DNA from: Escherichia coli
GTDB taxonomy: Bacteria > Pseudomonadota > Gammaproteobacteria > Enterobacterales > Enterobacteriaceae
Direction: 5' to 3' (one strand)
Assembly (NCBI RefSeq): GCF_017348835.2
Contig: NZ_CP072315.1
Length of the DNA stretch: 64,000 bases
Shown here: one piece after another, positions 1 to 64,000 of the stretch
Layout: every line of letters starts with the position of its first letter
Numbering within the stretch: position 1 is the first letter of the stretch
Notes under the pieces: model-generated
Told to the model about the DNA's origin: nothing
The model's input: the letters and a program-made list of their open reading frames with translations, nothing else
The model's database searches: none
Translations under genes and position numbers: made by a program

Positions 1-47
1 GATATCATTACCTAATAACTTGGTGAAAGAAAATCTGTAATTTTTAG

Positions 48-425
48 TTAACTAAAATTAATAGTCTCAATACTGCTCAAGAATTCTTTTTTTACGTCCG
101 GTGTAAAAGGTATACGTTCAATGTATTTATAAAGTGTCGCAAATGTTTTGGGTTCAATGTTTCGGGAGATAATGTCATCAATCGGATCTTCGAACATATT
201 GATAAAGATATCGACATGCTGCTCTCCGCTTTCTGATGCCTTTGAAAGAAGACTGACCACTTCAATGTAGCGATTATCCTGCTCTGCAATGAACAACCAG
301 TGCCCTTCGTTAAAGGCGGGTGCAGCGCTGTAGCGTTTAACAACAATTTCTGAAAGATTATATCCTGCCTGATTCAGCAGATTATTAAAGTTGAGTTGAG
401 TTGAAATCACGTCTAACGTTTTCAT
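48..425 (-). CDS. hypothetical protein (125 aa)
   Basis: Complete ORF with AAGGAGG Shine-Dalgarno about 7 nt upstream of the ATG; no family recognised by eye. Confidence 0.5.
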   Translation of the reverse strand: MKTLDVISTQLNFNNLLNQAGYNLSEIVVKRYSAAPAFNEGHWLFIAEQDNRYIEVVSLLSKASESGEQHVDIFINMFEDPIDDIISRNIEPKTFATLYKYIERIPFTPDVKKEFLSSIETINFS

Positions 426-594
426 AAAACCTCCTTTTCATCTGTACTTATTATACTGTTACCCAACCCCCAGCTAATAACCTCCCAGCAAATTTTCAGA
501 AAAAAAACACCGCCTTTTATTTAAGATTGAACACATCCTTTTTAAATACCAACAATGATTATGAAACCACAATGTAAGTGAAGCGCCATTATGG

Positions 595-607
595 AAAAGT
601 AACTTTT
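595..607. promoter_or_regulatory. palindrome site AAAAGTAACTTTT (member of dispersed AAAGTNACTTT family)
   Basis: Exact 13-bp palindrome read directly, about 170 bp upstream of the ORF starting at 425; function inferred only from over-representation. Confidence 0.4.
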
Positions 608-832
608 GTGCAGCTCATAAATTTTATTTATTAGTTACGTTCCTTTGTCTTGTGGTCGAAGTTCATCAGGCGAGGCCTAAGAAGAATATGTGTGGTTTCA
701 GCCAATGCGGTGATCGGGCATTATAATTTGGTCGGGCTATTATACGTGGGTAAAGGTAGTGGTAGGGAGAGGATCAGGTTAAATTGCATTTTCCCGGTTG
801 CCTTCCCTGGCCTACCGGTTTCAGGTCAGACG

Positions 833-2014
833 CTAAGACCAGCGGTAATACTTAAAGTAGTCCTCATTTACAGCCAAAAACTCCCTTAAACCGTTCATTA
901 ATCCCTTTTCAAACGCTGTAACGATAAACCGGTATCCGTCCAGTGTTTCAATGTAGTAGATCCCGCCCGGTGTTATTCCAACATGCAACACCTCGGCTGT
1001 CATCATAAACTGGCCTTCCGGAAAATCATGCGACAGGTATATAAAACCCGTCGTGGCCGGTGCGGGTGTGGCATTCACTAAGACACCGTTAAACTGCTGC
1101 CCGTGCCTCGCCGGTACAAGCTCACTTCCCCTGGTTGACTTATCGAGCAGCCCCTTAACATCTTTTTGCTCTTTAGATGAGGTATAGCCCCGCACATCAC
1201 TCCCATCACCTGGGCGAGAGCCGGTGCCGACATGTGCAAGACGACGGTAAGCGCTGCGCATATTGATGTGGCAGGATGCCCCGGCTCTACCCTGAAGCCT
1301 TACGCCAAAATCTTCGCAAAGTAATAAAATCTGACGTAGCTGGTGTTCATACACGGACGCAGAAAGTGAAAGGTTGAAACTGGAAAAGGTCAGTTCTAAA
1401 ACCTTTTCCCGTTTGTCATTGAAATGTGCTTCCAGCCTGATGATTGGCTTTTCCGACATTGCAAAAGCTTTGTCCGTTGCTCTGTACCGGCATTCATCTC
1501 CGAAACATTCTTCAACAACGCTGGCTATAACCGTGTCGTGATCGCCATCTTCCGGAGCTGGCACAAAGATTTCAAATTGTGCCGGTGTCTCCGGCTCCAG
1601 CAGAACGGGATATAAACGCGGAGAATTAAGCAATGCGCATTCAGAATTAATGAGCTTAACCCAGGCGCTTTTGTCGTCCGGATCCTTAAGCTGCTGTCCA
1701 AGGTTATCGCAAAAGTCTACTATCTGACGGGTATGCTCATCCGTGACTGCACAGATCAGGTTAAGACCATGCGTGGCCATACTCAATTCCCGGGTTCGGG
1801 ACTGGGAATTGATCGACCAGGGGTTAAGTGAAAGCGAAATAGGGCTTATGGAAGGGACGACCGTCTCATTCTGCAAATCTGTAAGCTGGCAGTTCGCAGT
1901 AGGCTTCGGGGAAAGGGTACTAAATATGTAACTTGCCTGTTGTTTAGTACTGGCCTGGATATAAAACATCGCGTCCATGCTTGTATCCCGGGATGAAATT
2001 GAAAATAGCTTCAT
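833..2014 (-). CDS. hypothetical protein (393 aa), immediately downstream of higB-like gene
   Basis: ORF starts 9 nt after the higB-like stop with an AAGG RBS; no HTH or other motif recognised. Confidence 0.5.
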   Translation of the reverse strand: MKLFSISSRDTSMDAMFYIQASTKQQASYIFSTLSPKPTANCQLTDLQNETVVPSISPISLSLNPWSINSQSRTRELSMATHGLNLICAVTDEHTRQIVDFCDNLGQQLKDPDDKSAWVKLINSECALLNSPRLYPVLLEPETPAQFEIFVPAPEDGDHDTVIASVVEECFGDECRYRATDKAFAMSEKPIIRLEAHFNDKREKVLELTFSSFNLSLSASVYEHQLRQILLLCEDFGVRLQGRAGASCHINMRSAYRRLAHVGTGSRPGDGSDVRGYTSSKEQKDVKGLLDKSTRGSELVPARHGQQFNGVLVNATPAPATTGFIYLSHDFPEGQFMMTAEVLHVGITPGGIYYIETLDGYRFIVTAFEKGLMNGLREFLAVNEDYFKYYRWS

Positions 2015-2022
2015 TTTTAACC

Positions 2023-2319
2023 TTAATGGATGAGCGATTTATAGTCATGTGCTGACAAATGGACATTATGTGCGCCATCATTCCATTCAAAGAATAATCG
2101 ATACTTAGAGTTTACTCGAATGGAGGAATAACGGTTTGACGTCATTCTTAAGCGTTCATAACGCAAGCTGTTGGATAATAACTCCCGCTCACTCTGGACA
2201 TTATCCAGCGTTTCGAGTCGACACAGAATCGCGTTAATAATTTCAGAAGGAATACCTGCCGTTGTTTTTCCATTACGGAAGAACTTTTCAAGCCGTCTGT
2301 CTTTAAATGAATGGATCAT
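2023..2319 (-). CDS. higB: HigB-like type II toxin (RelE/ParE superfamily, plasmid killer family)
   Basis: N-terminal MIHSFKDRRLEKFF and C-terminal YRLFFEWNDGAHNVHL..HDY resemble HigB family signatures; GGAGG RBS upstream. Confidence 0.6.
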   Translation of the reverse strand: MIHSFKDRRLEKFFRNGKTTAGIPSEIINAILCRLETLDNVQSERELLSNSLRYERLRMTSNRYSSIRVNSKYRLFFEWNDGAHNVHLSAHDYKSLIH

Positions 2320-2368
2320 AGTTCCTCCGTAATAATTGACCTTAAAATTAAATTAAAAGGGCTTTGAA

Positions 2369-2839
2369 TTAATGAATCCCTAAAATGCGGGCGGCGACTG
2401 CCAGCTGCTTATCACTTAACTGACGCTGGTGGGTTAAAGAAGACTTAAGGCTTTCCAGAAAATTATTACTGCTGGATTGCTGGGTGATTGCATCAACCAT
2501 TTTTTGATGAGATCTGCACCATGCATTGAACGCAGAGTTGTGGGCGTTTTCAGTCCTCAAACGCTCGTTTTGCAAGGATGCTGACACTTTGCGGGCAGCT
2601 TGAGCATTAATGCGGTACAGCGCATTCAGCGTGTAAGCAGTGCGGGTCGTTTCGAGGCTGTAACCCGTGGCTTTACAAGCCATACAGCGACTTCTATAAA
2701 AATGCTTACGCTCTCCCCGACCATTGCATTTATCGCAAAGAATACGAAAAGTATATTCCGCAGTACCTTTTACAGAATCAACACAGCGGATTTTTGCGCT
2801 GGAGATTTCAATTCCACTGCGATCATAATATTTGGTCAT
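2369..2839 (-). CDS. zinc-ribbon protein (156 aa), function unknown
   Basis: Paired CxxC motifs (CDKCNGRG ... CMACKATG); GGAGG RBS upstream. Confidence 0.5.
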   Translation of the reverse strand: MTKYYDRSGIEISSAKIRCVDSVKGTAEYTFRILCDKCNGRGERKHFYRSRCMACKATGYSLETTRTAYTLNALYRINAQAARKVSASLQNERLRTENAHNSAFNAWCRSHQKMVDAITQQSSSNNFLESLKSSLTHQRQLSDKQLAVAARILGIH

Positions 2840-3105
2840 AATGTGATTCCTCCGGTTAGTTCTGGAGTAATCATGACAGAATGAATCTACTGGCTAATAA
2901 CCTGAGAGTAAATATTTTAAAAAAACATTGAGAGAGGGTCTGCAAATTTATACACGAAGGATTCAAATATAATTTTGTTTAAAAAATTAAGAGCATTCTG
3001 AAGTAAAAGTGCATCAAAAAGCATTCATGGATAAATCATGTACTGGTGCCAGCCATTTAAACGCGGGCATTGTTCCGGAGTGATTAAACGGTTTAGCATC
3101 ATAGA

Positions 3106-3132
3106 TTAAAACCAAAAGGAAGGCGTCCTTCC
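3106..3132 (-). terminator. putative rho-independent terminator downstream of Ig-like gene 1
   Basis: Perfect hairpin GGAAGG-CGT-CCTTCC followed on the minus strand by TTTTGGTTTT. Confidence 0.5.
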
Positions 3133-3273
3133 CGTCTCGGGAATATTACTTTCCCGTTTGCAATTTAAGAGCCACTTAATGAGAAAGTAATAATTAAGTC
3201 ATGCTCAACTCTACATATTACATTGAGGATGGCGTAACAGGGTACGGCATACTACCGCACCCTTCTGAAGAGC

Positions 3274-5664
3274 TTATGTTTGAGGGAATTCTATAGCAAA
3301 TGTGGCCGTGCCAGATTGACCACTTACAGCGGGAGTAACGGGATACGTGCGCTCTTCACCATTACCAAGATCCAGTGACAGCGATTTAGTTTCACCAGGC
3401 TGGACCGTAACTCCGGCAACCGTAACGCCGAACTGGGCATTTTTCTGAACAGTCAGGGTTCCGTTTAACTGTCCGGTAATGATAGAACCGTCCTGACGCC
3501 GCAACACACTGGTTCGGATGATGGCCAGCGGCGTGTTGTCCGTTGCTTTCAGTGCTACGGCTGTGGCCAGCGTCTTGAGATTATCCAGCATAATCAGATT
3601 CGCAGGCTGGTAGGTAAAATTAAGCGTTTTAGTGGTCCGGTTACCTGATTCGTCAATAGCCAGTGCCTCCAGATGATACATCTGTCCCGATTCGTCAGTG
3701 TTGGGGAAGATTCTGGGGTATTCCGGAATAAAGACATCCTTGGATAACGGCGTGAATGCCAGGGTGACCTTTTCAGAGTTAGGTCCACCAGCGAGCTGAA
3801 GCGATGTCAGGGAAGCATCCCCAGAGGCATCAGTAACGCTTATGCGAAGGTTCTCAAGCCCTTTAACCAGTTTTCCTTCTGCGTCTGCGCCATTAAAACT
3901 GAACGCGATAACCGGAAGCGTTGAGTCAATTTTCAGCGGTGCATTAAGCGTTTTGGTTCCGGTGTTTCCAACAAGATCCGTGGCAGAGACGCTAACCACC
4001 GTATAATCCCCGTCCGGTAGACCAGCGTATGAGAAGGTGGCGTTTTTGGTTTTATAATCGCTTTCACTGACGGTCACAGGCTTCAGCGTGAAAGGTTCCC
4101 CCCGGGCATTTTTAAGGGTGGCTTCGAAAACTTTGGTATCCCAGTAGCTGATGTTCCAGGCGTTGACGCGATCATTATCGGTGGCCGTCATAGTGATTGT
4201 CTTGGAGGCCTTGTTTACCTGAGCGACATTAACCACCGGTGGGTTGTTATCCCAGATAACCGTAAAATTACCAGCAAGCGCATCGAATATGCTGTCACCA
4301 TCTTTTCCCGAGTAAAGGTGCAGATACTCAAATCCTTTGTCACTGGTGTAGTTGAAGTTAACCGTCATCTCGCATGAACTTTGTCCGATAGGTATAGTGC
4401 AGAACCAGGCTGCATTTTTTACCGTTCTGAACTTTTGCACGTATGGTCGGGGTTCAGCGGTTACCTTTATGCGGCTAATGGTGGCGGTTTTAACGCTGAT
4501 TGAGGCCTGAGTTAACCACTCACTGGTATCACTCCGGTACATCTCTTTAGCCACTATCTTCGGGGCTATTTCCATCGCCGGGGCTGGAGTGAAGTTGAGG
4601 GAGTTATGATGAATTCGTCTTACTCCTCCTGCCAGAGTCTGGAATTCATGATAAGTATCCCCCACATTGGGATATATGTATTTGAAAGTATAAATATTAT
4701 AAGTGCTATCGGACGTCTGGAAATTCGAGTCCGCCCAGCCATATTTGGAACCGTTAACAGCAGTAAAGTCACTTTTTTTCCTTAATACCCGTACGGAAAT
4801 AGGGTTCTGGAAGACGGTCATGCCAGACTGATAAGTGACCCATGATCCGGTAGTGGCGTCCTGCACCTGGATGATATCGTCAGGCTTAACCCGATCAATT
4901 ACGCTTCGGCGGCTTAGTTCGATCCTGTTTCCCGCTTTGTCATAAAGGTAGATCCCCACTTTATATTCAGAGCGGTTTTCCGGTGCCAGGGCATTGCTGC
5001 TTGCGTCGGCGACTTGAACGGTTACGCTACCTTCCACTGTATTAATTTCCGCTGGCTTTTTACGCTCCACTCCAGCGGCATCGGTTATGAAATATTCAGC
5101 ATTAGCAAGCCCGGAACCTTTATCACTCAGTCCATTAAAGACCAGTGCCTGGACGCTGGCGTACTGCATACCGGCTGGTACTGAAGTGAAGATCGCTTCG
5201 CTGCCAAAGTTCCACCCGTTTCTCGTATAACTTATGGTACCCGTTGCCGGAGGCGTTCGGTCAATTGCAAGCGGGTAATCCTGCCGGGAGACCTCCTTCC
5301 CTTGCAAGTCGGTAATCACCTCTCTGAGGGTGAAGCTATCTTCTCCCATCGCTGGTACGGTCAGAGTCTTGCCGTAATAATCAAAGCCTGTCGAAGATGT
5401 GGTACGGTCATCTACGGTAACCAGGCTGCTTTTCGTGCTCCAGATGAGGCTCCCGTCACTTTTCAGCAGACTGAGCGTAATATAACGGTCCAGACCGGAA
5501 ATAACGGCAACGTCAAAGCTCGTTACCGGATTAATCCATACGGATGCAGGCGATACGGTCTTTTTAACGTTCAGGGTATCTTTAAAGCTGAATTCTGCGA
5601 TTTCAGCGGAAGCTCCTGCGCTGAAACCTGCAAATGCAATAAGCAGGGCTAGTTTGATTTTCAT
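3274..5664 (-). CDS. large secreted Ig-like/adhesin-like protein, ~800-aa paralog 1
   Basis: Start moved to the Met preceded by AGGAGA RBS (track start 5691); signal peptide MKIKLALLIAFAGFSAGASA; shares CxIPxGxxSC motif and C-terminal GLENLRI..LAGGP..NFTYQPANL module with ORFs at 9285 and 17587. Confidence 0.7.
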   Translation of the reverse strand: MKIKLALLIAFAGFSAGASAEIAEFSFKDTLNVKKTVSPASVWINPVTSFDVAVISGLDRYITLSLLKSDGSLIWSTKSSLVTVDDRTTSSTGFDYYGKTLTVPAMGEDSFTLREVITDLQGKEVSRQDYPLAIDRTPPATGTISYTRNGWNFGSEAIFTSVPAGMQYASVQALVFNGLSDKGSGLANAEYFITDAAGVERKKPAEINTVEGSVTVQVADASSNALAPENRSEYKVGIYLYDKAGNRIELSRRSVIDRVKPDDIIQVQDATTGSWVTYQSGMTVFQNPISVRVLRKKSDFTAVNGSKYGWADSNFQTSDSTYNIYTFKYIYPNVGDTYHEFQTLAGGVRRIHHNSLNFTPAPAMEIAPKIVAKEMYRSDTSEWLTQASISVKTATISRIKVTAEPRPYVQKFRTVKNAAWFCTIPIGQSSCEMTVNFNYTSDKGFEYLHLYSGKDGDSIFDALAGNFTVIWDNNPPVVNVAQVNKASKTITMTATDNDRVNAWNISYWDTKVFEATLKNARGEPFTLKPVTVSESDYKTKNATFSYAGLPDGDYTVVSVSATDLVGNTGTKTLNAPLKIDSTLPVIAFSFNGADAEGKLVKGLENLRISVTDASGDASLTSLQLAGGPNSEKVTLAFTPLSKDVFIPEYPRIFPNTDESGQMYHLEALAIDESGNRTTKTLNFTYQPANLIMLDNLKTLATAVALKATDNTPLAIIRTSVLRRQDGSIITGQLNGTLTVQKNAQFGVTVAGVTVQPGETKSLSLDLGNGEERTYPVTPAVSGQSGTATFAIEFPQT
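4765..4775. promoter_or_regulatory. palindrome site AAAGTCACTTT (dispersed family)
   Basis: 11-bp core palindrome read directly, inside Ig-like gene 1. Confidence 0.3.
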
Positions 5665-6224
5665 GGGTTGTCTCCTGATCAGGTTCCCCATGATACTTTT
5701 TCAGTGTTCGAGATCTTTTCGGGAAAATAGCTAATTTTAATGTTTTTCTTTTCTGCCCGGCGGGACCTGTTTTGTTCCATTTTTATCAGTGAATGTAATG
5801 AGACCGATTCGTCCACTGTTAACAGTGTAAAAGCGAGGTTGAAAGCCAGCTTTGAGAAGGTTTTCAATAGCTGAAAAAAAATCTTTTTTGAGCATTGGTT
5901 TCAAGATGGTTTTCCTTTTATGCCCGGTGCCGCCGGGACGGTGGCATTAAATATACGCCATGTAAGTAAATTAATTTTTACCCATTTGATTGTCAATACA
6001 AACAAAAAATAAACCATGTTTATTATTTTACCAGCGATGCTATTTTAAAGTCCGTCTAAAATAAAAAACCAAAAAGTTAAATTTGAAGCCATCCTTCCTA
6101 AATTCATTTCTTGCGCATATTAGCCCCTGCTTTAAGTATATAATTTTTGAAAAAGTTGTCTGGAGGTTATTAGCTCGTGCATCTGGATTGTTAATATAAA
6201 GCCAACACAGAAAAGGAAAACAAA

Positions 6225-6989
6225 ATGTATAAATTAGTATCTCCTCGTGAACTGACTGAGATTATTACCGGTTTACTGCTTAAACCTGAACTCCTTGGTG
6301 AGCTGGACTCACCAGAAAAGCATCGGATGTTTATGGCAGATTTAGGCCGGGTGGTGGCAGAACATTGTGGAGGTCTGGTAAACAGCGTCGTCTTGCCAGG
6401 AGCTGAAGTTACAGTGCCGGATGGGTTACCGCTTAACGGCCAGCCAGTACGTTATCTCGGAATCAAAGAGAGCATCCCTCACCTCCTTGTAGAGCCTGAT
6501 GCTTCCTTACCTTCGCTCGCTAAAAACGTCTGGATGTATGCAGATCCTGAAGGCTGGAAAGAACATTTTGGAGCTGAGGAAGACTGCCTTACTCATGAAA
6601 TGATGCAGCTGTTCCGTAAAGGTATCCAGGCTCTTCAGAAGGAGCATGATACCCCTGAAATTAGCCTCACACTTCAGGACTGGCGCCTGGAGGAGGAAAC
6701 ACTGAGAGAAGAGGACAGTCAGGCCTATCAGGTCAGCGTTACCGGCCAACATAACATCCACTGTGAAGTTGTTAACAAGGAAGGTAACCCCTGTTTTGGT
6801 GTCATGTTCGAAATCGATCAGGGTGTGCCTGCCTTACACATCAACACCGGCGGGGATATGTTGCTCCACATTCATTGCGCCCATAACGGACTCGTTCTGA
6901 CCCCTGATGCAAGCGGTCAGCGATTTGAGAAGGCTCCCGTTGACCGCTTCGCTTATAACAGCCCATCCCTGCTGTTGTCTGCCGACTAA
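6225..6989 (+). CDS. hypothetical protein (254 aa)
   Basis: Complete ORF after a long AT-rich intergenic region; no motif recognised. Confidence 0.5.
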   Translation: MYKLVSPRELTEIITGLLLKPELLGELDSPEKHRMFMADLGRVVAEHCGGLVNSVVLPGAEVTVPDGLPLNGQPVRYLGIKESIPHLLVEPDASLPSLAKNVWMYADPEGWKEHFGAEEDCLTHEMMQLFRKGIQALQKEHDTPEISLTLQDWRLEEETLREEDSQAYQVSVTGQHNIHCEVVNKEGNPCFGVMFEIDQGVPALHINTGGDMLLHIHCAHNGLVLTPDASGQRFEKAPVDRFAYNSPSLLLSAD

Positions 6990-7069
6990 CCAAGGCCAAA
7001 TCTGAATTGTCCTGTTTAAGTAACCAACCCGCTGCCGCCAGGCGGGTAAATCCTCTTAATGGAGTTTTA

Positions 7070-7831
7070 ATGCAAATCTCAACTGAAGTTCTGAACGTCT
7101 TATCTCGCTGCCGTGCTGAAGGGAACTTTCTTTTCCTGGCCGACCAGCTCGACCGCAGCATTTATGTTAAGACAAACAAAGTGCTGGAAGCTGCCGGTGG
7201 CAAATGGAACCGAAAAGAGCAGGCACATATTTTTACGGCGGATGCAGCTGAGCGTATCGAGCAAATCATTCTGACAGGTTCGGTCGACATCCCACGTGAT
7301 TTGTTCAATTTCTTCCCTACCCCTGAGAATTTAGTCACAGATATGGTTCTACGCGCTGAACCAGCTGCCGGGGAACGTGTTCTGGAGCCTGAGTTTGGTG
7401 ATGGCCGCATTCTGAAAGCCTTAAAACTGGCGGCTCCGGATGCATTGATTACCGGGATCGAATTGAACGATGAGCGATTCCTTGCAGTGAAGAACGATAG
7501 TGTCCTTAGCACAGGGGCCGAGCTGGTGCATACCGACTTTCTTGGGTACCAGCCCGATGAAACTTTTGATGTTATCGTTATGAATCCACCATTCCTTAAA
7601 CGCTCTGACGTTAAACATGTCATGCATGCCATCGCAATGCTCGCTAAGCGAGGTCGCTTACAGGCCATTCTGTCAGCTGGGGTATTGTTCCGGGAAGACA
7701 CACTGACAAAAGCGCTCAGGGAGCGAGTCAAACAACTTGGCGGACAAATTTCGCCTCTTCCGGATGATACATTTAGGGAGTCCGGAACAAAGGTCAAAAC
7801 AGCCCGCCTTGAAATTGATCTTCGCCGCTAA
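7070..7831 (+). CDS. orphan SAM-dependent N6-adenine methyltransferase (NPPF type)
   Basis: Motif I LEPEFGDGRIL and motif IV VIVMNPPF; start set at the ATG with GGAG RBS 5 nt upstream (track start 7007); no adjacent restriction endonuclease. Confidence 0.65.
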   Translation: MQISTEVLNVLSRCRAEGNFLFLADQLDRSIYVKTNKVLEAAGGKWNRKEQAHIFTADAAERIEQIILTGSVDIPRDLFNFFPTPENLVTDMVLRAEPAAGERVLEPEFGDGRILKALKLAAPDALITGIELNDERFLAVKNDSVLSTGAELVHTDFLGYQPDETFDVIVMNPPFLKRSDVKHVMHAIAMLAKRGRLQAILSAGVLFREDTLTKALRERVKQLGGQISPLPDDTFRESGTKVKTARLEIDLRR

Positions 7832-7924
7832 CTGACAAGCAACCGGAAAGAAATCTTAATACGAGTAGCCGGTTAAAGTTACCTGACCGGCTTAACTGAC
7901 TAAATCAATAAAGAGTGAACAGAA

Positions 7925-8188
7925 ATGACGCATACTGCCGTTTCTCAGGCTAATAGTGCTTTGCAGCTACCCACGCTGGAGCATGTCTACGCACTTCTGA
8001 AAGCAAATTGTAAACCTGACCGCTTTGACGGGCGTGACGGACCCGTGTGGGGCCAGGAATACTCGTGGAATCTGGCAAAAGATCGCTTACAGGATCTGGA
8101 GAAATACGGTAAGGCATATGTCTCCCGTCATGAAGACCGTATGGGGGAAGGATTTAGTTTTGGTCCTGACCTGTTAATTATTCGCTAA
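7925..8188 (+). CDS. hypothetical protein (87 aa)
   Basis: Small complete ORF co-oriented with neighbours; weak RBS. Confidence 0.4.
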   Translation: MTHTAVSQANSALQLPTLEHVYALLKANCKPDRFDGRDGPVWGQEYSWNLAKDRLQDLEKYGKAYVSRHEDRMGEGFSFGPDLLIIR

Positions 8189-8208
8189 CGCTCTTAAGGC
8201 CTGATGAT

Positions 8209-8820
8209 ATGGTAAGCACAACTGGAAAAAATATGTTTTCAAAGCCTATGACCACTTTCACACCAGAACGTATTGAACAAATTTTGGAATTTTCCGAGGG
8301 TAGTAACCCAAGCGAAGCAATGAGTCTTAGAGCTGACGAAGTTGCTGTACTGGCACGTATTGGAAAGGCAGTTATGTCGATTGCGCCTGTTTATCAGTGC
8401 GAGTTTTGCCACCATGACGCAACCGGGCAACTTCAGTGGCACTGGGAAGATGTGAACAAAGCTTTTTATGATAAATACGATCCAGACAGACGCGGAAGAC
8501 GTCGAATCCTCTATACCGCCCCGCCGATGCCTTTAGTTTCGGCTGACCTGCTTAACATGGCTTCATCTGCTATTGAAGACTTGCTCACTAACAAAGACAG
8601 AAGTGGTGCGGGAATGTGGAATGACATTCCAGAACAGCTACGACGCGCAGCAGAACTGGTAATGGATAATAGCCGGGCCGCTGAAATAGAAGCGATGCTG
8701 ATGCGTCTTTATGTAGAATGTGACACCGGTGAGCGCAGAGGCAACGGCAGTCAATCTGGCGTAGCAATGCCTTCGTGGCAAACCGTTGAAGAGGCACGTG
8801 TGTTGCTGGGGGTGAAATGA
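8209..8820 (+). CDS. hypothetical protein (203 aa)
   Basis: Complete ORF, co-oriented; no motif recognised; alternative start at Met9. Confidence 0.45.
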   Translation: MVSTTGKNMFSKPMTTFTPERIEQILEFSEGSNPSEAMSLRADEVAVLARIGKAVMSIAPVYQCEFCHHDATGQLQWHWEDVNKAFYDKYDPDRRGRRRILYTAPPMPLVSADLLNMASSAIEDLLTNKDRSGAGMWNDIPEQLRRAAELVMDNSRAAEIEAMLMRLYVECDTGERRGNGSQSGVAMPSWQTVEEARVLLGVK

Positions 8821-9284
8821 TGCAGTTCTCGCCAGGGCAGTTTGTAATTCACAACAAGAAGCGCCTTGCGGAACGAAGGTAGACGTACTGACTGAGGTTC
8901 ACTCCCCTCTCGACTGGTGGCGTAATACCGCCAGGTTTTGATTCATATATGCCGTCCGTTAACGCATTTATATCTGTCATACCTAATTTATCCTGATTCT
9001 TTTTTACACAAAGTAAAAGCATCACTTAATGCGATATGTGGATGCCGATAGTTTCAGGCTAATGTTATAAGTTTTGCAATCGTTGCCAGTTTGGATACCA
9101 CAGCAATGTCAGATGTAATTCCAAAAAGAAAGATTTACGTCCTGAACGCACAATAAGGTTTGTCGAAAGGCAAATTATAGATTTGTAATTTCGAGCACCA
9201 TATGGAGAAGTTTTTTATACTTTTACGAACATAGTGACCTTTAGGAAAAGCTTAAAATAACACCAAACCTAAAGGGGAATAAGA

Positions 9285-11705
9285 ATGAAACATCTCGCTT
9301 TTATTACTGCTGTAGCCGGACTCGGTATGTCTGTTCAGGCCCCAGCTCAGATATATGAATCGGCCTTTAAGGACACGAACGGTATTGAGATCCACGCCCC
9401 GTCTTCTCGTCTTATGCTTAATCCGGCATCACCGGTAACTTTGACACTTATTTCAGGTCTTGATCGTTTCGTTAATGTCAAAGTCACGAAAGACACTGGA
9501 ACTGTCATTCTTAATACTACGACTACACGGACGGGTGTATCAGACCGACTAACAGCTGCTGACGGTAGTGAGTTCTACGGCAAAAAAGTAACTTTGCCTG
9601 CTTTGGGTGAAGGCAAATTTGTCGTTCAGATAAACGTGTTAGATCTCAATCAGAAGCCTGTAGCGACCTATAACTATAACTGGCTAATTGATGTCACCCC
9701 TCCAGCGGCAAATGCTCTTACCGCTAATACTGGTTCTGGCTCTACCGCTGGTGACGTGTGGAAGCTTGGATTAGAGGCAACGGGGCAGTATGACTTCACC
9801 TCTTCGGGCGTAAGTGATGCAAATGGTATTGATAAGGGCCTAATATATATTTACAGGCAGGACGGTAGCCTCTACAGCACTACACAGATGCAGTATGACG
9901 TATCCGGCCAAAAGATGTACCACACTTACTCTAAGAATTCAGTTAAGGGAACCGGAATACCAGACAGCAACCTGGATGAAGACTTTACTGCAAAAGTTGT
10001 TATCTTCGATAACGCAGGTAATAGCCGAACGCTGCCAACTCAAAAATTTCGCTACGACAACACGCTGGGTGAGATGACACTGTGGGCCGTTCATGATCCA
10101 AATACGTCTTCCAGCGTCGTACCCGGGGTTTCTAATTATCCGGCTTACAAAGCCGGTATGGTCGTTAACGAAAACCCTATTCGATTAGTCTACCGGATCC
10201 CAAAATCTAACTACCGTGCTTATTCAGAAGGTGGGCTTCAGTTCATCAATCAATATTCCGCCCCCAAAGAGATAGCTGTAGACAGCACTTATGCTTATGT
10301 TGAAATGACTCTTCCCTATGGCTCAATTAATGGGGATATGGCTCGTATGGCGAACTTTGGCCAGTGGGGAGGGTATTATCCGTCATACAGCCTCGTTCTA
10401 AACCCATCTGCAAACCAAACGCCTGCATTTGCGGGTACCTGGGTAGATTTCCTCGATGATAAGGGGAACTGGGTTAAGTGGAAGGATTTTGAGAGTGTGG
10501 CTTCATCACGACTGCCAATTAAAATTTCCCGACTTCGTTTTAACGTTGAAGCCCGGCCCTTTGCACAGGAGATCGGCGGTAAGGCGACCTGCACCATTCC
10601 GGCAGGAAAAACCTCGTGTGAAGCGCCTGAGACGTTTGATATGGCCTTGGGTACCCAGGGCTACAATAGAATCCTTTACTTCGTTCGCAGCATCAGCAAT
10701 CCCATTTTGCGGTCTGAGCAATGGATTATGACACGCTGGAACAATAAACAACTGCCGGTAATAAACTCGATATCATATGACGAGACTAACAAGCAGCTGG
10801 ATGTACTGGCGTCACTTGAAGGCGATGGTAACTGGTTCGACTCGGTCTCATTGAGGGAATTTTATCTTTCCGATAAGAACACCGGTACCCGGATGTCACC
10901 AACAGGCGTAATCAAATCTCGTATCTCAGGTAACTACACGATTGCTTATGATTTATCCCGTCAGTCTGAAGGAAAATACAACGTTGAGGTCAACATCAGG
11001 GACTTCTTCCAGAACCAGACCAATAAAACTTTCGGAGAAATTGCTCTGGATAACACTCCTCCGACAGTGGCCATAACATTCGACGGAAAGCCGGTAAAAG
11101 ACGATACGGTAGTGTACGGCCTGGAGAACCTCAGGATCGCTCTGGCAGATAATCTGACAACCCCGAGGATAACCCGTCTTCAGCTCGTAGGTGGCCCCAC
11201 AGCTGATAACGTTGAGCTTACGTGGTCACCGGCAGGCAAAGATACATACATGCCTGAGTATCCGAGGCTGTTCCCAAATTTCGAACCATCTGAAAATTAT
11301 TCAATTAGCGTAACAGTTGCCGATAGTCAGTCGAATACCAAAACCTATACTCAGAAGTTCAGTTATCTACCGAATAACCTTGTGCAGTTACATAATCTAC
11401 GCACATTGTCGGTCAGTTCACCTCTCAAAACGACAGATGGCGTACCACTTGCGTACCTGTCCACTAACGTTCTGCGTAAGACAAATGGAGAAATTGCTAA
11501 AGGGGTCCAGAACGCAACGCTGACTGTGCGGAAGGATGCAGCCTTCGGTATTAAATTTAATGGGGCACAGGCGGCTCCAGGCGAGTCAGTTGAGGTGCAA
11601 ATAGATATGGGCCAGGGGGATAATCTTCTGTTACCCGTTTATCCTTCCGAAAATGGGAAAGTTGGCACCTCAGAATTCATGATTCAGATCGACGAGTTGA
11701 AGTAA
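9285..11705 (+). CDS. large secreted Ig-like/adhesin-like protein, ~800-aa paralog 2
   Basis: AGGGGAA RBS; signal peptide MKHLAFITAVAGLGMSVQA; conserved ISGLDRF, ATCTIPAGKTSC and C-terminal GLENLRI..LVGGP..FSYLPNNLVQL module shared with paralogs. Confidence 0.75.
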   Translation: MKHLAFITAVAGLGMSVQAPAQIYESAFKDTNGIEIHAPSSRLMLNPASPVTLTLISGLDRFVNVKVTKDTGTVILNTTTTRTGVSDRLTAADGSEFYGKKVTLPALGEGKFVVQINVLDLNQKPVATYNYNWLIDVTPPAANALTANTGSGSTAGDVWKLGLEATGQYDFTSSGVSDANGIDKGLIYIYRQDGSLYSTTQMQYDVSGQKMYHTYSKNSVKGTGIPDSNLDEDFTAKVVIFDNAGNSRTLPTQKFRYDNTLGEMTLWAVHDPNTSSSVVPGVSNYPAYKAGMVVNENPIRLVYRIPKSNYRAYSEGGLQFINQYSAPKEIAVDSTYAYVEMTLPYGSINGDMARMANFGQWGGYYPSYSLVLNPSANQTPAFAGTWVDFLDDKGNWVKWKDFESVASSRLPIKISRLRFNVEARPFAQEIGGKATCTIPAGKTSCEAPETFDMALGTQGYNRILYFVRSISNPILRSEQWIMTRWNNKQLPVINSISYDETNKQLDVLASLEGDGNWFDSVSLREFYLSDKNTGTRMSPTGVIKSRISGNYTIAYDLSRQSEGKYNVEVNIRDFFQNQTNKTFGEIALDNTPPTVAITFDGKPVKDDTVVYGLENLRIALADNLTTPRITRLQLVGGPTADNVELTWSPAGKDTYMPEYPRLFPNFEPSENYSISVTVADSQSNTKTYTQKFSYLPNNLVQLHNLRTLSVSSPLKTTDGVPLAYLSTNVLRKTNGEIAKGVQNATLTVRKDAAFGIKFNGAQAAPGESVEVQIDMGQGDNLLLPVYPSENGKVGTSEFMIQIDELK
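9584..9595. promoter_or_regulatory. palindrome site AAAAGTAACTTT (dispersed family)
   Basis: Read directly; the same site plus flank (AAAAGTWACTTTGCCTGCT) recurs at 34713. Confidence 0.3.
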
Positions 11706-11807
11706 CTACCCGGAGCCGACAGTAAAACTGACGGCTTCAATTTTACTGCCCTCCTCGACTCCGATCAGCCAGTACGTCTTCAGAGATTCGCAAGGAAGAA
11801 CCGAAAG

Positions 11808-11819
11808 AAAAGTTACTTT
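11808..11819. promoter_or_regulatory. palindrome site AAAAGTTACTTT (dispersed family)
   Basis: Read directly, about 100 bp downstream of Ig-like gene 2. Confidence 0.3.
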
Positions 11820-11859
11820 AATCGTACGTTTCCAGCGATGCTTTCAAAAGACAATGCAT

Positions 11860-12275
11860 ACTCGTTGATTACGACAATGGGAGTGAGTGTCGAACCCCTT
11901 GAGTAAGGATACCTGGTAAATATACAGCCCCGGGGATTCTCTTCCTTCAACCGGGGATGACAACGGGAGTGAGTCCGGCAACTCACACCTGTTGTCACTT
12001 CTCTGACATATCGTCATACGAGCTTACTCAAGCGCATCCACAAAGATGGGATCGTTTTGAATCTAAACTGGTACTGGTTAGCCAGTCACTTGCATCTACT
12101 CCCCCGTCGATATTTAAGTGACAATTGTAGTGATCTGCAATACTGGTGTCTCAGAAACACTGACGACGGTAGAGACTCAATACCCTAACCCCTGACAACA
12201 GAAGTGAGCTTAGAGGTGTTACGCTGCTGTCACCTAATGCTTGGGAATTGCCTGACTCACAACCATTGTCATCCG
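11860..12275. repeat. iteron-like inverted-repeat units (left remnant of iteron array split by the IS)
   Basis: Units such as TGACAACGGGAGTGAG...CTCACACCTGTTGTCA match the repeat family at 13990-15320. Confidence 0.5.
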
Positions 12276-13985
12276 GAGCTACTGATTAACGTTGAACCAC
12301 GGCAGCCTGGCGGCTGCAAATTGAAAACCGCCCCGGTTCGTCCTGTTGTTGCCGCACGCCCCGCAGAATATGTATGCTCTGAGGACCTGTTTTATTAAGG
12401 ACTCATCCCCTTATGTTGACCCGCAAAAGTATCGATACAGTTCTGCTCTCTGTTGGTGCTGAGAAGCTCTCACAACGAGAATGGGACTGGATGAAAATGC
12501 TCAAACCCATGGACCCACCACCTGCGATGGTGACGACCTCCATCCTGAAGCGCCGTGGCGATACAGCAGCCCTTACCCTGCTACAGGATACCGGGGTTTA
12601 ATCCATCCTCATGTTGTCCGGTTTTACTCCCCGCCCTCTGAAACGTCTGTTCACAGCCAACCAGTGCTGGACGTCCTTCCTGGATGCGGGCGGTCTGCGC
12701 GATATCGAGGTTGAAGCCGTCACCAAAATGCTGGCCTGCGGCACACGGATACTGGGTGTAAAAGAGTTCGGGTGTGATAACCCGGACTGTCAGCACGTAA
12801 AGTACCTGACCAACTCATGCGGCAGCCGTGCCTGCCCGTCCTGCGGAAAGAAGGCCACAGACCTGTGGACAGCAACACAGCTGAATCGTCTTCCTGACTG
12901 CGACTGGGTACATCTGGTCTTCACCCTGCCGGACACGCTGTGGCCGGTGTTCGAAAGCAACCGCTGGCTGCTGAATGACGTGTGCCGTCTGGCGGTGGAG
13001 AATCTGCTGTATGCCGCCCGAAAACGGGGGCTGGAACCCGGTATCTTCTGCGCCATCCACACGTATGGCCGTCGTCTCAACTGGCATCCGCATGTACATG
13101 TGTCTGTAACCTGTGGAGGTCTGAATAAGCATGGTCAGTGGAAAAAGCTGAGCTTCCTGAAAGACGCGATGCGTTCACGGTGGATGTGGAATATGCGGCA
13201 GCTGCTTCTGAAAGCGTGGTCAGAGGGGATGGCAATGCCGGAGTCGTTGTCACATATCACGACGGAATCACAGTGGAGAAGCCTGGTGCTGAAATCCGGC
13301 GGAAAATACTGGCATGTGTACATGTCGAAGAAGACAGCCGGAGGGCGGAATACGGCACGCTACCTGGGTCGTTATCTGAAGAAGCCACCAATAGCGGCTT
13401 CCCGACTGGCTCATTACAACGGAGGGGCAAGCCTGAGCTTCCGTTACCTGGACCACAAAACGGGAGAAACGGCGACGGAAACGCTGACACAGCGTGAGCT
13501 GGTCGCGAGGCTGAAACAGCACATCCCGGAGAAGTTTTTTAAGATGGTGAGGTACTTCGGGTTCCTTGCCAACCGTGTGTGTGGAGAGAAGCTGCCGCAG
13601 GTGTACCGTGCACTGGGGATGGATAAACCGGAACCAGTGGCGAAAGTGTGCTATGCACAAATGGTGAAACAGTTCCTGAGTCGTGACCCGTTCGAATGCG
13701 TGCTGTGTGGCTGCCGGATGGTATACCGCCGGGCCATTGCGGGGCTGAATGTATCAGGGCTGAAGAAAAACGCGCGGGATATCAGTCTACTGAGGTATAT
13801 GCCGGCCTGACACAGGCTAAGTGTGCCCGGGAATCGGTGAAAGTATAAAAAACAGCCTGTTACGGTATAAAAATCGACCATACAGAGAGGGAAACCACCG
13901 GAGTGGTGGGAAAAGCAGAAAGGCTCACGTGGCATAAGGCGTGGACAATGGTATCGACTGGTTTTTCAATTTCCTATACGTGAAC
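12276..13985 (+). mobile_element. IS91-family insertion sequence (about 1.7 kb, IS1294-like size); boundaries approximate
   Basis: Carries the HUH-Y2 transposase gene; flanked on both sides by the same iteron family; hairpin CCACCGGAGTGGTGG near the right end; GAACC at both junctions. Confidence 0.55.
12611..13810 (+). CDS. tnpA: IS91-family rolling-circle (HUH, Y2) transposase
   Basis: N-terminal zinc-binding cysteines (CPSCGKK), HUH motif WHPHVHVSV, paired tyrosines RYLGRYL. Confidence 0.8.
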   Translation: MLSGFTPRPLKRLFTANQCWTSFLDAGGLRDIEVEAVTKMLACGTRILGVKEFGCDNPDCQHVKYLTNSCGSRACPSCGKKATDLWTATQLNRLPDCDWVHLVFTLPDTLWPVFESNRWLLNDVCRLAVENLLYAARKRGLEPGIFCAIHTYGRRLNWHPHVHVSVTCGGLNKHGQWKKLSFLKDAMRSRWMWNMRQLLLKAWSEGMAMPESLSHITTESQWRSLVLKSGGKYWHVYMSKKTAGGRNTARYLGRYLKKPPIAASRLAHYNGGASLSFRYLDHKTGETATETLTQRELVARLKQHIPEKFFKMVRYFGFLANRVCGEKLPQVYRALGMDKPEPVAKVCYAQMVKQFLSRDPFECVLCGCRMVYRRAIAGLNVSGLKKNARDISLLRYMPA

Positions 13986-13989
13986 CGCT

Positions 13990-15320
13990 GGACTTTAATG
14001 ACAGTGGTAGTGATGGATAGGCTCATTTCCATTGTCGTCATTTTATCGGACAAGCCTCTTCGTCCTACAGGTTTAAGCTGACAATGGTAGTGATTGGATG
14101 ATCTCACTACTGTTGTCACTCAGTTCTTTGAGCGGACCCTTCCCTCGGTTGGTCGGCATTAACAACGGTAGTGACTCGATTGGCTCACTGCCATTGTCAT
14201 CGTGTAAATGACGTACCTTATCAGCTCAGCTGAAAGCAATGACAACGGTAGTGACTCTAATTGCTCACTGCCATTGTCGTCGTGTCTATTGAGAGCCTTA
14301 TCAGTGCACCTGAAAAGCAATGACAACGGTAGTGATTCTAATGGCTCACTACCGTTGTCACCGTGTGTATTGAGAGGATGGTCCACTTAACTGGACGTAT
14401 ATGACAATGGTAGTGACTTTAATAGCTCACTACCATTGTCGGTGTGTGAATTGAGAGGATGAGCAGCTCAGCTGTACGTCCATGACAATGGTAATGACTT
14501 AATGAGCTCACTACCGTTGTCACCCTGTTAATTAAGAGGCTCATCTGCTCTTCTGGAAGGCTATGACAACGGAAGTGACTTGCTGGGCTCACTGCCATTG
14601 TCGCCGTATGAATTGAGAGGATCATCCGCTCTTCTGGATGGCAATGACAACGGTAATGACTTAATAGGCTCACTACCATTGTCACCCTGTGAATTGAGAG
14701 GATGATCTGCTTAACCAGACGGCCATGACAACGGTAGTGACTTTCTGGGCTCAATACCGTTGTCACCCTGTGAGTTAAGAGGTTGACCCGCTCTACTGGA
14801 CGGCCATGACAACGGTAGTCACTTTCTGGGCTCACTACCGTTGTCGCCATATAGAATGAGAGGAGCATCAGCTCAACTGAACGGCAATGACTACAGTAAT
14901 GAGCTGGATGAAGCATAACCATTGACATCTGGCCCAACCGGAAGCCGTATTCGCCAATCCAATCGAGATTCACAATGGCCGTGACTCGCCGCATTAAGTT
15001 CCGGTGTCCTCCTAAAGCTGAACGCACACTCGGAGGACAATGACAATGCCAGTAAGGTACACATCATTACCATTGTCACTATAGCTACCAGAGAAGCCGG
15101 GATTTGAATGTCGATGGTAGTGAGTGGGTCAACTCACTGCCATTGTCACCCCGTTACGATATTTTCCGTTGGATGTACTGGCCAATGAAGTAAAGCGTAG
15201 AAACCGGGTGTTAACAGGTGACTCAGGAGAAAGCGTTGAATTTCGCAATCTCGATCTACATAGGGTGGTAGAGAACAATGACAACGGTAATGACTTTTGA
15301 CTCATTACCGTTGACGTGAA
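13990..15320. repeat. tandem array of about 16 units of ~80 bp, each containing a 15-bp-arm palindrome (TGACAACGGTAGTGA / TCACTACCGTTGTCA); putative Rep-binding iteron / incompatibility array
   Basis: Period about 80 bp read directly; inter-palindrome segments are also conserved (CCTGTGAATTGAGAGGATGA); adjacent to the rep gene. Confidence 0.65.
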
Positions 15321-15390
15321 AGAGCGGGCTGGGACTAACGAAAATCGAAGAAGTAATTTAGCACCCGGAGCCTAAACCGCCGGGTTAACT

Positions 15391-16479
15391 TTAGCTGGCG
15401 TTGCTGTTCTTTTTCTGGCTTCGAAGACTACGAATATAGCGCAGTTCTTCAGCGGTTAAATCATGGACGGTAAGAACATCATCGCCGTCAATCGGGTCAG
15501 CTGGTGGGCATAACTCACCTTCTAAAACAGAAGACCCTGAGTTCTCTTCTTCATCTTCAACCACTTCTAAAGGAGGCTGAGTATTGTTCAAATTCAGATC
15601 GGGATCCCGCTTATGAATCTGGAAGTATACTTTTCCGTCTTTCTTAATTTCGGTGTACTTGAGGTATCCTATCGATGCCAACTCTTCAAGAGCCTTTCTC
15701 ACGGTAGCATTCTGACTATTTGCTCGTGTTTTGAGGTTCAGACGATTTTTCAGCCGAGTAAGGGATATCGGTATAGGATTTGGCGGTAATGACTCTATGA
15801 ACGTATAGAGAGCCTGGGCGCTTTCCTTCTTGGCCAACTCCTTAATTGCCTTCAGCTGCATCAAAACCTTATGATCGTATTGATAGAGCTCGAAAATCTT
15901 AGGATCAACCTGAAGGACAACCTGATCTGATTCCGGGTCTAACAGGGCAGACTGTACCAGATGCGTTGTATAGACTTTGGACGAGTTATTACTGGTGAAC
16001 GACAAGGTAACGGATGCTAACCTGCGTAAGGAGGCGTCTATACGTTTTCTGGACGCTGTAGATGAGCGATAATTTTCAGGCGTACATAGCTTGAGGAATT
16101 CAGTGAATTTTAAGCTTATCGTGTCATTGTTAATCGGATGATTGGCATAGGTTCGAATGATGCCCATCCACGTCTTAAAATCTACTGACATATTAAGACG
16201 CTCACCGACAATTGAAATATTGGTGAACCCCTCGCTCTCCATTAAAGAGAGCGTCTGTAACTCTTTCGTTGCGTCAAAGCCAACCGTTTTATATTCCCGA
16301 TTTTGACGCCCCACACTCTTTGGTGATGGGACGAACAGCCCGAGCCGCATCAAAGCAATAGACTGCACCGTACGGTTGCTGTTAGGACGCAAAATGATGT
16401 CTTTACCTGATTCTTTCTCTCTAACAGAGAAAGCCCTGGTGACCAGGTCCTGCTGCTCAGTATCTTTCTCTTTAGTCAT
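15391..16479 (-). CDS. iteron-type plasmid replication initiator (RepA/RepE-like, IncHI/RepFIB-type)
   Basis: 362-aa protein paralogous to the ORF at 29890 (shared LRLxxF, TDFKxWxGII, YDHKxL, ESIGYL motifs); flanked by iterons on both sides. Confidence 0.7.
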   Translation of the reverse strand: MTKEKDTEQQDLVTRAFSVREKESGKDIILRPNSNRTVQSIALMRLGLFVPSPKSVGRQNREYKTVGFDATKELQTLSLMESEGFTNISIVGERLNMSVDFKTWMGIIRTYANHPINNDTISLKFTEFLKLCTPENYRSSTASRKRIDASLRRLASVTLSFTSNNSSKVYTTHLVQSALLDPESDQVVLQVDPKIFELYQYDHKVLMQLKAIKELAKKESAQALYTFIESLPPNPIPISLTRLKNRLNLKTRANSQNATVRKALEELASIGYLKYTEIKKDGKVYFQIHKRDPDLNLNNTQPPLEVVEDEEENSGSSVLEGELCPPADPIDGDDVLTVHDLTAEELRYIRSLRSQKKNSNAS

Positions 16480-17340
16480 AATAAGTTATCACTGAATGTG
16501 TAAACAGATTGGTGAATAGTAAGCCCCAGCGAACTCTATGTCACTGGATGGATCATTGTGATGATCCATATCTGTGCATAAGTTCTACCTAAAAAAACGA
16601 CTCCACTCATTAAAACTTGGCAAAAACTCTTTGCATACAATGACCTGCAACTCTTATCAACAACGGATCAGATCAAGTTAAAAAGATCTAATGAAAAGTC
16701 ACTACTATTGTCGCTCTGATCACTACTGATGTCAAAAAACTCATTACCAACGTTATAATAATCACTACTAATGTCAAAATAATCACTACTGTTGTCACTG
16801 ATCACGTCTCAGGCCTTGTGCCGTCTGGCCTGGAGGCAGCGGGGATCTCTTTTGATCTATCAGGAACACTAAGGTACTAATTATTGGAACTACCTTGTGG
16901 AAAATGGGGATAAATAAATGCTTAGTTCTTATACAGGTCTCAACTTGCCTCCCTGATAAAAACTGTCGTCAAAGCTAAATCACAGCCACAGGCATTTTCG
17001 GTGGATAAATTTTTGAGAAATAGAAGCATACATGCAGACTCGTGTCGCAAGTAATTGAAAGTAATGATTTATTTAAATAATGCGAGTCACCTTACCTCAC
17101 AGTGGAAGTTTAAGTCTAACCTCACTACCATTGTCACTTAAAATCATTACCAACGTCGAAATAGTCTCTACCATTGTCTTTTAAGTCACTCCCGTTGTCA
17201 CTTATGTCGCTACTGTTGTCAGTGACAATGCTCCAGCCCAGTAACCATGCGGCCTACAGCGTACCGGGATCTTCTTTGTACTCTCTGGCACCTTTGGGAT
17301 CATTTATTGGATCTACATGAGGGATAAAATCTTTTGACGA
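16480..17340. other. putative origin of replication (oriV) for the rep gene at 15391-16479
   Basis: Two clusters of five ~21-bp direct iterons (TCACTACnnTTGTCA; 16690-16800 and 17100-17230), each followed by a GATC-rich segment; AT-rich. Confidence 0.5.
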
Positions 17341-17448
17341 TTTCGTAGTGCAGTTATACCAGCGACTTAGCAAGACAAAAGCTGCAATTTAGTGACGAGT
17401 TACTAGTCTGCCCAACAAGAGCAATGCAGAGAAGATATGTGGTGAAAT

Positions 17449-17482
17449 GACCATGGTAGTGAGTCTAATCACTACCATGGTC
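17449..17482. repeat. perfect 14-bp-arm inverted repeat of iteron-like half-sites (GACCATGGTAGTGA-6nt-TCACTACCATGGTC)
   Basis: Read directly; candidate Rep-dimer operator or terminator for the upstream Ig-like gene. Confidence 0.45.
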
Positions 17483-17586
17483 CGCAGTAAGCGTTACTTA
17501 CGCAATGAACGTCGGACTGATTTGCAACAACATGGGCTACGGCGCATCAGAAGGCGGCCGTTGTGCTTCAGCAAAACAGCCCTGCT

Positions 17587-20043
17587 TTATTTTAATTCTT
17601 CAATGTTAATCATGAACTCAGATCTGCCAGTAAGGCCGGATACAGCAGGGAAAATAGGAAAGCTACGGCTGTCCCCGAGCCCCAAATCCAGTTGAAGCTC
17701 TTTGCTTTCACCTGGCATCGCAGAAACGCCATTTACAGTCACGCCGAATGCAGCGTCCTTACGGACAGTAAGCACTGCGTCCTGAAGCCCTGTAGCGATT
17801 GAACCATCCTTTTTACGCAGCTGGCTGGCATACAGAACAGCCAGAGCAGTATTGTCAGATGTTTTGAGAGAAGCATTGACAGCTAAGGTTTTCAGATTCT
17901 CTAGCCTGACGAGATTGTTTGGAAGGTAGTTAAATTCGACTGAGCTTTCTTTAACGTTGTTCATCTCATCTTTGGCCTGAACTGTGAGAGTGTATGTTTC
18001 GCCTTCATTAAGAGACGGAAAGATCTTGGGATAATTAGGTGCATACAGGTTGTTTCCCAGATTCACCCAAGACAATTCCACCGCATCAGAAACAGGGCCA
18101 CCGCGAAGAGTCATACGGCTTAAGGATGGTTTAGTTAGAGCATCGGTGAGCTGTATACGGACGTTCTCCAGCCCATATACTGTTACGTTTTTGCTGATCG
18201 GTTTTCCTTCGTAGCTAATACTTACAGATGGTGCTGTATTATCAACGACAACTGTTTGATAAGGGAGGTTACCGGTATTGTTGAATGTATCTTGGGCATT
18301 AATCACCACGTTATAACTGCCTTCTGGTACCTCTTTCATGTTGAACTCATACGTGTAGTTCCCAGACGCCATATTTCTACCTGTTTGTTTGCCGGTTACG
18401 CTTATTTCTGCGTTGTTACGGTTTTTATCTGACAACCAAACTCGATTTACATAAACATGGTCGAAATATGAACCATCTCCAGGTTGATTCACGTAAACCT
18501 GGAGAATGTTGGTGGTTTCATTGTAATCAAATCCAGTGACGGAGGGACCCAGTGTATGCCAGGCTATATTCTCCCATATAGGGGCAAAGAAGGTTGCTTC
18601 GGTGGTTGACCTTACTTCATAGCCACTATGAAGATAACCGGTAGTGCCATTTATAATATCCTGGGGCAAAGAGACGGTACAGGTTGTTGAGCCAGCTGGA
18701 ATACTGCATGTTGCTCCGCCAGTGATTTTTTGATCATATGGCCTGGCCTGTACATTGAATCGGATATTAGTAAGTTTTATAGGCATATCAGATGCCTTGA
18801 ACAGGTTCCAGTTTACGCTGTTGAACCATGTTCCATCAGCCTTTTGTCGTTCTATGGGTGAACTTCCCCAAGCCGGACTCTTTACAGAGGCAGGATCCCA
18901 GTTGAGCCAGCTGGCATACTGACCAAGATCTCCTCCAGACCATTGATATGTATTCACAGGTCTATAGTAGTTTCCATCTAAGGCACCCTGTGGCAGCTTA
19001 ACTTCCACGTAGACATAGGTGGCATCTTCGGAAAGGACCTGTACTCCGCCATAGTTATTGGTAATGCTCATGCCACCATTTCGATATGGCTTCCAGTTAG
19101 TTCTTGGGATACGTATAACCAACTTGTAGGGGTTTTCCAGCACTGTAAGGCCTCGTTTAAACGGGACGTATCCCGAAGAAATGCCGGGTACAACACTGGT
19201 GCTTACACGTGAGTCATGAACTGCAAATGGCGTAAATTCTCCCATTTGATCGTCATATAAAAACCGCTGGGGAGGAATGTTAAGCGTATTTCCTGCCAGG
19301 TCCGTAACGATGAAATTGAAGGTGAATTCTTCATCAAGATCACTTGAGGGCATGCCAGCCTGGGTGTTCATATCTTTAATCCACGGATAGAACGCACGTT
19401 TATTGGCTGTGTCATAACTCAGGTTATTGTCGGAGACCACAGAACCATTACTTCGTTTAATGACAAGACGGATCTTGTCAATTCCACTAGCATCCTCAAT
19501 ACCGTCTGCAAATATAGAAAACTGGCCACTACCGCCTCGGCCCAACTCCCAAAGTGGCCCAGAAAGTACCATGTCGTAACCTGCGTTTTGACTCGGATAA
19601 ATACTCTTATAGCGTGGAGGAGTTGTATCAACGATGAAATGATAAGTAGATGTGCTCACTACAGTCTGGCGAATATCCAGAGTTTCATTGACTACAGTAA
19701 AGGTCCCTTCTCCGAGCGCCGGTAGAACCATATCCTTTCCATAGTATTCTGTTCCATCGGCAGCAACGATACGATCTGCAACGCTCGTTTTGGTCGAGAC
19801 GGAGGAATACATAACCTTTTTATCGCTGTCTCGTGTGACCGTCACTCGCTCGTACCGATCAAGACCCGATATCAAGTTCAGAGTCAAAACACCAGCGGGA
19901 TTAAGATATGTTTGTGTTGCAGGTTTGATATTCCGAACAGCCTTATTGGTATCTGTAAATGAGTAGCTAAATACCTGAGCATGTGCCGAAGATACAGTAG
20001 CAAGGGCAGTTGCAACCATGCAGCCAATTAGAGTTTTACGCAT
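17587..20043 (-). CDS. large secreted Ig-like/adhesin-like protein, ~800-aa paralog 3
   Basis: GGAG RBS; signal peptide MRKTLIGCMVATALATVSSAHA; ATCSIPAGSTTC and C-terminal GLENVRI..LRGGP..FNYLPNNLVRLENLKTLAV module shared with paralogs. Confidence 0.75.
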   Translation of the reverse strand: MRKTLIGCMVATALATVSSAHAQVFSYSFTDTNKAVRNIKPATQTYLNPAGVLTLNLISGLDRYERVTVTRDSDKKVMYSSVSTKTSVADRIVAADGTEYYGKDMVLPALGEGTFTVVNETLDIRQTVVSTSTYHFIVDTTPPRYKSIYPSQNAGYDMVLSGPLWELGRGGSGQFSIFADGIEDASGIDKIRLVIKRSNGSVVSDNNLSYDTANKRAFYPWIKDMNTQAGMPSSDLDEEFTFNFIVTDLAGNTLNIPPQRFLYDDQMGEFTPFAVHDSRVSTSVVPGISSGYVPFKRGLTVLENPYKLVIRIPRTNWKPYRNGGMSITNNYGGVQVLSEDATYVYVEVKLPQGALDGNYYRPVNTYQWSGGDLGQYASWLNWDPASVKSPAWGSSPIERQKADGTWFNSVNWNLFKASDMPIKLTNIRFNVQARPYDQKITGGATCSIPAGSTTCTVSLPQDIINGTTGYLHSGYEVRSTTEATFFAPIWENIAWHTLGPSVTGFDYNETTNILQVYVNQPGDGSYFDHVYVNRVWLSDKNRNNAEISVTGKQTGRNMASGNYTYEFNMKEVPEGSYNVVINAQDTFNNTGNLPYQTVVVDNTAPSVSISYEGKPISKNVTVYGLENVRIQLTDALTKPSLSRMTLRGGPVSDAVELSWVNLGNNLYAPNYPKIFPSLNEGETYTLTVQAKDEMNNVKESSVEFNYLPNNLVRLENLKTLAVNASLKTSDNTALAVLYASQLRKKDGSIATGLQDAVLTVRKDAAFGVTVNGVSAMPGESKELQLDLGLGDSRSFPIFPAVSGLTGRSEFMINIEELK

Positions 20044-20198
20044 ATGATGCTCCGGGAATAGGTTATAGCCTTATTCTACGGATTCAGCCTACAAGGTCCG
20101 GTCGGATAAAGTGATAATTTGCCTGTTAAAAGAGACATCAAGTGAGAAAGCAACCAACGTACAGAATGCAAAATGGCGGCAGTGCATCTGGATGACGC

Positions 20199-20211
20199 AA
20201 AAGTAACTTTT
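20199..20211. promoter_or_regulatory. palindrome site AAAAGTAACTTTT (dispersed family)
   Basis: Exact 13-bp palindrome in the divergent promoter region between 20043 and 20416. Confidence 0.4.
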
Positions 20212-20262
20212 TGTATCCACTTTTTTGGATTTTAGCCTTCAAAATGAGTATTCAACCAATCA

Positions 20263-20275
20263 TAAAAGTAACTTT
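20263..20275. promoter_or_regulatory. palindrome site AAAAGTAACTTTT (dispersed family)
   Basis: Second exact copy 64 bp from the previous one in the same intergenic region. Confidence 0.4.
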
Positions 20276-20415
20276 TGATAGACGCTGCTCCTTTATGTTT
20301 GCCAATTGTGCTGATATGTTTGTAAATTCAAGGAAGCGAGATTTTAAAAGCATCTGTTGAGTCAAATTTATGTAAAATAACAGGGAAACCATCACTTCTA
20401 GGTTGAGGAAACCCA

Positions 20416-21042
20416 ATGTTATACATGCTCTTATGCTGTTTTCTGATGCTCAACAGTACATTCGTTATGTTCAGAGCAATGTCTGCAATAAGTAAAGGAT
20501 CCGCTAAAGAAAACCGGTCTGAAATATCGCTGATAGTCCTAGCAACACTTGGAATCGCATCACCATTCATTGTCGCAATGATTACTATTAATGAAAGTAT
20601 GACATCTAAAACAGTAACAGATTTTTCTTTGGGTGCTCAGTGGTACGGAATGGTTTCAGCGGTAGCGCTAATGGGGTTATATGCTCGACGCGTTTGGAAA
20701 GAGAAGAAGTCCTTATTTACTGGCGCTTTCCTGGCCTCTTCCTTAATGGCCTTTATTTTTACTGACAGCCTTGTTTTCGTATCCCAGAAGGACACCGGCG
20801 TTCTGGCTACTTTCGTACTCGATAAAAACGCTGGAGATATTGATTGTAGTCGCCCGGCTATGATTGTCCATTACAGTAAAGGTGTTCCAACGGACTGGCG
20901 TTGCCCAACCAGTATCATGTTGATGGCGTATTCTTCATATCCTTTTTTACCCTGGCCTGAGTATAGCCATGGTACCAGCCAGTCTCTTACGGTTGTTATT
21001 GATACATTTATGGAAAACGCTGTTAATCTCAGCCAAAAATAA
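20416..21042 (+). CDS. integral membrane protein (208 aa)
   Basis: GAGGAAA RBS; several hydrophobic segments; terminator immediately downstream. Confidence 0.55.
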   Translation: MLYMLLCCFLMLNSTFVMFRAMSAISKGSAKENRSEISLIVLATLGIASPFIVAMITINESMTSKTVTDFSLGAQWYGMVSAVALMGLYARRVWKEKKSLFTGAFLASSLMAFIFTDSLVFVSQKDTGVLATFVLDKNAGDIDCSRPAMIVHYSKGVPTDWRCPTSIMLMAYSSYPFLPWPEYSHGTSQSLTVVIDTFMENAVNLSQK

Positions 21043-21047
21043 AAAAT

Positions 21048-21070
21048 AAACCTCACTAGTGAGAGGTTTT
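21048..21070. terminator. putative bidirectional rho-independent terminator
   Basis: Imperfect hairpin AAACCTCAC-TAGT-GAGAGGTTT with T-runs on both strands, between convergent genes. Confidence 0.45.
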
Positions 21071-21099
21071 ATAAACCTGAGCCACCAATCTAATTAACT

Positions 21100-21381
21100 C
21101 TATATTTTTGTTTTAGCTTTTTTAAAGATAGACTTACCGAATAAAACAGCAATTATAGAGCAAAGGCCTGGCGTTAGGACAAAAGCTAATAATGCACTGC
21201 CAAAACTTGTCATTTCAGGCACCAGGAACCAGCTGATAGGCCACGTCAGGGCTGGTAAATTTAGCGGATCATAAAGCGCATGTAGAGCGCTTAACACACA
21301 GTAAAGTGCTAAAAAGCAAACTAGATAAACAACGATCCACATTTTAATTTGCTCAGCAATTTCAAATTTTGGACTGCCCAT
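21100..21381 (-). CDS. small membrane protein (93 aa)
   Basis: Two predicted hydrophobic helices; overlaps the upstream gene by 20 nt (operon). Confidence 0.5.
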   Translation of the reverse strand: MGSPKFEIAEQIKMWIVVYLVCFLALYCVLSALHALYDPLNLPALTWPISWFLVPEMTSFGSALLAFVLTPGLCSIIAVLFGKSIFKKAKTKI

Positions 21382-21823
21382 GCTTTACCTCAGTGGCTGA
21401 ATATTGATGGTTAATATCTTTAATCACCCGTAAGCACTTAGTGCATACCTTAGTTCGATTTGTCTGCTTGTCCAGAGTGTATTTAACTTCAAGTTGACCT
21501 CCAGCATTAAGCAAAGTGAGCATCTCATCTTCTAACACGCTTCGGTAAATGGTCTTGGCCGAGAGTGTGCCCGGTAACGAGTACTCAACATAATTGTTTG
21601 AAACTCTTACCGATTTAGGGATTTTACCACTGAGCTGGGTTTCATTCGTTGAAGGCATTACAGTTACTTTAATCACAGTTGCCGGTGACCAGAAATCCTG
21701 ATAACGCACTTTATGAATTTTATCAGCTCTAAGGCCTAACCACACATTTCCGGCGATAAGAACAATAAGCAATCCATAAACTGATCGTCGAATGTTACGC
21801 CTTTTAATCACAATGTCCCCCAT
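21362..21823 (-). CDS. membrane-anchored protein (153 aa)
   Basis: N-terminal transmembrane segment LLIVLIAGNVWLGL; same operon as neighbours. Confidence 0.5.
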   Translation of the reverse strand: MGDIVIKRRNIRRSVYGLLIVLIAGNVWLGLRADKIHKVRYQDFWSPATVIKVTVMPSTNETQLSGKIPKSVRVSNNYVEYSLPGTLSAKTIYRSVLEDEMLTLLNAGGQLEVKYTLDKQTNRTKVCTKCLRVIKDINHQYSATEVKHGQSKI

Positions 21824-21871
21824 CCCTCAAATATCATTCTAAATAACTGCACCAGGATATCATGAGCGTAA

Positions 21872-22048
21872 TTAATAGAATTCTTCATAACCGGGGTTTT
21901 CAGTTGAGTTTGCGGACTCTTTACTTTGCGGTTTCTCACCCTCTAGTTGAGTATCCCTGACAGGCTTGGATTTACCCATGCTCCTCTGAAAGGTATCCAT
22001 AACAAACTCAATATCTTCTTCTGGCAGGCTGGTGGGTTGGTTGCTCAT
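21872..22048 (-). CDS. small acidic protein (58 aa), translationally coupled; not in ORF track
   Basis: ATG overlaps the stop of the 563-aa gene (ATGA); reads MSNQPTSLPEEDIEFVMDTFQRSMGK...; below the track length cutoff. Confidence 0.35.
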   Translation of the reverse strand: MSNQPTSLPEEDIEFVMDTFQRSMGKSKPVRDTQLEGEKPQSKESANSTENPGYEEFY

Positions 22049-23736
22049 AGGACTTCCTCTTGTTGAATACGTTCGGCGTACAGGATGCGAACCGAAACGG
22101 TCGTGTTTTCAAACTCGTTCTCAAAAACGTCCATCCATTCCGTCCGGAATTCTTCCCCCAAAAGGTTATCGAGCCCCTGAAGAGATAATGGAAGAACGGC
22201 TGCTAGAGATCCCCCGGCTGCGAGATGAGATGCAGCTGCCTGGAGATGCAGCCTGGCCCGGTTATCGGCAAAAGGTGGGTTCATCACGACATAATCAAAC
22301 TTCTTCTGTTGATTAGACTTAGACCATGTGAGGAAGTCAGCTTCTGTCGTATCGTATCCCTTAGCCCGGGAGATAAGGCAATTCAAAGTATCAAGCTCGA
22401 TGCCAGTAACGATCACACCGGCAGGGAATGATTTAAGCAAATCCGCATGGCCAATATTAGGCTCCAGGAGGGTATCCCCTTCCCCTGCACCAAGCAGGGA
22501 AGATACATATTCGCTGATTCGGCAAGATGAAGGGTAAAACTGATGCGATACAATATCAGGCATCTCCCCTATCTGGCCGATGTAACGAATAACCTCACAC
22601 GGATCATAGGAAAATGTCACATCGTATTTTGTTACTGTTGCCCCTAAGAACCGAAGGGTGTCAGCGGCAACACTCGAAGATTTGCGTTCGGCGAGAGACC
22701 CTAAAGATGTCCAGCAACTCCATTTATTGTCCCCGTCATTTTTAAACATCAGTTCAGAAAGCTGCATCCGGGTATCAAAGTCGATGCACTGCTTAAGTAC
22801 AGGGAATGCCTCCAAAGATTTCTTGCTATGAGCCATACGGTCGGCAGGTAATGCCAGCGGTACGATAGCTGATAAAATATTGTTAAGCCGCTCGGCGATA
22901 TCAGGGTGGACGTCAATATGCATTGATCCATTTTTGTAAACCCTGAAACGAATACTGTTGCCATCGATGCAGATCCATTTTCTGAACCCCTCATGTTCGA
23001 CCAACGCCTCAACCAATGATTTGGTGTTATGGATCGCCTTCACCTGTTCGCCACGGAAGAATGCGCATATAACGCGGAGCTCGCTCAGCGGTGAAATGCC
23101 AGACTCTTTAAAATCCACCCTTAATTTCTGCCAGGGGTATTTAGACGGCTCGCAAACTCCGGTAGTGATCATGCGGGTGGAGAACCCAAAAGCTTTGTTT
23201 GTCTTGTGACTGCGGCTCAGAGACTGGAAGACGTCGTAAACCCTTTCTTTAATAAATTGATTGCGGTCATTAAGCAAAGCAACGACTGTGCCCACTACAG
23301 CGTCAGCTGTGAAATCAGGGATCACCTGAGGCGGCATAATATAACGGTCGGCCGTAAACTGCTTATCCCATTCGTTACGTTTGGCATCCGACATGATAGG
23401 CAAAACATCAGTGAGTGCCATAACGCATTTCCAGTATTCTGATCTCAGAGCGTTTTCTGCGAACAAAGCATCCGCTTCTGAGATGCTGTGGTTGTAGCCT
23501 GAGAGATAAGAATAAAGTTTCTGGTGATTGTGGGTTTTGAACTGGACAGCCATGAGTTTCAACAAGCAGAGTTCATCATTATAGGACTCAACAAGATCCG
23601 CGATAATGCCGAGCTCTTTGCGCATATCTGGAAGAAATGTTTCAGGAGAGCTAACCACCAGGCTATGAGAGGTTGTTAAAGCCAGTACGCTGTGACCTGC
23701 ATTATCGGGTTTAGCTTCAGAATCAAGAGATGACAT
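22045..23736 (-). CDS. two-domain protein: unknown N-terminal domain (~380 aa) fused to NPPF-type adenine methyltransferase domain
   Basis: C-terminal LEPNIGHADLL ... FDYVVMNPPF ... GGSLAAVLP is paralogous to the standalone methyltransferase at 7070-7831. Confidence 0.6.
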   Translation of the reverse strand: MSSLDSEAKPDNAGHSVLALTTSHSLVVSSPETFLPDMRKELGIIADLVESYNDELCLLKLMAVQFKTHNHQKLYSYLSGYNHSISEADALFAENALRSEYWKCVMALTDVLPIMSDAKRNEWDKQFTADRYIMPPQVIPDFTADAVVGTVVALLNDRNQFIKERVYDVFQSLSRSHKTNKAFGFSTRMITTGVCEPSKYPWQKLRVDFKESGISPLSELRVICAFFRGEQVKAIHNTKSLVEALVEHEGFRKWICIDGNSIRFRVYKNGSMHIDVHPDIAERLNNILSAIVPLALPADRMAHSKKSLEAFPVLKQCIDFDTRMQLSELMFKNDGDNKWSCWTSLGSLAERKSSSVAADTLRFLGATVTKYDVTFSYDPCEVIRYIGQIGEMPDIVSHQFYPSSCRISEYVSSLLGAGEGDTLLEPNIGHADLLKSFPAGVIVTGIELDTLNCLISRAKGYDTTEADFLTWSKSNQQKKFDYVVMNPPFADNRARLHLQAAASHLAAGGSLAAVLPLSLQGLDNLLGEEFRTEWMDVFENEFENTTVSVRILYAERIQQEEVL

Positions 23737-23983
23737 TTTACCGGTCCTTTAGAAAAAACTTTTACCAGGATAGCAACGTCGCTCAGTAACCTAATAGGTT
23801 CAGTGACACGAAAAAGTTTTTTATGTCTCTGAATAAAACTTAAAGATGTCAACTCATAGAAAGAAGCAAAAAAAAAGCCCCGCATAAACGGGGCAAGAAC
23901 GATACATGGAGGTTTAAAAAAGGCGGGCAAAAAGCCTGAATCCTTAATGACTCTGACAAAACCAGCACTTTGCCAAAAGTAAA

Positions 23984-25147
23984 TTATTCTGCGTCCGGCT
24001 GTGGGTCAGTATCCTGATCGGTCTCTTCCCCTGCCTTCTTAGCATTTTTTTTACGTGGGTATTTTGGCTTCTCACCATTAAGTTTTGCCTGACGATTCTC
24101 CGCACGGCGAAGCTGCTTGTTCTCTGATTCTGTGATCTCTTTTGAAAGATTTCTCAACATCTCCAGAGTACTGCGGTTCAACGTAATGTTGATTTCTTCG
24201 TCAGCACTTGAATCTGTCAGCTCCGGCAATTCAATATCCCCCAGTTTCTGTAATAAGCTGGTGGTGATGAGTTTGACGCCTTCTACGGCTTTTGTGGCAA
24301 TAACCGGCGGAATCCGTGCTGGCTTGAAGTCTGAAGGTCTGACTCGTACCTGACCATGTTGGGTTTTTTTCACCGTGATGCCATTCGCATCGGCCTGCTC
24401 AAGTTCTGCGATCATCTTCTTGATACGTGAAATTGCTTCTGTTTCGCCGAGCTCATCGATCAGTGAAAGCACGTTAACATACGAAATAGCGTCAGCATGA
24501 ATCCATTTCTTGATAACAACAGAACAGGTTGTCAGGCGGATAAGAGAACTGATGGTCGTCGGGCTTTTATTTTCACGTTGAGCAATTCGTTCGAGTGACC
24601 AGCCAGCAAGAGAATGTAGGCGACGATAGGACTCGCCAAGCGCAACAGGAGAAAGCGCAAGACCACGGTTACCATCAATGGTCGCGAGCTCACAGCCAAT
24701 TTCATCTTCTTTAATCTCAACGCAAAGGATTGTGATGTCATGATCTTCATCACATGCCATCATTGCGGCTTTTAAACGGCAGTGCCCCTGGCGAACAAAA
24801 GGTACCCCATCAATGACACGTACTCGGATAGGGTCTACATAGTCACCTCGAATGTAGGCATTCTTGATGTTGTAGATGTGTTCTTCAACCTCAGGGAGCT
24901 TATAGTAATCGTCACCCATTCCCATTTCGCGGGAGTTGAAGCCTGGCGTGACCTGAATTACTGAAGGGTGGATAGCCCATGCTTTCTGGTCACTTACTTC
25001 AGTACAAAGTTCAGGGTTTGCATCACGGAACTGTTTAAGCCCAGTGACGTAACGGCCTGTGCCAGTAACTACTGAAAAGGCAACATGGGCCGTTTTAAAG
25101 ACCTTGTCATTAGCTTGCTGTGTAGGTTCTGTCAGTAAAACACTCAT
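23984..25147 (-). CDS. ParB/Srx-like nuclease-domain protein (387 aa)
   Basis: N-terminal FNSRE ... VRQGHCRLKAA resembles the ParB N-terminal box; paralogous to the ORF at 28358. Confidence 0.55.
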   Translation of the reverse strand: MSVLLTEPTQQANDKVFKTAHVAFSVVTGTGRYVTGLKQFRDANPELCTEVSDQKAWAIHPSVIQVTPGFNSREMGMGDDYYKLPEVEEHIYNIKNAYIRGDYVDPIRVRVIDGVPFVRQGHCRLKAAMMACDEDHDITILCVEIKEDEIGCELATIDGNRGLALSPVALGESYRRLHSLAGWSLERIAQRENKSPTTISSLIRLTTCSVVIKKWIHADAISYVNVLSLIDELGETEAISRIKKMIAELEQADANGITVKKTQHGQVRVRPSDFKPARIPPVIATKAVEGVKLITTSLLQKLGDIELPELTDSSADEEINITLNRSTLEMLRNLSKEITESENKQLRRAENRQAKLNGEKPKYPRKKNAKKAGEETDQDTDPQPDAE

Positions 25148-25516
25148 AGGGGCTCCGTTACATTTTTCTGCTTACTTTCTGCGTAGCGGGGATACTACCG
25201 AAAAAAAAATTCATAATTTTTCGCAAAAAAGGTACTTTTTGAGCCTATTCTGATTTTTTACAAAAAAAGGTGGCTCCCCATTACTTGTGATGGCATAAAA
25301 ATCGCTTCATAAACAAATACATAAATCCAAAACATAAAGTTCAGGTATAAGTGAGGAAAAATCTTATAAATCCGAAATGCTGAAAGTCAAAACTGTGCGT
25401 CTTAAACAACTTTTTTTTGCTCCCTAAGTTATTAGTTAAAGCCCGTGGTTAGGTACGATACCAGCACCTAAATTTCTCTCTCAGGTATAGACACTTTGAC
25501 TCGACATCTCAGACAC

Positions 25517-26329
25517 ATGCCGATAATCAAATGGGCTGGTGGAAAAACGAAACTGATGCCTTTCATCAGCCATCACTACCCACACGATCATAGTTGCCGG
25601 TGGGTAGAACCCTTTATAGGCGGTGGTGCCGTTTTTCTGAACATGTTTGCACAAAATGCATTGCTTGCAGATAGCAATCCAGACTTGATCAACCTATACA
25701 GGACTATTCAAAGACAGAAAACTAACTTTATAAATCAGGTCCAAAACTTGGCGGATAAAACCTTTGTCGAAAAGGACTACTATGAGATGAGGGACCGTTT
25801 CAACAAAACCTGTATTTCTGGTCAATCGCTTCAAAGAGCGGCTTTGTTTTACTCCCTGAATCGCCTGGGCTATAACGGTATGTGCCGCTATAACTCAGAA
25901 AGAATCTATTCAGTGCCGTGGGGGAAACATACAGAACTGAAGCTTGACCTCAATAAAATAGACTACCTTTCATTTCGTCTTTCAGGTATTGAACTGATCA
26001 CCGCTGGTTTTGAGGAGACTCTGGCCGCAACCGGTGAAGGAGATCAGATTTACTGTGATCCGCCATATGACAAAACAAGCAAAACTAGTTTTGTCAGTTA
26101 CGATGGTAAACCGTTCAGCCAAAGCGACCACGTGCTGTTAGCAAATATGCTCGTTGACGCTCACAGAAAAGGCGCTGCTGTTGCGATATCAAATAGCCTG
26201 ACATCATTCACTTTGGGCCTCGATGAAGAGCGTGGATTCGTCATACACAGACTCAGCGCTTACCGATCCGTAGGAAGTAAGCCGAATACACGGAAAACGG
26301 AAACAGAAATACTGGCCGTGCTGAAATAG
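25517..26329 (+). CDS. dam: Dam-family DNA adenine methyltransferase (GATC type predicted)
   Basis: KWAGGK, EPFIGGGAVF, NRLGYNGMCRYN and DPPY motifs closely parallel E. coli Dam; ATG at 25517 (track uses TTG at 25496). Confidence 0.8.
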   Translation: MPIIKWAGGKTKLMPFISHHYPHDHSCRWVEPFIGGGAVFLNMFAQNALLADSNPDLINLYRTIQRQKTNFINQVQNLADKTFVEKDYYEMRDRFNKTCISGQSLQRAALFYSLNRLGYNGMCRYNSERIYSVPWGKHTELKLDLNKIDYLSFRLSGIELITAGFEETLAATGEGDQIYCDPPYDKTSKTSFVSYDGKPFSQSDHVLLANMLVDAHRKGAAVAISNSLTSFTLGLDEERGFVIHRLSAYRSVGSKPNTRKTETEILAVLK

Positions 26330-26337
26330 AGTAAATT

Positions 26338-27195
26338 CTAATCAACTAGGCTAATCCATTCCTCAAAAGTTAATACCTCAGGGTAAGTTCGTTGAACATA
26401 AGGTATAAACTGAAGCTCTTCTATTCTCCGGTCGCCCCTCTTTCCTTCGCAAATAAATGAAATGAGTCCTTGCTGAGAAAGGCCAGTAAGGACGCTCATA
26501 AGTCTTATATTTAGACTTTTAAGCTGTAAGTCGTTATTAATGTCCTCCACTTTATGAGAGCTCTGGCCTGAACGTTTAAGATACTCGTAAACCATGAAAT
26601 TCGAATTTCGTCGTTTTAACAATTTTTCGGTTATGCATTCCTGAATGAAGTCGCCAAGAGCATCTAAAAGCGGACTGAGAACTACCGGGAAAGTTAATGT
26701 GTAACTTTGAGAAGTTTTAGACAAAGTGAATGAGTTTAGAAAGCTAAAGTTTAGTCTCTTTTTTGAATATGGAACATAAGCGACAAGAGTAGTCGACATA
26801 ACAGTAAGTAAAGCTTCAAGATGGTTCACTGTTATTAAAGTGGTTTTATCTGTATTTCTAAGATTATGGAAATCAATAAACGCTACTCTTGAACGGCTAA
26901 GCCAATCTTGTACTTTAATGTCGATAGAAAATTGCGAGATATGATTTGAACATTCATTTTGGGTGATAGGGCATGCAGACGAAAGATGGTTATGGATTAT
27001 CATGCATAGCACAAAAAAAGGAAAACGGCAGGCTGTGGGGCATTGAAAACCGGTTAAAGAAAGCTTAGACGTTTCATATGCGCTTACCGGAAAAGTAACT
27101 TTTCTTAACGTTGGCTTTGACGATGTTCTTGCATTTTTACAAATGAAACCGAGACCCAGATCATTGTGCATTTTAAAGTCCATCTCCATCATCAC
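26338..27195 (-). CDS. hypothetical protein (285 aa)
   Basis: Complete ORF convergent with dam; no motif recognised. Confidence 0.45.
   Translation of the reverse strand: MMMEMDFKMHNDLGLGFICKNARTSSKPTLRKVTFPVSAYETSKLSLTGFQCPTACRFPFFVLCMIIHNHLSSACPITQNECSNHISQFSIDIKVQDWLSRSRVAFIDFHNLRNTDKTTLITVNHLEALLTVMSTTLVAYVPYSKKRLNFSFLNSFTLSKTSQSYTLTFPVVLSPLLDALGDFIQECITEKLLKRRNSNFMVYEYLKRSGQSSHKVEDINNDLQLKSLNIRLMSVLTGLSQQGLISFICEGKRGDRRIEELQFIPYVQRTYPEVLTFEEWISLVD
27091..27103. promoter_or_regulatory. palindrome site AAAAGTAACTTTT (dispersed family)
   Basis: Exact 13-bp palindrome with GG/C flanks, near the 5' end of the gene at 26338-27195. Confidence 0.35.
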
Positions 27196-27426
27196 CTTTT
27201 AGCCTTAACTGTATGGTATTGGTATACAAAAAATTAAAATTATAATTAATAAGATTATCATTTTTTTACAATAGAAAAGGTTCTGATAGAGGGGAATTTA
27301 AATGTAAAAGATTTATACTCGCAGATCTTTATGAGGGATAAAACCCATTGCGTAAGCAACAATATTACGTGAGTGAGTCCTAACGACAGTTAAAGTCTTG
27401 GCTCTATATTTAAGCAGCAAAAACAT

Positions 27427-28143
27427 TTAACTGTCTTGGAGTTTATTTAACTTAAAAACTGTTATTGCAGCATAATTTTTCGAATCAAATTCATAGAATT
27501 TTCTGACTTTTCCAGTCAAATGATAACGTTCACCCAATAAAATGTGATCCTGTTTATCGGCCGTTAAAGCGATCCCGTCATTTCTAACTTTACCAGTAAA
27601 TGTAAAAAAATAACTCCCTTTACTTTTTGCGTACGCGGCCCTGACTTCAGTAAATGTTAGTTCAATGCTTATGACCTGGCCGATATTGTAGCTATGTTTT
27701 AAAATTTCTTGTTCATTTTCCGGAGTTTCAGACAACATCACATCAAAAGTTGTAAAGAAACAATCCAGCTGGCGTTCTGTCAAGAAACGGTTATTGTCTA
27801 ATTGCGCCAATATACTATTAGAAAACTTAGTGTTAGCCTTTTTTGCTTTCTCAATAAGGACGTGGTTTCTGGATTTCCATGCTTCGAGTGTTGGGTTAAC
27901 ACGCAGTTCCGGAATGTTATCGAGAAAGGTAATTGGCTCTAGTGCCACTAATTTTTCAATAATGGGTCCAACTGTTTGTACCCCATGACACTTTTCACAT
28001 AAATCAGCCCCTTTGTGGCCTGTGCCCGCACATTCGTTACATTCTCTTTCGATAGGTGCATAATAATTTCCATCTCCGTTAAGTGATACATTCACTGAGG
28101 CTGGTACCATATGACCATCAAGAGTAAAGAAAAGAGATTTCAT
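27427..28143 (-). CDS. zinc-ribbon protein (238 aa), function unknown
   Basis: CNECAGTGHKGADLCEKCHG (CxxCxGxG-type) motif; last gene of operon with the ParB-like gene. Confidence 0.5.
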   Translation of the reverse strand: MKSLFFTLDGHMVPASVNVSLNGDGNYYAPIERECNECAGTGHKGADLCEKCHGVQTVGPIIEKLVALEPITFLDNIPELRVNPTLEAWKSRNHVLIEKAKKANTKFSNSILAQLDNNRFLTERQLDCFFTTFDVMLSETPENEQEILKHSYNIGQVISIELTFTEVRAAYAKSKGSYFFTFTGKVRNDGIALTADKQDHILLGERYHLTGKVRKFYEFDSKNYAAITVFKLNKLQDS

Positions 28144-28340
28144 TTTCGAAACACCTCCAAACGTGCCTCTACGATTGCTACAGCTTCTTTCACAGTTTTT
28201 TCATAGTGGTCATGCCCTTCAGGAAATTGATCAAAACGTTTACCGTGTTCTAACTCTTCCATGTTGCGTTTAAGGACTTCATGAGTTAGAAGCAAATCAC
28301 TATAATTATCGATAAGAGTCAGCTTTATAGGTTTAATCAC
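28140..28340 (-). CDS. small protein (66 aa)
   Basis: Stop overlaps the downstream gene start (operon position). Confidence 0.4.
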   Translation of the reverse strand: MIKPIKLTLIDNYSDLLLTHEVLKRNMEELEHGKRFDQFPEGHDHYEKTVKEAVAIVEARLEVFRK

Positions 28341-28357
28341 TCAACTAATCCTCGTTT

Positions 28358-29413
28358 TTAATATTCCTTAAGGAGATCTCGAATTTCCAGAAGCTCTTCT
28401 AATTTTGGTTTAGAAACAATGATTGCTGTATTTTCGTCGTTAAGTAAAGACAATAAAATATTTAGCTTTTCATCATTCAAGATTATTTGAACACCATCAT
28501 TGGAAAATATTACATTATTACTATTAACATTTTTGAACAAGTGTGCACTATCTCTACCAAATTTTAGTTCTGTTTGAGTATTCGTTATAGATTCCGTATG
28601 TGTACTTTCCACAAGCTCAAGAAATTCAGATTTTAGCCGTTCTGTTTTCTTATGCGAGAGGCGCTTAATACCCAAAGTCTTACGAGTGACTGCCGAATTT
28701 TTCTTTTCTGGTCCGCCTTTATTTAAGGTGTCTGGTCCTGCTCCAGCTGCATTGTGTTCAGGTATGCCTACAATTTTGCTCGTTGTAGTCTCAATATTCT
28801 TAACGCCAGGTAAGAAACCTTCTATATGTTTTAAAACCATTTTGTGATCGTTGGAATATTTTAACATTATTTCAATGGCGAGCGTTTTTTTGATTAGATT
28901 TAGGCTAATCAAACGTTGAAGCTCTAATGGCATATCAAGGATTTTTAGCATATTACGAATTGCGGTAGTTGATCGTTGATATCGCATTGCTAGTTCTTCA
29001 ACCGAATACCCGAGACTAACAGCATGAGCTAATGCATGAGCTTGCCCAACCGGATTTAGCCCATTGCTTCTGTTACCATCGAGGTTCTCAAGGTATTCTT
29101 CAATTTCGTTTTTATAATCGATTAGGATAACAGATAATTTTGGAATATTAGCACCTTCAGAAATTGCTAATTTTAAGCCATGAAAACGAGTATGACCTTG
29201 ACGAACTAAATATTTACCTTTTCTTTTTACGACCTTGATCATATCAACCTGCCTTCCTTCCTTAAAGGCTTGTTTGATTGACACAATCATCGACTTGACA
29301 GGTTCTTGTTCGTAACACAAATCTCCGATTACCGCCTCTCGGGGATTAAATCCCTTTTCAATTTCAACTAGATTAGTATCCACTTCAATGACTGTATGTT
29401 TGCTGTTGTTCAT
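28358..29413 (-). CDS. ParB/Srx-like nuclease-domain protein (351 aa)
   Basis: FNPRE ... YLVRQGHTRFHGLKLA ParB-box-like motif; paralog of the ORF at 23984. Confidence 0.55.
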   Translation of the reverse strand: MNNSKHTVIEVDTNLVEIEKGFNPREAVIGDLCYEQEPVKSMIVSIKQAFKEGRQVDMIKVVKRKGKYLVRQGHTRFHGLKLAISEGANIPKLSVILIDYKNEIEEYLENLDGNRSNGLNPVGQAHALAHAVSLGYSVEELAMRYQRSTTAIRNMLKILDMPLELQRLISLNLIKKTLAIEIMLKYSNDHKMVLKHIEGFLPGVKNIETTTSKIVGIPEHNAAGAGPDTLNKGGPEKKNSAVTRKTLGIKRLSHKKTERLKSEFLELVESTHTESITNTQTELKFGRDSAHLFKNVNSNNVIFSNDGVQIILNDEKLNILLSLLNDENTAIIVSKPKLEELLEIRDLLKEY

Positions 29414-29419
29414 ATCTTC

Positions 29420-29889
29420 CTCCTGTTTACTACATGATACATGAACCTCAAATTTGCCAAATAGGGCTGATACATCTAAAAGGTAAACTCAAAAAATTTG
29501 CTTAATAAAATTAAAATAAAAACTGTCTTGAATAAAACAATGATAGTAGACCCTCGTTCATTTCCGTTTGCGATCTGTAGATATTGTTAAAGGAGCGCTA
29601 TTCCTTGTTTTATATGGACTTATCATTGTTTTCAACAGGATAGATCAATTCTTTAGATCACTAAAGATCAATAGAGTTCAAGTAAAGATCACGGCATCTT
29701 TAACTCATTGATTATAGTGACTTTATGAAAGGATCCGGCATTCGGATGCATGCGAAAAGCATTTGAATGAATAAGGAAGGCATTTACTGGAATGCTTATG
29801 GCATTTAGGTTAATGCGTAAAAAGCATTTGCAAGAATATGTTATAAACAGTTTGCCAAATGAAAATCTTATCACCGACGAGTTAAGTTA
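29420..29889. other. putative oriV / rep promoter region of second replicon
   Basis: Four GATC sites within about 50 bp (29651-29700) and four ~21-bp direct repeats of type GCATTTnnnTGAATG (29735-29860) upstream of rep. Confidence 0.5.
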
Positions 29890-30765
29890 ATGATTAAAAA
29901 CAACGAGTTAATCCATCCTTTTGACGTAACCAGTAATGAATCAGGTAAGACTTATCAACTGACGCCTAACTCGTCCAAGTCGGTTCAGCCCGTGGCCCTG
30001 TTGAGATTGAGTGTATTTACCCCTGTCGGCACAAAAGAAAACCGCGACCGAAACTTTGAAGTTGATGCCTCTGATGAGCTTTCGTGTATGGAAATTGCAA
30101 GATCGGAGGGTTATGACGACATCAAGATAACTGGTGTCAAACTATCTATGTCTACCGACTTTAAGTGCTGGCTCGGGATCATCATGGCTTTCAGTAAATA
30201 TGGTTTTACTTCCGAGAAGATTACCCTGACTTTTAACGAGTTTGCGAAGATGTGTGGTATCAGTTCAACAAACATCAACAAACGAACTCGTGCGCGCTTT
30301 AAAGAGTCATTAATGAACCTTGCATCGGTAGTGCTTGCCTTCTCAGACTCTCGGAGTGGTCGGTTCACAGTAACGCATCTGGTGCAGAAGGCTATGATTG
30401 ATCCAAAAAGCGATACTGTTGAGTTGGTTGGGGATCCTTCTATGTGGGAACTGTATCGTTACGACCATAAGACATTGTTAAGCCTTCAGGTTCTATACAT
30501 TTTGGCTAAAAAAGAAGCTGCGCAATCTCTCTATATTTATTTTGAAGCAATGCCAGCTGGTACGTTGTTCGTTAATATGAAACGGTTGAGGGAAAGGTTG
30601 CTTCTTACAACCCCTATTCGTACGCAAAACCAGATAATTCGTAAAGCAATGCGGGAACTTGAATCTATCGGATATCTCGATTATCAAGAAGTTAAGAAAG
30701 GTCGCGACATACAATTTCAGATCTTCAAAAGAAGCCCTAAGCTGGCCCTCGCCAAACAAGGTTGA
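29890..30765 (+). CDS. iteron-type plasmid replication initiator, second paralog (RepFIB/RepHI-like)
   Basis: 291-aa protein paralogous to the Rep at 15391; iterons upstream and downstream. Confidence 0.7.
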   Translation: MIKNNELIHPFDVTSNESGKTYQLTPNSSKSVQPVALLRLSVFTPVGTKENRDRNFEVDASDELSCMEIARSEGYDDIKITGVKLSMSTDFKCWLGIIMAFSKYGFTSEKITLTFNEFAKMCGISSTNINKRTRARFKESLMNLASVVLAFSDSRSGRFTVTHLVQKAMIDPKSDTVELVGDPSMWELYRYDHKTLLSLQVLYILAKKEAAQSLYIYFEAMPAGTLFVNMKRLRERLLLTTPIRTQNQIIRKAMRELESIGYLDYQEVKKGRDIQFQIFKRSPKLALAKQG

Positions 30766-30874
30766 AAGCTACCAGGTATGCACTGGTTATAACATGCTGA
30801 AAAATAAGTTATTTATCAGTGCTATGCTTAGTGCTTCTTTTACTACTGGTCTTACATCTCGGCTTAATGTGCAA

Positions 30875-30887
30875 AAAAGTAACTTTT
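30875..30887. promoter_or_regulatory. palindrome site AAAAGTAACTTTT (dispersed family)
   Basis: Exact 13-bp palindrome about 110 bp downstream of rep. Confidence 0.35.
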
Positions 30888-30989
30888 CAAACGAACTCCT
30901 GACTATTCATCTGTATGCCTTTCTGGCTCAAGCGTACATGCTAGCCCATTCATTAAATGCCGTGGAGCAAGATGGTTTCGTGCGCACTC

Positions 30990-31500
30990 TATTCACGTGA
31001 ATGCCTTTTGTGGATTACGCCTCTTACATTCATACAAATGCTTTTGATGTCGGTATCCCAAAAAATCATTCATTGAAATGCTTTTGTTTGCCACTGTATC
31101 CCGAGCATAGCTATGCAGTGGTATAAAAAGGCATTTTGGTGAATGGCATTAGGTCGAATGACACACAGTACAGCTTTGTTAAGAGCGAGAATGGTCCAAG
31201 ACATCTATGACATTGGGCATCAGAAGGACTATGTGTTTGATATGAGATCAAAAAAATATCAGAAGCATCACAACTCCAATGGCATTCAAAGAAATGCCTT
31301 TGTTTTGTTAGTACACCAAACAACCCAAAATTCATGCAGTTATATCAAAGACTCATTCGCAAAAGGACTCAGCCAGAAAGCATTTGCTTAAATAGCATTG
31401 GCCAAAAGCATTCGAATGAATGATGTTCATATGGACAAGACAAAGTCCCACTCACGCCCAGAGGTGTAAAAGGCATTTAGATGAATGACGCACCGGCCGA
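30990..31500. repeat. downstream iteron cluster of second replicon (AAATGCTTTTG / AAAGGCATTT repeats)
   Basis: Multiple ~20-bp repeats read directly, inverted relative to the upstream set. Confidence 0.5.
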
Positions 31501-31659
31501 GGATTGTATGTAGTTTCTCCAACTGATAGTTGCCGAACCAGGGAGCACAGTGATATGCGGCCTTCTCAGAATCAAGAGATAGATATTAAGGGAACAAAAA
31601 AGATTAGATATGAAGCTTAGTTACCTGCCCGATATCTAGTTAGAGCTTTTCAAACCATC

Positions 31660-31672
31660 AAAAGTGACTTTT
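31660..31672. promoter_or_regulatory. palindrome site AAAAGTGACTTTT (dispersed family, central G)
   Basis: About 240 bp upstream of the pilin gene start. Confidence 0.4.
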
Positions 31673-31913
31673 ATGCTTGAGGAGTCTCATCAGCTTCAGG
31701 ATTGAGCTTAACGTAATCTTACCCCCTCCCCTCTTTCAAACTTTTACTAAGCGTTCACTGGTACTTTTCAAAGATTATGCTTTAGGCCCCTTTGCTTAAA
31801 AATTCACCAATCGCTAAACGTTAAAAAAAGGGGGTTTATGCGAACGGAAGGATCGGAATAAAAAAGTATTATTCATTCGCGTTTACGTGAACTCAAATCT
31901 ACACGGAGTAATT

Positions 31914-32267
31914 ATGGAACTTTCTTTAAATATTGGCCTTAGTGAAAAGAAATCTAACACGGCTGCACTTTTTAAAACAAAAAGCGCAAAAGTGATTTTG
32001 TTTGTTCTGCTGACCGTGCTTTTTTGCGGTCTGGCATATGCGGGTTCAGATGATGGGGCACTGGGAGATATTTGGTCATACATGAGTGAAAGTATGACTG
32101 GAGCTCCGGGCAAAATTCTGGCAGCCGCGATGTTGATCTCAAGCGTATATTTCTCTGTCCTTAAGCCTAACCCGGGCCTGGCACTGGTTTCATTATTCAT
32201 GATGCTGGTAATGGCCAACGGCGAGAAAATTATCAGCACCTTTATGGATGCTGGCGTACCGCTGTAA
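31914..32267 (+). CDS. trhA: F-type conjugative propilin (TraA/TrhA-like)
   Basis: ATG with GGAG RBS (track start is an upstream GTG); long leader ending GLAYA then a ~74-aa hydrophobic mature pilin; first gene of the T4SS cluster. Confidence 0.7.
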   Translation: MELSLNIGLSEKKSNTAALFKTKSAKVILFVLLTVLFCGLAYAGSDDGALGDIWSYMSESMTGAPGKILAAAMLISSVYFSVLKPNPGLALVSLFMMLVMANGEKIISTFMDAGVPL

Positions 32268-32317
32268 TTTATTGTTAATCATGCATGAGGGGGTTCATCC
32301 CCCTCTCTGGATTTTTA

Positions 32318-32635
32318 ATGAGTAAGCAGAACGACGTTCCTCAGCATACCTATAGATTCCCTTTCAGGATCAACATGCCTCTACTGATTTTGTTTTGGGA
32401 TGCAAAAAAAATAGGGCTTGCATTCATTCTGGTTGCATTTGGGAATATCTTCGAATGCTTCGGGTTTTCTGTTGTAGTAGCGGTTGTATATTGGATTGCG
32501 TATAACAAAGCAGCTGAGTCAGGAATAAGAGGATTGCTAAAACACAGACTCTGGTGGCTCGGTTTTTTGCCAGGTAAAGCAGTTTTTAGTAGCCGTTATT
32601 TCAACGATCCATTTATCAGAGATTTGTATTCTTGA
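32318..32635 (+). CDS. trhL: TraL/TrhL-like pilus assembly protein
   Basis: HTYRFPFRINMP and WWLGFLP motifs typical of TraL family; start uncertain (alternative ATG at 32285). Confidence 0.55.
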   Translation: MSKQNDVPQHTYRFPFRINMPLLILFWDAKKIGLAFILVAFGNIFECFGFSVVVAVVYWIAYNKAAESGIRGLLKHRLWWLGFLPGKAVFSSRYFNDPFIRDLYS

Positions 32636-32646
32636 TGGAGCTATGA

Positions 32647-33435
32647 ATGAAAATGCTAAGTGGCATTAACATCCCTTTTTTCAAAAAATCTAAAAAGGAT
32701 GAAAACGGTGATCTTGAACAGTCATACGTAAAGAAAGATGAAAGTGCTAAGGGACGTTTTTTGGACATTAAAAAACGATTTAGCCCACAAGCTGAAGCGT
32801 CAGGTGCTGGAATTACATACAGCGCCCTGATTAATCGTGATACAAAACTTATCCGCATTAATACTGTTTCAATAGCCGTCATTGGGTTATTGGTTGCAAA
32901 GATTCTTTTTTTCACTGACCCAGTGACGATTGTTACCCCTCCAAACATGAATGAAGAGATCACGGTTGTTGGTAACAAAGCATCGGAATCTTATAAAACA
33001 CAATGGGCTCTCTTTTTTAGTACCCTTTTAGGGAATATTAATCCAACTAATATTTCCTTTGTGACGGCCTATGTCCTCGATGCCCTTTCACCTGAACTAC
33101 AGGCTAAAACGAGTGAGTCTTTACAGGAGCAGATAAATATCATGCAGGCTCGTGGTGTTGAGCAGACCTTTAAGCCTAATGATATTTACTTTGATCCAAA
33201 AAATGACATGGTCTATGTCTGGGGTACCAAAACGACTCGACTTGTAAATGTTCCGGACAAAACTGAATCATCGAAATGGACTTATGAATGGGTTCTCGGG
33301 ATGAAAAATGGTCGCCCAAGAATTGCATATGTAAATCAATATTCCGGAACACCGAATATTAAAAAAATTACGATAAACGGCAAAGAGCAACTGGCAACGC
33401 TGGATAATCCGCCACCGTCTACAGGTAACAAGTGA
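32647..33435 (+). CDS. trhE: TraE/TrhE-like T4SS inner-membrane protein
   Basis: GGAG RBS; single N-terminal TM helix then periplasmic domain; position between traL and traK homologs. Confidence 0.6.
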   Translation: MKMLSGINIPFFKKSKKDENGDLEQSYVKKDESAKGRFLDIKKRFSPQAEASGAGITYSALINRDTKLIRINTVSIAVIGLLVAKILFFTDPVTIVTPPNMNEEITVVGNKASESYKTQWALFFSTLLGNINPTNISFVTAYVLDALSPELQAKTSESLQEQINIMQARGVEQTFKPNDIYFDPKNDMVYVWGTKTTRLVNVPDKTESSKWTYEWVLGMKNGRPRIAYVNQYSGTPNIKKITINGKEQLATLDNPPPSTGNK

Positions 33436-34706
33436 TGATTAAAAAAAAGGGCTTAGGGTTCAACGCAATTACCGCATTGATCATGCTCACGACTTCGAAC
33501 TGCGTAATCGCTGAAGAATACCAATTGCCAGCAACAATTAATAACCCGGTTGTAATGCCAGTTGGTGCTGACGGATTTCAGAATGGAGCTGCAAAAGCCA
33601 TTATTCCGGGTCAAGCTGGTTCTGAACAGTCAGGTGCACAAACAAACCTTAGTGAAGCCGGTAATGCGCAGGGACAAAAACCTACAACTGATCTCCCTAC
33701 CGTGCAACTTTCCCCAGCCAGCAATGCTTCGCCTGCGGTAAGCGCTATTACTGGAGCATTATCAAATAATCCTAGTCTCCCCGGATTTGACGCACAGACC
33801 CGCTCTGGTGCAATTGATAGCTATGGGAGACCAACAGGTACCTCTTCCCAGCAGAATGCAACCAATGCGACCGCCACGTCAAAAGCCGATGAACTTTATG
33901 TCGAAGCTCGTAACCGATATAAAGAAGTTCAGCGTGTAAATGTGCCGCCTGGTGGGAATGTGGTACTGCCAGTTTCACGAGGACTTCAAAACAGAATATC
34001 GACCAGCTTCAAGAATGCTTCTGTCAGCACTTCTACCCCTGCTGAAGAGGCAAGCATATTTGTTAATGGTGGCGATGTCTTTATTTCAACTAATACCGAT
34101 AAACCAATCGGGATTATGTTGTCGGAAGATCAGGTACCTGAATCGACCTATAACCTGACCCTGGTACCGCTTGATGTTCCCGGTGCGATGATTTCAGTTA
34201 CTACATCTTTAAGCCCATCTATGCAAGCCAAACGTGAAACCTCATTGGATAAGCAAAACTATGAGGAAATGTTGGCCCGCTCCCAGTCAGAAGAACTGGC
34301 TCCATCGGATCCAAAACAAGACGATCATAAACAAAGAATCATTGATTTATTGACTCCTGTGGCTCTTGGTGAGGTCCCTTCAGGATTCAGTTTACAACAG
34401 GACCGACTTTCTCGTATTCCTGCGTCAGAGCAGTCCCCATGTAACTTTAATATGTATGCAAAGCTCGGTCAGAGACTGGTTGGCTCACGTGAACTTATTG
34501 ATGTAATTCTTGTGAAAAACGATAAACCATACGGTCAAATCGTTGCTGATCAGCAGTGTATGGCAGAAGGCGTTATTGCAAGTGCTTTATTTGATAAAGC
34601 ATACCTGCAACCGGGAGAAGAAACAGAGCTTTACATAGTCCGGGATAAATTGTTCAAGGAACGCGAGGCCCGGGTTACAACCAGACCAAGTCTAATCAGA
34701 AAATAA
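33432..34706 (+). CDS. trhK: TraK/TrhK-like T4SS protein (VirB9-like)
   Basis: ATGA overlap with upstream gene; signal peptide; conserved position in F-like gene order. Confidence 0.6.
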   Translation: MMIKKKGLGFNAITALIMLTTSNCVIAEEYQLPATINNPVVMPVGADGFQNGAAKAIIPGQAGSEQSGAQTNLSEAGNAQGQKPTTDLPTVQLSPASNASPAVSAITGALSNNPSLPGFDAQTRSGAIDSYGRPTGTSSQQNATNATATSKADELYVEARNRYKEVQRVNVPPGGNVVLPVSRGLQNRISTSFKNASVSTSTPAEEASIFVNGGDVFISTNTDKPIGIMLSEDQVPESTYNLTLVPLDVPGAMISVTTSLSPSMQAKRETSLDKQNYEEMLARSQSEELAPSDPKQDDHKQRIIDLLTPVALGEVPSGFSLQQDRLSRIPASEQSPCNFNMYAKLGQRLVGSRELIDVILVKNDKPYGQIVADQQCMAEGVIASALFDKAYLQPGEETELYIVRDKLFKEREARVTTRPSLIRK

Positions 34707-34707
34707 T

Positions 34708-35169
34708 ATGGGAAAAGTTACTTTGCCTGCTCTGCTTGGGGCCACCGTGATTGGTTTTGTCGTATTTGCTTTAACCAGCTTTTACTACAGGTCAGAATAT
34801 ATACCAAAAAGGAGTGTATTAATCGTTCCGGACGCACCCATTAGTATCGAAGATGGCAGTAACGCTTTTCCCGTTCAGACAGTAATAATGAACGATCCAA
34901 CTCTTATTGATAAATTTGTAGGAGAGGACAATATTAATGAGGAGAATGCTTTTGACTATCACAAAAGTAACGTTTTGGAACCTAATTACAAACATGAAAT
35001 ATCTAGAACGAGCCAGATAGATAAAGCTGAAATGAATCATCCATCTGTTCGTGAAAACTGGGCCAGAGCAGGTGATCCCTATATCGTTCCTCAGATGTCT
35101 GACAGCGAACGAAATCTAAAAATTAAACGATTCCAGAAACCTACAAGTGGAGCTAATCATGGACATTAA
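34708..35169 (+). CDS. membrane-anchored protein (153 aa) within T4SS operon
   Basis: N-terminal TM segment; palindrome site overlaps codons 2-6. Confidence 0.5.
   Translation: MGKVTLPALLGATVIGFVVFALTSFYYRSEYIPKRSVLIVPDAPISIEDGSNAFPVQTVIMNDPTLIDKFVGEDNINEENAFDYHKSNVLEPNYKHEISRTSQIDKAEMNHPSVRENWARAGDPYIVPQMSDSERNLKIKRFQKPTSGANHGH
34713..34724. promoter_or_regulatory. palindrome site AAAAGTTACTTT (dispersed family)
   Basis: Read directly at the 5' end of the ORF at 34708. Confidence 0.35.
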
Positions 35170-36514
35170 AAAGGCCTGGGAAAATAAGACCGTCAGACTT
35201 TCTGTTATTGGCGCTCTGCTGGTAGTGATTGTTTATATTATTAGCCAGTCTATTTTTTCCACACCAGTTAAGAAAGAAAAGAAAACACAGAAAAAAGACA
35301 TGCAGACCAATTTGTTGTTAGATGATTCGCAAATGAACAAATTGAGTAATGAAGAAAGCCAGAAAGTATATAAGGAAATGGTTAAGCAAAACCGACTTGA
35401 TCAAAATGCGGCGAAAGAGGACCGCGAAAAAGCAGAAAAAGCCCAACAGGAAACTAAAGCCCAAGTTGCAAGTTTAACTTCTCAACTTCAGCAACTGTCT
35501 CAGCAAATTAATGATATGCAGACTAATCGAAACGGCAATCGTAACTTGGATGCTGGTAGTTCGCGTAAAACGATTAATGAGCAGGCACCGGCAGCTCCTT
35601 ATCAGCTTAATGCTAATGCGCCGATTAATGGCGTAAACCCTAATTACGCGTCTATCACACCTACGCGTAATAGCCCGATGAGAACAATCACACAAAGTTC
35701 CATTAAGACTAATGGTACCGATGGTGTCATTCAGGTTATGCCCGTGTCTGAAAACAGAATCAAGGAAGGCAGAGAGGTCATTGCAGGAGATAAAGCGCCT
35801 ACTCGGACTGTACGAGGTGATGGTACTGCGCCAGTTGATAGCAAAGCGCGGCATGCTGCCCGAAAAGATGAAATGTTTCTTCCGGCAACATCTATTATCA
35901 CTGGTGTTCTGATTACCGGGCTTGAAGCGCCTACAAGCCTTTCTTCCAAATCAGAACCAATGCCAGTAACAATGCGTATTAAAAAAGATGTCATCATGCC
36001 CAATAATTTCACCATGGATTTGCGTGACTGTAACCTTCTGGGTTCAGCTGTTGGTGATTTGGCGTCACAGCGTGCTTACATACGTGCCACTTCTATCTCT
36101 TGTGTTAATTCAAAAGGGAAAGCTTTTGACGTAAAACTGGAAGCATATGCTGTAAGTGAAAATGACGGAAAAAATGGGATCCGAGGCACGCTTATCAGCC
36201 GAAATGGTAACGCAATTGCAGGAGCTGCATTTGCCGGTGGACTTTCTTCACTTGCCGGTAGCTTAAGCCCCAGTAAGGTATCTTCACTTAACATCGACCC
36301 TAATTCACAGGCTCAGTATCAGTCCCCTAATTTTGGTGCACTTGGGGCATTAGCCGGGGCTGGTGCAGCTCAAGGTGGCCTTAATCGACTCGTCGATTAC
36401 TACACCGCAATTGCAGAACAACAGTGGCCAATCGTAGAAATTAGCCCTGGCCGAGCTATTACATTTGTCGTTCAGACCGGAACTACAATTCCAACGAATC
36501 TGACCAGTCGCTGA
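35159..36514 (+). CDS. trhB: TraB/TrhB-like T4SS protein (VirB10-like)
   Basis: ATG with GGAG RBS (track start is upstream GTG); N-terminal TM, coiled-coil/Pro-rich region and C-terminal VirB10-like domain. Confidence 0.7.
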   Translation: MDIKKAWENKTVRLSVIGALLVVIVYIISQSIFSTPVKKEKKTQKKDMQTNLLLDDSQMNKLSNEESQKVYKEMVKQNRLDQNAAKEDREKAEKAQQETKAQVASLTSQLQQLSQQINDMQTNRNGNRNLDAGSSRKTINEQAPAAPYQLNANAPINGVNPNYASITPTRNSPMRTITQSSIKTNGTDGVIQVMPVSENRIKEGREVIAGDKAPTRTVRGDGTAPVDSKARHAARKDEMFLPATSIITGVLITGLEAPTSLSSKSEPMPVTMRIKKDVIMPNNFTMDLRDCNLLGSAVGDLASQRAYIRATSISCVNSKGKAFDVKLEAYAVSENDGKNGIRGTLISRNGNAIAGAAFAGGLSSLAGSLSPSKVSSLNIDPNSQAQYQSPNFGALGALAGAGAAQGGLNRLVDYYTAIAEQQWPIVEISPGRAITFVVQTGTTIPTNLTSR

Positions 36515-36521
36515 GGTTTAA

Positions 36522-37004
36522 ATGGATAGTTTAGAAAAAAAAGAATCGACTGAATCAGCTGGACCTGAAATCACTAAAAAAATGGTGCGAGAAAGGACAA
36601 CAAAAAAAATTACCTTCGAAATTGATATTGAAAAAATATTGAAGTATTTATTTTTCTTCGCCTTTGCCGTTTTGGTCATTATTTATGGTTATAAAGGCTT
36701 TATGAATGTTTACGATTACTTCAATAAACAATCACAGCCTTCGTACAAGATTGCAGTGCTTGACATGCCTGAATTACGTAAGGAATTTTTCAAGCATCAC
36801 GGAGGCCGTACTGCTGACAATGATAGAACTCAATTCGAAGAATATTTCAGAACATTAATGAAGATCTACCGTGACCGTGGCTATTTAATTATTGATGCAA
36901 CGCTTGCCGTTACTGTACCGGATAGTGTTGAAATCGTCACTTATATGGAACTTGAAGATAGCTCTGAAGCGGTACAATCAAGTTCTTATAATGCAAAGAA
37001 GTAG
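36522..37004 (+). CDS. membrane protein (160 aa) within T4SS operon
   Basis: Central TM segment YLFFFAFAVLVIIYGY; co-oriented. Confidence 0.5.
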   Translation: MDSLEKKESTESAGPEITKKMVRERTTKKITFEIDIEKILKYLFFFAFAVLVIIYGYKGFMNVYDYFNKQSQPSYKIAVLDMPELRKEFFKHHGGRTADNDRTQFEEYFRTLMKIYRDRGYLIIDATLAVTVPDSVEIVTYMELEDSSEAVQSSSYNAKK

Positions 37005-37017
37005 AGGGCACCCAATA

Positions 37018-37875
37018 GTGAAAAAGTTACTTTTCCCTTTAATGGCGGCTTTCGCCATTATGGCGAATACGGTCACTTATGCTTCAGAGCAGGTCCTAAC
37101 TAATAGTGATGCTGCTGCGTTAATGGCAAAGGCAAAGGAAGGCGGCGTTTCACCCAGTCAGATCTCGGGTGCGTTATCAAAAATGAAAGGATATAAACCT
37201 AAGGATGCCATATACATTCCTTCTGGTGGGCTATACCTCTTTCAGGACGAGCGTTCGCAGCTAATGGCAGTAACGACCGATGGCCGATACTCCCTTACTG
37301 GGGGAAGCCTTGTTGATGTAATTAAACGTAAACCTGTTCTGACTGTAGAAGAAATCAGAAATTCCTATTTTATTAGTCTTGATGAGGCCCCCTTCCCTCT
37401 GGAAACTGTAGCGTCCATTCATCTGGGAAATTCAAAGCTTAAGAGACAAGCAGCCATTTTCTTAACACTTGATTGTGACGGTTGCATGGAACTTGTTAAG
37501 AAATTTTATGCAGATCGGGACAAGTATCGGATAGATATTGTTTTAGTTCCCTCACCCGGTGAGCCAAAAGAAGAGCTTAGAAGGCTCTGGTGTAGTAAAG
37601 AAAAAGGAAAAATAAACAACCTCGATATTCTTCGTTGGCTAATGGGAAGCAAATCCGACATTGAAAAAAGATTGCTCTCTCAAAAAGAAGCAGAAGAATG
37701 TCCGGCGGAACCTTTGGTAGCGTCATTGATGCTCGCAGGAATTTATAAATTGCAGGGTGTACCTTCAGTTGTCAGACAGGATGGTTTGGCTGGTAATGGC
37801 ATTCCAAAAGATTTCGACTACTGGTTGAACCAAAGCGTTGAACCTCTCTTAAAAAATCCATTTGAGACAAATTAA
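37018..37875 (+). CDS. periplasmic thioredoxin-fold thiol:disulfide interchange protein (DsbC/TrbB-like)
   Basis: GTG start with signal peptide VKKLLFPLMAAFAIMANTVTYA; CDGC active-site-like motif; the track start at 36892 would overlap the upstream gene by more than 100 nt. Confidence 0.55.
   Translation: MKKLLFPLMAAFAIMANTVTYASEQVLTNSDAAALMAKAKEGGVSPSQISGALSKMKGYKPKDAIYIPSGGLYLFQDERSQLMAVTTDGRYSLTGGSLVDVIKRKPVLTVEEIRNSYFISLDEAPFPLETVASIHLGNSKLKRQAAIFLTLDCDGCMELVKKFYADRDKYRIDIVLVPSPGEPKEELRRLWCSKEKGKINNLDILRWLMGSKSDIEKRLLSQKEAEECPAEPLVASLMLAGIYKLQGVPSVVRQDGLAGNGIPKDFDYWLNQSVEPLLKNPFETN
37022..37034. promoter_or_regulatory. palindrome site AAAAGTTACTTTT (dispersed family)
   Basis: Read directly at the start of the DsbC-like gene. 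Confidence 0.35.
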
Positions 37876-37884
37876 GGCTAGTTT

Positions 37885-38835
37885 ATGAACATCAAAAGAT
37901 TGGTACTCAGTGCTCTGGTTGTAGGTACATCCTCATATCTTACGGGGTGCTCCATCGGGAGTTCCGAATCCGAATGTCCAGGCATTGAAAAGGGCGTTAT
38001 CTGTAAAGGTCCTCGCGAAGTTATGGAGTTAACTAATAATCGAGATGATCTGTCTGCACTTGCGGGGGAAGAGTCGGAATCGGGAAAGGAGAAATCGGCT
38101 GTCAATGACAGCCGTTATCCAACTGAAATTAGCCCTCCAGGGGAAGTCAAATATCCACAGTCTACAACCCTTAAAAATCAGCCTGTGGCTTATTCAAAAA
38201 CCGAAATTAAGCCAGTTGGTCAGTTACCTGTCATGTACGATAAAACTTTAAAAATGGGTGCCCCTACTTCATCCATTGGACCACGGCCTATTTCTGGTGT
38301 ACCGGTTAATTCAAACGTAAGGATGACTAGCAGTTATAGCACTGCCTCTTCAGCTGGTAACCCTTTCGTTCATCCGGCTGCGGAAGTCGTTAAACAAACA
38401 AGCTATCCGGTTTCTGCTGGAAATGCACCACGCTACGTTGCACCTAATTCTGATATCAGCCCTGGCAAGGATATGTACTCTCTTTACAATGGCCAGCCCG
38501 TTAACCCTACTCTCAACACTGGGCAGATCCAGCAATACCGTTCGCAAGGTTATAAACAAGCTGTAGTGGCTCCTGAACCACTTGCTGTTCTGCAACAGGG
38601 GAAAGTAATGAGAATTACTTTTGCACCTTATACCGATGATAACGATGCGCTTAATCTTCCCGGCTACGTTTATGTCAACGTAAAACCGCAAACATGGATT
38701 GCTGGCAAGAATTCGACCTCAAACCCAGCTCGCATAGTTCCTTTAGAAGTACAGGATGCGGCCCGGGAAAATATGCAGCAGCAACAAAAAGCAACTAAAG
38801 CTGTCTCTTCGAACGGCATTGTTAGACAACTGTAA
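37885..38835 (+). CDS. trhV: TraV/TrhV-like outer-membrane lipoprotein
   Basis: Lipobox LTGC after signal peptide; position before the traC homolog. Confidence 0.6.
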   Translation: MNIKRLVLSALVVGTSSYLTGCSIGSSESECPGIEKGVICKGPREVMELTNNRDDLSALAGEESESGKEKSAVNDSRYPTEISPPGEVKYPQSTTLKNQPVAYSKTEIKPVGQLPVMYDKTLKMGAPTSSIGPRPISGVPVNSNVRMTSSYSTASSAGNPFVHPAAEVVKQTSYPVSAGNAPRYVAPNSDISPGKDMYSLYNGQPVNPTLNTGQIQQYRSQGYKQAVVAPEPLAVLQQGKVMRITFAPYTDDNDALNLPGYVYVNVKPQTWIAGKNSTSNPARIVPLEVQDAARENMQQQQKATKAVSSNGIVRQL

Positions 38836-38843
38836 GGTCAAAT

Positions 38844-41525
38844 ATGGAAGCTATCAATAATTACAATAGCGGTTTAAATCGCCATCAATTAGGTGGGTTT
38901 ATCCCTGTTTACGATCAATTAGCAGGGACTCACTATTTTTTGATTGATGGCAACAGATTAGGGTTTATGTTTATCTGTAATCCATCACCTGGAGTTTTTG
39001 ATAATCAGCAAGATGTTCTTGCTGAAATGTTCAAAATGGATTTTCCTACAGATACTGTCTGTCAAATATCTCTGACTGCATTGCCAGACTTGACTTTACA
39101 GCTTAGTGCTTGGTCAGCTGTGCGAGGTGGGCGTATGACTGGGAACGATAAGCTTAAAGCAGATCTGCTTAATGGTTATCAGTTGGACTACTACGACAGA
39201 AGTATGCATAAGCCTTTAAAACCTGATCATGATAACCTTATGTTGAGGGATTTTCAGGTATGGATCTCGCTATCGATTCCTTTACAGTCTGCCCTTCCTA
39301 CCGAGCTGGAACATTCGCGTATCGATTCACTTTACTCTGAACTTGTAAGTAAGTTAATTACGATTGGACTGCATCCGATTAAGGTCGATGCAGAAAACTG
39401 GCTCTATTGTATAGATAAGGTCGTAAACCCCGGAAAGAACTCTCGGTGGGCTGAAGGTTTTATAGACGTTAACACTATGAAAAGGCTTAATGAACAAGTT
39501 AACGTTCCCGGCCGTAAGTATACAGTCACAGAAAATCATTTCTCATCAGTCACACAAAGTGACGACGAATCTGAGCATCGTTACTTCAAACAACTTTCCG
39601 TTGTAAAGTTTCCTGAATACGTCAATTTCGGTTGTATGTATGAGTTAGTAGTTAACTGGATGCATGGACGTAAGACAATTTTCAGCCCATTTATGATCAC
39701 TCAGACTGTTCAGTTTGCCGATCCGCTCAAGTTGTCAAAAGAAAACGTCCGCTACAAAGCAATCACTAATAAACAGGCAAGTATACCTTCAGTTGTCACA
39801 TTCTGCCCTCGCCTGCGGGATATGGATAATGACTACATGGCCGTAACTCGCGAGCTTGAGGATGGCGCAAAGCTTTTAAGAGGGTATCTTACTTTCACTG
39901 TTATGGGTAGTAATGCCAATTCTGTGCAGACAGCAGCTAACGATCTCAAATCCTTTTACCTCGAAAGCCGGGTCAAAGTAGCAGATGATTCCTTTATCGT
40001 TTTCCCGTCATTTATGTCATGTCTGCCAATGTGCAATGACCCAAAGACAATTTTCGACCTTGACCGATCCGAAGTAGTGAGCAACACCGGAGCGGCTCAT
40101 ATGACGCCGATCTTTGGGCCCTGGAAAGGTAATACAGATAGACCAGTACTGAGTTTAGTTTCTCGTGAAGGTCAACTCATGGGACTTGATATTTTCAAGA
40201 CTTCTGCAAGCTATAACATGGTTATTGGTGCAACGTCAGGTGCAGGCAAGTCATTCTGGACAGCATATCTAATCAATAACTATCTTGGAGCTGGACCGCG
40301 ATCTAATAACCTCGTTCATTATCGCTCAACATTTAAGCATTTTTTAGAAAACGAATACCCAGATGATGATCCTGATGGTGCTCAAGTTTTTGTAGTGGAC
40401 GTGGGGCGTTCTTACCAGGGGATTGCGGAACAATATACAAACAGTCAATTTATTGATTTCGGTAAAACCCCTGACTTCACCCTAAATCCCTTTGCCTTCC
40501 TAACTGACATCACTGTTAACGACGATGTATTTAACGAAGCACCTGAATTTACCGGTGAATCAACTTCAAACGATGCAGAAAAAGACAAAGTTGCTCAGAC
40601 CATAATGGTTCTGAATCAGCTAAAAATTATGGCTTCAGAGAAAGGCCTTATCGATGATTATCAACAATCAGTGATGCTTCAGCTTATTGCAGAAGAGTAC
40701 CAGGAATCCAGAAAATCAGGTCGGACCGGTTCAATAACCGGCTTTGCTCTGCGTTGCAAGAAGCATGAAGACAAACGTATAAAGGATATTGGGGAGCAAC
40801 TCGGAGCATGGTGCGAAGGTGGAATTTATGGGCACCGGTTTACCGATACGTTGCCTCCAATCAACTTCGACAGCAGATTTATTGTTTTGGAACTGGAGGA
40901 GCTAAAAGGCACCCCCCACCTTCAGACAGTTGTTTTAATGTCTATCATTCAGGCTGCTCAGCATGCAATGTTCATCAAAAAAGATGGGCGTCGTCGCTTG
41001 TTCATCCTAGATGAAGCTTGGGAGTACATTCGTCCTGATAATTCATCAGGTGCCGGAAATCAATCAAACCAATTCTTCTCTTCCTTCCTCGAAGCGGCAT
41101 GGCGTAGGTTCAGGAAAACAAACTGCGCTGGCATCTGTATCACACAGTCGTTTGAAGATTATTTTACTTCTTCTGTTGGCCGGGCCCTGACTGCTAACTC
41201 GCCTTGGAAGATAATCATGAAACAAGAAAAAGAAAGCATTGAAGCAATGAAGGCTAATAAATATTTTTCTACTTCAGATGCAGAATATGAACGAATGAAA
41301 AATATTCGTACAGTCAAAAAGGTGTTTTCAGAGATGTTAGTCAGGTTCGAAAACTTCCAAGAGATCTGTCGGTTATACGTAGACCGGAAAATGGAGCTTT
41401 GTTTTACTACGGATAGTGCTGACAGGAGTAAATTATGGGAAATTCAAAGCCGCGAGAATTGTAGCTATGGCGAGGCAATAGAAATTCTCTATGCTCAAGA
41501 AGTAGCAGCGGGTTTGGCCGCGTAG
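38844..41525 (+). CDS. trhC: TraC/TrhC-like T4SS ATPase (VirB4 family)
   Basis: 893 aa; Walker A GATSGAGKS; Walker B-like LFILDEAWEY. Confidence 0.8.
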   Translation: MEAINNYNSGLNRHQLGGFIPVYDQLAGTHYFLIDGNRLGFMFICNPSPGVFDNQQDVLAEMFKMDFPTDTVCQISLTALPDLTLQLSAWSAVRGGRMTGNDKLKADLLNGYQLDYYDRSMHKPLKPDHDNLMLRDFQVWISLSIPLQSALPTELEHSRIDSLYSELVSKLITIGLHPIKVDAENWLYCIDKVVNPGKNSRWAEGFIDVNTMKRLNEQVNVPGRKYTVTENHFSSVTQSDDESEHRYFKQLSVVKFPEYVNFGCMYELVVNWMHGRKTIFSPFMITQTVQFADPLKLSKENVRYKAITNKQASIPSVVTFCPRLRDMDNDYMAVTRELEDGAKLLRGYLTFTVMGSNANSVQTAANDLKSFYLESRVKVADDSFIVFPSFMSCLPMCNDPKTIFDLDRSEVVSNTGAAHMTPIFGPWKGNTDRPVLSLVSREGQLMGLDIFKTSASYNMVIGATSGAGKSFWTAYLINNYLGAGPRSNNLVHYRSTFKHFLENEYPDDDPDGAQVFVVDVGRSYQGIAEQYTNSQFIDFGKTPDFTLNPFAFLTDITVNDDVFNEAPEFTGESTSNDAEKDKVAQTIMVLNQLKIMASEKGLIDDYQQSVMLQLIAEEYQESRKSGRTGSITGFALRCKKHEDKRIKDIGEQLGAWCEGGIYGHRFTDTLPPINFDSRFIVLELEELKGTPHLQTVVLMSIIQAAQHAMFIKKDGRRRLFILDEAWEYIRPDNSSGAGNQSNQFFSSFLEAAWRRFRKTNCAGICITQSFEDYFTSSVGRALTANSPWKIIMKQEKESIEAMKANKYFSTSDAEYERMKNIRTVKKVFSEMLVRFENFQEICRLYVDRKMELCFTTDSADRSKLWEIQSRENCSYGEAIEILYAQEVAAGLAA

Positions 41526-41553
41526 AGTAAATATCTTCAAGCAAAAACAATTA

Positions 41554-41585
41554 AACCAGATGTCTCATAAGAATCTGGTTTTTTA
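41554..41585 (+). terminator. rho-independent terminator after trhC
   Basis: Hairpin AACCAGAT-11nt-ATCTGGTT followed by TTTTTT. Confidence 0.6.
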
Positions 41586-41949
41586 TTGTATGCCTTAAGT
41601 AAACAAATGAGGTTATGACTTAATGAGTTCATCACTGTGCTGCAAATTTTGGTTTTATAATTAATATGGCTTAAAAACAGTGACATAATTACAAATCGCA
41701 TTTAGGTTGTGTACGCATTAAGTAAACAAAATTTATAACATCAATACTGACTTTATAAGATGAAATTCACGTAAATTACATTTTTGTTTACCAAAGGTAA
41801 TCAAAGGAGCGCGGCATTATTAGTGAAAACAGATCACTGGTGTCATATTGCATACAAAACTTAATATCCTTTAATCATTCTTCTAAAAGTTTAATATTAA
41901 CGCTTTGGTTTATGAAAATTTATCCAATTTGCTCACCGAAGACTTTTAA

Positions 41950-44900
41950 CTTATTTAACCCCCTTTATCGCCAATCTGTGATTTTCTAATGTTAGCCTAC
42001 AGTTCTAGGGCCCTTGCTCCCATGATGCGAATCCTTCCACCTAATAAAGATTAACGCCTCATTCCTGTATGCCGGTCTTACGACGCCAGTGCACGGACAA
42101 TTTTTGGTCATCACAAGGCCAGGCGGGAGATTTAATCAGGGCGTGGTGTTCCTTAGCAGCAGCTGCGGCACTGTAAGCCGAAGGCGGAATTAACTCCTTT
42201 ATCGCCATCTGGGGACGTCATTAGGGGTACCCCTTTTAACTTGCTCAGGACCATTAAGCTAAAATTCCGGATAGTGATTGACGTAAGATTTAGGCTAAGC
42301 AGGTAAAGTGATCCCCGCTCCCGGGGTGACCACTTTATACAAAAGGCCGATCGGAAGATTGTCCTTAGGGAAATATTCCTTTAACACAGCACGGGCACTT
42401 ACTGCCGCTGCCGGATTTAACCCCCTTAATCGCCAAACTGGGGTACTGTCCTGATGCTGGCCTTCAGTTCTGGGCTGGGTGGCTATCACTTCCTCCCATA
42501 ATGCGAAATGTAACTGCTGATACAGATTAACGTCATATTCCTGCGTGCCGGTCTGCCAACACCAGTGCACGGGCTTTTTTCGGTCATCACATTACCGGGC
42601 AGGAGATTTTATCAGGGCGTGGTGTGACTGAGCAGAAGCTGGGGCACTGTCAGCAGCTTGCAGATTTAACCCCCTTAATCGCCAAACTGGGATTCTGGTC
42701 TGATATTGACCTTCCGTGCTGGGCGGGGTTCGGTTTGCTAACACTTACTCCCATGATACGAAATGTGCCTGCTGATACAGATTAAAATCACATTACTGCA
42801 TACCGGTCTGCCGACACCGGTGCATGGGCGATTTCCGACGATCTCAAGAACATATGGGAGATTATATCAGGGAGAGTAGTATGCCTGAGCAGCATCTGAA
42901 GGCACTGTCAGCCGCTGTCAGATTTAACCCCCTTAATCGCCAAACTGGTGTTCTGTCCTCATGCAGGCCTTCAGTTCTGAGCTGGGTTGCTATCACTTGC
43001 TCCCATAATGCGAAATGTACCTGCTGATACAAATTAACGTCGTATTCCTGTATGCCGGTCTGCCGACACCAGTGCTCGGGCTATTTTCGGTCCTAACAAG
43101 ACCTGGCGAGAGATTTAATCAGGGCGTGGTGTGACTGAGCAGCAGCTGGGGCACTGTTATCCGCTTGCAGATTTAACCCCCTTAATCGCCACACTGGGGT
43201 TCAGTCCTGATAGTGTCCTTCCGTCCTGGGCTCGGTTGCTAACACTTGCTCCCATTGCGCCTGCTGATACAGATTAAAGTCACATTACTGCATACCGATC
43301 TGCCGACTCCGGTGCATGGCTTTTTCCGATAATCACAAGGACGGACGGGTGATTTTATCGTTGCATAGTATGTCTGAGCAGCATCAGAAGGCTCTGTCAG
43401 CCACTGGCAGATTTAACCCCCTTAATCTCCAAACTGGGATCAGTCCTGATAGTGTCCTTCCGTCCTGGGCAGGGTTGCTAACACTTGCTCCCATGATACG
43501 AAATGCGCCAGCTGATACAGATTAACGTCTCATTACTCCATGCCGGTCTGCCGAAACTGGTGCATAGCTTTTTTCGATATTCGCATGAACAGACGCTTGA
43601 TTTTTTCAGGTTGTAATATACCTGAGCAGCATCTGAAGGCACTTTCAGTCGCTGTCAGATTTAACCCCCTTAATCGCCAATCTGGGATTTTCTGATGTTA
43701 ACCTACAGTTCAAGGCCCTTGCTCCCATGATGCGAACCTTGCAACCTGATAAAGATTTAAGCTTCATTCCTGTATGCCGGTCTTACGACTCTAGTGCACG
43801 GGGACTATTTTCGGTCATAATAAGACCTGGCGGGAGATTTAATCAGGCGTGGTGTGACTGAGCAGAAGCTGGGGCACTGTCAGCCGCTGGCAGATTAAAA
43901 CCCTTTATTCGCCATCTCAAGACGTCATTATGGGTAGTCCTTTTAACTTTCTAAGGACCATTAAGCTTAAACTCCGTTTAGAGAATGACGTAAGATTTAG
44001 GCTAAGCAGGTTAAGTGATCCCCGCTCCCGGGTTGAACACTTTATTCATCGTACGAGCGAAAGATTGTCCTTCGGGAAATATTTCTTATACACCGCTCGG
44101 GCACTTACAGCCACTGGCGGATTTAACCCCCTTAATCGCCAAACTGGGGTACTGTCCTGATGCTGGCCTTCAGTTCTGGGCTGGGTGGCTATCACTTGCT
44201 CCCCTAATGCGAAATGTGTCTGTTAATACAGATTAACGTCATTTTCCTGCGTGCCGGTCTGCCGACACCAGTGCACGGCCTTTTTTCGGTCATTACATTA
44301 CCGGGCAGGAGATTTTATCAGGGCGTGGTGTTACTGAGCAGGAGCTGGGGCACTATCAGCAGCTTGCATATTTAACTCCCTTAATCGCCAAACTGGTGTT
44401 CTGTCCTCATGCTGGCCTTCAGTTCTGGGCTGGGTTGCTATCTCTTGCTCCCATAATGCGAAATGTATCTGCTGATACAGATTAACGTCATATTCCTGTA
44501 TGCCGGTCTGCCGACACCAGTGCTTGGGCTATTTTCGGTCATAACAAGACCTGGCGAGAGATTTACTCAGGGCGTGGTGTGACTGAGCAGCAGCTGGGGC
44601 ACTGTCATCCGCTTGCAAATTTAACCCCCTTAATCGCCAAACTTGGGTTTTGTCCTGATGCTGGCCTTCCGTTCTGGGCGGGGTTGCTATCACTTGCTCC
44701 CATCATGCGAAAAGTGCCTGCTGATACAGATTAACGTCATATTCCTTCATGCCGGTCTGCCGACACAAATGCACGGGCTTTTTTCGGTCCTTACAATACC
44801 GGGCAGGAGATTTAATCAGGGCGTGGTGTGACTGAGCAGCAGCTAGGACACTGTCAGCCGCTGGCAGATTTAACCCCCTTAATCGCCACACTGGGGTTGC

Positions 44901-45000
44901 CTCCTGAAGTTGGGTTTCAGTTCTGGGCTAGGTTGCTAACTCTGCTCCCATAATTCGTAGTGGGCCTACTCAAGAGATTAACACCTCATATCTTTAGACT
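41950..45000. repeat. tandem array of about 13 diverged direct repeats of ~235-257 bp (at least three unit subtypes, higher-order duplication)
   Basis: Anchor CAGATTTAACCCCCTTAATCGCCAAACTGGG recurs at about 41955, 42416, 42664, 42921, 43171, 43411, 43660, 44121, 44371, 44620, 44868; every unit contains TCGCCA and ATTTAAC. Confidence 0.8.
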
Positions 45001-45361
45001 GGACTGACGACAACGATTCACAGTTAGGAAACGTAAATCAGCACACCGGTGAGATAGATTTTAGGGTCTAAGCAAGAAATAGGGTAGGCGTGAAGATTCA
45101 TTAATGGAGCTCATAACGTCAAAGCGTAGAGAAGTCGACAAGAATCGTGGTTTAAAAAGAATGAGCATTAGGTATGGACTAGAGAGTCTGAGCTCTCATC
45201 TGCAAGTTAAGCTCACAAAAAATCATAAAAAAGTAAACAAACATTAGCTTAGGATTGAAACAAAGGATAGAATTGTACGTATAACAATGAAATGGACGCA
45301 TTATGCGTAAAGTTTACATATATGCGTAAAAGTCGGTTTTCAGTGCAAAAAGGTCATAACC

Positions 45362-46615
45362 ATGAATTTACTTGAAAAGATCGCCCTCGTTGGTCAGCGC
45401 ATGAAAAGCGAGCAGATTTCTCTTAAGGAATCTCTGATGGCTTCATCAAGAGTATCTGTTTCTGATGATAGTGTTGATGGTGTTGATAGACTGATCTACA
45501 ACCACTGTTTAAATAAAAAAAATCTCTCTGATTTTTTTGGGAAGTCACGAGTAACGTTCAATAAAATACTTTCGGACTTAGAAGAAAAAGAAGTTGTTGG
45601 TGCACCTATTTATCAAAACAAAAATCATCTTTACACCCGCTGGGATGTTCAAAAAATAATGGATGCCCTGGGTTATCCCAAGTACCGCGATCATTACTTT
45701 AGCAGAGCTATTGTTACTCAGAATCATAAAGGCGGTACAGGGAAAAGCACTACATCTGTAGCTTTAGCAGTAGCAGCTGCTTTAGATCTACAACTGAATG
45801 CACGTGTATTAATGATCGAATGGGACCCACAAGGTTCGATTGGAAGCAGCATGATTCAAAGTGTCTCAGAAGATGATGTCTTCCTTACAGCAATTGATGC
45901 AATCCTTGGAATTTATGAAGAAAATTCTGAGTATAAAAAATATTTAGATTCAGGATTCTCTGAAGAAGAAATCATCACTAATATGCCTTTTTCAACGCAT
46001 CTGCCAAACTTGGACGTGATAACGGCATTTCCGACAGATGCTCGTTTTAAAGATAAATACTGGCAATGTTCTAGAGAAGAACGAACGTCTTTGTTACTAC
46101 GTTTCAAGGAAGTTATCTTACCGGTACTGAAGCAGAACTATGATTTGATTATTATAGACACTCCACCTGAAGATTCACCTTTGATCTGGGCTGCTGACGA
46201 AGCGGCCGATGGGATTCTTGTCGCAGTGTCACCACGTGAATATGATTACGCCTCTACTACAGACTTCATGCTTACAATAAGTGAAAGGTTTAAACAATCA
46301 CCAAGTAAGGGCGATAATTTAAAATGGTTCAAAGTTCTTGCTGTCAATGTTGATGACAAAAGTCCATATGAAAGAATAGTTTTGGATAAATTAATCAGAA
46401 CTGTTCAGGACCTTTTGATGTCCGCTAACATAAAAAATTCTGAAGCATTTAAGGCAGCTGCTTCCAAAGGGCGTACAGTGCTTGATATCAAAAAATCAGA
46501 GGAACTTTGTTCCGCAAAGCAACTTGATGTCGCAGAAGAATCTGTATTACAGGTATATCAACAATTTATAAATGAAATAAAAAGTTTTTCAGCTAAGCAA
46601 GGAGTTAACGCATGA
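45362..46615 (+). CDS. parA: type Ia partition ATPase ParA (SopA/P1 ParA-like, with N-terminal extension)
   Basis: Deviant Walker A KGGTGKST; 417 aa. Confidence 0.8.
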   Translation: MNLLEKIALVGQRMKSEQISLKESLMASSRVSVSDDSVDGVDRLIYNHCLNKKNLSDFFGKSRVTFNKILSDLEEKEVVGAPIYQNKNHLYTRWDVQKIMDALGYPKYRDHYFSRAIVTQNHKGGTGKSTTSVALAVAAALDLQLNARVLMIEWDPQGSIGSSMIQSVSEDDVFLTAIDAILGIYEENSEYKKYLDSGFSEEEIITNMPFSTHLPNLDVITAFPTDARFKDKYWQCSREERTSLLLRFKEVILPVLKQNYDLIIIDTPPEDSPLIWAADEAADGILVAVSPREYDYASTTDFMLTISERFKQSPSKGDNLKWFKVLAVNVDDKSPYERIVLDKLIRTVQDLLMSANIKNSEAFKAAASKGRTVLDIKKSEELCSAKQLDVAEESVLQVYQQFINEIKSFSAKQGVNA

Positions 46616-47616
46616 GCGATGAGCAACATATCGGGAATGATAAATCTCGATATTTAAACGCACCAAAGCGGACAGAAGTCGGTCACCGTTCAGGTCTTGC
46701 GGGTTTGAAAACAGCACCTCGCATAAAAAAGTTATTCACTCTTCATAAGGGCCGAAGACTTGAAGCGGAACATGTGATTGTTCCAGCCCAGAGAGTGGAG
46801 AAGGAGACCTTAGTCCATCCAGCAAACCCACGAAATCAAGAAGCCCTTACAGATTATTCTGTTAGAGATATTCTTAAGCAGATTGAAGAAAGAGGGGTCG
46901 ATACCGAAGGGATCGCTGTAAAAAGAGATGGGGTTTATTTATTAATAGAAGGAAGTCGCAGACGTTTCTGCTGTATAAAGGCAGAAAAGGATCTCCCCCT
47001 GTGGGTACTACCGGATGAACTAACCGAAGATGATATAAATTCAATTATATCCGCAGCACAAACATCTCGAAAATTTTCATATAGAGAAGTTGGGTTTCAA
47101 TTTATCAAGAAAATGGAAGAAAAGGGATTTTCTACTAATGAAGAACTCGCAGCATATCTTGGGATTAGTCATGTATCGGTAGCCAAAAGAATCCAGGCGG
47201 CACGTATTGACGAAACATTGATCTCTTTATTCCCGGATTATGAAGGAATACCGAACTCCTATTATAGTCGCTTGTCTCGTTTACAGAAATATGTGCAAAA
47301 AAATCTATTTCCTTTAGATGAAGTAATAGATAATGTTAAAGAGGAAACAAAAGATTTAGACATTGGAGATCTCCAAGTTGCCCAAAAAGTTGTAATGGAG
47401 AAAATCACACAATCTGTGGAAAGTGTTTGTGAAAAATCTTATTCCACAAAATGGGAAACAAGTGATCTTATTACTTTTGATAACAAAGATAAGTATGCAA
47501 GAATCAGTAAAAACAATACTGGAAGAAAAATTCGCATTGAATTCAATAGGATAAGTGCGGGTTTTATTAAGGAGCTAGAGGAGTTCATAAAAGAAAAATT
47601 AAAAGTATCAGAATAA
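46612..47616 (+). CDS. parB: partition protein ParB (centromere-binding)
   Basis: ATGA overlap with parA; ParB box-like LLIEGSRRRF; 334 aa. Confidence 0.7.
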   Translation: MSDEQHIGNDKSRYLNAPKRTEVGHRSGLAGLKTAPRIKKLFTLHKGRRLEAEHVIVPAQRVEKETLVHPANPRNQEALTDYSVRDILKQIEERGVDTEGIAVKRDGVYLLIEGSRRRFCCIKAEKDLPLWVLPDELTEDDINSIISAAQTSRKFSYREVGFQFIKKMEEKGFSTNEELAAYLGISHVSVAKRIQAARIDETLISLFPDYEGIPNSYYSRLSRLQKYVQKNLFPLDEVIDNVKEETKDLDIGDLQVAQKVVMEKITQSVESVCEKSYSTKWETSDLITFDNKDKYARISKNNTGRKIRIEFNRISAGFIKELEEFIKEKLKVSE

Positions 47617-47621
47617 ATATT

Positions 47622-47646
47622 GAACTGCATCTTTATGATGCAGTTC
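47622..47646. terminator. perfect 10-bp-stem hairpin between convergent parB and downstream operon
   Basis: GAACTGCATC-TTTAT-GATGCAGTTC; AT-rich flanks. Confidence 0.4.
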
Positions 47647-47677
47647 ATATGATTTATATTTTTAATTTCTTGTTATA

Positions 47678-48067
47678 TTAATATGGGGTGTGCGCAGGTT
47701 CAGACATATAAGGTCTTAGTTCTATATGAACAGAAGCGCCATTCCCATCATTTACTACGTTTAAAGGTGCTTTGCCCGGCAATGACATAGTTGCAACGTC
47801 AGGTCCAGAAACAGCAAAATTATTTTCTGCTGAAGGCATTACTGTAAAAATCTTTATAGCAACATTTTCATGTCTAAATAAAGAAATCCCAAAAGTAGAA
47901 CCAGCTTCGGTATTGCTCACGTCCACAACCACAGGGGTTTTTCCTAGATATTCATTAGTTAGTATGTTTTTTACTAATGCCCCTTCCGGGACAGTATAGA
48001 TACGGTATGGATATGCTAAAACTGAGTGACAAAAACATAATAAAATAACAATTAATGTTTTTTTCAT
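47678..48067 (-). CDS. secreted protein (129 aa)
   Basis: Signal peptide MKKTLIVILLCFCHSVLA; last gene of the four-gene operon. Confidence 0.5.
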   Translation of the reverse strand: MKKTLIVILLCFCHSVLAYPYRIYTVPEGALVKNILTNEYLGKTPVVVDVSNTEAGSTFGISLFRHENVAIKIFTVMPSAENNFAVSGPDVATMSLPGKAPLNVVNDGNGASVHIELRPYMSEPAHTPY

Positions 48068-48585
48068 AGATTATCCTCATTCAAAAATAAAAGATATAAC
48101 TCTTGAAAATCGTGGTTATTAATTAGGTCCGCTTTTCCGGGAAAATCGTAACTAACAGAAAATAAAAGAGAAAGAGAATCTTTTCCTTTTGCTTTGGGAG
48201 AGATTCTGCTAAAAGCACGGTTAATAAACATAAGTTGATCTTCATTGTTGAAGCAAAGTCCAAGCATTCCAACCGTAGGAACTACGAATGTGCTTACGCT
48301 GCCTGGGGGCAAAAGTTGCTTACTACGGGCATTGTAAGCACAACGACTACCACCTAGCGTTAGGCCTGAAAGCTCAATAAAACTTCTGGTTCCATTCTTG
48401 GCGACAAGCCAAACATCAGTTCCTGAACTTTCGACACGTAAAGTAACTTTTCCGTCAGTAAAGGCCTCACTTTTATTGTATAGAATAGGGTCAAAACCAA
48501 CTGTCGGGAGTTCTTCGATTTTACTTTCTACTGACTGACAACCAGTCAGTAATGCAAACAATAAAAGTGTGATAACTTTAATCAT
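48064..48585 (-). CDS. lipoprotein (173 aa)
   Basis: Lipobox LLTGC; start/stop overlaps with neighbours. Confidence 0.55.
   Translation of the reverse strand: MIKVITLLLFALLTGCQSVESKIEELPTVGFDPILYNKSEAFTDGKVTLRVESSGTDVWLVAKNGTRSFIELSGLTLGGSRCAYNARSKQLLPPGSVSTFVVPTVGMLGLCFNNEDQLMFINRAFSRISPKAKGKDSLSLLFSVSYDFPGKADLINNHDFQELYLLFLNEDNL
48440..48451. promoter_or_regulatory. palindrome site AAAGTAACTTTT (dispersed family)
   Basis: Read directly, inside the lipoprotein gene. Confidence 0.3.
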
Positions 48586-49414
48586 CCCGCTTCCTTAGAT
48601 TGTTTTTGGCGCTGGTTATAAAAGATAATGATTCACCGGGGTAGAGAATTGTTTCTTTCGTCCAATAACGATAACCACCGAGGATATCTTTTCTTTTCTC
48701 AATATAAACCGGTTCAGAAAATTCTAAATGTTGATATTTCGGAAGAGATAAGATTTTATATTTTACTTGTCCAACTAAGAGGTAATTCTTCTCTTTAGGA
48801 TTGATGGTTACTGAATTACCAACACTTTGAGGTATGTTAAGTTTTTTTATATTTAGATCAGAATCGTCAGGAACGGACACTTGATCATTAGATGTCTTTC
48901 CGGGAAGAGTAAACCCTTTACCCTGATCCGGTCCAAAGATGGCAATTACATCTTTGTTGTTTCTTGTGATCGAAACGATAGCCTGAAGGGGCGTATTAGC
49001 AAGGTCATTTATAAACGATATAGTTATACTTGATTTAGGCTCGACCCAAATAATGCTTTTTCCGGATGTGCCTTCGCTTAATGCAATTTTTTCATTTAGT
49101 AAGATTTTATTTTTGGCAATGATATTATACTCAAGTTTCGGTATCACCATAAAAAGTGATTCTTTATTTGAAACATTCATGATTTCTAAGAAATTGGTTT
49201 TGGTCATGCTGGTCTTTAGAACAGGCCTATATTTACCATTTATAAACCACCTTCCGTTTATAAGCTCCGCTTTAGCAGATATAAGTGAATCACTTTTCTG
49301 AGCGGCAGAAGAAAAAGCATCTTTTCTTTGCTCTTTCTCTTGATGTGGTGCAGCTGCTGCGTGAAGATGCAAAAGTAATGTTGAAATTGAGATAATCTTC
49401 CATTTTATCTTCAT
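48578..49414 (-). CDS. secreted protein (278 aa)
   Basis: Signal peptide; overlaps both neighbours. Confidence 0.5.
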   Translation of the reverse strand: MKIKWKIISISTLLLHLHAAAAPHQEKEQRKDAFSSAAQKSDSLISAKAELINGRWFINGKYRPVLKTSMTKTNFLEIMNVSNKESLFMVIPKLEYNIIAKNKILLNEKIALSEGTSGKSIIWVEPKSSITISFINDLANTPLQAIVSITRNNKDVIAIFGPDQGKGFTLPGKTSNDQVSVPDDSDLNIKKLNIPQSVGNSVTINPKEKNYLLVGQVKYKILSLPKYQHLEFSEPVYIEKRKDILGGYRYWTKETILYPGESLSFITSAKNNLRKRDD

Positions 49415-50358
49415 CTTGTTACCTCAATGTTGTTTTCAATCGAATCGAGTTCTAACGGATAGGTTTTAAGTGAATAAAACTTGTTTGTTGTTTGTATTAG
49501 CTGATGACACAATAAAACTGGATTGTTCTTCATGATTATTTCTACTAATGTAAGTGCTGGTGAGTCAGTTGGCGGTATACCCGGAGCAACTATTACCTGG
49601 TCTTCTAATTTTGACATATAGAGTGATCCAGTATTTATATGTAAACAATTACCGATCAGTACTGGAAGATTGTTTTGAGTACGACCATGGGCTTTTCGAA
49701 TGCTGTTTACAGGATTCCTACCTAGGACCATAAGGTTGACGTCATTTATCATCATTGGTATTACGGCATGGTCCATACCGAATAGAAACTGGCTCTGAAA
49801 AATATTCACATTGGCATAGTTGAATGCTTGAAGCGCATTATAAGTATCAGTGAATGATGTGCGGATAGGGGCGTAATCAGAAGGGCAAACCCCAATTTTT
49901 ATATCGCCTTTGAGTAAAATCTGCATCATCGTACCAAGCTGGGTATTAAGAAGTTTTTTTACCTCTTCCTCTAAATAGTAACGATTTACAGCTTTATGCC
50001 ACTTTCCGCCCATTACACACCATCTCTCATTGAGGTATGTGCTGGGGTAAAATGTTCTCCGGTCTTTGTTTAATGGTAACAATTTTTTTAACATTTCTTC
50101 TCCGGCTCCGGCAGCTGAGAAATGCCTCACAAAACGTCCATCGAAAAAGCCACTGTTTATCGCCTTCATCAACTCTATGGGTTCCGGCCCATAGTCAAAC
50201 AAATTTCCAGTAGAGAAAATTACTATCTCTTCTTCTGGCTTTGTAACTGATTGAATCAAGTTGCACAGCGCAGAGTAATGTCCATGAGGATCTGCCAGAA
50301 AGAAAATCCTTCCCGAGAAGTTTGTAAGGTCTATAGTTTGGACGTGCTCAGCTGCCAT
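49411..50358 (-). CDS. calcineurin-like metallophosphoesterase-fold protein (degenerate motifs), 315 aa
   Basis: FFLADPHGHY (GDxHG-like) and GNLFDYG (GDxxDRG-like) motifs; first gene of the operon. Confidence 0.45.
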   Translation of the reverse strand: MAAEHVQTIDLTNFSGRIFFLADPHGHYSALCNLIQSVTKPEEEIVIFSTGNLFDYGPEPIELMKAINSGFFDGRFVRHFSAAGAGEEMLKKLLPLNKDRRTFYPSTYLNERWCVMGGKWHKAVNRYYLEEEVKKLLNTQLGTMMQILLKGDIKIGVCPSDYAPIRTSFTDTYNALQAFNYANVNIFQSQFLFGMDHAVIPMMINDVNLMVLGRNPVNSIRKAHGRTQNNLPVLIGNCLHINTGSLYMSKLEDQVIVAPGIPPTDSPALTLVEIIMKNNPVLLCHQLIQTTNKFYSLKTYPLELDSIENNIEVTR

Positions 50359-50513
50359 AAATTCCTCTACGTATGTTTACATCGATGATACGGTATTTCG
50401 AGCTATGATTTTTTTACATAAAGGCGTCATTTTGGATTCTAAGCCTAAGGACCTTTGTTACTTACTGGTAAAGGCTCCAGTCCTGGCTCTCAAACAGTTC
50501 ATACTTAGGATGC

Positions 50514-50524
50514 AAAGTAACTTT
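50514..50524. promoter_or_regulatory. palindrome site AAAGTAACTTT (dispersed family)
   Basis: About 200 bp upstream of parM in the divergent promoter region. Confidence 0.4.
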
Positions 50525-50721
50525 CTGATTATAATTGGCTCCTTTATAAACATGTTTACTTCATGAATACAGGATATTTAACGGTAATGTATTTAAAATG
50601 GAAGGATGCTGAAATAACATAGAGTTACGTATTTTTTTAATAGTGTTGATGTTGATAATAGGTCACCATTAATGTATAAAGTTAATATCTAATATGGTCC
50701 TATTAATAAAAGAGAGTTTTT

Positions 50722-51759
50722 ATGGCTGAACTATTAAAATCTGAAAGTCCTGTTTCACAATCATTGCAGGATATCACTGAAGCTTTAAAAATCGTTGTCG
50801 ATGATGGAAGTAAAGCTGCAAAACTGGTTTGTCTTAATGAAAGAAACGAATTAGTTCCCTTGCTCACACAAAATAGTTTTGTTCCAGATTTCCGTGTTCG
50901 CCATGAGGGTCTCAATCCTTTTAACTATCTTATTGATGGGCTGGAAAGGTTTTCGCATCACAGCGAATCTAGTAACTCACTGGAATCGACTGATGTATCT
51001 CACCAATACGATGAAATTAGCCGGTTAAATGTTCACCATGCACTTCATGCTTCTGGTTTAGTTCCTCAGGATGTTCACCTCTTTGTTACTTTACCTCTTA
51101 GCCAGTTCTATACTGCTTTAGGGGAAACGAATATTGAAAATATTCAGAGAAAAAAAGATAACCTGATGAAACCAGTTGAGCGTTATCTTGACGGTAAACG
51201 CTATTCTTTCAACGTTTTGTCTGTGACTGTTTTCCCTGAATCTTTACCAGCTGTGACCCGGGCAGATGAAATTGAGGATATTGCTTCATTTGAATCAAGT
51301 TTGGTAATTGATCTTGGTGGTACTACTCTTGATGTTGCAAGTATTACTGGGCAATTAGAACAGATTTCGAAAGTAAAAGGTTTTGACCGTATTGGTTGTT
51401 CTATTGTTTACGATGAGATCAGCAGGTATCTTGAATCTGAGAAACTGAATACGAGTAATGCTTACATTCATCATCTTGTTGATAATCGTCATGATAAATC
51501 AGCTTTGAAGGTTGCAGAGGACAAGCGTGACGGTGTTTTTGATGCGGTAAACTCTGCGGTACAGAAGTTGCAAAGTAAAGTAATCAGAGCGGTTACACAA
51601 GTCGAAGAGAGGCCTCATAATGTTTTCCTTGTTGGGGGAGGTTCATATCTCATCGAAACAGCTATTCGTAAACATTTTGAAACGGCTAAAGTTATCATGG
51701 TAGACAATCCGCAGTTCGCATTATCTTTGGCAATTGCTGATACTATTTATTCAGAATAA
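50722..51759 (+). CDS. parM: type II partition actin-like ATPase ParM/StbA
   Basis: AAAGAGAG RBS; phosphate-1 motif VVDDGSKAAKL, VIDLGGTTLDV, VFLVGGGSYLI. Confidence 0.75.
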   Translation: MAELLKSESPVSQSLQDITEALKIVVDDGSKAAKLVCLNERNELVPLLTQNSFVPDFRVRHEGLNPFNYLIDGLERFSHHSESSNSLESTDVSHQYDEISRLNVHHALHASGLVPQDVHLFVTLPLSQFYTALGETNIENIQRKKDNLMKPVERYLDGKRYSFNVLSVTVFPESLPAVTRADEIEDIASFESSLVIDLGGTTLDVASITGQLEQISKVKGFDRIGCSIVYDEISRYLESEKLNTSNAYIHHLVDNRHDKSALKVAEDKRDGVFDAVNSAVQKLQSKVIRAVTQVEERPHNVFLVGGGSYLIETAIRKHFETAKVIMVDNPQFALSLAIADTIYSE

Positions 51760-51770
51760 TGAGCTAGAAC

Positions 51771-52409
51771 ATGGCTAAAAACCCTATCTCAAATAAGGCA
51801 GATAACGACCGGATTCAGATCCGGTCTTTCTGGATATCCGAAAGAAAAGCACCCTATGTTTATAGTTTCTTGAAAAAAACAGAACTTTCTCATAGGGGTG
51901 ACCAACTGGATTTAATTAGGTCGGCTATTAGTACCGGGTTGGTATTGAATAATTTATTTCCTGACTTGGCAAATTTTATAAATGGTTTAAACGAAAGATT
52001 AACACTTGCAGATCTTAATAGGTTTCTGAATGATGGAAATACTATAGATACTGAACCTAAGCCTCCTATTAATGTATTGCTAGAGAATGTCTTAGATCAA
52101 AAGTTTAAGGAGTATTTAACACCTCTACAATTAGATAATTCAAAGCAGGATTCTGTTTCTGTAAAAGAAACCTTCCTTGTACAAAAGGAGCATGCCTGCT
52201 TTGGTGTGAAGATTGAAAATGAGGGAAGCGATACCTCTATACCATCTGAAAGCCCACTTTCTTCAGATGCATCCAAAATTTCAAAAGAAAAGTCCATTTC
52301 CGCTGTGGTGCCAGTGCTAGAAAAAGTATCGGATGAAAATCAAACCGCCTCCATAAGCATAAAATCTAAAGCTAAGGCAAACAAGCGACTGGCAACTTTG
52401 GCAAGATAG
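51771..52409 (+). CDS. parR: putative ParR/StbB-like partition adaptor
   Basis: Immediately downstream of parM; identity inferred from position only. Confidence 0.45.
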   Translation: MAKNPISNKADNDRIQIRSFWISERKAPYVYSFLKKTELSHRGDQLDLIRSAISTGLVLNNLFPDLANFINGLNERLTLADLNRFLNDGNTIDTEPKPPINVLLENVLDQKFKEYLTPLQLDNSKQDSVSVKETFLVQKEHACFGVKIENEGSDTSIPSESPLSSDASKISKEKSISAVVPVLEKVSDENQTASISIKSKAKANKRLATLAR

Positions 52410-52457
52410 GTGAGAGACAGTACAATCGACTTCTGAGTTCCAACTTGTCTTACCAGG

Positions 52458-52487
52458 AAAGCCAGCATACTTGCTGGCCTTTTTTTT
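52458..52487 (+). terminator. rho-independent terminator after parMR
   Basis: Hairpin GCCAGCA-TACT-TGCTGGC followed by TTTTTTTT. Confidence 0.65.
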
Positions 52488-52812
52488 GTTATAATAATTT
52501 CAGGCTTCACCTGGGTATGTAAAATTACTGTTAATGAAACGGTATTTTAGGTTAATTTGGGTGCTGTTACAGGAAGTGCGGATTTTTCCTAAATTTGTAA
52601 AAAACCTAAGAATTATCTTAATAAATCTGGTACTTAATTATTATTTTACTTATAAAGTCTCTGTGCTTTAATGGTTATGTAAGGATTTTTTGATACCCTT
52701 ATACCCGATGGACCTAAGGTCACTGACAACGATGTTCATGTAGAATCTTCGTTTCTGTAATCCCTTTTGTTCTTGTCCCAAATGTTTGATTATTATAATA
52801 AAGGCTGATCGA

Positions 52813-53265
52813 ATGCTATCTCGCAACTCACTAATACATGGTTTACGCCGAGACCAGTTAATCGGAGTTCTGACTATTTCAGAGTTTCCGGTAGTTATGG
52901 TAGAAAGCCACTTCATTCAGTCTGAGGTTATGGGAATAAAACCCGTAATTTTTAATATTGATGAGCTTCTTGTTTCTATATCCCCAATTTCCTCTCTTAA
53001 GTTCGATTGGGAGTGGGCCCCAGTTGATACAATACTCATTGAAGTTATCATTCCACCTGTAGAGTCAGACCTTGTAAGTGCAGAAAATGACTTCCTCCGT
53101 GATTCTGGTATCGGCCATATCCAGTGCGAGCCTGGCGGAGCATCAATACGACGTACAGTTACCTTCGTTGGTGGAATAACCGCTGATAACTTACTGTATC
53201 AGTTGAGGCTTATGTGCGTAAGTGCGTTAAAACTTTTAGGAGAGGAACTGGGGGATGAAGTCTAA
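52813..53265 (+). CDS. hypothetical protein (150 aa)
   Basis: ATG with AAGG RBS (track start 52786); no motif recognised. Confidence 0.45.
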   Translation: MLSRNSLIHGLRRDQLIGVLTISEFPVVMVESHFIQSEVMGIKPVIFNIDELLVSISPISSLKFDWEWAPVDTILIEVIIPPVESDLVSAENDFLRDSGIGHIQCEPGGASIRRTVTFVGGITADNLLYQLRLMCVSALKLLGEELGDEV

Positions 53266-53680
53266 GATTAGATATGTTTTATCTGGTTTTGTTGTGATAT
53301 GTGCATTTGCTGGAGTTTATAAAATCCTAAACAATGTTCCGGTTAAACCTGACCTTTTGGACTTCACTGGAAACACATTTAAAAAGACATCACTCTTCCT
53401 GCCATGTGATAAAAGCTCGCCTTCTTTAAACATTAAAATTGCTGATAACGAGAAAATCGTGATCAACGGCATCGCTTCAAAAGTAACTTTTGTTGAAAAG
53501 GCTGACCCCGTCAAAAGCCCTGGTTTTTGTGATGATCTTGATCTAAACAATTCTCGCCTTGTACATACGGCATCTTACAGCATGGTGATTTCTGAAACCA
53601 AAACAGGATATACACTCTCAAATTTCAAGCATCTTGCCGATGATGAATCATTAGGTGGTATGTGGTTTTATCAAAAGTGA
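53255..53680 (+). CDS. membrane-anchored or secreted protein (141 aa)
   Basis: GGAG RBS; N-terminal hydrophobic segment. Confidence 0.5.
   Translation: MKSKIRYVLSGFVVICAFAGVYKILNNVPVKPDLLDFTGNTFKKTSLFLPCDKSSPSLNIKIADNEKIVINGIASKVTFVEKADPVKSPGFCDDLDLNNSRLVHTASYSMVISETKTGYTLSNFKHLADDESLGGMWFYQK
53479..53491. promoter_or_regulatory. palindrome site AAAAGTAACTTTT (dispersed family)
   Basis: Exact 13-bp palindrome inside the ORF at 53255-53680. Confidence 0.3.
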
Positions 53681-54243
53681 CTTTTTATATGGCAACTTCA
53701 GACTTCTCTCTTAAAAACCATAATGTAAAAGCTTTTGGTCAGGATGCAGCACTTGTCATTGAGATGAACAATGAAGATGTTAGCTCATCAAAACCTTCAC
53801 CTTTTTCAAATGAGATTGATAATTATTATCTTACATTGCACGTCGCTCCGAGGAACGCCAAAAAAGATTATGACTGGGGCTCAAACCGTTCTGTACTTCT
53901 AAAATTGTCGACGAATGAAGTTATGCAGATGGCATCTGTATTTCTTAGAATCATGCATACTTTAAAAATTGATAAGAGGAAAACCTCACATCATGGCCAC
54001 GTCGTATACAAAAATATAAGCGTTACCCCAAACGAGAGGGGCGGTTTGTTGTTATCAGCAGGGATAGTTCCAGTCGATAAAGACGGCTTAAAACCCTTCA
54101 TGCACATGGTCCCCGTCTCACAAATGGACTGCGTTAAAATTGGCCTCTACATACTTGGATATCTTGCTCAAAAAACGCCTTGGGTAAGCTCCGAGTCTAT
54201 AATTACCGCGCTTCGCTTATCTGAAGCCAAGAATTCAAAATAG
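53662..54243 (+). CDS. hypothetical protein (193 aa)
   Basis: GTG start with AGGTGG RBS; alternative ATG at 53689. Confidence 0.45.
   Translation: MVLSKVTFYMATSDFSLKNHNVKAFGQDAALVIEMNNEDVSSSKPSPFSNEIDNYYLTLHVAPRNAKKDYDWGSNRSVLLKLSTNEVMQMASVFLRIMHTLKIDKRKTSHHGHVVYKNISVTPNERGGLLLSAGIVPVDKDGLKPFMHMVPVSQMDCVKIGLYILGYLAQKTPWVSSESIITALRLSEAKNSK
53673..53685. promoter_or_regulatory. palindrome site AAAAGTGACTTTT (dispersed family, central G)
   Basis: Read directly at the start of the ORF at 53662. Confidence 0.35.
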
Positions 54244-54362
54244 CGTATTAACATACGGAATACATGGAAAAATACAGGTTTTTTTAAATGTTATACGAAC
54301 GGATATTTCTGTTTTTCATCGTAAAGTGAGTTTAATTTTGCTCAGAAAAACAGGTATTCGTC

Positions 54363-57300
54363 ATGAGAAAATCAGGTTTAGGTTTAGCCCTGTTGTTTTC
54401 TTTAATTGCTCCGATTAAAGCGGTCTATGCCGAAGCGATTATGATTTCAGGAAAGCTACAGGCTGATTTGCCAGCCGTATCCTTTGACCCGGGGCCGGGC
54501 GACTTTGTTGCATACGTTAATTCTAACACTATCACTGCCTCAGGTGCAGGCACAGCCTGTAATGTAACGGTTGATGATCGAGCGACTTCCTCTGTTGATA
54601 ACCTCGTTTGTTTTTTTGAGTGGTTACCCAATACCTTGGGATTTACTTCTAACGGTTTCACTCTTTCAGGCGTTCCCAACACCACCGGTGATTTAAAACT
54701 ACCTTACAAGATTTCTTACTTCTCTGGTTCTGAACGGAAAAAAGTTGAAATAGTAAAAGGTGAATATTCAATCAAAAGTGTGGCACCGGTAAAACCTACT
54801 ATCACCGGTCTTAAATCATCCCTGAACGGATTAGTCTATGACGGCTTTTCTTTCAAATCGTATTTAAAGGATGAAGCGATCAAAGATATCGCTGTTTCTG
54901 TTGAGCCCCGCAATTATATTCAATACATCTCAATAGGTTCAGGCTCCGCCTGTGAAGTTCCTATTGGCGGAACTTCCTGTACCATTGAAGTTGGAAGCAT
55001 TAAGGCCAGTGATACAGATGAACTTTTGGGTTCACGTGATATCACAATTACAGCAAACTCTAAGAATAATTATTTCGCACCTCCTGAATCCAAAAAGCTT
55101 GTTGTTAACTGGGATTATCGGCCTCCTGTAGTAGACCATACACTTTGGAATTTTACCGATGAGGCTAAAACAATCAAAGTAGGTGGCCAGGACATCTATA
55201 CCGGAGCCAAAACCGTTGCTGTGGCCGTTAAGGTACCCCAGCAAGAAACAGAAGGTGAATGGTGGCTCCCAACAGCTATGTCGCTCACTATGACTCCGGA
55301 TGGCGTGTTTAAACCGACGACTAAAGTGACTTTAGATGATGGCACTGAGATTGATTTCAAACAGTCCTGGGCAACCCCTTTACGTAGAACTTTACAGCCG
55401 GTAAGTGGACCTCAAAAAGTCGGTGATGAGTACCTCTATATCTTCGACTTAACGGATCTTATAAACGGGTCCTACGCAGCGACTTTTACAGTAGAAAATA
55501 CGAGCAAAAACTCTTCTACGTACACTGAGCCTGAAAGCAAACTGATGCTGTCTGATAACCCAACGCTTATGGTTCTCAAAGATGGGCAGGTATTAACTAA
55601 ACGAGCACCCGTATACTTCCTGAACGAGATTATCGTTGCAGCTTTCCAGGGGCAGGCTGGGGTTGCTGACATAAAATCAGTAACAATAGACAACAAAGTA
55701 GTTTCGTTAACACCTACAAATTATAGAGGTATTTACTACCTGCCGGTTGGAGACGATTTAGCAGTTAATTCGGATCACGAGATTACTGTGGTGGCTGAAA
55801 ACCTTTATGGAAAAAACGTTAATTTCAGTACCGTTTTCACTTATCAACCTACTGGATTCACTCTCAAGAATCTGGAAAAAAACGTAACTCTTTACTCGCG
55901 TGTACGTCAGTATACGGACCTGCTTAGTCAAACAGCTGGTGATAAATGCACTCTGTTTACCACAGAGGAAAATGCGAATGCTTACCTCGCCTGGTATGGG
56001 GAAAAATCAGATGTTACAGCATGCTACCCTCAGTGGAACAATGTCCCTGATGGGTTGGAGTTCTATTTTAAAGGACGTACCCCGGGTCTAACTGGATTCT
56101 TTAATAAAACAGGTGAGAATCTGCTCGACTATCAAGTCTATATGATTAACGGGAAGGGCTCTAAAGCGGTATCCGCAAGGAATCGCCGTACTCTGACCAC
56201 ACAATTACCATACAACCCGATCATCTCTTACAAAAAGAATAAAGTCATAGCTGGCATCAATCCGAACACTGCTCTGGCTTATACGACCGGGGGGGAGGCC
56301 GCTCGAATATTAGCGAAGGTGGTACCAGCTGACGTTACGATGATCGTCTCTCAAAACGGCTCTGAGGCTGTCAAAACGTCATTTAAAAATCGTTCCTCAA
56401 ACAACGATGCAACGACCTTTGTACAAAGGGTTAAGGTTGCTGCTGCACCATTGTGGACAAAGAACGTCTTTGACATAGCTGTAGAATACTCAAAGGATCC
56501 AGAATTAAGAACTACAGACACACTCAACGTATATACGGTGCCTGATTTCAATATTCGAGCATCGATGGAAGTGGATGACAGAAAAACAGCCACATCTCTT
56601 GAAGTGCCCTTAAAGGTAACAGTGGGGCGTTATAACAACTCCACACGTAAAAGTGCATTTGACCGTAAAACAATGGGAGAATGGGACGTCACGATATACT
56701 CGCAAAAAAGTGTATACGGCAAAGATCCAGAAACAGGCCGTTATAAAACTACATACGAAAGAACTGCGCTGACTGAAGCATTGCCGGTCAATGATGCGGG
56801 CATTGTCGAAACCAAGATTAAAATTGAAAATATGGATCTGGGTAATATGCGTCTGGTTGGTGTGGCTAAGGTCAGATCGCCATTCTCTGATTTTGAAATG
56901 AAACGTGAGACCAGTGCTGTAGGCATTCGAATCTATAAAGGTGAGGAACTGGAGGGTAACCTGTCGAAAAGCCTTATTATCGGAAGGATCCCACTTAGTA
57001 CTCTGGTAAGCTTCAAATCTGCCAGTACTGCTAACTCTGACGCACTTGCCCCCACCGAATGGCAGCAGTCCTCTGATAATGGTCAAACCTGGAATATGCT
57101 TTCCGACATGACCGGAAAGAGAAGTGTAAGTATCAAAAAGACAGAAGTAGGAAAGTGGCTTTATAGGGCAAAAATGACCAATAAATTCACATCTAAGGTT
57201 TCCTACACAGATGCCTTAACGGTAGTTACCTACAAGCAGCCTAAGCTCAGTATAGATGTGACAGACATTCTTCAGGGCTCAGATGTACCTGTAACCCTGC

Positions 57301-58667
57301 TTGATAACGATGAGCCTATACCAGCAGGCACCGCTGAGGTTCTCTGGTCAGAGGATAAAGTCAACTGGGTGCAGGGAGATACAACTTACACTGTGGCTTC
57401 AGCTGATACCCTACCGTCTACGATTTATGCCCGGATGCGTTACCTTGATTCCGATGAACTGGCAGAGGAGTCTTCATGGAAGGAAACGTCTGCTCGGTTG
57501 GCAGCCGCAAAACCCAAGCGCCTTTCTGTCTCGGTAACGGGGGTTTCTAAGGTAGAGGTTGGTCAAAAAGTTACTTTGGAAGGTAAGTTCACGAACCCTA
57601 ACAGTAAGTACCAGAATGGTAATAACGTAGTTGAAGAATGGAAAACACCGGATGGCCAGACATTTAAAGGCTCTACACTGTCTGTTACCCTTACTGAGCA
57701 AATGTTGGATAAACAGGGATATGCTGCTTTTGAATACAGTGCATGGTTAGCGGACAATAAGGAGAATACGGTTTCTACCCGTAGAGTTTCTGTCAAATCG
57801 TGGGTTTATAAATTCCCCGAAATGAAAATAAGCTCCAAACTTAAATACGACATGGCACCGACCACCCTACGCGTTGCGTTGAGCGGTATTAAGGATGGAG
57901 ACTATCCTGGTGTTACTTATTCCCGAGAATGGATTTACGACAAAGAGAATCTGGTAATCACTAAAGATGAAGGTGACACCAAAGAATTTACAATTGAAAA
58001 TCCTGGCAAATATACATTGATGGTTGTTTTCAAAGATAACCGCAACAATGAACAGCGTATCGAAAATACCTTTGTTGTCGATGAACAAACGCCAATGAAC
58101 GTTGAGATGACACCCAAGTTCTCTAACAAATATATGAGAGCTCCACTCGATGTAACCTTAAGGTCAAACATCAAGCTATCTCATTCGGCGGACTCGATAG
58201 ATACGGTCACATACAAGGTGAACGGTGAGGTAATACCCAGCGGCAAAAATTATTGGGCTCAACTGATTTCGGGTTTAAAAGAAAAGAAATACGAGATCAC
58301 AATTGATGTTGTTAGTAAACTTGGACAGAGAGGTTCAGCATCTGTTGAGTTTGATGTCGTTAAAAACGCAGTGCCTAATTGTACATTGAGCTACACGGAA
58401 ACCAACCTAAGCTGGAGCTTTACCAATAAATGTGATGATACTGATGGAAAAATGGTTAGATATGAATGGTTCATCAACGGCGAATTAAGGAACGTTTTCG
58501 GTAGTACGGCTACACTTTCTAAAAACCTTAACCGTGGTAAGCAGGACATAAAAGTAATTGCTTATGATGATAGTGGAGACTTTGCAACGCAGCACGTGAC
58601 AGTTTTCGGACCGGCTGAAGAGGCAAGTAAGTCTGAAAACACTGTATCAATACCAAGCAGTGAGTAA
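54363..58667 (+). CDS. very large secreted Ig-like/adhesin-like protein (1434 aa)
   Basis: Signal peptide MRKSGLGLALLFSLIAPIKAVYA; Thr/Ser/Val/Asn-rich repeated modules; shares the CxxPxGGTSC motif with the three ~800-aa paralogs; strong terminator downstream. Confidence 0.75.
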   Translation: MRKSGLGLALLFSLIAPIKAVYAEAIMISGKLQADLPAVSFDPGPGDFVAYVNSNTITASGAGTACNVTVDDRATSSVDNLVCFFEWLPNTLGFTSNGFTLSGVPNTTGDLKLPYKISYFSGSERKKVEIVKGEYSIKSVAPVKPTITGLKSSLNGLVYDGFSFKSYLKDEAIKDIAVSVEPRNYIQYISIGSGSACEVPIGGTSCTIEVGSIKASDTDELLGSRDITITANSKNNYFAPPESKKLVVNWDYRPPVVDHTLWNFTDEAKTIKVGGQDIYTGAKTVAVAVKVPQQETEGEWWLPTAMSLTMTPDGVFKPTTKVTLDDGTEIDFKQSWATPLRRTLQPVSGPQKVGDEYLYIFDLTDLINGSYAATFTVENTSKNSSTYTEPESKLMLSDNPTLMVLKDGQVLTKRAPVYFLNEIIVAAFQGQAGVADIKSVTIDNKVVSLTPTNYRGIYYLPVGDDLAVNSDHEITVVAENLYGKNVNFSTVFTYQPTGFTLKNLEKNVTLYSRVRQYTDLLSQTAGDKCTLFTTEENANAYLAWYGEKSDVTACYPQWNNVPDGLEFYFKGRTPGLTGFFNKTGENLLDYQVYMINGKGSKAVSARNRRTLTTQLPYNPIISYKKNKVIAGINPNTALAYTTGGEAARILAKVVPADVTMIVSQNGSEAVKTSFKNRSSNNDATTFVQRVKVAAAPLWTKNVFDIAVEYSKDPELRTTDTLNVYTVPDFNIRASMEVDDRKTATSLEVPLKVTVGRYNNSTRKSAFDRKTMGEWDVTIYSQKSVYGKDPETGRYKTTYERTALTEALPVNDAGIVETKIKIENMDLGNMRLVGVAKVRSPFSDFEMKRETSAVGIRIYKGEELEGNLSKSLIIGRIPLSTLVSFKSASTANSDALAPTEWQQSSDNGQTWNMLSDMTGKRSVSIKKTEVGKWLYRAKMTNKFTSKVSYTDALTVVTYKQPKLSIDVTDILQGSDVPVTLLDNDEPIPAGTAEVLWSEDKVNWVQGDTTYTVASADTLPSTIYARMRYLDSDELAEESSWKETSARLAAAKPKRLSVSVTGVSKVEVGQKVTLEGKFTNPNSKYQNGNNVVEEWKTPDGQTFKGSTLSVTLTEQMLDKQGYAAFEYSAWLADNKENTVSTRRVSVKSWVYKFPEMKISSKLKYDMAPTTLRVALSGIKDGDYPGVTYSREWIYDKENLVITKDEGDTKEFTIENPGKYTLMVVFKDNRNNEQRIENTFVVDEQTPMNVEMTPKFSNKYMRAPLDVTLRSNIKLSHSADSIDTVTYKVNGEVIPSGKNYWAQLISGLKEKKYEITIDVVSKLGQRGSASVEFDVVKNAVPNCTLSYTETNLSWSFTNKCDDTDGKMVRYEWFINGELRNVFGSTATLSKNLNRGKQDIKVIAYDDSGDFATQHVTVFGPAEEASKSENTVSIPSSE
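55323..55333. promoter_or_regulatory. palindrome site AAAGTGACTTT (dispersed family)
   Basis: Read directly, inside the 1434-aa gene. Confidence 0.25.
57566..57577. promoter_or_regulatory. palindrome site AAAAGTTACTTT (dispersed family)
   Basis: Read directly, inside the 1434-aa gene. Confidence 0.25.
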
Positions 58668-58682
58668 TAAATTTTTAAATAT

Positions 58683-58712
58683 AAAGCCGGGACATTTTGT
58701 CCCGGCTTTTTT
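58683..58712 (+). terminator. rho-independent terminator after the 1434-aa gene
   Basis: Hairpin AAGCCGGGAC-ATTTT-GTCCCGGCTT followed by TTTTTT. Confidence 0.7.
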
Positions 58713-58749
58713 ATGCCCAACAATTGGACCTTTGAAAAATTAATACCGG

Positions 58750-58760
58750 AAAGTAACTTT
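58750..58760. promoter_or_regulatory. palindrome site AAAGTAACTTT (dispersed family)
   Basis: About 190 bp upstream of the peptidase gene. Confidence 0.4.
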
Positions 58761-58944
58761 GCTACAAAGGTATCTTTCATGGCCGCTAACAAGGCTGCGT
58801 CTACATGCTGAGAAATTAACATCCTTATAGGTTAATATTAGGTTAGTTTGCAGACTTCCGAGCGTTGAAAAACATGGATAATAGTTACTTGGATAGAGGT
58901 GTATCTACTTAGTAAAAATATTCTTCAGTGCTAGTGAGAAAAAT

Positions 58945-59457
58945 ATGAGCGACTACATACCTAAAAAGAGAGGGCTGCTTATACTGGATTGGTATGTCCC
59001 CATTAATATTTTATTGCTGATTCTCGTTATGTGTGTCTTTTTCACCCGTTATACATTTGGATACGGTTTATTGAATGGGTGCCTGCCTGCTGATTTTTAT
59101 ATGATTGATCATTCGGATAAAACTATTAAAACTGGTGAACTCATAGCTTTCAACATGCCGAAATCGGTTCGTTTTATCCCAGAAAATGAACGAGTCATAA
59201 AAATTGTTGCCGGTGTGGGCGGTGACAAACTCAAAGTAACAATGGATGGGGTTTATAACGGGGACAAATTTTTTGAAGCTAATGCACGTCGTATTTCAAA
59301 GAAATACAGTATTCCGTCCATTTTGATTGAAAAAGAATTGATAATTCCTGAAGGCGAAGTTTTCCTAATTGGGCAAACCGATCACTCATGGGATTCCCGT
59401 TTTTGGGGAACAGTAAAGCTGAATTCAGTAATTGGGAAAACATATGCGATCTTTTAA
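58945..59457 (+). CDS. trhP: TraF(RP4)-type signal peptidase I-like pilin-processing peptidase (TrhP-like)
   Basis: 170 aa with N-terminal TM segment and S26-like C-terminal region; position before traW/traU homologs. Confidence 0.6.
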   Translation: MSDYIPKKRGLLILDWYVPINILLLILVMCVFFTRYTFGYGLLNGCLPADFYMIDHSDKTIKTGELIAFNMPKSVRFIPENERVIKIVAGVGGDKLKVTMDGVYNGDKFFEANARRISKKYSIPSILIEKELIIPEGEVFLIGQTDHSWDSRFWGTVKLNSVIGKTYAIF

Positions 59458-60955
59458 TGTAAATAAAAAATATTTACCAATACTTCCTGGACTTGCGTTA
59501 TGTGCAGTTTTAAGTAATACAAATGCAAGCACTGAGTATCAACATGATGCTGACCTAATCGCTCAGCAAGCAAAAGGGCTTGGCGCTCAGGCTAAAGGTG
59601 CACAGCAGCCAGATGGGGCTCTTAGCCTTGATGCTACGCTAAATTCACCAGATGTGCAGAAGTACATTGCGCAAGCTGAAGCACTCAAAAAAAACCAGGA
59701 CCTGAGCAGGCAAACAAACCGTGGTTACGTGCCCGGTATGAATGCGGATAGTGTTCAAGCAGTTATAGACCATACCCAGGCTATAAGGGCCCAAAGTAAT
59801 AACTCTGATGCTGTCAACGATATAATTAGAAGACGTGATGAAATTCAGGAAAACGCCAGCCTTAATGAAGCGGCTCTGAAAGCTGTGGAAAATAAGCCGG
59901 AAGTCATGCGAGGACAATCTAAAAATATCGAAAAATTGTTTGGTTCCTCGGGCATCACAGCTGCTGACTTCGAAAGAAAAATGGATAGCACACGTGAAGA
60001 AGCACTATCAACTGAAAATGGTATAACGATCTTTGCTTCATTTAGCTTACCGGATTATGTACTGGAAGACCTTTTACGTACGGCCTCAGAGCATAAAGCT
60101 CGTGTAGTTTTCAATGGTCTAAAGAAAGGAACTACTCGGCTACCAGAGACACAGGCAGCAATAAACCAAATGATTGTCAAAGGAAAATTTGAATCTCCTT
60201 TGATTACAATTGATCCTGATAGCTTCAGTCAGTATCAAGTAACTCAAGTACCGACAATTATTTCTCGGGAGCAAGCTCGTTTTGCAAAAATGGTAGGGTC
60301 CTTCAACGTTGAGTTTTTTCAGCGAGAACTTGCTAAAAAACCCGATCAGGACATTTTTCCTGTTGCTGGTACGATTTATCCCGTTGAAGAAAAGAGCATC
60401 ATTAAAGAACTGGAAGAACGCGCACAAAAATATGACTGGGAAGGTGCAAAAAAAAGGGCCGTTGCGGACACCTGGAAAAATCAATGGATGGTCGATCTCC
60501 CTCCTGCCCAGGAACACAAAGAATTTTTAATTGACCCTACAGTGAGGGTCACTCAGGACGTAAAAGATAAGCAGGGCCGTGTAATAGCTTCCGCCGGTGA
60601 GTTGATTAATCCACTTTCGAGATTTCCTCAAAACCTGACGATGATAATTTTCGATCCACTCAATCCGGGCCAGCTGGTATGGGCTGAGCAGCAGTATCGA
60701 CAACGTCTGGGTAGTGGAAAAGTAATGCCAATGTTTACCCGTATCCAAAAAGATAATGGATGGGATCACCTAAATGATTTACGTGAAAAATTTAACGGTA
60801 AGGTGTTTAAAGTAAACGAACAGATTATCTCACGCTTTCAGATTAAAAATACACCTGCGCTTATAACTACTGACCAAGATAAATTCCGGATCACCCTGTT
60901 TAGCGAGGCAGAAGTCCGTGGAATCGGAGCCCCAAATCTTTCAGAGGAAAAATAA
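59444..60955 (+). CDS. trhW: TraW/TrhW-like pilus assembly protein (503 aa)
   Basis: ATG start with signal peptide MRSFNVNKKYLPILPGLALCAVLSNTNA (track uses upstream TTG); position in conserved W-U-N order. Confidence 0.5.
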   Translation: MRSFNVNKKYLPILPGLALCAVLSNTNASTEYQHDADLIAQQAKGLGAQAKGAQQPDGALSLDATLNSPDVQKYIAQAEALKKNQDLSRQTNRGYVPGMNADSVQAVIDHTQAIRAQSNNSDAVNDIIRRRDEIQENASLNEAALKAVENKPEVMRGQSKNIEKLFGSSGITAADFERKMDSTREEALSTENGITIFASFSLPDYVLEDLLRTASEHKARVVFNGLKKGTTRLPETQAAINQMIVKGKFESPLITIDPDSFSQYQVTQVPTIISREQARFAKMVGSFNVEFFQRELAKKPDQDIFPVAGTIYPVEEKSIIKELEERAQKYDWEGAKKRAVADTWKNQWMVDLPPAQEHKEFLIDPTVRVTQDVKDKQGRVIASAGELINPLSRFPQNLTMIIFDPLNPGQLVWAEQQYRQRLGSGKVMPMFTRIQKDNGWDHLNDLREKFNGKVFKVNEQIISRFQIKNTPALITTDQDKFRITLFSEAEVRGIGAPNLSEEK

Positions 60956-60956
60956 T

Positions 60957-61091
60957 ATGAAACTCGGATTTATTATAGGCGCTCTCTTTGCAACATGGCT
61001 GACGCTAAATTATCCGGACCAGATGAGAAGTTATTTTACCAAAGCCGTCGACTATATCGAAAGTGTTGCAACATTTATTACATCCAAGTGA
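60957..61091 (+). CDS. small hydrophobic protein (44 aa), not in ORF track
   Basis: GAGGAAA RBS 8 nt upstream; reads MKLGFIIGALFATWLTLNYPDQMRSYFTKAVDYIESVATFITSK; fills the trhW-trhU gap. Confidence 0.3.
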   Translation: MKLGFIIGALFATWLTLNYPDQMRSYFTKAVDYIESVATFITSK

Positions 61092-61093
61092 GC

Positions 61094-62155
61094 ATGATGG
61101 TGAAAAAATTCAAAAAGTTACTTTTAGAGTTCATTGTAGCAGTTATGCTTTCGCTTTCTATACCTGGTATGGCTATGGCAGCAGATGCTGGAGTCCCTGG
61201 GGCTATGTGTCAGTCAGCTGGAGTGTGGCAGGGCTTGATTAAGAATATCTGTTGGAGCTGCATTTTTCCCATGAGGATAATGGGCATAGGGGCTGCTCCA
61301 GAAGGCGCTGCACCTTCACGTCCGGGTTGCTACTGCACAGATCAGAACGGCGTACCGGAAATAGGTTGGCAATTGAGCTTCTTTCAGCCGGTGAAGATTG
61401 TAGAAGTTGTAAAGAGCCCCTGGTGCAGCCCCTTTCTTGAAGGCACGATGCTTCAAAAATCGCAGTTTGATATTGGTAAAAGCAACACTAATCAGCCAAT
61501 GACAGCAACTGAAGCCGGATTTTACGATGTTCATCTTTGGGAGTTCCCAATCATGACAATGCTCAAATTACTGATTATTGGCGAGTGCACTGCTGAACCC
61601 TATATAGATGCCAGCCTGACCTATATAAGCGAAGTGGACCCTATGTGGGAAAGTGATCTGCTTACACTCGTCCTGAATCCCGAGGCAGTAGTTTTTGCAA
61701 ACCCAATTGCCTCAATGGTGTGCGCTGCTGACTGTGTAGCAGTAACAGCAGGAAAGGATAATCTCGCTGCATACTTTTGTGCCGGATGCGATGGCAACCT
61801 TTACCCATTAACCGGCCACATTTACGCAAATGATGACGCTGTAAGGACGAGTTCACTGATTACCCAGCGTCTTCTGACAAAACTACATCGCCAAGGCATG
61901 CTGATGCGAACGATGGGAGCAGACGCAATGTGTGAGAAAACGTGGGAATACTTTACACCACGTTCCCAGTATCGGCTTTCAATGCTTTTCCCTACTCCTG
62001 AGGCGAAGGGACCGGATTGCTGTCATCGTCTTGGTGATTCGGTACACGACTGGTCAACCCTTAAAGGTGGGCGCAAAAAAATAGGCAACGATAATTATGT
62101 CTATATGTTGTGGCGTTACAATGACTGTTGTGTTCGCTACGTTCCAGGCGTTTGA
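61094..62155 (+). CDS. trhU: TraU/TrhU-like pilus assembly protein (Cys-rich, secreted)
   Basis: Start at internal ATG (MMVKKFKK...) 2 nt after the small ORF stop; signal peptide; many conserved cysteines. Confidence 0.65.
   Translation: MMVKKFKKLLLEFIVAVMLSLSIPGMAMAADAGVPGAMCQSAGVWQGLIKNICWSCIFPMRIMGIGAAPEGAAPSRPGCYCTDQNGVPEIGWQLSFFQPVKIVEVVKSPWCSPFLEGTMLQKSQFDIGKSNTNQPMTATEAGFYDVHLWEFPIMTMLKLLIIGECTAEPYIDASLTYISEVDPMWESDLLTLVLNPEAVVFANPIASMVCAADCVAVTAGKDNLAAYFCAGCDGNLYPLTGHIYANDDAVRTSSLITQRLLTKLHRQGMLMRTMGADAMCEKTWEYFTPRSQYRLSMLFPTPEAKGPDCCHRLGDSVHDWSTLKGGRKKIGNDNYVYMLWRYNDCCVRYVPGV
61113..61125. promoter_or_regulatory. palindrome site AAAAGTTACTTTT (dispersed family)
   Basis: Exact 13-bp palindrome at the 5' end of trhU. 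Confidence 0.35.
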
Positions 62156-62173
62156 TTTCTAAGGAGAAAATAA

Positions 62174-64000
62174 GTGAAACTTAGAAAAACAATCACCTCA
62201 GCGATTATTGCATCAATGGTTGCCAATACTATGAGTTGGGCTTTTTATGTCACACTCATAAACATGGTAATGACACCACGTGTTTACGCTGCTGACGCTA
62301 TATTTGACCAGCTCGAAAATAATTTTAACCTTGCAAATCCTAACGCAAATCGCAATGCAACCACCAGTGCTCAGGACATTGTGGAGAAATACAAGAACGC
62401 GGATTCAGGCGAGAATGTCAGTGGGAAGATCACCGAGAAATACGTGGGTAAAGCCGAATCCGCTAATCTTAATCTCGGGAAGTATGGGGCAGGGAACTCT
62501 AATGAAAGTGTCATGAAAAATGCCGCATCCGATGGAAAGTCTATTGGTAGCGCCGTACAACTGCCGAGTATGTCTGGAGGGACAATCAATTCAAACTACA
62601 CCAAGGAAGGGGCAAAGCTGCTCTCTCGTGATGCTAATGGCAACATTGGTATAAGCAGTAATCCCAATACTACTCCTGGAACCAAAACAAATACGGGAGA
62701 GATTTTCAGCTCAGAGCAAAAGCACAGCGATATAAAGTTCAACGCCGCAGATCGTTATGGGGATGAGGATGGCTTTGTTAACGATATAAAGAATCGGAAA
62801 AGCCAGTTATTTGATGCTCAAAGTTATGATGGCGTTGCCTACCGCACCCTCGTAAATGCTAACAAGGACAACCCGGCATCGTCTGTAAAGCCTAACGATC
62901 CCATGTTTACTGCGGGGAGAAATGAGATAACCAATGCTGTTGCTGGTACTGGAAACTGGCTTCAGAACTGTAATGTTGAGACCTCCAAAAAAACAGTAAC
63001 CACACACTATCCTGATTACAAAGAGTTCTACTGTAACTCGCCTAAGCAAGATAACTTCAGCAGCTGCACGATAACTCGTGACTTCTCTGTTCCTGTATAC
63101 ATTTCAGGCGGAAACGGAGACATGTCGATGTGCGGCGATAATTGTGTGCGTATATGGTTTGGTCGCCGTGATGACAACTACTGGAGTGACGGGGTATTTG
63201 ATAACGAACTGACATTAAAATTCCATCCGGATGCAAAATTGGCCTCAGCAAAGATTGTTAACGCGGAGTGGGATGACCACATGCGGGTAACACTTGATGG
63301 CACGCAGATTTTTGCTCACATAGATGGTGCATATCGAGAAAGTGACTATCCGGCTCCAAAGGGATCTTGGGAGTTAAAAAAATCGTGGAAACTCGACAAA
63401 GTATACGATGTAACTGAAAAGGTCAGAAAATCAGTTTATGAAGAACCTGATCGTGAAGTGACAATGGCATCCAGAGTCTGGGTTGGTGGGGGAGGTGAAG
63501 GGTACTTTGAGGTTGAGCTGACGTTTGAAAATATGAAGCTCGAAGATAAGCACGTCCAGGAACCAGCTGGTTGTTACGATGCTGTACAAACACCAAATAC
63601 ATTCTGCCGTTTCGATCGGTTTAAAGATATGGATGTTGGCACGAAGCGGCTTCCGGAAAGCGTGCTTTCTATGGCAAAGCCGCTGTATGAAGGCGATAAA
63701 GGCTTTCTTACCTGGAAGACTAACCTTGAAGGCTATTTTTGTGATCCATTGGCTAAAGACAAGATTTGCTCTTATGACGCCAGTGGGAAAATTATGAAAG
63801 ACGCTAATGGAAAGGACCTCTGTTACAACTACGAAGAAATTAAGAGTATGCCTGATGCATGTAGTTCTTATAAAAATGATGCAGCATGTGTACTCGATAA
63901 ACAAACATGTGCAGAGGGTTGGTTCGATGAGGGCACTAACAGCTGCTACATGTATGAACAGAAATACACCTGTGACAGAGGTAAGGATGTAGTTCGTGAG
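62174..64000 (+). CDS. trhN: TraN/TrhN-like mating-pair stabilisation protein, 5' part (truncated by window end)
   Basis: GTG start 7 nt after AAGGAG RBS; open frame of 609 codons to the window edge with no stop, so absent from the ORF track; Cys-rich C-terminal part. Confidence 0.6.
   Translation, partial: MKLRKTITSAIIASMVANTMSWAFYVTLINMVMTPRVYAADAIFDQLENNFNLANPNANRNATTSAQDIVEKYKNADSGENVSGKITEKYVGKAESANLNLGKYGAGNSNESVMKNAASDGKSIGSAVQLPSMSGGTINSNYTKEGAKLLSRDANGNIGISSNPNTTPGTKTNTGEIFSSEQKHSDIKFNAADRYGDEDGFVNDIKNRKSQLFDAQSYDGVAYRTLVNANKDNPASSVKPNDPMFTAGRNEITNAVAGTGNWLQNCNVETSKKTVTTHYPDYKEFYCNSPKQDNFSSCTITRDFSVPVYISGGNGDMSMCGDNCVRIWFGRRDDNYWSDGVFDNELTLKFHPDAKLASAKIVNAEWDDHMRVTLDGTQIFAHIDGAYRESDYPAPKGSWELKKSWKLDKVYDVTEKVRKSVYEEPDREVTMASRVWVGGGGEGYFEVELTFENMKLEDKHVQEPAGCYDAVQTPNTFCRFDRFKDMDVGTKRLPESVLSMAKPLYEGDKGFLTWKTNLEGYFCDPLAKDKICSYDASGKIMKDANGKDLCYNYEEIKSMPDACSSYKNDAACVLDKQTCAEGWFDEGTNSCYMYEQKYTCDRGKDVVRE

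What the first reader, a model, noticed from the sequence alone, without database searches (positions are those of the whole stretch)
595..61125. Dispersed 13-bp palindrome AAAAGT-N-ACTTTT, at least 19 copies: candidate operator or parS-like site family
Reading both strands, I found the core AAAGTNACTTT at 595, 4765, 9584, 11808, 20199, 20263, 27091, 30875, 31660, 34713, 37022, 48440, 50514, 53479, 53673, 55323, 57566, 58750 and 61113. Eleven copies are the full 13-mer, and several extend to GGAAAAGTAACTTTTCC. A hand estimate from base composition gives about 0.1 expected occurrences of the 10 specified bases in 64 kb, so this is roughly a hundred-fold excess. Many copies sit at gene 5' ends or promoter regions: upstream of the pilin gene, parM and trhP; at the starts of trhU, the DsbC-like gene and the ORF at 34708; and twice in the divergent region at 20.2 kb. 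Others lie inside coding sequence. Two copies share an extended 19-mer (AAAAGTWACTTTGCCTGCT, at 9584 and 34713). A perfect palindrome implies a dimeric DNA-binding protein. The arrangement resembles the dispersed KorB operators of IncP plasmids or chromosomal parS sites, and the window encodes three ParB-family proteins (23984-25147, 28358-29413, 46612-47616) plus ParR.
Basis: partly seen in the sequence, partly recalled or inferred. Interest (0 to 1): 0.8.

Follow-up and report, generated by a model that had tools for sequence, protein, structure and literature searches.

The report
IncHI plasmid-wide palindromic protein-binding sites
A 13-base palindrome is scattered 46-87 times over the conserved backbone of IncHI multidrug-resistance plasmids and kept unchanged by selection; it is most likely the docking site of a plasmid-encoded ParB/KorB-like DNA-binding protein that acts on the whole plasmid, and I found no earlier description of it.

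Summary
AAAGTNACTTT occurs 19 times in the window, against 0.14 expected. The window is IncHI2 backbone, and the motif is plasmid-wide: 48 backbone sites in a complete IncHI2 plasmid, 46 in R27 (IncHI1) and 87 in pNDM-MAR (IncHI3). Three further IncHI-like lineages also carry it. It is absent from resistance islands, an IncC plasmid and 100 kb of E. coli chromosome.

Selection is sharp and acts on the DNA. Of 23 HI2 sites alignable to R27, 22 are exact at the orthologous position, although flanks are only 66% identical. 55% of sites lie outside long ORFs, and intragenic sites use all three frames.

The likeliest binder is an orphan ParB/KorB-fold protein. The best candidate is a 394-aa paralogue outside the window, which has sites about 100 nt upstream of its gene in five of six lineages and a conserved recognition helix. 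The window's 387-aa paralogue comes second.

The classical ParB, ParR and HtdA are unlikely binders, and probably TrhR/TrhY too.

The sites work like KorB operators or Noc sites, not like a partition centromere. Binding itself is untested.

The parts
596..606 (.). site (full 13-mer 595-607); intergenic, 171 nt upstream of the 125-aa gene 48-425(-)
4765..4775 (.). site inside an Ig-like protein gene (3274-5664, -)
9585..9595 (.). site 300 nt inside an Ig-like protein gene (9285-11705, +); exact site at the orthologous position in R27
11809..11819 (.). site, intergenic, 104 nt downstream of the Ig-like gene
20200..20210 (.). site (13-mer 20199-20211); first of a pair in the divergent region between the Ig-like gene (-) and the 208-aa gene (+)
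20265..20275 (.). site (13-mer 20264-20276); second of the pair
25227..25239 (.). near-consensus site AAAAGGTACTTTT, 80 nt upstream of the P387 gene. The same one-mismatch variant is kept in R27, and IncHI3 has an exact site at the equivalent place. Candidate autoregulatory operator.
27092..27102 (.). site (13-mer) 90 nt inside the annotated 5' end of the 284-aa gene 26338-27192(-); orthologous site in R27
30876..30886 (.). site (13-mer), intergenic, 111 nt downstream of the RepB-family rep gene
31661..31671 (.). site (13-mer), 243 nt upstream of the pilin-like first gene of the AC transfer operon
34714..34724 (.). site 6 nt into htdO; R27 has the tolerated variant AAAAGTAGCTTTT at this position
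37023..37033 (.). site (13-mer), 90 nt upstream of htdT; orthologous site in R27
48440..48450 (.). site inside the 173-aa gene of the Z operon; orthologous site in R27
50514..50524 (.). site in the divergent region between the Z operon and parM; no counterpart in R27
53480..53490 (.). site (13-mer) inside htdF; orthologous site in R27
53674..53684 (.). site (13-mer) at the htdF/htdK junction
55323..55333 (.). site inside rsp; exact site at the orthologous position in both R27 and pNDM-MAR
57152..57162 (.). AAAGTGGCTTT, the only single-mismatch variant class that is enriched on the backbone (10 observed vs 1.1 expected); inside rsp
57567..57577 (.). site inside rsp; exact site at the orthologous position in both R27 and pNDM-MAR
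58750..58760 (.). site, intergenic, 185 nt upstream of trhF
61114..61124 (.). site (13-mer) 14 nt into trhU; orthologous site in R27
23984..25147 (-). P387, an orphan ParB-like protein (phrog_1033). It is present in IncHI1, 2 and 3. Its R27 orthologue R0042 is one of the most highly expressed R27 genes. Second-best candidate binder.
28358..29413 (-). P351, a third orphan ParB-like paralogue. It is absent from IncHI3 and poorly expressed in R27 (R0037), so it is an unlikely binder.

Best explanation
The a-AAAGT-W-ACTTT-t palindromes are high-affinity binding (or loading) sites for a homodimeric, plasmid-encoded protein of the ParB/KorB/Noc fold.

Most likely binder: the 394-aa orphan paralogue P394 (pAMSH1 47310-48494, outside the window), which sits among establishment-type genes. 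The highly expressed paralogue P387 (window 23984-25147) may share the sites or be the alternative binder.

Proposed working: the protein binds 46-87 near-identical sites spread over the backbone, about one per 2-4 kb. From there it acts on neighbouring transcription units at variable distances and on its own promoter. This gives plasmid-wide, KorB-like control of backbone genes while leaving acquired resistance islands untouched.

Shown: the sites exist, are IncHI-specific, and are under strong purifying selection at the DNA level. The ParB-like proteins exist and have sites in their promoters.

Inferred: who binds, and what binding does.
For: 1. Enrichment and sharpness. There are 48 backbone sites against 0.4-1.4 expected. 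It is the top palindrome by far in unbiased scans of three plasmids. Only a spacer of 1 occurs, and single-mismatch variants sit near background (26 vs 13) apart from one tolerated class. There are no conserved flanks.

2. Conservation. R27 has 46 sites and pNDM-MAR 87. Three further lineages have 5-7 sites per 21 kb. 22 of 23 alignable sites are exact at orthologous positions in HI1, and 4 of 4 in HI3. Core identity is 96-100% against 66% in the flanks.

3. DNA-level signal. 99 of 181 sites lie outside long ORFs, where only about 23% of the sequence lies, and intragenic sites split 42/18/22 across reading frames.

4. Specificity to the backbone. There are 0 sites in 40 kb of IncC, 0 in 100 kb of E. 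coli, and none in the resistance islands apart from one qnrB-linked site.

5. Candidate protein. P394, P387 and P351 all match phrog_1033 'ParB-like', and P394 matches HTH_ParB. A profile of them hits ParB, Spo0J and Noc at E=5e-12. The AF2 model of P394 has a confident N-terminal domain plus HTH, a disordered linker and a small C-terminal domain. Its best matches are ParB, KorB (8qa9, TM 0.66) and Noc.

6. Autoregulation signature. Sites lie at -96, -100, -116, -104 and -97 from the P394 start in five lineages, with 1-5 more further upstream.

7. The P394 recognition helix S/T-E-Q-H-x-R-Q/K is kept in 18 of the 19 P394-type sequences aligned, despite 42-66% overall identity. The P387 promoter has a conserved near-consensus site.

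8. A plasmid-wide regulon exists. An R27 htdA mutant derepresses 139 of 181 expressed genes, and no cis-element is described for it (PMC7366339). The largest site-free backbone gap in R27 holds parAB, which are HtdA-independent.
Against: - There are no binding data of any kind.
- The motif never changes across the lineages sampled, so co-variation of protein and site could not be tested.
- The P394 helix in pNDM-MAR differs at two positions (SVTHVRK) although the motif is the same.
- Box II of the nucleotide pocket is degenerate (G-H/A-C-R-x-R-A instead of GERRxRA), so CTP-dependent sliding is uncertain.
- By my own reading of the annotation and site tables (not a computed result), only about half of the transcription-unit starts in the window have a site. 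Many sites are inside genes or between convergent genes, so simple promoter repression does not explain them all.
- HerB/YfjB, an orphan ParB-like protein from the F-plasmid leading region, binds the host chromosome without a motif and does not bind F (PMC13370423). This shows such proteins need not act on their own plasmid.
- Expression data favour P387 rather than P394 as the abundant protein.
Confidence: 0.5

Rival explanations
1. The sites are bound by the same ParB-like proteins, but their main role is not repression. Binding might counteract H-NS/Hha silencing, as VirB does. It might tether or organise the plasmid, as Noc does. Or it might mark or compact the backbone for segregation or establishment.
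For: Sites are spread roughly at random over the whole backbone (CV 0.74-1.02). Many lie inside genes or between convergent genes. There is no fixed distance to -10/-35 elements. IncHI gene expression is known to be H-NS/Hha-dependent and thermoregulated (PMC7366339). The fold matches Noc as well as KorB.
Against: Sites are 2.4-fold enriched outside ORFs and lie upstream of many transcription units, which points to transcription. There is no membrane-targeting or ParA-binding motif. Local AT content around the sites is ordinary.
Confidence: 0.25
2. The palindrome is the DNA target of the known IncHI regulatory circuit, that is, the box of the activator pair TrhR/TrhY (or of HtdA).
For: The circuit controls most R27 genes, and no binding site has been published. 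One site lies 77 nt upstream of trhR and two lie in the H/R divergent region. TrhY is basic and has a C-x2-C-x13-C-x2-C motif like FlhC.
Against: The F-operon promoter, the most TrhR/TrhY-responsive, has no site with up to 2 mismatches in HI1, HI2 or HI3. The R27 Z promoter has none either. There is no fixed promoter geometry. TrhR and TrhY have no recognisable DNA-binding domain. HtdA is acidic (pI 4.5) and is predicted to have a YbjN / type-III-chaperone fold, which binds proteins. That fits the published action of HtdA at the protein level.
Confidence: 0.1
3. Another IncHI backbone protein that has not been recognised as DNA-binding recognises the sites. The backbone encodes many small conserved proteins of unknown function.
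For: About 90 ORFs are shared by HI1, HI2 and HI3, and many have no annotation. The link from protein to site rests on inference only.
Against: No other candidate shows the combination seen for P394: a family known to read 13-16-bp palindromes, sites in its own promoter in every lineage, and a conserved recognition helix.
Confidence: 0.12
4. A conserved host (Enterobacterales) protein binds the sites. That would explain why the motif is identical in plasmids whose proteins are only about 35% identical.
For: The motif is invariant across very divergent backbones.
Against: There are 0 sites in 100 kb of E. coli chromosome and 0 in an IncC plasmid that lives in the same hosts. From my own knowledge, no E. 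coli regulator has this consensus. Chromosomal parS is likewise invariant although ParB proteins share only 30-40% identity, so invariance does not require a host factor (established knowledge).
Confidence: 0.06
5. It is not a binding site at all. It could be a by-product of coding repeats (K-V-T-L/F in Ig-like proteins), a remnant of a mobile repeat, or a methylation or restriction target.
For: Frame 0 (K-V-T-F/L) is the commonest frame among intragenic sites (42 of 82). Four Ig-like genes carry sites. The plasmid encodes several methyltransferases.
Against: 55% of sites are outside ORFs and all frames are used. There are no conserved flanks. Ten specified bases is far longer than known Type II targets, and restriction-modification targets are normally avoided rather than enriched and conserved.
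Confidence: 0.02

Closest known systems
KorB and its OB operators on IncP plasmid RK2 (TTTAGC-S-GCTAAA, 12 copies)
   Same: Both are 13-bp palindromes with 6+1+6 geometry, in near-identical copies spaced a few kb apart over the backbone. Copies lie at promoters, far from promoters and inside genes. The cognate protein has the ParB fold and a site at its own promoter. The P394 model superposes best on KorB in the KorB-KorA-DNA complex (8qa9, TM 0.66).
   Different: IncHI has 4-7 times more sites. The IncHI proteins are not KorB orthologues: the sequence profile hits ParB, Spo0J and Noc but not KorB at E<0.1. They have no ParA/IncC partner, and IncHI has separate ParAB and ParMR partition modules. 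Box II is degenerate. No KorA-like partner has been identified.
Noc and its ~70 Noc-binding sites on the Bacillus subtilis chromosome
   Same: An orphan ParB paralogue arose by duplication and binds tens of dispersed palindromic sites over a replicon, leaving a region free of them. Noc structures are among the top hits by sequence and fold.
   Different: Noc acts in cell-division control through a membrane-targeting helix. Nothing of that kind is evident here. The IncHI sites are enriched in intergenic DNA.
VirB and its virS sites on the Shigella virulence plasmid
   Same: It is a plasmid-borne ParB-family protein without a partition role. It binds an inverted repeat and changes transcription on an H-NS-silenced, thermoregulated plasmid.
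   Different: VirB has few sites and acts as an anti-silencer. No sequence or fold hit to VirB was seen in the lists. The direction of the effect in IncHI is unknown.
Canonical ParB-parS and plasmid centromeres
   Same: The site is a palindrome read by an HTH of the ParB fold, and it stays invariant while the proteins diverge.
   Different: The IncHI sites are not clustered next to a parAB operon. There is no ParA-binding motif. The Par1 module has its own repeat array.
HerB (YfjB), the orphan ParB-like protein of the F-plasmid leading region (preprint PMC13370423)
   Same: It is an orphan ParB-fold protein encoded among establishment genes of a conjugative plasmid.
   Different: HerB is 652 aa with two extra domains. 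It binds 156 host chromosomal regions without a consensus and shows no enrichment on F itself. Here a sharp motif sits on the plasmid itself.

Membership tests
ParB-family binding sites (parS / OB / NBS type) | Perfect or near-perfect palindrome of about 13-16 bp in several near-identical copies | tested here: met
   The logo is aAAAGT-W-ACTTTt. Only a spacer of 1 occurs and variants sit near background.
ParB-family binding sites (parS / OB / NBS type) | A cognate ParB-fold HTH protein is encoded on the same replicon | tested here: met
   P394, P387 and P351 match phrog_1033, and P394 matches HTH_ParB. PDB profile hits are ParB and Noc, and the AF2 fold matches ParB, KorB and Noc.
ParB-family binding sites (parS / OB / NBS type) | The protein binds the site specifically | not testable with these tools
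   This needs EMSA, ChIP-seq or DAP-seq.
ParB-CTPase sliding clamps | Intact nucleotide pocket (Box I; Box II GERRxRA) | tested here: inconclusive
   Box II reads G-(H/A)-C-R-x-R-A. The arginine equivalent to B. subtilis R80 is invariant, but the glutamate and the first arginine are replaced. Nucleotide specificity cannot be predicted from sequence (PMC12704722).
KorB-type global regulator (IncP) | Operator in the regulator's own promoter plus operators at other backbone promoters | tested here: met
   Sites lie about 100 nt upstream of P394 in five lineages, and a near-consensus or exact site lies upstream of P387. 10 of the 19 window sites are intergenic.
KorB-type global regulator (IncP) | Orthology to KorB and pairing with IncC (ParA) and KorA | tested here: not met
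   KorB is absent from the sequence-profile hits at E<0.1. There is no adjacent ParA and no ParA-binding motif. No KorA-like partner was identified.
Partition centromere of Par1 (ParA/ParB) or Par2 (ParM/ParR) | Sites clustered next to the partition operon | tested here: not met
   There are no sites in the 3.8-kb gap upstream of parA, which holds a 249-bp repeat array instead. In IncHI3 a different palindrome clusters beside parAB. The single parM-proximal site is missing in R27.
TrhR/TrhY-dependent promoter element | Present at all TrhR/TrhY-activated promoters (F, H, AC, Z) | tested here: not met
   The F promoter has no site with up to 2 mismatches in HI1, HI2 or HI3, and the R27 Z promoter has none.
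Dispersed repeat element (REP/MITE-like) | Conserved sequence extends beyond the core; copies are not positionally orthologous | tested here: not met
   There is no information beyond position +/-7. 22 of 23 alignable sites are positionally orthologous.

The most novel reading that the evidence does not exclude
IncHI plasmids carry a plasmid-wide system in which an orphan ParB-fold protein made from the establishment region (P394), possibly helped by its abundant paralogue P387, loads at 46-87 invariant sites and spreads over the backbone. This would switch nearly all backbone genes off, or on, together. It would be the missing DNA-level component of the HtdA-TrhR/TrhY circuit that co-regulates 139 of 181 R27 genes. 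It would also be a second, independently evolved and much denser example of KorB-like long-range control.
Probability: 0.25. Interest if true: 0.85.

Novelty: new variant of a known kind. Interest (0 to 1): 0.68.

Why it matters
IncHI plasmids are among the main carriers of multidrug resistance in Salmonella, E. coli, Klebsiella and Enterobacter, including mcr-1, NDM-1 and CTX-M. Their transfer and most of their genes are known to be co-regulated, but no cis-acting element has been described.

What the motif offers:
- A single invariant 13-bp motif under strong selection gives a direct experimental handle: ChIP-seq, site mutagenesis and decoy DNA.
- It gives the three unstudied ParB-like genes a testable function.
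- It cleanly separates ancestral backbone from acquired islands in any IncHI sequence.
- It suggests that KorB/Noc-like use of the ParB fold is more widespread on large plasmids. IncC has its own dispersed palindrome.

Tried and rejected
- **Co-variation of protein and site.** I searched for distant P394, P387 and P351 homologues in plasmids, viral contigs (none) and the protein collection. Every lineage with a full-length P394 has the same motif, so no co-variation test was possible.
- **Genome-collection scan for paired sites**. It returned mostly tandem coding repeats or chance hits in AT-rich genomes. Only two hits were IncHI2 plasmids.
- **Fixed spacing to -10/-35 hexamers.** None found.
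- **Regular spacing of sites.** Spacing is close to random.
- **A shared 12-mer box among the four TrhR/TrhY-dependent R27 promoters.** The best match was no better than shuffled controls.
- **HtdA as binder.** Rejected on its fold and charge.
- **Classical ParB and ParR as binders.** Rejected because they have their own repeat arrays and because the parM site is missing in R27.
- **P351.** Rejected because it is absent from IncHI3.
- **Coding artefact, mobile repeat, hairpin or terminator.** Rejected. A 5-6-bp A/T stem with a 1-3-nt loop is not stable.
- **Literature.** No paper in the searchable library mentions the motif in a plasmid context or a DNA target of the IncHI circuit. Subscription-only papers (Gibert 2013/2014; Lawley and Taylor 2003; Sherburne 2000; Gilmour 2004) could not be read.


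Full report
**1. Observation**

Dinucleotide-preserving shuffles give 0.14. The shared 19-mer at 9584 and 34713 is present.

**2. What the window is, and the true extent of the feature**

The window is backbone of an IncHI2 plasmid. More than 1,000 PLSDB records match it at 99% identity or more. Window 15391-64000 equals pAMSH1 (NZ_CP030940.1) 84453-133062.

I assembled the whole 257-kb plasmid. It carries 52 sites. Forty-eight lie in the 186-kb backbone. The other four are one site copied with a repeated ISCR1-qnrB6 module.

Markov models of order 1 to 5 trained on the backbone predict 0.4-1.4 sites. The feature therefore belongs to the whole plasmid backbone, not to the window.

**3. Anatomy**

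- The information content is confined to 13 positions. The ten core bases define the set. The centre is A or T in 85% of sites. The flanking -6/+6 position is A/T in 66%, and there is a weak G/C preference at +/-7. Nothing is conserved further out.
- Selection is unusually sharp. All fifteen single-mismatch half-site variants together occur 26 times against 13 expected. Only AAAGC-N-ACTTT is enriched (10 vs 1.1).
- Spacers of 0, 2, 3, 4 or 5 bases never occur.
- A 5-6-bp A/T stem with a one-base loop cannot form a useful hairpin. This is a duplex site for a two-fold symmetric protein (inference).

**4. Conservation**

| Replicon | Sites |
|---|---|
| pAMSH1 (IncHI2) backbone | 48 |
| R27 (IncHI1) | 46 |
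| pNDM-MAR (IncHI3) | 87 |
| Yersinia, Leclercia and a third IncHI-like lineage | 5-7 per 21 kb |
| IncC plasmid, 40 kb | 0 |
| E. coli K-12 chromosome, 100 kb | 0 |

- R27 aligns to IncHI2 at only 65-81% nucleotide identity around the sites. pNDM-MAR proteins are about 25-60% identical to those of IncHI2. Neither plasmid has sites in its resistance islands.
- In unbiased scans of every 5-mer-half palindrome with spacers of 0-4, this motif is first by a wide margin in all three plasmids.
- The three further lineages carry P394 homologues at only 44-50% identity.
- Of the 23 IncHI2 sites whose centre can be aligned to R27, 22 have an exact site at the orthologous base. The 23rd has the tolerated AAAGC variant. 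All four sites alignable to pNDM-MAR are exact.
- Column identity is 96-100% at the ten core bases, 74% at the centre and 66% in the flanks.
- 99 of 181 sites lie outside ORFs of 100 aa or more, although only about 23% of the DNA does. The 82 intragenic sites split 42/18/22 across reading frames.

These are DNA elements under purifying selection, including those inside genes.

**5. Position relative to genes**

In the window, ten sites are intergenic:
- upstream of a 125-aa gene;
- a pair in the divergent region at 20.2 kb;
- two between the rep gene and the pilin operon;
- upstream of htdT and of trhF;
- between the Z operon and parM.

Three sites lie 6-90 nt inside a gene start and six are deep in genes.

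Elsewhere on the plasmid, a run of small leftward genes (hok, a DUF957 protein, a PAPS-reductase-like protein, DNA methyltransferases) each have a site 130-220 nt upstream. Three sites lie between convergent genes. This comes from my reading.

There is no preferred distance to -10 or -35-like hexamers. Spacing along the backbone is close to random.

**6. Who binds**

*Classical ParB (46612-47616).* It is unlikely. The 3.8-kb ORF-free gap next to parA holds a 249-bp tandem repeat with 10.5 copies. In pNDM-MAR a different palindrome, AACAAC-N3-GTTGTT, is clustered beside parAB.

*ParR.* It is unlikely. The only site near parM is single and is absent from R27.

*HtdA.* An htdA mutation derepresses 139 of 181 expressed R27 genes (PMC7366339). 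However, HtdA is very acidic (pI 4.5). A confident model (pLDDT 85) has the YbjN / type-III-secretion-chaperone fold, which binds proteins. This agrees with the published view that HtdA counteracts TrhR/TrhY at the protein level.

*TrhR/TrhY.* They remain possible but are disfavoured. The F-operon promoter, their strongest target, has no site with up to two mismatches in IncHI1, 2 or 3. The R27 Z promoter has none either.

*Orphan ParB-like proteins.* The backbone encodes three paralogues of one PHROG family.

- P351 has no orthologue in pNDM-MAR. It is barely expressed in R27 (R0037).
- P387 is present in all three groups. Its R27 orthologue R0042 is one of the most strongly expressed genes, with a signal of 6132 units at 25 °C and 20561 in the htdA mutant. 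Its promoter has a conserved near-consensus site: AAAGGTACTTT in both IncHI1 and IncHI2, and an exact site in IncHI3.
- P394 lies outside the window at pAMSH1 47310-48494.
  - It has a site centred 96-116 nt upstream of its start codon in five of six lineages. One to five more sites lie further upstream.
  - Its HTH recognition helix reads S/T-E-Q-H-x-R-Q/K in 18 of the 19 P394-type sequences aligned, despite 42-66% overall identity. The P387 helix varies.
  - A profile of these proteins matches ParB, Spo0J and Noc (E=5e-12).
  - The P394 model has a confident ParB N-terminal domain plus HTH, a disordered linker and a small C-terminal domain. Its best structural matches are ParB, KorB in its KorA-DNA complex (TM 0.66) and Noc.
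  - None of the three paralogues has the ParA-binding motif.

I rank P394 first and P387 second. Both may read the same sites.

**7. Mechanism (inferred)**

A dimeric ParB-fold protein occupies the 46-87 sites. Three features match KorB-OB and Noc-NBS rather than a fixed-geometry activator or a centromere: the 6+1+6 geometry, the near-identity of copies, and placement both at promoters and far from them.

Box II of the nucleotide pocket is degenerate (G-H/A-C-R-x-R-A). Whether the protein slides as a CTP-dependent clamp is therefore open.

The motif covers the same part of the plasmid that the HtdA-TrhR/TrhY circuit controls. The largest site-free backbone gap in R27 (22122-32957) contains parA and parB, which are reported as HtdA-independent. 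This is a correlation, not proof of a link.

**8. Novelty**

The full-text library holds no plasmid paper containing the motif strings. It also holds none describing a DNA target for the IncHI circuit.

The kind of system is known: dispersed operators of a ParB-family global regulator. This instance differs in the following ways:
- the proteins are not KorB orthologues;
- the number of sites is several times higher;
- three paralogues are involved;
- the system sits in a clinically dominant plasmid family.

Older subscription papers on R27 and R478 could not be checked.

**9. Caveats**

- No binding or expression experiment was possible.
- The assignment to P394 or P387 rests on promoter-site association, fold, helix conservation and the exclusion of alternatives.
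- Host-chromosome frequency was sampled on only 100 kb.

Noticed in passing
window 42404-44982: A 249-bp tandem repeat with 10.5 copies (71% matches) fills the ORF-free gap between trhC and parA. It is probably the Par1 centromere or incompatibility array.
   Followed up: partly
L012 21647 and 25029-26215 (pNDM-MAR 61.6 and 65.0-66.2 kb): The palindrome AACAAC-N3-GTTGTT occurs 8-12 times at about 200-bp spacing beside parA/parB of IncHI3. It is a candidate Par1 centromere and differs from the IncHI2 repeat array.
   Followed up: partly
L013 2746, 3205, 8531, 11879 (IncC plasmid NZ_CP022063.1): IncC has its own dispersed, intergenic 18-bp perfect palindrome ACTTTCACATGTGAAAGT, which is parS-like. 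It also has an orphan ParB-like gene (L013 18838-19776). Dispersed ParB-type sites may be general in MOBH megaplasmids.
   Followed up: no
pAMSH1 31830, 31874, 31900 (L003); R27 108436, 108478, 108504, 108566 (L010): The oriT region between trhR and mobI holds 3-4 copies of AAAGTGACCCT in both orientations. This separate repeat shares one half-site with the palindrome and is a possible relaxosome accessory site.
   Followed up: no
window 52813-53265 (htdA): HtdA, the IncHI transfer repressor, is predicted with pLDDT 85 to have the YbjN / type-III-secretion-chaperone fold (CesT, ExsC, SicP) and has pI 4.5. This fits an anti-activator that sequesters a protein partner.
   Followed up: yes
pAMSH1 30167-30679 (L003), TrhY: TrhY is basic and ends in C-x2-C-x13-C-x2-C, like the zinc site of FlhC. 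TrhR/TrhY may be distant analogues of FlhDC, AcaCD or SetCD. Pfam finds nothing for either.
   Followed up: partly
window 9584-9602 and 34713-34731: The same 19-mer AAAAGTWACTTTGCCTGCT occurs in an Ig-like gene and at the start of htdO. In both it encodes K-V-T-L-P-A-L, so a binding site is embedded in similar peptide contexts.
   Followed up: no
pAMSH1 4523, 9989, 226930, 250983; pNDM-MAR 19161: The only sites outside the backbone sit next to qnrB6 or qnrB1 in the ISCR1/qnrB module. The pAMSH1 site is one sequence copied four times with the module.
   Followed up: no
L043 (Tolypothrix campylonemoides scaffold JXCB02000056.1): Eight dispersed copies of ttttGAAAGTSACTTTCatttt lie just upstream of ORFs within 14 kb. 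This is an unrelated operator-like family with the same core, and no ParB-like gene was detected nearby.
   Followed up: partly
L021 1110-1160 (Vibrio breoganii chromosome 2): An array of AAAGTKACTTTCTAAG units, one every 18-19 bp, lies directly after a 339-aa ORF. It looks like an iteron or centromere.
   Followed up: no
window 1-15390: This part of the window is offset by about 1.7 kb relative to pAMSH1. There is an indel between the two IncHI2 plasmids upstream of repHI2.
   Followed up: no

Follow-up and report, generated by a model that had tools for sequence, protein, structure and literature searches.

Which gene product restrains a HigB-like toxin that has no recognizable HigA beside it? 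The question is raised by three genes near the start of a 64,000-nucleotide stretch of Escherichia coli DNA, the window analyzed here. An earlier note had described a 98-aa HigB-like protein followed by a 393-aa protein and preceded by a 156-aa zinc protein, and had suggested, as options of equal standing, a non-canonical pairing, a three-gene module, or a toxin domain drawn into another system. An open reading frame check recovered all three genes where the note had placed them, on the minus strand:

2369..2839, minus strand: zinc-finger gene, 156 aa, first in the operon, an ORF with a GGAGGA ribosome-binding site
2023..2319, minus strand: HigB-like (RelE superfamily) toxin gene, 98 aa, Pfam PF05015
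833..2014, minus strand: 393-aa gene of a novel family, candidate neutralizing partner, named 'flavin reductase family protein' in RefSeq

The whole window belongs to the IncHI2 plasmid backbone. The three genes adjoin one another on IncHI1 (R27, pHCM1), IncHI2, and more distant relatives, about 1,300 plasmids, and plasmid-collection records number about 1,299 for the toxin clade, 1,303 for the 393-aa protein, and 1,297 for the zinc-finger protein. The trio stays unbroken in six lineages, at identities down to 30%, even where the flanking genes differ or switch sides. The 393-aa gene begins 8 nt after the toxin gene in the window and 8–15 nt after it across six lineages, while 49 nt (40–63 nt across lineages) lie between the zinc-finger gene and the toxin; this spacing is conserved, as are the ribosome-binding sites. 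Purifying selection acts on each of the three genes. The toxin is the most conserved of them (90/83/60% identity; omega about 0.04), and the faster evolution of both other genes would be the pattern usual for antitoxins. Judged from its sequence, the trio is a conserved operon-like unit of the IncHI backbone. Conflict-type genes lie around it, among them orphan DNA methyltransferases and a PAPS-reductase-like gene. In one 20-kb plasmid record the intact trio is accompanied by downstream backbone genes, an observation that is neutral on functional linkage. We found no functional literature on these R27/R478 genes, and all hits to their ORF names were unrelated.

Two elements upstream of the trio bear on its expression:

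2871..2904, minus strand: promoter-like element CAGGTTATTAGCC ... CATTCTGTCAT, 35–65 nt upstream of the zinc-finger gene
3117..3133, minus strand: terminator-like hairpin 3' of the upstream Ig-like gene, found by consensus scan only

When five diverged upstream regions are aligned, the promoter-like element is the only block that does not vary; it may contain an extended -10 (TGTCATnAT). Because the element escaped a strict sigma-70 scan, we only infer that it acts as a promoter. The hairpin is a predicted terminator that would mark the upstream operon boundary. The 49-nt and 8-nt gaps within the trio contained no plausible ORF of at least 20 aa that could be a hidden small antitoxin, and no repeats or Rfam match pointing to an RNA antitoxin.

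The HigB family signatures reported for the 98-aa ORF held up in profile searches. Residues 4–88 matched PF05015 (HigB-like_toxin) with an E-value of 5.4e-18 and 65.7 bits against a cut-off of 27, and an orthologue with 60% identity matched the same family at E 7.5e-15. The toxin also matched PHROG 3066, 'toxin of TA system' (E 8.9e-18), and aligned with Proteus vulgaris HigB structures, including 4mct (E 7.5e-6). We presume from these matches that the protein is a ribosome-dependent mRNA endonuclease. Its pI is 9.7. One long-read metagenome contig with a shortened toxin was dropped as probable indel noise. Residues critical in P. vulgaris HigB are His54, Asp90, Tyr91, and His92 (PMC5027501). 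In the HMMER alignment, the toxin keeps Asp92 and Tyr93 of the catalytic DYH motif, while the equivalents of His54 and His92 are Glu55 (Lys in a distant orthologue) and Lys94; with both histidines replaced, toxin activity is not assured. Arg74, the Arg73 equivalent, is kept. Across four lineages the C-terminal DYKSL(I/V)H does not vary, and the longer segment HNV(H/Q)LSAHDYKSL(I/V)H is nearly invariant.

The 393-aa protein had no match in Pfam, NCBIfam, PADLOC, PHROG, or PDB sequences. Its N-terminal consensus MKLYGI was kept in all 15 aligned homologues, with M1 and K2 invariant, and the ATG at 2014 is the predicted true start; the RefSeq version has 381 aa and starts at 1978. As the earlier note had observed by eye, the protein contains no helix-turn-helix, a result of profile searches and two AlphaFold models that also gave no support to a cryptic HigA-like domain, the finding that the note had said would refute its reading. 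The database name 'flavin reductase' is wrong, since neither profile nor fold revealed an FMN-binding split-barrel (Flavin_Reduct). Instead, four lineage-specific alpha/beta units are followed by a linker and a beta-sandwich domain, and the regions of interest are as follows:

1286..2014, minus strand: residues 1–243, four beta-beta-alpha units (R1–R4), pLDDT 75–92
1400..1786, minus strand: residues 77–205, acidic core (pI 4.6), candidate toxin-binding region
833..1117, minus strand: residues 300–393, conserved domain of beta-sandwich plus C-terminal helix

Units R2 and R4 are homologous (hhalign 93%, E 3.7e-7), and the pI of the protein overall is 5.5. The region spanning residues 1–243 was found only in the toxin-linked 393-aa family. 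Its other matches were all short proteins (47–201 aa) with high scores, and judging from the matches alone we read these as probable gene fragments. The full-length family was found only in IncHI-type contexts, adjoining this toxin. The C-terminal domain carries the motif F-G-V ... T-x-E-V-V ... Y-I-E-T-x-D-G-x-R-[FY] ... N..YF..RW and also occurs as stand-alone proteins of 110–190 aa. Because these homologues do not lie beside toxins, the domain was ruled out as a dedicated antitoxin domain. It is common to small genes in mobile-element-type arrays and resembles small uncharacterized T4-like phage proteins.

Natural variants show which parts of the 393-aa gene are retained beside an intact toxin gene. 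In pYLMB165, IS10 is inserted after codon 30, leaving residues 77–393; the outward promoter of the element points at the remainder of the gene, where a restart is annotated at M77. A 1,163-bp deletion in CP077392 leaves residues 1–205, and in pR21.1436_215k an IS21 insertion at about residue 249 leaves residues 1 to ~249. The toxin and the zinc-finger gene are intact in all three plasmids, and residues 77–205 are kept in each. An IS26-flanked remnant without residues 1–128 also lacks the toxin, and one lineage has frameshifts in both the toxin and the 393-aa gene alongside an intact zinc-finger gene. Among 1,302 plasmids, the N-terminal half was incomplete in 11 and the C-terminal half in about 41, counts that include clonally related plasmids and so do not represent independent events. 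For pYLMB165 to count as support for a role of residues 77–205, the outward-facing IS promoter must drive a truncated product that begins at an internal start; failing such expression, the plasmid would carry a toxin that is tolerated in the absence of the 393-aa protein. These variants would fit a zinc-finger antitoxin or a weakly toxic HigB-like protein equally well.

Taken together, we tentatively favor a model with two partners, a HigB-type toxin neutralized by the N-terminal part of the 393-aa protein, to which we assign somewhat less than an even chance. Several sequence features favor it: the toxin-first order, with the smaller of the two gaps leading to the 393-aa gene; the exclusive co-occurrence of the full-length 393-aa family with this toxin clade; the retention of residues 77–205 in all three disruptions beside an intact toxin; the loss of the toxin along with the N-terminal part in other natural variants; the rarer incompleteness of the N-terminal half; the faster evolution of the partner genes; and the charge complementarity between the basic toxin and acidic residues 77–205. 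A partner of 393 aa without a DNA-binding domain would be atypical for a type II antitoxin, which counts against it, as do the two replaced histidines of the toxin and the undiminished stability of R27 from which the trio had been deleted (PMC4853401). The non-canonical pairing suggested by the earlier note is thus retained as the favored option, joining the toxin to the N-terminal part of the 393-aa protein. The three-gene module survives in part: the trio is conserved and operon-like, but the zinc-finger family occurs elsewhere without toxins, so the evidence leans toward a two-partner pair with a co-transcribed third gene.

Under the two-partner model, transcription of the trio as one operon would start from the conserved promoter-like element that precedes the zinc-finger gene. 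The second gene would encode a functional HigB/RelE-type ribosome-dependent RNase, and the neutralizer would be the 393-aa protein translated directly downstream rather than a HigA. The basic toxin would be bound and masked by the acidic N-terminal alpha/beta repeats (roughly residues 77–205). Neutralization would not depend on the C-terminal beta-sandwich, an accessory module presumably taken from a family of small mobile-element proteins, whose binding target may be a ligand or a protein. The basic zinc-finger protein, co-transcribed with the others, would more likely regulate by binding nucleic acid, or be the product of an independent backbone gene, than serve as the antitoxin. The gene layout, family assignments, conservation, natural variants, and lack of HigA and flavin-reductase folds are observed; toxicity and the identity of the toxin binder, like promoter function, are what we infer here.

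The best-supported alternative is that the 156-aa protein is the antitoxin, encoded ahead of its toxin as in RelBE and ParDE and zinc-binding like MqsA, with the 393-aa protein unrelated or accessory. We consider this unlikely, though a serious contender. The zinc protein recognized in the earlier note carries a probable DnaJ-type zinc finger, with CDKCNGRG and CMACKATG motifs whose Cys and Gly residues are invariant; two CxxCxGxG-type knuckles are followed by helices ending in a conserved F..SL...LS..Q motif. It matched PHROG 4046 (E 3.9e-12), PF00684 below the cut-off (E 4.7e-4; 20.8 bits versus 32.7), and Ydj1/DnaJ zinc domains in the PDB weakly (E 0.1–0.3). Homologues named 'YuiA family protein' on Klebsiella plasmids share 29–30% identity over residues 3–156 (E 1e-8 to 1e-15); no YuiA model matched the 156-aa protein in NCBIfam, and a search for literature on the 'YuiA'-type family found none. 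In favor of an antitoxin role, this gene is small, always adjacent and co-oriented, first in the operon, and faster evolving than the toxin. It is disrupted in 2 or fewer of 1,834 records, and it is intact in all three loci that combine a broken 393-aa gene with an intact toxin. However, the protein is strongly basic (pI 9.8; both halves 9.3–9.8), like the toxin. Its family occurs without toxins in phages, where it is fused to DUF6011, and on Klebsiella plasmids, where the homologue adjoins an Ig-like gene about 38 kb from a HigB-like gene; a paralogue also lies within the window at 27430–28143. Moreover, the gene survives where the toxin has decayed, the wider gap separates it from the toxin, and the closest toxin relatives lack a co-oriented upstream gene. 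Its basic charge and the toxin-free occurrence of its family make the protein more likely a regulator or passenger than an antitoxin.

MqsR-MqsA offers a similar arrangement, a RelE-superfamily toxin beside a small protein with a four-cysteine zinc site. MqsA lies downstream of its own toxin and has a C-terminal XRE helix-turn-helix. In contrast, the IncHI protein is encoded upstream, has DnaJ-type CxxCxGxG knuckles, is basic, lacks a helix-turn-helix, and has family members at loci without toxins.

It is also conceivable, albeit improbable, that the HigB-like protein is attenuated or domesticated, acting, for example, as a low-activity RNase or as an RNA-binding regulator of plasmid genes in a co-regulated, non-addiction backbone operon that would require no dedicated antitoxin. 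The replacement of His54 and His92 by Glu and Lys would fit this explanation, as would the tolerated disruptions of the 393-aa gene and the finding that several predicted toxins were non-toxic in the assay of Horesh et al. (PMC7192599). In addition, R27 lacking the whole trio showed no reduction in plasmid stability (PMC4853401), which gives no sign of classical addiction. Against attenuation, the toxin is under very strong purifying selection, its C-terminal segment is nearly invariant, Arg74 and the Asp and Tyr of the DYH motif are kept, and toxin and partner decay together in one lineage. Furthermore, RelE catalysis relies on Lys, Arg, and Tyr rather than His.

A further alternative, which we regard as decidedly improbable, is an abortive-infection or conflict system in which the 393-aa protein restrains the RNase until its C-terminal domain senses a phage or competing element and releases it. 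Conflict-type genes such as the orphan methyltransferases and the PAPS-reductase-like gene lie nearby, the C-terminal domain is shared with mobile-element gene arrays and resembles T4-like phage proteins, and R27 shows no stability phenotype. However, PADLOC models matched none of the three proteins (E up to 1), and natural plasmids frequently lose the C-terminal domain. An extended version makes the 393-aa protein a large modular antitoxin-sensor: N-terminal repeats would clamp the HigB-type RNase, C-terminal sensing of a phage, a competing plasmid, or a conjugation signal would trigger its release, and the zinc-finger protein would set expression. We hold that version, too, to be a long shot; if true, an uncharacterized three-component conflict system would reside on most IncHI resistance plasmids.

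Least probable is inherited synteny of three functionally unrelated backbone genes, with the toxin neutralized in trans by an antitoxin from elsewhere. In its favor, the loci all belong to a single related plasmid lineage, whose common descent accounts for some of the conservation, and the zinc-finger gene is far from the toxin on Klebsiella plasmids. Against it, the trio remains contiguous with conserved spacing and ribosome-binding sites while its flanks change, and the pD90-1 annotation, in which a ~1.7-kb stretch of the window is missing, shows no HigA-like gene within the window's first ~50 kb.

Returning to the two-partner model, one of the closest known systems is HigBA (Rts1 HigB-HigA of Proteus vulgaris), which shares the toxin family PF05015, the toxin-first order with a tightly spaced downstream gene, and a large conjugative MOBH-type plasmid. 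It differs in having an XRE-type HigA where the IncHI locus has a 393-aa partner with no recognizable DNA-binding domain, in lacking the extra upstream gene, and in the two of four critical P. vulgaris HigB residues that are substituted in the IncHI toxin. The nearest out-group toxins are followed, at a distance of 8–11 nt, by an acidic partner of 105–111 aa on Klebsiella MOBH plasmids and by a canonical HigA on an IncP plasmid; we found no homology of the Klebsiella partner to the 393-aa or the 156-aa protein. HigB-like toxins with non-HigA partners, both those in the Klebsiella survey by Horesh et al. 2020 (PMC7192599) and those with the 105–111 aa partner on pKOX_R1-type plasmids, likewise join a known toxin family to an unrecognized partner ('mix and match'). 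Toxin-to-methyltransferase synteny is common to the pKOX_R1-type Klebsiella plasmids and the IncHI locus, but the IncHI partner is unrelated in sequence to the Klebsiella one, has several domains, and is three to four times its size. The novel HigB antitoxins validated by Horesh et al. have predicted DNA-binding domains (PMC7192599). Tripartite systems (TAC HigB-HigA-SecB, PaaR-PaaA-ParE, omega-epsilon-zeta) also place a RelE/HigB-type toxin in a three-gene operon, whereas the IncHI trio has no SecB-like chaperone, HigA, or recognizable regulator domain. Neither toxin neighbor matched SecB or chaperone families, apart from the sub-threshold DnaJ zinc-finger motif.

Collectively, these findings make the IncHI trio a candidate type II toxin-antitoxin system with an unrecognized partner. 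Multidrug resistance in typhoid Salmonella is carried on IncHI1 and IncHI2 plasmids, as are mcr-1 and other resistance genes in E. coli, Salmonella, and Enterobacter, and of the three proteins of this conserved operon, two have either no annotation or a wrong one. Should the model hold, the HigB repertoire would gain an antitoxin of new fold without a DNA-binding domain, the C-terminal beta-sandwich would define a new domain family in many small mobile-element proteins, and the propagated 'flavin reductase' name would be corrected on more than a thousand database records. Given the stability of R27, candidate roles for the trio are defense, conjugation control, or competition.

The 98-aa protein, which the earlier note had called HigB-like, matches PF05015 (HigB-like toxin; E 5.4e-18) and the phage family 'toxin of TA system' (E 8.9e-18), and Proteus vulgaris HigB structures align with it over 84-93 residues, bearing out that assignment. 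Its gene is the middle member of a trio:

2839-2369, minus strand: 156-aa zinc-finger ORF, with a GGAGGA ribosome-binding site
2319-2023, minus strand: 98-aa toxin ORF, with a GGAGGA ribosome-binding site
2014-833, minus strand: 393-aa ORF, with AAGG ahead and its start 8 nt past the toxin stop

Between the trio and an upstream Ig-like gene lie an AT-rich spacer of 434 nt and a terminator-like hairpin. The DNA is identical (100 %) to that of IncHI2 plasmids, pD90-1 and pHXY0908 among them, and the window elsewhere carries repHI2, IncHI transfer genes, and partition genes. Compared with pD90-1, it has an extra segment of ~1.7 kb (12298-13978) and lacks an IS3-family element (about 30937), and so derives from another IncHI2 plasmid. 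At about 42-45 kb, a repeated region matches itself several times at 80-90 %. A 2.9-kb query spanning the trio matched 1,105 plasmid records; among 5,426 complete E. coli genomes it matched 260, nearly always on plasmids.

The trio behaves as a unit. It is contiguous in IncHI2, in IncHI1 (R27 64810-66827; pHCM1), and in four lineages further removed, where identity of the large protein falls as low as 30 %, while the flanking genes vary or switch sides. The Ig-like gene is present on one side or the other, or is missing, and downstream of the trio are TacA/GNAT modules or small genes, depending on the lineage. Across the plasmid collection, records number ~1,299 for the toxin clade, 1,303 for the large protein, and 1,297 for the zinc-finger protein, an essentially 1:1 co-occurrence. 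Upstream of the zinc-finger gene, 2904-2871 is the sole conserved block in otherwise diverged intergenic DNA, which would fit a shared promoter or operator. In two distant lineages, a TacA-like antitoxin and GNAT acetyltransferase toxin pair lies immediately after the trio (L006, 7295-8046) or past an 85-aa gene and a methyltransferase (L018, 6901-7658); the region is apparently an insertion hotspot for toxin-antitoxin modules.

Constraint is strongest by far on the toxin. Its identity between IncHI2 and IncHI1, L006, and the further distant lineage L003 is 90, 83, and 60 %, respectively, compared to 65, 56, and 34 % for the zinc-finger protein and 63, 47, and 30 % for the 393-aa protein. Toxin omega is about 0.04, with dS near saturation, and the C-terminal segment HNV(H/Q)LSAHDYKSL(I/V)H is almost invariant. 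Schureck et al. named His54, Asp90, Tyr91, and His92 as the four critical residues of P. vulgaris HigB (PMC5027501). The 98-aa protein keeps the Asp and Tyr as D92 and Y93 and has Lys94 in place of His92 and Glu55 in place of His54; from these residues, catalytic competence is plausible, not assured.

The trio most resembles a toxin-first HigBA module but lacks the defining HigA. The 393-aa protein had no match in Pfam, NCBIfam, PADLOC, PHROG, or PDB sequences. Hundreds of plasmid records carry the RefSeq/PGAP name 'flavin reductase (family protein)' for a 381-aa form starting at 1978; we rejected this name, as profile, sequence, and fold evidence all fail to support it. Because the N-terminus is conserved (consensus MKLYGI, with M1 and K2 invariant), the start at 2014 is correct. 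An AlphaFold model of the full-length protein (pLDDT 71) has three parts: four beta-beta-alpha units (residues 1-243), a poorly modelled linker, and a beta-rich C-terminal domain. When stand-alone homologues were added to the alignment, residues 240-393 were modelled confidently (pLDDT 87, pTM 0.80) as two helices, a five-stranded sheet, and a C-terminal helix. None of these models contains a helix-turn-helix, ribbon-helix-helix, or flavin-reductase fold, which, with no profile match, rules out a cryptic HigA domain; the earlier note's claim of a toxin without recognisable HigA therefore stands. The pairing of known toxins with unrecognised partners has precedent (PMC7192599), and the trio belongs among such cases. 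What is unusual is the candidate partner's size and architecture, its lack of a DNA-binding fold, and the constant third gene.

An exhaustive profile search of 1.84 billion representatives with the 393-aa protein returned only 38 matches, with full-length matches confined to IncHI-type proteins. Approximately 25 stand-alone proteins, 110-190 aa long with a few reaching 273 aa, match positions 295-394 only and belong to no Pfam family. In all three contexts examined, the homologue sits in an array of small unknown genes, most of them reading in one direction, with no toxin alongside; the contigs have 52-59 % GC. Among viruses, T4-like phages give the closest matches, small uncharacterised proteins that the predicted beta-sandwich-plus-helix fold resembles. 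The last ~95 residues (833-1117, minus strand) define an undescribed domain family.

In the upstream 156-aa protein, which the earlier note had called a zinc-ribbon protein, two DnaJ-type zinc-knuckle motifs precede helices closing with a conserved F..SL...LS..Q motif, and it is strongly basic. In phages, proteins of ~310 aa fuse this module to DUF6011 and have no annotated toxin for a neighbour. A distant, weakly similar 238-aa paralogue in the window (27430-28143, minus strand; RefSeq 'zinc finger-like domain-containing protein'), which shares the CxxCxGxG pair and has a similar downstream LTERQL-type motif, does not adjoin a toxin. On Klebsiella MOBH plasmids, 'YuiA family' proteins 29-30 % identical to the 156-aa protein are encoded about 38 kb from the plasmid's own HigB-like gene and adjoin a gene for a 29 %-identical Ig-like protein. 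This adjacency makes the zinc-finger and Ig-like genes an older syntenic pair. Three genes for large Ig-like proteins lie around repHI2:

3274-5691, minus strand: Ig-like (DUF4165/Big_3) protein
about 9285-11705, plus strand: Ig-like (DUF4165/Big_3) protein
about 17.6-20.0 kb (pD90-1 15899-18355), minus strand: third Ig-like copy

The closest out-group toxins (42-44 % identity), on Klebsiella plasmids, share downstream methyltransferase synteny with the trio toxin. They have no co-oriented gene upstream; 10-11 nt downstream is a gene for an acidic 105-111-aa unknown protein. Approximately 600 Klebsiella MOBH plasmids carry this arrangement, a 103-aa HigB-like toxin followed by the acidic protein, which has no known family and is a candidate novel antitoxin unrelated to the trio proteins:

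L019 3823-4158 and L020 3824-4141 (Klebsiella out-group loci): acidic 105-111-aa protein

A toxin relative at 38 % identity is partnered by canonical HigA. These out-groups place the partner downstream in this branch and indicate that it was swapped more than once.

The 393-aa protein is acidic (residues 77-205, pI 4.6), while the toxin and the zinc-finger protein are equally basic. In pYLMB165, an IS10-family element follows codon 30 of the 393-aa gene, its outward-promoter end facing the rest of the gene, with an annotated restart at M77. A 1,163-bp deletion in an Enterobacter hormaechei chromosome leaves residues 1-205, and IS21 interrupts the gene at about residue 249 in pR21.1436_215k. 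Toxin and zinc-finger genes are intact in all three. Residues 1-128 and the toxin are both missing from an IS26-bounded remnant. Among 1,302 plasmids, 11 have an incomplete N-terminal half and about 41 an incomplete C-terminal half, clonal relatives being counted separately. In one E. coli lineage, toxin and large gene alike are frameshifted and the zinc-finger gene is intact. Polarity, charge, natural experiments, and counts are together compatible with neutralisation by some stretch of residues ~77-205, the C-terminal domain being dispensable. We tentatively favour the N-terminal portion of this protein as neutraliser, a possible rather than probable assignment; the zinc-finger protein may instead be the antitoxin, or the HigB-like protein may be only weakly toxic.

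The whole trio falls inside the R27 Del4 deletion (6.7 kb, 60,355-67,055), which was obtained without lowering plasmid stability (PMC4853401). This gives no sign of classical addiction, at least beside the plasmid's partition systems and other modules. Of the 19 deletions attempted in that series, only deletion 18 was unobtainable (PMC4853401); its region might contain an antitoxin or other essential function. PADLOC models did not match the trio proteins. Around the trio are several orphan DNA methyltransferases (N6 type, Mrr_N plus N6_N4 type, Dam) and a large PAPS-reductase-like gene:

7007-7831, plus strand, and neighbouring backbone (loci L001 4621-5871; L008 23829-24641): methyltransferase/PAPS-reductase-like cluster

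This cluster recalls the anti-restriction or conflict regions found on conjugative plasmids. Such surroundings leave room for a role in defence or competition, which the trio may have.

What the first reader, a model, noticed from the sequence alone, without database searches (positions are those of the whole stretch)
3274..20043. Three paralogous ~800-aa secreted Ig-like proteins around the replicon
The ORFs at 3274-5664(-), 9285-11705(+) and 17587-20043(-) each have a signal peptide, a conserved Cys-x(4-6)-IPxGxxSC motif and a near-identical C-terminal module (GLENLRI ... L.GGP ... F.Y.PNNL ... LTV.KDA.FG). Each is preceded by a long AT-rich upstream region. Three diverged copies in 17 kb point to gene-family expansion, perhaps for surface variation or host-range adaptation. 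From memory, large Ig-like (Big-domain) proteins have been reported as required for conjugation of IncHI plasmids; I cannot verify this without a search, and this paralog family may go beyond what is described.
Basis: partly seen in the sequence, partly recalled or inferred. Interest (0 to 1): 0.6.

Follow-up and report, generated by a model that had tools for sequence, protein, structure and literature searches.

The report
Three RSP2-type Ig-like genes, IncHI2
An IncHI2 resistance plasmid carries three intact, conserved genes for secreted Ig-like proteins related to RSP2, a known conjugation helper of the sister plasmid R27 that the literature says IncHI2 plasmids lack.

Summary
The window is an IncHI2 plasmid, 100% identical to p2016062-242. 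ORFs A (3274-5664, -), B (9285-11705, +) and C (17587-20043, -) are full-length paralogues, 29-41% identical. All three have the Pfam architecture DUF4165 + Big_3_2 + Big_3_3 and a Sec-type signal peptide. Each mature protein has exactly two cysteines, in a C-x8-C pair. An AlphaFold model of C (pLDDT 91) is a chain of beta-sandwich domains.

They are not a new kind. They belong to the family of R27 RSP2 (R0055, 794 aa). RSP2 is secreted, binds flagella and the conjugative pilus, and raises conjugation about 100-fold in liquid at 25 C. A is the sister of RSP2 (39% identity, bootstrap 100). C has an 82%-identical IncHI1 orthologue that IS30 splits in R27. B's IncHI1 counterpart is a deleted pseudogene.

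The triplication therefore predates the IncHI1/IncHI2 split. All three genes are under purifying selection and are present in about 1,050-1,120 PLSDB plasmids. I found no sign of ongoing surface variation.

What is new is a correction. The 2022 paper states that IncHI2 plasmids lack rsp2, but they carry three homologues. Their role in conjugation is inferred, not shown.

The parts
3274..5664 (-). Paralogue A (796 aa, WP_000694550): the IncHI2 sister of R27 RSP2
   Evidence: Pfam DUF4165 18-136, Big_3_2 138-257, Big_3_3 540-696. 38.7% identical to R27 RSP2 over 788 aa, E 1e-174. The NJ clade (A, RSP2) has bootstrap 100. Present in 1047 PLSDB plasmids.
9285..11705 (+). Paralogue B (806 aa, WP_000681217)
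   Evidence: Pfam DUF4165, Big_3_2 and Big_3_3. 41% identical to C. Its IncHI1 counterpart is a pseudogene with aa ~349-607 deleted. Nine synonymous and no non-synonymous differences between IncHI2 sublineages. Present in 1112 plasmids.
17587..20043 (-). Paralogue C (818 aa, WP_001572417)
   Evidence: Pfam DUF4165, Big_3_2 and Big_3_3. 82% identical to an intact 818-aa IncHI1 orthologue, with pN 0.108 against pS 0.795. AF2 pLDDT 91, all-beta. Present in 1122 plasmids.
5665..6224 (-). Upstream intergenic region of A (560 bp, GC 0.357); presumed promoter and regulatory region
   Evidence: Composition. The RBS AGGAGA is read directly. The promoter scan was no better than shuffled sequence.
8821..9284 (+). 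Upstream intergenic region of B (464 bp, GC 0.392)
20044..20415 (-). Upstream intergenic region of C (372 bp, GC 0.379)
54363..58667 (+). RSP (R0009) orthologue, 1434 aa, in Tra2: the partner that RSP2 co-precipitates with and partly depends on for export in R27
   Evidence: 83.5% identical to R27 RSP over 1428 aa. Shares a ~300-aa core (C-x8-C domain plus Big_3_3) with the A/B/C family, hhalign probability 98%, E 2e-13. It also has a signal peptide.
15391..16479 (-). repHI2 replication initiator, flanked by B and C (context only)
   Evidence: RefSeq annotation. 38-44% identical to the R27 Rep proteins.

Best explanation
A, B and C are the three IncHI2 members of the RSP2 family of plasmid 'Big' proteins. 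They are ~85-kDa, all-beta, multi-Ig-domain proteins.

Most likely mechanism:
1. The N-terminal signal peptide takes each protein across the inner membrane by Sec.
2. The single C-x8-C pair is oxidised to a disulfide in the periplasm.
3. The protein reaches the cell exterior in a way that depends on the plasmid's own MPF_F type IV secretion and H-pilus apparatus (TrhC, TrhH, TrhA) and on the large partner protein RSP.
4. Outside, it binds flagella and the conjugative pilus. This lowers motility and stabilises donor-recipient contact, and so raises transfer, above all in liquid at <=30 C.

Shown here: family membership, domain architecture, fold, signal peptides, orthology and paralogy, purifying selection, and co-occurrence with rsp and MOBH/MPF_F transfer genes.

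Shown by others, for RSP2 of R27 and for the IncA/C homologue: secretion, TrhC and RSP dependence, binding to flagella and pilus, and the conjugation phenotype.

Inferred: that the IncHI2 copies do the same, and that the signal peptide implies a two-step export route.
For: - Identical Pfam architecture in all three proteins and in RSP2 as published.
- Full-length similarity to the R27 794-aa, 86.74-kDa protein, which matches published RSP2 in length, mass and map position.
- The (A, RSP2) clade has bootstrap 100.
- The RSP orthologue (83.5%) and the Tra2 genes lie in the same window.
- Every plasmid I examined with a homologue and with relaxase/MPF typing listed in PLSDB types as MOBH/MPF_F.
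- 2741 of 3058 plasmids with a tblastn hit are predicted conjugative.
- In IncC and in a Pseudomonas MOBH plasmid, the homologous ~800-aa module is the N-terminus of a giant protein encoded inside the pilus operon, next to the pilin gene traA.
- The IncA/C giant protein with the same three Pfam domains is secreted and is needed for conjugation at 25 C.
- RSP2 experiments.
- Purifying selection.
- All three genes are retained in about 1,050-1,120 plasmids.
Against: - There are no experimental data for any IncHI2 copy.
- A is only 39% identical to RSP2, while flanking backbone genes are 61-90% identical, so its binding partners may differ.
- R27 conjugates well with its C-type copy split by IS30 and its B-type copy deleted, so B- and C-type proteins are not required for transfer when RSP2 is present.
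- The genes lie by the replicon, outside Tra1 and Tra2, unlike the IncC and Pseudomonas homologues.
- The published claim that the T4SS exports these proteins sits uneasily with a classical Sec signal peptide. The route across the outer membrane is unknown.
Confidence: 0.72

Rival explanations
1. The paralogues are recipient- or host-specificity determinants. Each binds a different surface structure (flagellin type, LPS, outer-membrane protein) on donor or recipient. Keeping three copies would widen the range of hosts between which the plasmid moves efficiently. This would be functionally analogous to PilV shufflon variants of IncI plasmids or TraN variants of F-like plasmids.
For: - Three old, strongly diverged copies (29-41%) are all kept under purifying selection.
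- Divergence is greatest in the N-terminal and middle domains and least in the C-terminal ~260 aa. That is the pattern expected for a common anchoring part with different binding parts.
- IncHI2 plasmids occur in many genera.
- An IncHI1B-type Klebsiella plasmid expanded the family independently to three copies.
Against: - No variation within IncHI2: each gene is >=98.5% identical across about 1,050-1,120 plasmids, with pN/pS <=0.1.
- IncHI1 plasmids, also broad in host range, have lost B and sometimes C.
- No binding data exist.
Confidence: 0.15
2. They are general adhesins or biofilm and surface-colonisation factors that benefit the host cell, unrelated to DNA transfer. Their family link with conjugation would then be incidental.
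For: - The fold resembles S-layer proteins and fibrillar adhesins such as SiiE.
- The genes lie outside the Tra regions, next to the replicon.
Against: - Two family members tested experimentally both affect conjugation.
- Homologues are embedded in pilus operons in IncC and Pseudomonas MOBH plasmids.
- 90% of plasmids carrying a homologue are predicted conjugative.
Confidence: 0.08
3. B and C are functionally redundant leftovers, and only A (the RSP2 counterpart) matters.
For: IncHI1 lost B through an internal deletion and frameshift. R27 lost the C-terminus of C to IS30, yet it transfers normally.
Against: - B has 9 synonymous and 0 non-synonymous changes between IncHI2 sublineages, and C has 9 and 3.
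- C compared with its IncHI1 orthologue has pN 0.108 against saturated pS of 0.795.
- Both genes are intact in more than 1,080 plasmids.
This is not the pattern of neutral leftovers.
Confidence: 0.05

Closest known systems
RSP2 (R0055 / R27_p055) of IncHI1 plasmid R27 (Huttener et al. 2022, mSphere, PMC8730810)
   Same: About the same length (794 against 796-818 aa). Same DUF4165 / Big_3_2 / Big_3_3 architecture, signal peptide, C-x8-C pair and conserved C-terminal module. Encoded between Tra2 and Tra1 near a replicon, on a MOBH/MPF_F plasmid that also encodes RSP. A is its sister, with bootstrap 100.
   Different: Identity is only 39% (A), 32% (B) and 35% (C). There are three intact copies instead of one. 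A is not in exactly the same slot: it lies on the other side of the hyp254-hyp87 gene block. No experiments exist for the IncHI2 proteins, and the paper states that IncHI2 lacks rsp2.
RSP (R0009), the 155-kDa IncHI conjugal transfer protein (Huttener et al. 2019, PLoS Genet, PMC6764697)
   Same: Secreted Big protein with a signal peptide. It shares a ~300-aa core (C-x8-C domain plus Big_3_3) with A, B and C (hhalign probability 98%). Its true orthologue is in this window at 54363-58667.
   Different: 1434 aa, with no DUF4165 or Big_3_2 N-terminus. BLASTP similarity to C is only local (E 2e-4). It is encoded inside Tra2. A, B and C are not RSP orthologues.
IncA/C (IncC) giant Big protein (ALG87338.1 of pKAZ3, 1843 aa; WP_000606835 of pNDM-US-2, 1828 aa)
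   Same: Its N-terminal ~800 aa are homologous to C over aa 11-812 (32.8%), with the same three Pfam domains. It is secreted and needed for conjugation at 25 C but not at 37 C.
   Different: It carries a ~1000-aa C-terminal extension, is single-copy, and is encoded inside the transfer operon between traA and dsbC-traC. Its deletion had no effect on motility.

Membership tests
RSP2 family (DUF4165-Big_3_2-Big_3_3 plasmid Big proteins, type member R27 R0055) | Full-length sequence homology to R27 RSP2 | tested here: met
   A 38.7% over 788 aa (E 1e-174), B 32% over 816 aa (E 9e-107), C 35% over 848 aa (E 4e-114). The R27 protein is 794 aa and 86.74 kDa, matching the published values.
RSP2 family (DUF4165-Big_3_2-Big_3_3 plasmid Big proteins, type member R27 R0055) | Domain architecture: DUF4165 at the N-terminus, then a Big_1/Big_3_2-type domain, then Big_3_3 at ~540-700 | tested here: met
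   The boundaries match those published for RSP2 (23-142, 143-254, 537-693).
RSP2 family (DUF4165-Big_3_2-Big_3_3 plasmid Big proteins, type member R27 R0055) | Encoded on a MOBH/MPF_F conjugative plasmid together with rsp | tested here: met
   PLSDB typing is conjugative, MOBH, MPF_F. The RSP orthologue is 83.5% identical and TrhC 80-87% identical.
RSP2 family (DUF4165-Big_3_2-Big_3_3 plasmid Big proteins, type member R27 R0055) | Secretion to the medium, dependent on TrhC and partly on RSP | not testable with these tools
   Only the signal peptide can be seen. Secretion was shown for RSP2 in R27.
RSP2 family (DUF4165-Big_3_2-Big_3_3 plasmid Big proteins, type member R27 R0055) | Binds flagella and the conjugative pilus; deletion lowers conjugation (~2 log in liquid at 25 C) and raises motility | not testable with these tools
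   Shown only for R27 RSP2.
RSP (R0009) orthologues | Full-length homology to the ~1430-aa RSP | tested here: not met
   Only a local match (BLASTP E 2e-4 over 68 aa; hhalign core RSP 165-499). The real orthologue is the ORF at 54363-58667.
Bacterial Ig-like (Big) fold proteins | Predicted beta-sandwich Ig-like domains | tested here: met
Sec-exported proteins | N-terminal signal peptide with a basic n-region, a hydrophobic core and an AxA-type cleavage site | tested here: met
   By inspection. The AF2 model has a helix at 2-14 and then low confidence at 15-22. No dedicated predictor was available.

The most novel reading that the evidence does not exclude
IncHI-type plasmids ancestrally carry a three-member set of RSP2-type pilus- and flagellum-binding proteins. 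The set shares a conserved C-terminal anchoring part but has diverged N-terminal and middle domains. IncHI2, the main plasmid vehicle of mcr-1, keeps all three because they act non-redundantly, for example by binding different appendages or different recipient surfaces. If so, the published view that IncHI2 lacks rsp2 has hidden three conjugation factors that could also serve as surface antigens.
Probability: 0.25. Interest if true: 0.55.

Novelty: new member of a known kind. Interest (0 to 1): 0.38.

Why it matters
IncHI2 plasmids are major carriers of mcr-1 and other last-line resistance genes. The Barcelona group proposes extracellular plasmid Big proteins (RSP) as vaccine and nanobody targets against such plasmids.

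Their papers state that rsp2 is confined to IncHI1. A protein-level comparison shows that IncHI2 has three conserved RSP2 homologues, and that R27 itself holds two decayed ones.

This changes which genes should be deleted or targeted when IncHI2 transfer is studied. It also explains why a DNA-level BLAST missed them.

It does not reveal a new kind of system.

Tried and rejected
- Promoter and terminator consensus scans of 3000-20600 gave no more sites than shuffled sequence (26 against 25.5), so nothing can be said about regulation.
- NCBIfam has no model for any of the three proteins or for RSP.
- A sequence search of the PDB found no solved relative, only a marginal SiiE BIg match.
- Fold searches gave only generic tandem beta-sandwich matches with low TM-scores. 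They confirm the fold class but suggest no specific ligand or enzymatic activity.
- dN/dS for C against its IncHI1 orthologue could not be corrected because synonymous sites are saturated (pS 0.795), so I report raw pN and pS.
- I rejected the idea that A evolves fast through positive selection. The higher divergence of A between IncHI2 sublineages is mostly synonymous (31 of 36 changes), which points to a different recombination history.
- I considered strict positional orthology of A and RSP2 and rejected it. The gene order differs around the hyp254-hyp87 block.
- Literature searches for DUF4165 and for IncHI2 + rsp2 found only the two Barcelona papers (mSphere 2022; bioRxiv 2023/eLife) plus, for DUF4165, one Klebsiella preprint I did not open.

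Full report
**What the window is.** Bases 3000-20300 are 100% identical to Salmonella plasmid p2016062-242. PLSDB types that plasmid as IncHI2A, MOBH, MPF_F and conjugative. 727 plasmid records cover at least 80% of the stretch. RefSeq labels the three ORFs only as 'Ig-like domain-containing protein'. They lie around repHI2 (15391-16479, -).

**Check of the observation.**
- The ORFs are present. A is at 3274-5664 (-); the start at 5664 is backed by an AGGAGA RBS. B is at 9285-11705 (+) and C at 17587-20043 (-).
- They align end to end: A-B 29%, B-C 41%, A-C 29%, with E-values from 3e-83 to 0.
- Each begins with a classical signal peptide.
- Each mature protein has exactly two cysteines, in the motif C-[TS]-IP-x-G-x-[ST]-[ST]-C. 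The pair is nearly invariant in a 76-member family alignment.
- 'Near-identical C-terminal module' is overstated. Identity is 40-54% in the last 100 aa and 35-44% in Big_3_3, against 7-36% in the middle.
- 'AT-rich upstream' is true only mildly (GC 0.36-0.39 against 0.43).

**What the proteins are.**
- Pfam finds the same three domains in all of them: DUF4165, Big_3_2 and Big_3_3, with E-values down to 2e-65.
- AlphaFold2 on C with a 76-sequence alignment gives pLDDT 91 and pTM 0.76. The chain is all-beta, with about seven sandwich domains after the signal helix.
- The refutation criterion 'no Ig-like fold' is therefore not met.

**The known relative.** Huttener et al. 2022 (PMC8730810) describe RSP2, the product of R27 gene R0055.
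- It is 794 aa and 86.75 kDa, with DUF4165 at 23-142, a Big domain at 143-254 and Big_3 at 537-693.
- It is found in the periplasm and the secretome. Its export needs TrhC and partly needs RSP.
- It binds flagella and the conjugative pilus. Its deletion lowers R27 transfer about 2 log in liquid at 25 C.
- I located the gene in R27 (NC_002305, 57498-59882). The product is 794 aa and 86.74 kDa.
- A is 38.7% identical to it over 788 aa (E 1e-174). B is 32% and C is 35% identical.

**Orthology and history.** A tblastn of the window's proteins against R27 and the IncHI1 plasmid pSY3626 shows the following.
- C has an 82%-identical, 818-aa orthologue in IncHI1. It is intact in pSY3626. In R27 it is cut by IS30 at about residue 701, with the C-terminal 112 aa left as a separate ORF.
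- B corresponds to an R27 pseudogene. Residues 1-262 are 74% identical and 608-806 are 86% identical. Residues ~349-607 are deleted and there is a frameshift.
- A's best match is RSP2.
- An NJ tree with 200 bootstraps gives (A, RSP2) 100, (C, C') 100 and (B, (C, C')) 91. The three copies of an IncHI1B-type Klebsiella plasmid group together at 100, which indicates a separate expansion.
- The three lineages therefore predate the IncHI1/IncHI2 split.
- Flanking backbone genes are 61-90% identical between the two plasmid groups, RSP is 83.5% and TrhC 80-87%. The A/RSP2 pair is thus unusually diverged. It is also not in exactly the same slot.

**Selection and conservation.**
- C against its IncHI1 orthologue has pN 0.108 and pS 0.795, which is saturated.
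- Between two IncHI2 sublineages, A has 31 synonymous and 5 non-synonymous changes, B has 9 and 0, and C has 9 and 3. That gives pN/pS of 0.05, 0 and 0.10.
- Gene-by-gene megablast finds A in 1047, B in 1112 and C in 1122 PLSDB plasmids, almost all full-length.
- These are maintained genes, not decaying ones. There is no sign of current diversification.

**The wider family.**
- A profile search of 1.84 billion representatives finds 310 clusters at E<=1e-30. They fall into two size classes: ~800 aa, and ~1830 aa in which the N-terminal 800 aa match.
- The long form is the IncC protein encoded between traA and dsbC-traC. Its pKAZ3 version has the same three Pfam domains, is secreted, and is required for conjugation at 25 C.
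- A Pseudomonas MOBH/MPF_F plasmid has a 2427-aa version between traV and traA.
- A metagenomic contig repeats the IncHI layout Dam, ParB-like, DUF4942, Ig, Ig, Rep.
- 2741 of 3058 plasmids with a hit are predicted conjugative.
- RSP itself shares a ~300-aa core with the family, covering the C-x8-C domain and Big_3_3 (hhalign probability 98%, E 2e-13).

[quoted passage not shown] A megablast of rsp2 indeed hits only IncHI1 and a few other plasmids, at 85-100% identity. At 39% protein identity the IncHI2 genes are invisible to a DNA search. The paper does not mention signal peptides, paralogues or the IS30-split copy in R27. Searches for DUF4165 and for IncHI2 + rsp2 returned only the 2022 paper, its 2023-24 follow-up and one Klebsiella preprint I did not open; the follow-up's IncHI2 and rsp2 passages do not describe IncHI2 homologues.

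**Mechanism, with its status.**
- Shown here: family membership, fold, signal peptide, conserved cysteine pair, co-occurrence with rsp and the MOBH/MPF_F apparatus, and purifying selection.
- Shown by others for RSP2 and the IncA/C homologue: secretion, dependence on TrhC and RSP, binding to flagella and pilus, and promotion of conjugation at low temperature.
- Inferred: the IncHI2 proteins do likewise, through Sec export, disulfide formation and then pilus-apparatus-dependent release.
- Caveat: R27 transfers well without functional B- and C-type copies, so those two are not essential when RSP2 is present.

**Verdict.** The genes are new members of a known, experimentally characterised family, not a new system. 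The useful result is the correction that IncHI2 carries three RSP2 homologues, and that R27 has two decayed ones. Interest is modest.

Noticed in passing
window 12611-13810 (+), with a small ORF at about 12413-12601: An IS91-family transposase lies between paralogue B and repHI2. Most IncHI2 plasmids match the 17.3-kb query at 90% coverage in two pieces. A likely reason is that they lack this insertion, but I did not map the gap.
   Followed up: no
L003 (R27 NC_002305) 18926-22605 and 25633-27248: R27 itself holds two decayed RSP2-family genes. The C-type copy is split by IS30 at about residue 701. The B-type copy has aa ~349-607 deleted plus a frameshift. The RSP2 papers do not mention either.
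   Followed up: yes
window 54363-58667 (+): The RSP orthologue (1434 aa, 83.5% identical to R27 RSP) has a clear Sec-type signal peptide (MRKSGLGLALLFSLIAPIKAVYA|E). It shares the C-x8-C domain and Big_3_3 core with A, B and C. The published model of direct T4SS export does not discuss signal peptides.
   Followed up: partly
window 3274-5664 compared with L007: Between the two IncHI2 sublineages, A has about 3.4-fold higher synonymous divergence (pS 0.054) than B and C (0.016 each). This suggests that this segment has a different recombination history from the neighbouring backbone.
   Followed up: partly
window 20416-26329; L003 14008-18480; L010 2773-7090: The block Dam methyltransferase, ParB-like DNA-binding protein, DUF4942 protein and a small ORF sits directly next to the C-type Ig gene. 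This holds in IncHI2, IncHI1 and an unrelated metagenomic contig. The reason for the linkage is unknown.
   Followed up: no
L005 (K. pneumoniae pIncHIB) 14983-17421, 27094-29499, 29635-32040: An IncHI1B-type Klebsiella plasmid has three family members (812, 801 and 801 aa). Two are tandem and 70% identical to each other. The three cluster together in the tree, which indicates a separate expansion.
   Followed up: partly
window 2023-2319 (-) and 833-1780 (-): A RelE/ParE-family toxin gene (90% identical to the R27 copy) and a flavin reductase gene (63%) lie just downstream of paralogue A. The order matches the corresponding R27 region.
   Followed up: no
H123-H133, E. coli plasmids of about 100-210 kb: An rsp2 allele of about 85% nucleotide identity occurs on smaller E. 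coli plasmids. This is probably the 'IncN' group mentioned in the 2022 paper. Other large plasmids match only 36% of rsp2, at 90% identity, which suggests mosaic genes.
   Followed up: no

What the first reader, a model, noticed from the sequence alone, without database searches (positions are those of the whole stretch)
11860..15320. Palindromic ~80-bp iteron array interrupted by an IS91-family element
About 16 tandem units, each holding a 15-bp-arm palindrome of iteron half-sites (TGACAACGGTAGTGA / TCACTACCGTTGTCA), lie downstream of rep. The same unit family reappears at 11860-12275 on the far side of the IS91-like element. The IS therefore appears to have inserted into a once-continuous ~1.9-kb array, and may have altered copy control or incompatibility. 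Palindromic rather than direct iterons suggest binding by Rep dimers.
Basis: partly seen in the sequence, partly recalled or inferred. Interest (0 to 1): 0.45.

Follow-up and report, generated by a model that had tools for sequence, protein, structure and literature searches.

The report
IncHI2 replication-control repeats split by IS1294
This is the already described array of long repeats beside the RepHI2 replication gene of IncHI2 (R478-type) resistance plasmids, most likely a copy-number brake, with a common IS1294 insertion sequence in its weak outer edge; it is ordinary.

Summary
The window is IncHI2 plasmid backbone. Downstream of repHI2 (15391-16479, minus strand) lies a roughly 2-kb field of 37 iteron-like 15-mers. 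These have the same core as the nine or ten direct 21-bp-spaced iterons upstream of rep. Most form head-to-head pairs with a 10-bp gap. Ten regular pairs, plus two degenerate flanking units, repeat every 80-81 bp.

The interrupting element (12294-13981, 1688 bp) matches IS1294 of pHN7A8 at every base. It was inserted without duplication next to a GTTC target. R478 and most IncHI2 plasmids have the intact site, so the two blocks were once contiguous.

The array corresponds to the published "twelve 80-81-bp iterons" of R478 RepHI2A. RepHI2 is 41% identical to P1 RepA. The layout (origin iterons, rep, downstream iterons) mirrors P1 incC-repA-incA. The best reading is therefore an expanded incA-like negative control locus acting by Rep titration and handcuffing.

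The "Rep dimer" idea is untested and not favoured, because each arm is a complete iteron core and the arms do not covary. The fixed head-to-head spacing persists in two diverged lineages that lack the 81-bp period. This is the only mildly new point.

The IS moves seven weak sites 1.7 kb further away, and the plasmid carries a second replicon, so little effect is expected. Novelty: already known. Interest is low.

The parts
11872..12271 (.). Left (distal) block of the Rep-site field. It holds 7 iteron-like 15-mers: 11872-, 11958-/11983+ (the only clear pair), 12119-, 12161-, 12193- and 12257+. Spacing is irregular.
   Evidence: The block is contiguous with the right block in IS-free plasmids.
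12294..13981 (+). IS1294 (IS91 family), 1688 bp. The terIS end is at 12294 and begins GAAC, which reads GTTC on the minus strand. The small ORF is at 12413-12601, tnpA at 12611-13810, and the oriIS end at 13981 (...TTTCCTATACGT).
   Evidence: Zero mismatches to the IS1294 copy of pHN7A8 (named IS1294 in PMC6052338). Ends were defined from copies in other contexts and from the empty site.
13982..13985 (-). Target tetranucleotide 5'-GTTC (minus strand) abutting oriIS. There is no target-site duplication.
   Evidence: The IS1294 target rule is quoted in PMC13181058.
13999..14968 (.). Twelve units of 80-81 bp. Ten regular units span 14079-14887. Each regular unit is TGACAACGGTAGTGA, then 10 unconserved bases, then TCACTACCGTTGTCA, then a 41-bp spacer. 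Degenerate units lie at 13999 and 14888. This corresponds to the 'long iterons' of R478 RepHI2A.
   Evidence: R478 has the same array with one extra unit.
14970..15316 (.). Rep-proximal irregular sites and pairs: 14970-, 15041-/15064+, 15109-/15134+ and 15279-/15302+. The last pair also scores as terminator-like on the rep strand.
15391..16479 (-). repHI2, encoding a 362-aa iteron-type initiator. It is a homologue of P1 RepA and RepFIB RepA.
   Evidence: Annotated in identical records. It is 41% identical to P1 RepA with E 4e-61 and about 50% identical to RepFIB-type RepA. Homologues carry PF01051. The predicted fold matches RctB domains 2-3 and RepE.
16699..16797 (+). Origin-side iteron cluster 1: five direct repeats at 21-bp spacing.
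16798..17121 (.). A+T-rich spacer (about 39-41% G+C) between the two iteron clusters. DnaA-box-like sites lie at 16896, 16905 and 17000. The surrounding 16480-17586 region is rich in GATC. This is the probable site of origin opening.
17122..17221 (+). Origin-side iteron cluster 2: four direct repeats on a 21-bp register.
17448..17483 (.). Isolated head-to-head iteron-like pair with a 6-bp gap, beyond the origin clusters.

Best explanation
The repeats are the long-iteron array of the RepHI2A replicon of IncHI2 plasmids. The array is a roughly 2-kb field of about 37 binding sites for the initiator RepHI2, placed just beyond the 3' end of rep. It is the counterpart of incA in the P1 plasmid prophage.

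Shown here:
- The sites share the 15-bp core of the origin iterons.
- They are far more conserved than the DNA between them.
- Most are arranged as head-to-head pairs with a 10 +/- 1-bp gap.
- In the IncHI2 lineage one such pair plus its spacer was amplified into an 81-bp tandem array.

Inferred from the P1/RepFIB family:
- RepHI2 monomers occupy these sites.
- The loaded array titrates initiator.
- It pairs with Rep bound at the origin iterons (16699-17221) in cis or in trans ('handcuffing').
- This holds the roughly 240-kb plasmid at low copy number and expresses incompatibility.

IS1294 then inserted by rolling-circle transposition next to a GTTC in a spacer near the distal end of the field. 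It moved seven weak sites 1.7 kb away. This probably has little effect on control.
For: Identity of the locus:
- The region is 100% identical to IncHI2 plasmids annotated with repHI2.
- R478 has the same intergenic region at about 98.5% identity, with one extra 81-bp unit and an intact insertion site.
- The literature describes twelve 80-81-bp iterons near repHI2 in R478 (PMC8490738, citing Gilmour 2004 and Page 2001; also PMC4980987).

Sites:
- 46 hits against 1.4 expected.
- Array sites and origin iterons have the same information profile across the 15-bp core.
- Within units, arms are 91-95% conserved against 73-76% for the gap and spacer.
- In two lineages with 86-88% identical Rep (L003, L014), 27-33 sites again fill the 1.4 kb downstream of rep. 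They form 8-10 head-to-head pairs at 21-26 bp, while the gap and spacer sequences and the 81-bp period are not conserved.

Family:
- RepHI2 is 41% identical to P1 RepA.
- The annotated P1 layout is oriR/incC (5 iterons), repA, then incA (9 RepA-binding iterons in both orientations) directly after repA.
- The second replicon in the window has the same layout.

Origin elsewhere:
- DnaA-like boxes, a GATC cluster (10.8 per kb against 3.4) and the lowest G+C all lie upstream of rep. The array has no DnaA-like box.

IS:
-.
Against: - No binding, copy-number or incompatibility data could be obtained here, and Page et al. 2001 could not be read.
- One secondary source says cloning experiments 'suggested functional activity' of the long iterons, which could mean a positive role.
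- The array is much larger than P1 incA (about 37 sites against 9).
- Its units are not phased with the helical repeat (81 bp is about 7.7 turns), whereas P1 incA sites are spaced at 30-41 bp.
- The strict head-to-head pairing has no counterpart in P1 incA, so the mechanism may differ in detail.
Confidence: 0.7

Rival explanations
1. The palindromes are sites for pre-formed RepHI2 dimers, as in the inverted-repeat operators of F RepE or pPS10 RepA. On this reading the array is a dimer sink or an autoregulatory site rather than a set of monomer-type iterons.
For: - The head-to-head geometry with a fixed 10 +/- 1-bp gap is conserved in three lineages while the gap sequence is not. This points to a two-fold symmetric protein complex.
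- The predicted fold resembles the RepE dimer-operator complex chain 2z9o.
Against: - Each arm is a complete 15-bp iteron core with the same information profile as the origin iterons, not a partial iteron.
- The arms are 25 bp centre to centre, which by my inference looks far for a compact dimer contacting DNA only through its C-terminal winged-helix domains.
- The array lies beyond the rep stop codon, not at the rep promoter.
- In the P1 RepA family, dimers are the inactive form and need chaperones to yield DNA-binding monomers (established knowledge, not tested here).
Confidence: 0.15
2. The array is a positive replication element. It would be part of the origin or an alternative origin or enhancer of RepHI2A, rather than a brake.
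For: PMC8490738 reports that cloning experiments (Page 2001) 'suggested functional activity' of the long iterons. The sites are bona fide iteron cores.
Against: - The array contains no DnaA-box-like site and no A+T-rich stretch (47% G+C).
- Its GATC density is ordinary. All of these origin features lie upstream of rep.
- In the homologous P1 and RepFIB systems the downstream iterons are dispensable for replication and inhibitory (established knowledge).
- One plasmid (L012) carries IS1294 at the window-equivalent of position 15273, which separates rep from almost the whole array.
Confidence: 0.08
3. The palindromes matter as DNA structure rather than as protein sites. They might form cruciforms or hairpins that act as transcription terminators, fork barriers or single-strand signals.
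For: Each unit can form a stem of about 15 bp. The rep-proximal pair at 15279-15316 scores as terminator-like on the rep strand.
Against: - The arms do not covary. The two arms of a unit differ at 3.9 positions on average, against 4.1 for arms drawn from different units (permutation P = 0.31; P = 0.85 for the regular units).
- Variation sits at the same tolerated positions as in the direct origin iterons.
- Only one of about 15 pairs is followed by a T run.
Confidence: 0.03
4. The array is a partition centromere or plasmid-pairing site bound by a segregation protein.
For: Long arrays of repeated inverted motifs are typical of plasmid centromeres.
Against: - The motif is the rep-proximal iteron itself.
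- No partition genes adjoin the array. The neighbours are rep and two Ig-like-domain genes.
- The literature places IncHI2 parAB and parMR elsewhere (PMC5955447).
Confidence: 0.04

Closest known systems
RepHI2A replicon of IncHI2 reference plasmid R478 ('long iterons' of 76-81 bp; Page, Whelan & Colleran 2001; Gilmour et al. 2004)
   Same: It is the same locus. repHI2 is about 99% identical, and the rep-to-Ig-like-gene intergenic region aligns at about 98.5%. The 80-81-bp period and the roughly 12 units are shared.
   Different: The window has one 81-bp unit fewer and carries IS1294 at 12294-13981, where R478 has the empty site. I could not check whether the original papers describe each long repeat as two inverted copies of the short origin iteron.
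incA copy-control locus of the P1 plasmid prophage (also the downstream repeats of RepFIB)
   Same: The initiators are homologous (41% identity). In both, iterons identical to those of the origin lie directly beyond the 3' end of rep and occur in both orientations. The origin, with DnaA boxes and GATC sites, is upstream of rep in both.
   Different: P1 has 9 sites in 285 bp, spaced 30-41 bp, as one block of 3 followed by one block of 6 in the opposite orientation. Here about 37 sites span 2 kb, mostly as head-to-head pairs with a 10-bp gap, amplified as an 81-bp tandem unit. Function here is inferred, not shown.
IS1294 (IS91 family, rolling-circle transposition)
   Same: The element is identical over 1688 bp to the pHN7A8 copy. 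It has an HUH/Y2 transposase with a zinc-binding N-terminus and no inverted repeats. There is no target duplication. The oriIS end lies next to 5'-GTTC, and the terIS end finishes in GTTC.
   Different: Nothing differs in the element itself. Only the insertion site is unusual, being shared with a single PLSDB record, NZ_CP090540.
Inverted-repeat operators bound by Rep dimers (F RepE, pPS10 RepA)
   Same: Both involve inverted copies of iteron sequence and an initiator of the dual winged-helix class.
   Different: Those operators overlap the rep promoter, occur once, and have partial-iteron arms. Here the arms are full cores, the pairs number about 15, and they lie downstream of the gene.
[quoted passage not shown]
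   Same: Both are long tandem repeats of about 80 bp, in about ten copies, hundreds of bp from a rep gene of a large conjugative plasmid.
   Different: The authors report no significant sequence similarity between the two plasmids. Those repeats lie upstream of rep. I did not examine their internal structure.

Membership tests
P1 RepA / RepFIB-type iteron replicon with a downstream (incA-like) control locus | Initiator homologous to P1 RepA | tested here: met
   tblastn gives 41.3% identity over 74% of RepHI2 with E 4e-61 to P1 repA. Identity to RepFIB, pHCM2 and SSU5 RepA is about 50%. Homologues at 50-62% identity carry PF01051. RepHI2 itself scores below Pfam and NCBIfam thresholds.
P1 RepA / RepFIB-type iteron replicon with a downstream (incA-like) control locus | Dual winged-helix initiator fold | tested here: met
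   The AlphaFold2 model has mean pLDDT 72.5. The best Foldseek PDB hits are RctB domains 2-3 (E 3e-7) and the RepE dimer 2z9o (E 3e-4); weaker hits are the WH1 domain 6h24 (E 0.016) and TrfA (E 0.078). TM-scores are moderate at 0.4-0.5. A sequence profile found no PDB hit.
P1 RepA / RepFIB-type iteron replicon with a downstream (incA-like) control locus | Direct iterons with DnaA boxes, GATC sites and an A+T-rich region upstream of rep | tested here: met
   Five plus four direct sites lie on a 21-bp register at 16699-16797 and 17122-17221. There are 5 DnaA-like boxes (one mismatch each). GATC density is 10.8 per kb against 3.4. G+C is 0.39-0.41.
P1 RepA / RepFIB-type iteron replicon with a downstream (incA-like) control locus | Further copies of the same iteron directly downstream of rep | tested here: met
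   30 sites at 13999-15316 and 7 at 11872-12271 have the same core and information profile as the origin iterons.
P1 RepA / RepFIB-type iteron replicon with a downstream (incA-like) control locus | The downstream iterons bind Rep, are dispensable for replication, lower copy number and exert incompatibility | not testable with these tools
   This needs EMSA or footprinting, mini-replicon deletions and incompatibility tests. Page et al. 2001 is not in the held library.
R478 RepHI2A long-iteron array | Same locus and sequence as in R478, with an 80-81-bp period and about 12 copies | tested here: met
   The global alignment with NC_005211 has 1966 identical columns of 2078. The only long gap is one 81-bp unit. 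TRF gives period 81. The 12 aligned units are.
IS1294 (IS91 family) | HUH/Y2 transposase with a zinc-binding N-terminal domain | tested here: met
   PF04986 scores E 1e-57 and PF14319 scores E 2e-21. NF033538 transpos_IS91 scores 309 bits against a cutoff of 125.
IS1294 (IS91 family) | Sequence identity to a copy named IS1294 in the literature | tested here: met
   1688 of 1688 bases are identical to the copy interrupting Tn2 tnpR in pHN7A8. That copy is called IS1294 in PMC6052338. The protein accessions are the same: WP_000948429.1 and WP_000957857.1.
IS1294 (IS91 family) | No terminal inverted repeats, no target duplication, oriIS next to 5'-GTTC or CTTG, terIS ending in GTTC | tested here: met
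   The empty site and the filled site differ by exactly 1688 bp with no duplication. On the minus strand the filled site reads GGTTC|ACGTATAGG...GCCGTGGTTC|AACG. The rules are quoted in PMC13181058.
Rep-dimer-bound inverted-repeat operator (F RepE / pPS10 RepA type) | Inverted repeat overlaps the rep promoter | tested here: not met
   All pairs of the array lie at least 75 bp beyond the rep stop codon at 15391. The rep start codon is at 16479, on the other side of the gene.
Rep-dimer-bound inverted-repeat operator (F RepE / pPS10 RepA type) | Arms are partial iterons (only the part read by the C-terminal winged-helix domain) | tested here: not met
   The arms carry the whole 15-bp core with information content equal to that of the origin iterons.
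Rep-dimer-bound inverted-repeat operator (F RepE / pPS10 RepA type) | Bound by Rep dimers | not testable with these tools
   This needs stoichiometry measurements with purified protein.
Plasmid partition centromere | Adjacent partition genes and a motif distinct from the iterons | tested here: not met
   The neighbouring genes are repHI2 and two Ig-like-domain genes. The motif is the iteron core.

The most novel reading that the evidence does not exclude
The head-to-head iteron pair with a fixed 10 +/- 1-bp gap may be a selected module in its own right. It is kept in three lineages whose Rep proteins differ by 12-15%, while the gap, the spacer and the periodicity all change. Such a module could bind a two-fold symmetric RepHI2-RepHI2 complex that does not form on the direct origin iterons. 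An array of about 15 such complexes would then be a dedicated high-capacity handcuffing or sequestration platform. That would make it a variant of iteron control distinct from P1 incA.
Probability: 0.3. Interest if true: 0.4.

Novelty: already known. Interest (0 to 1): 0.15.

Why it matters
IncHI2 plasmids are major carriers of mcr, ESBL and carbapenemase genes, so their copy-number control and incompatibility determinants have practical relevance. However, this array has been in the literature since the R478 work, and IS1294 is a very common element.

The added value here is modest:
- The IS ends are mapped exactly.
- The two blocks are shown to be contiguous in R478.
- The long 'iterons' are shown to be composite: two full iteron cores, head to head, plus a lineage-specific spacer.
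- The pair geometry, not the 81-bp unit, is what is conserved.
- IS1294 has hit this replicon neighbourhood repeatedly in other IncHI2 plasmids.

Tried and rejected
- Pfam and NCBIfam scans of RepHI2 found no family, even at E up to 10.
- Sequence and profile searches of the PDB found nothing meaningful. Only the predicted fold linked RepHI2 to RctB and RepE.
- Page et al. 2001 is not held. Other papers only cite it.
- I looked for co-variation between iteron sequence and Rep in diverged relatives. The 86-88% relatives keep the same iteron core, so no co-variation test was possible. The roughly 60% relatives (SSU5/pHCM2-like, L013 and L005) use a different iteron (CCACTATAG...). L013 has no room for a downstream array, because the next gene starts 75 bp after rep.
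- The conserved spacer motif GAATTGAGAGGAT is absent from L003 and L014, so I rejected it as a second protein site. It reflects shared descent of the units.
- ORF 14419-15027 (202 aa, minus strand) is the array read in frame, since 81 bp equals 27 codons. It has no counterpart in L003 or L014, so I rejected it as a gene.
- ORF 17447-17695 starts inside the isolated inverted pair. It is unrelated to the same-length ORFs of L003 and L014 (7-8% aa identity), so I rejected it.
- GAAC/GTTC density in the array (4.3 per kb) is below the window average (7.5 per kb). The array is therefore not an IS1294 hotspot by target density.
Full report
WHAT THE WINDOW IS

The region 11700-17500 is 100% identical to IncHI2 plasmids of Salmonella and E. 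coli. In those records the 362-aa gene at 15391-16479 (minus strand) is annotated as the IncHI-type initiator RepHI2. Two paralogous Ig-like-domain genes flank it (9285-11705 plus strand, 17587-20043 minus strand). They are 41% identical, and their 3' ends point at the replicon.

CHECK OF THE OBSERVATION

The 15-mer TCACTACCGTTGTCA with up to 3 mismatches occurs 46 times in the window. Dinucleotide-preserving shuffles give 1.4 expected, with a maximum of 4. Of the 46 hits, 44 lie between 11872 and 17483.

Tandem Repeats Finder reports an 81-bp array at 14155-14902 with 9.3 copies, 76% matches and a 243-bp super-period.

A position-weight map gives the following:
- Five plus four direct sites on a 21-bp register upstream of rep (16699-16797 and 17122-17221).
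- Thirty sites beyond the rep stop codon (13999-15316).
- Seven sites at 11872-12271.
- One isolated inverted pair at 17448-17483.

In the right block the sites form head-to-head pairs: TGACAACGGTAGTGA, then 10 bases, then TCACTACCGTTGTCA. Ten regular pairs repeat every 80-81 bp (14079-14887). A degenerate unit flanks them on each side. Three irregular pairs lie closer to rep.

The left block belongs to the same site family but is irregular, with a single clear pair.

THE INSERTION

An IS-free relative (pAMSH1, L001) is identical on both sides and lacks exactly 1688 bp. There is a 6-bp junction ambiguity (TGAACC). About 1000 copies of the element in unrelated plasmid contexts start at window position 12293 or 12294 and end no earlier than 13981. 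This fixes the element at 12294-13981.

That segment is identical at all 1688 positions to the copy in pHN7A8, which the literature names IS1294 (PMC6052338). The records share the same transposase and small-ORF protein accessions.

Read on the minus strand, the filled site is GGTTC|ACGTATAGG...GCCGTGGTTC|AACG. This shows a GTTC target abutting oriIS, a terIS that ends in GTTC, no inverted repeats and no duplication. These are the rules given for IS1294 (PMC13181058). The transposase has the Y2 and zinc-binding domains of the IS91 family.

The reference plasmid R478 carries the uninterrupted sequence ...ACGTT|GAACCGCTGG.... The two repeat blocks were therefore one continuous 1997-bp intergenic field. 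The IS entered a spacer between the site at 12257 and the site at 13999, at the degenerate distal edge of the field.

The exact junction occurs in only one PLSDB record, NZ_CP090540. Other IncHI2 plasmids carry independent IS1294 insertions nearby, at window-equivalent positions 10877, about 11798, 15273, 16925 and 17982. The one at 16925 lies between the two origin iteron clusters and is present in three records. Target density does not explain this, since GAAC/GTTC is rarer in the array than in the window overall.

WHAT THE ARRAY IS

RepHI2 is 41% identical to P1 RepA (E 4e-61) and about 50% identical to RepFIB-type RepA. Its homologues at 50-62% identity carry Pfam PF01051. Its predicted structure (mean pLDDT 72.5) best matches RctB domains 2-3 and F RepE.

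The annotated P1 genome shows this order: oriR with DnaA box, Dam sites and five incC iterons; then repA; then nine RepA-binding incA iterons directly after repA, three in one orientation and six in the other.

The window has the same order:
- DnaA-like boxes, a GATC cluster (10.8 per kb against 3.4) and the lowest G+C lie with the direct iterons upstream of rep.
- The array has no DnaA-like box and ordinary composition.

The second replicon in the window (29890-30765, 43% identical to RepHI2) repeats the pattern with its own iteron, AAAAGCATTTGAATGAAT.

The array is therefore the positional and sequence counterpart of incA, expanded about fourfold.

WHAT IS SELECTED

- Among the regular units, the arms are 91-95% conserved. 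The 10-bp gap is 73% conserved and the 41-bp spacer 76%.
- Array sites and origin iterons have the same information profile over all 15 positions. Each arm is thus a complete iteron core.
- The two arms of a unit are no more alike than arms from different units (3.9 against 4.1 differences, permutation P = 0.31). Complementarity, and hence hairpin or cruciform formation, is not what is maintained.
- Two lineages have Rep 86% and 88% identical (Citrobacter plasmid L003 and metagenomic contig L014). In both, the 1.4 kb downstream of rep again holds 33 and 27 sites, with 10 and 8 head-to-head pairs at 21-26 bp. The gap and spacer sequences, the conserved IncHI2 spacer motif and the 81-bp period are all absent.
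- The conserved entity is therefore the site and the head-to-head pair. The 81-bp tandem array is an IncHI2-specific amplification, still polymorphic by one unit between the window and R478 or L004.

MECHANISM

The best-supported reading is an incA-like negative control locus. RepHI2 bound to the array titrates initiator and pairs with Rep at the origin iterons (handcuffing). This limits initiation and causes incompatibility. That step is inferred from the P1/RepFIB family and was not shown here.

- The arms are full cores rather than partial iterons.
- The array is not at the rep promoter.
- In the P1 family the monomer is the DNA-binding form (established knowledge).

The fixed spacing does suggest some two-fold symmetric Rep-Rep contact, which only biochemistry can resolve.

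For the IS, I expect little consequence. It displaces 7 weak sites by 1.7 kb and leaves 30 sites next to rep. The plasmid has a second replicon. Sister plasmids tolerate IS1294 in more sensitive positions. If terIS is skipped, one-ended transposition would carry the left block and the adjacent Ig-like gene, not rep. This is an inference from the IS1294 behaviour described in PMC13181058 and PMC5043248.

COMPARISON WITH WHAT IS KNOWN

The array is the published long-iteron set of R478 RepHI2A. It is described as 'twelve 80-81 bp iterons' about 500 bp from repHI2, citing Gilmour 2004 and Page 2001 (PMC8490738), and as 'up to 76-bp' iterons (PMC4980987).

PMC8490738 places the long iterons next to the rep start codon. 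In the sequence they lie beyond the stop codon.

A comparable case exists in IncHI1 plasmid R27. Its downstream incC repeats are bound by the initiator, the repeats but not their spacers are conserved, and they are needed for plasmid stability (PMC4853401).

VERDICT

The feature itself is already known and the insertion is ordinary. The only mildly new point is that the long repeats are composite and that the conserved element is the head-to-head pair geometry rather than the 81-bp unit.

Noticed in passing
window 29752-31487: A second P1-RepA-type replicon. Its rep gene is at 29890-30765 (plus strand, 291 aa, 43% identical to RepHI2) and matches the first gene of the R478 record. It has its own iteron, AAAAGCATTTGAATGAAT, upstream (29752-29837) and in both orientations downstream (30903-31487). 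This is probably RepHI1A(R478), also called repHI2C.
   Followed up: partly
window 9285-11705 (+) and 17587-20043 (-): Two paralogous Ig-like-domain genes (41% identity, same Pfam architecture DUF4165 + Big_3_2 + Big_3_3). They converge on the RepHI2 replicon, so the replicon sits between their 3' ends.
   Followed up: partly
L008-L012 (window-equivalent 10877, ~11798, 15273, 16925, 17982): Other IncHI2 plasmids carry independent IS1294 insertions around repHI2. One lies between the two origin iteron clusters and is present in three records. One lies just downstream of rep and cuts off nearly the whole array (p602A1-220K-mcr3, which MOB-suite no longer types as IncHI2A). This suggests RepHI2A can be disabled when the second replicon is present.
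   Followed up: partly
window 13943-13957: An iteron-like 15-mer (TCGATACCATTGTCC on the minus strand) lies inside the oriIS end of IS1294. Its PWM score of 13.2 is above every score in 57 kb of background. It is probably chance, but it blurs the apparent edge of the array.
   Followed up: no
window 15279-15316: The rep-proximal inverted pair (8-bp gap) is followed by a T-rich tail on the rep strand and scores as an intrinsic-terminator-like site about 75-110 bp after the rep stop codon. It may double as the rep terminator.
   Followed up: no
window 17448-17483: An isolated head-to-head iteron-like pair with a 6-bp gap, beyond the second origin iteron cluster. L003 (5259/5284) and L014 (7283/7308) each have an isolated pair in the opposite (tail-to-tail) arrangement about 800 bp beyond their arrays. 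Its function is unknown.
   Followed up: partly
window 14419-15027 (-): A 202-aa ORF that is annotated as a hypothetical protein in some records. It is the 81-bp array read in frame (27-residue repeats) and has no counterpart in L003 or L014. It is almost certainly spurious.
   Followed up: yes
window 14162-14902; R478 (L016) and L004: The array has a 243-bp (three-unit) super-period. It differs from R478 and from an Enterobacter IncHI2 plasmid by exactly one 81-bp unit, which indicates ongoing unit gain and loss.
   Followed up: partly
each 15-mer site, e.g. window 14346-14360: The iteron core is itself quasi-palindromic (T-S-A-C-W-A-C-S-G-T-W-G-T-S-A, with 10 of 15 positions self-complementary). 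This may reflect the pseudo-two-fold arrangement of the two winged-helix domains of a Rep monomer.
   Followed up: no
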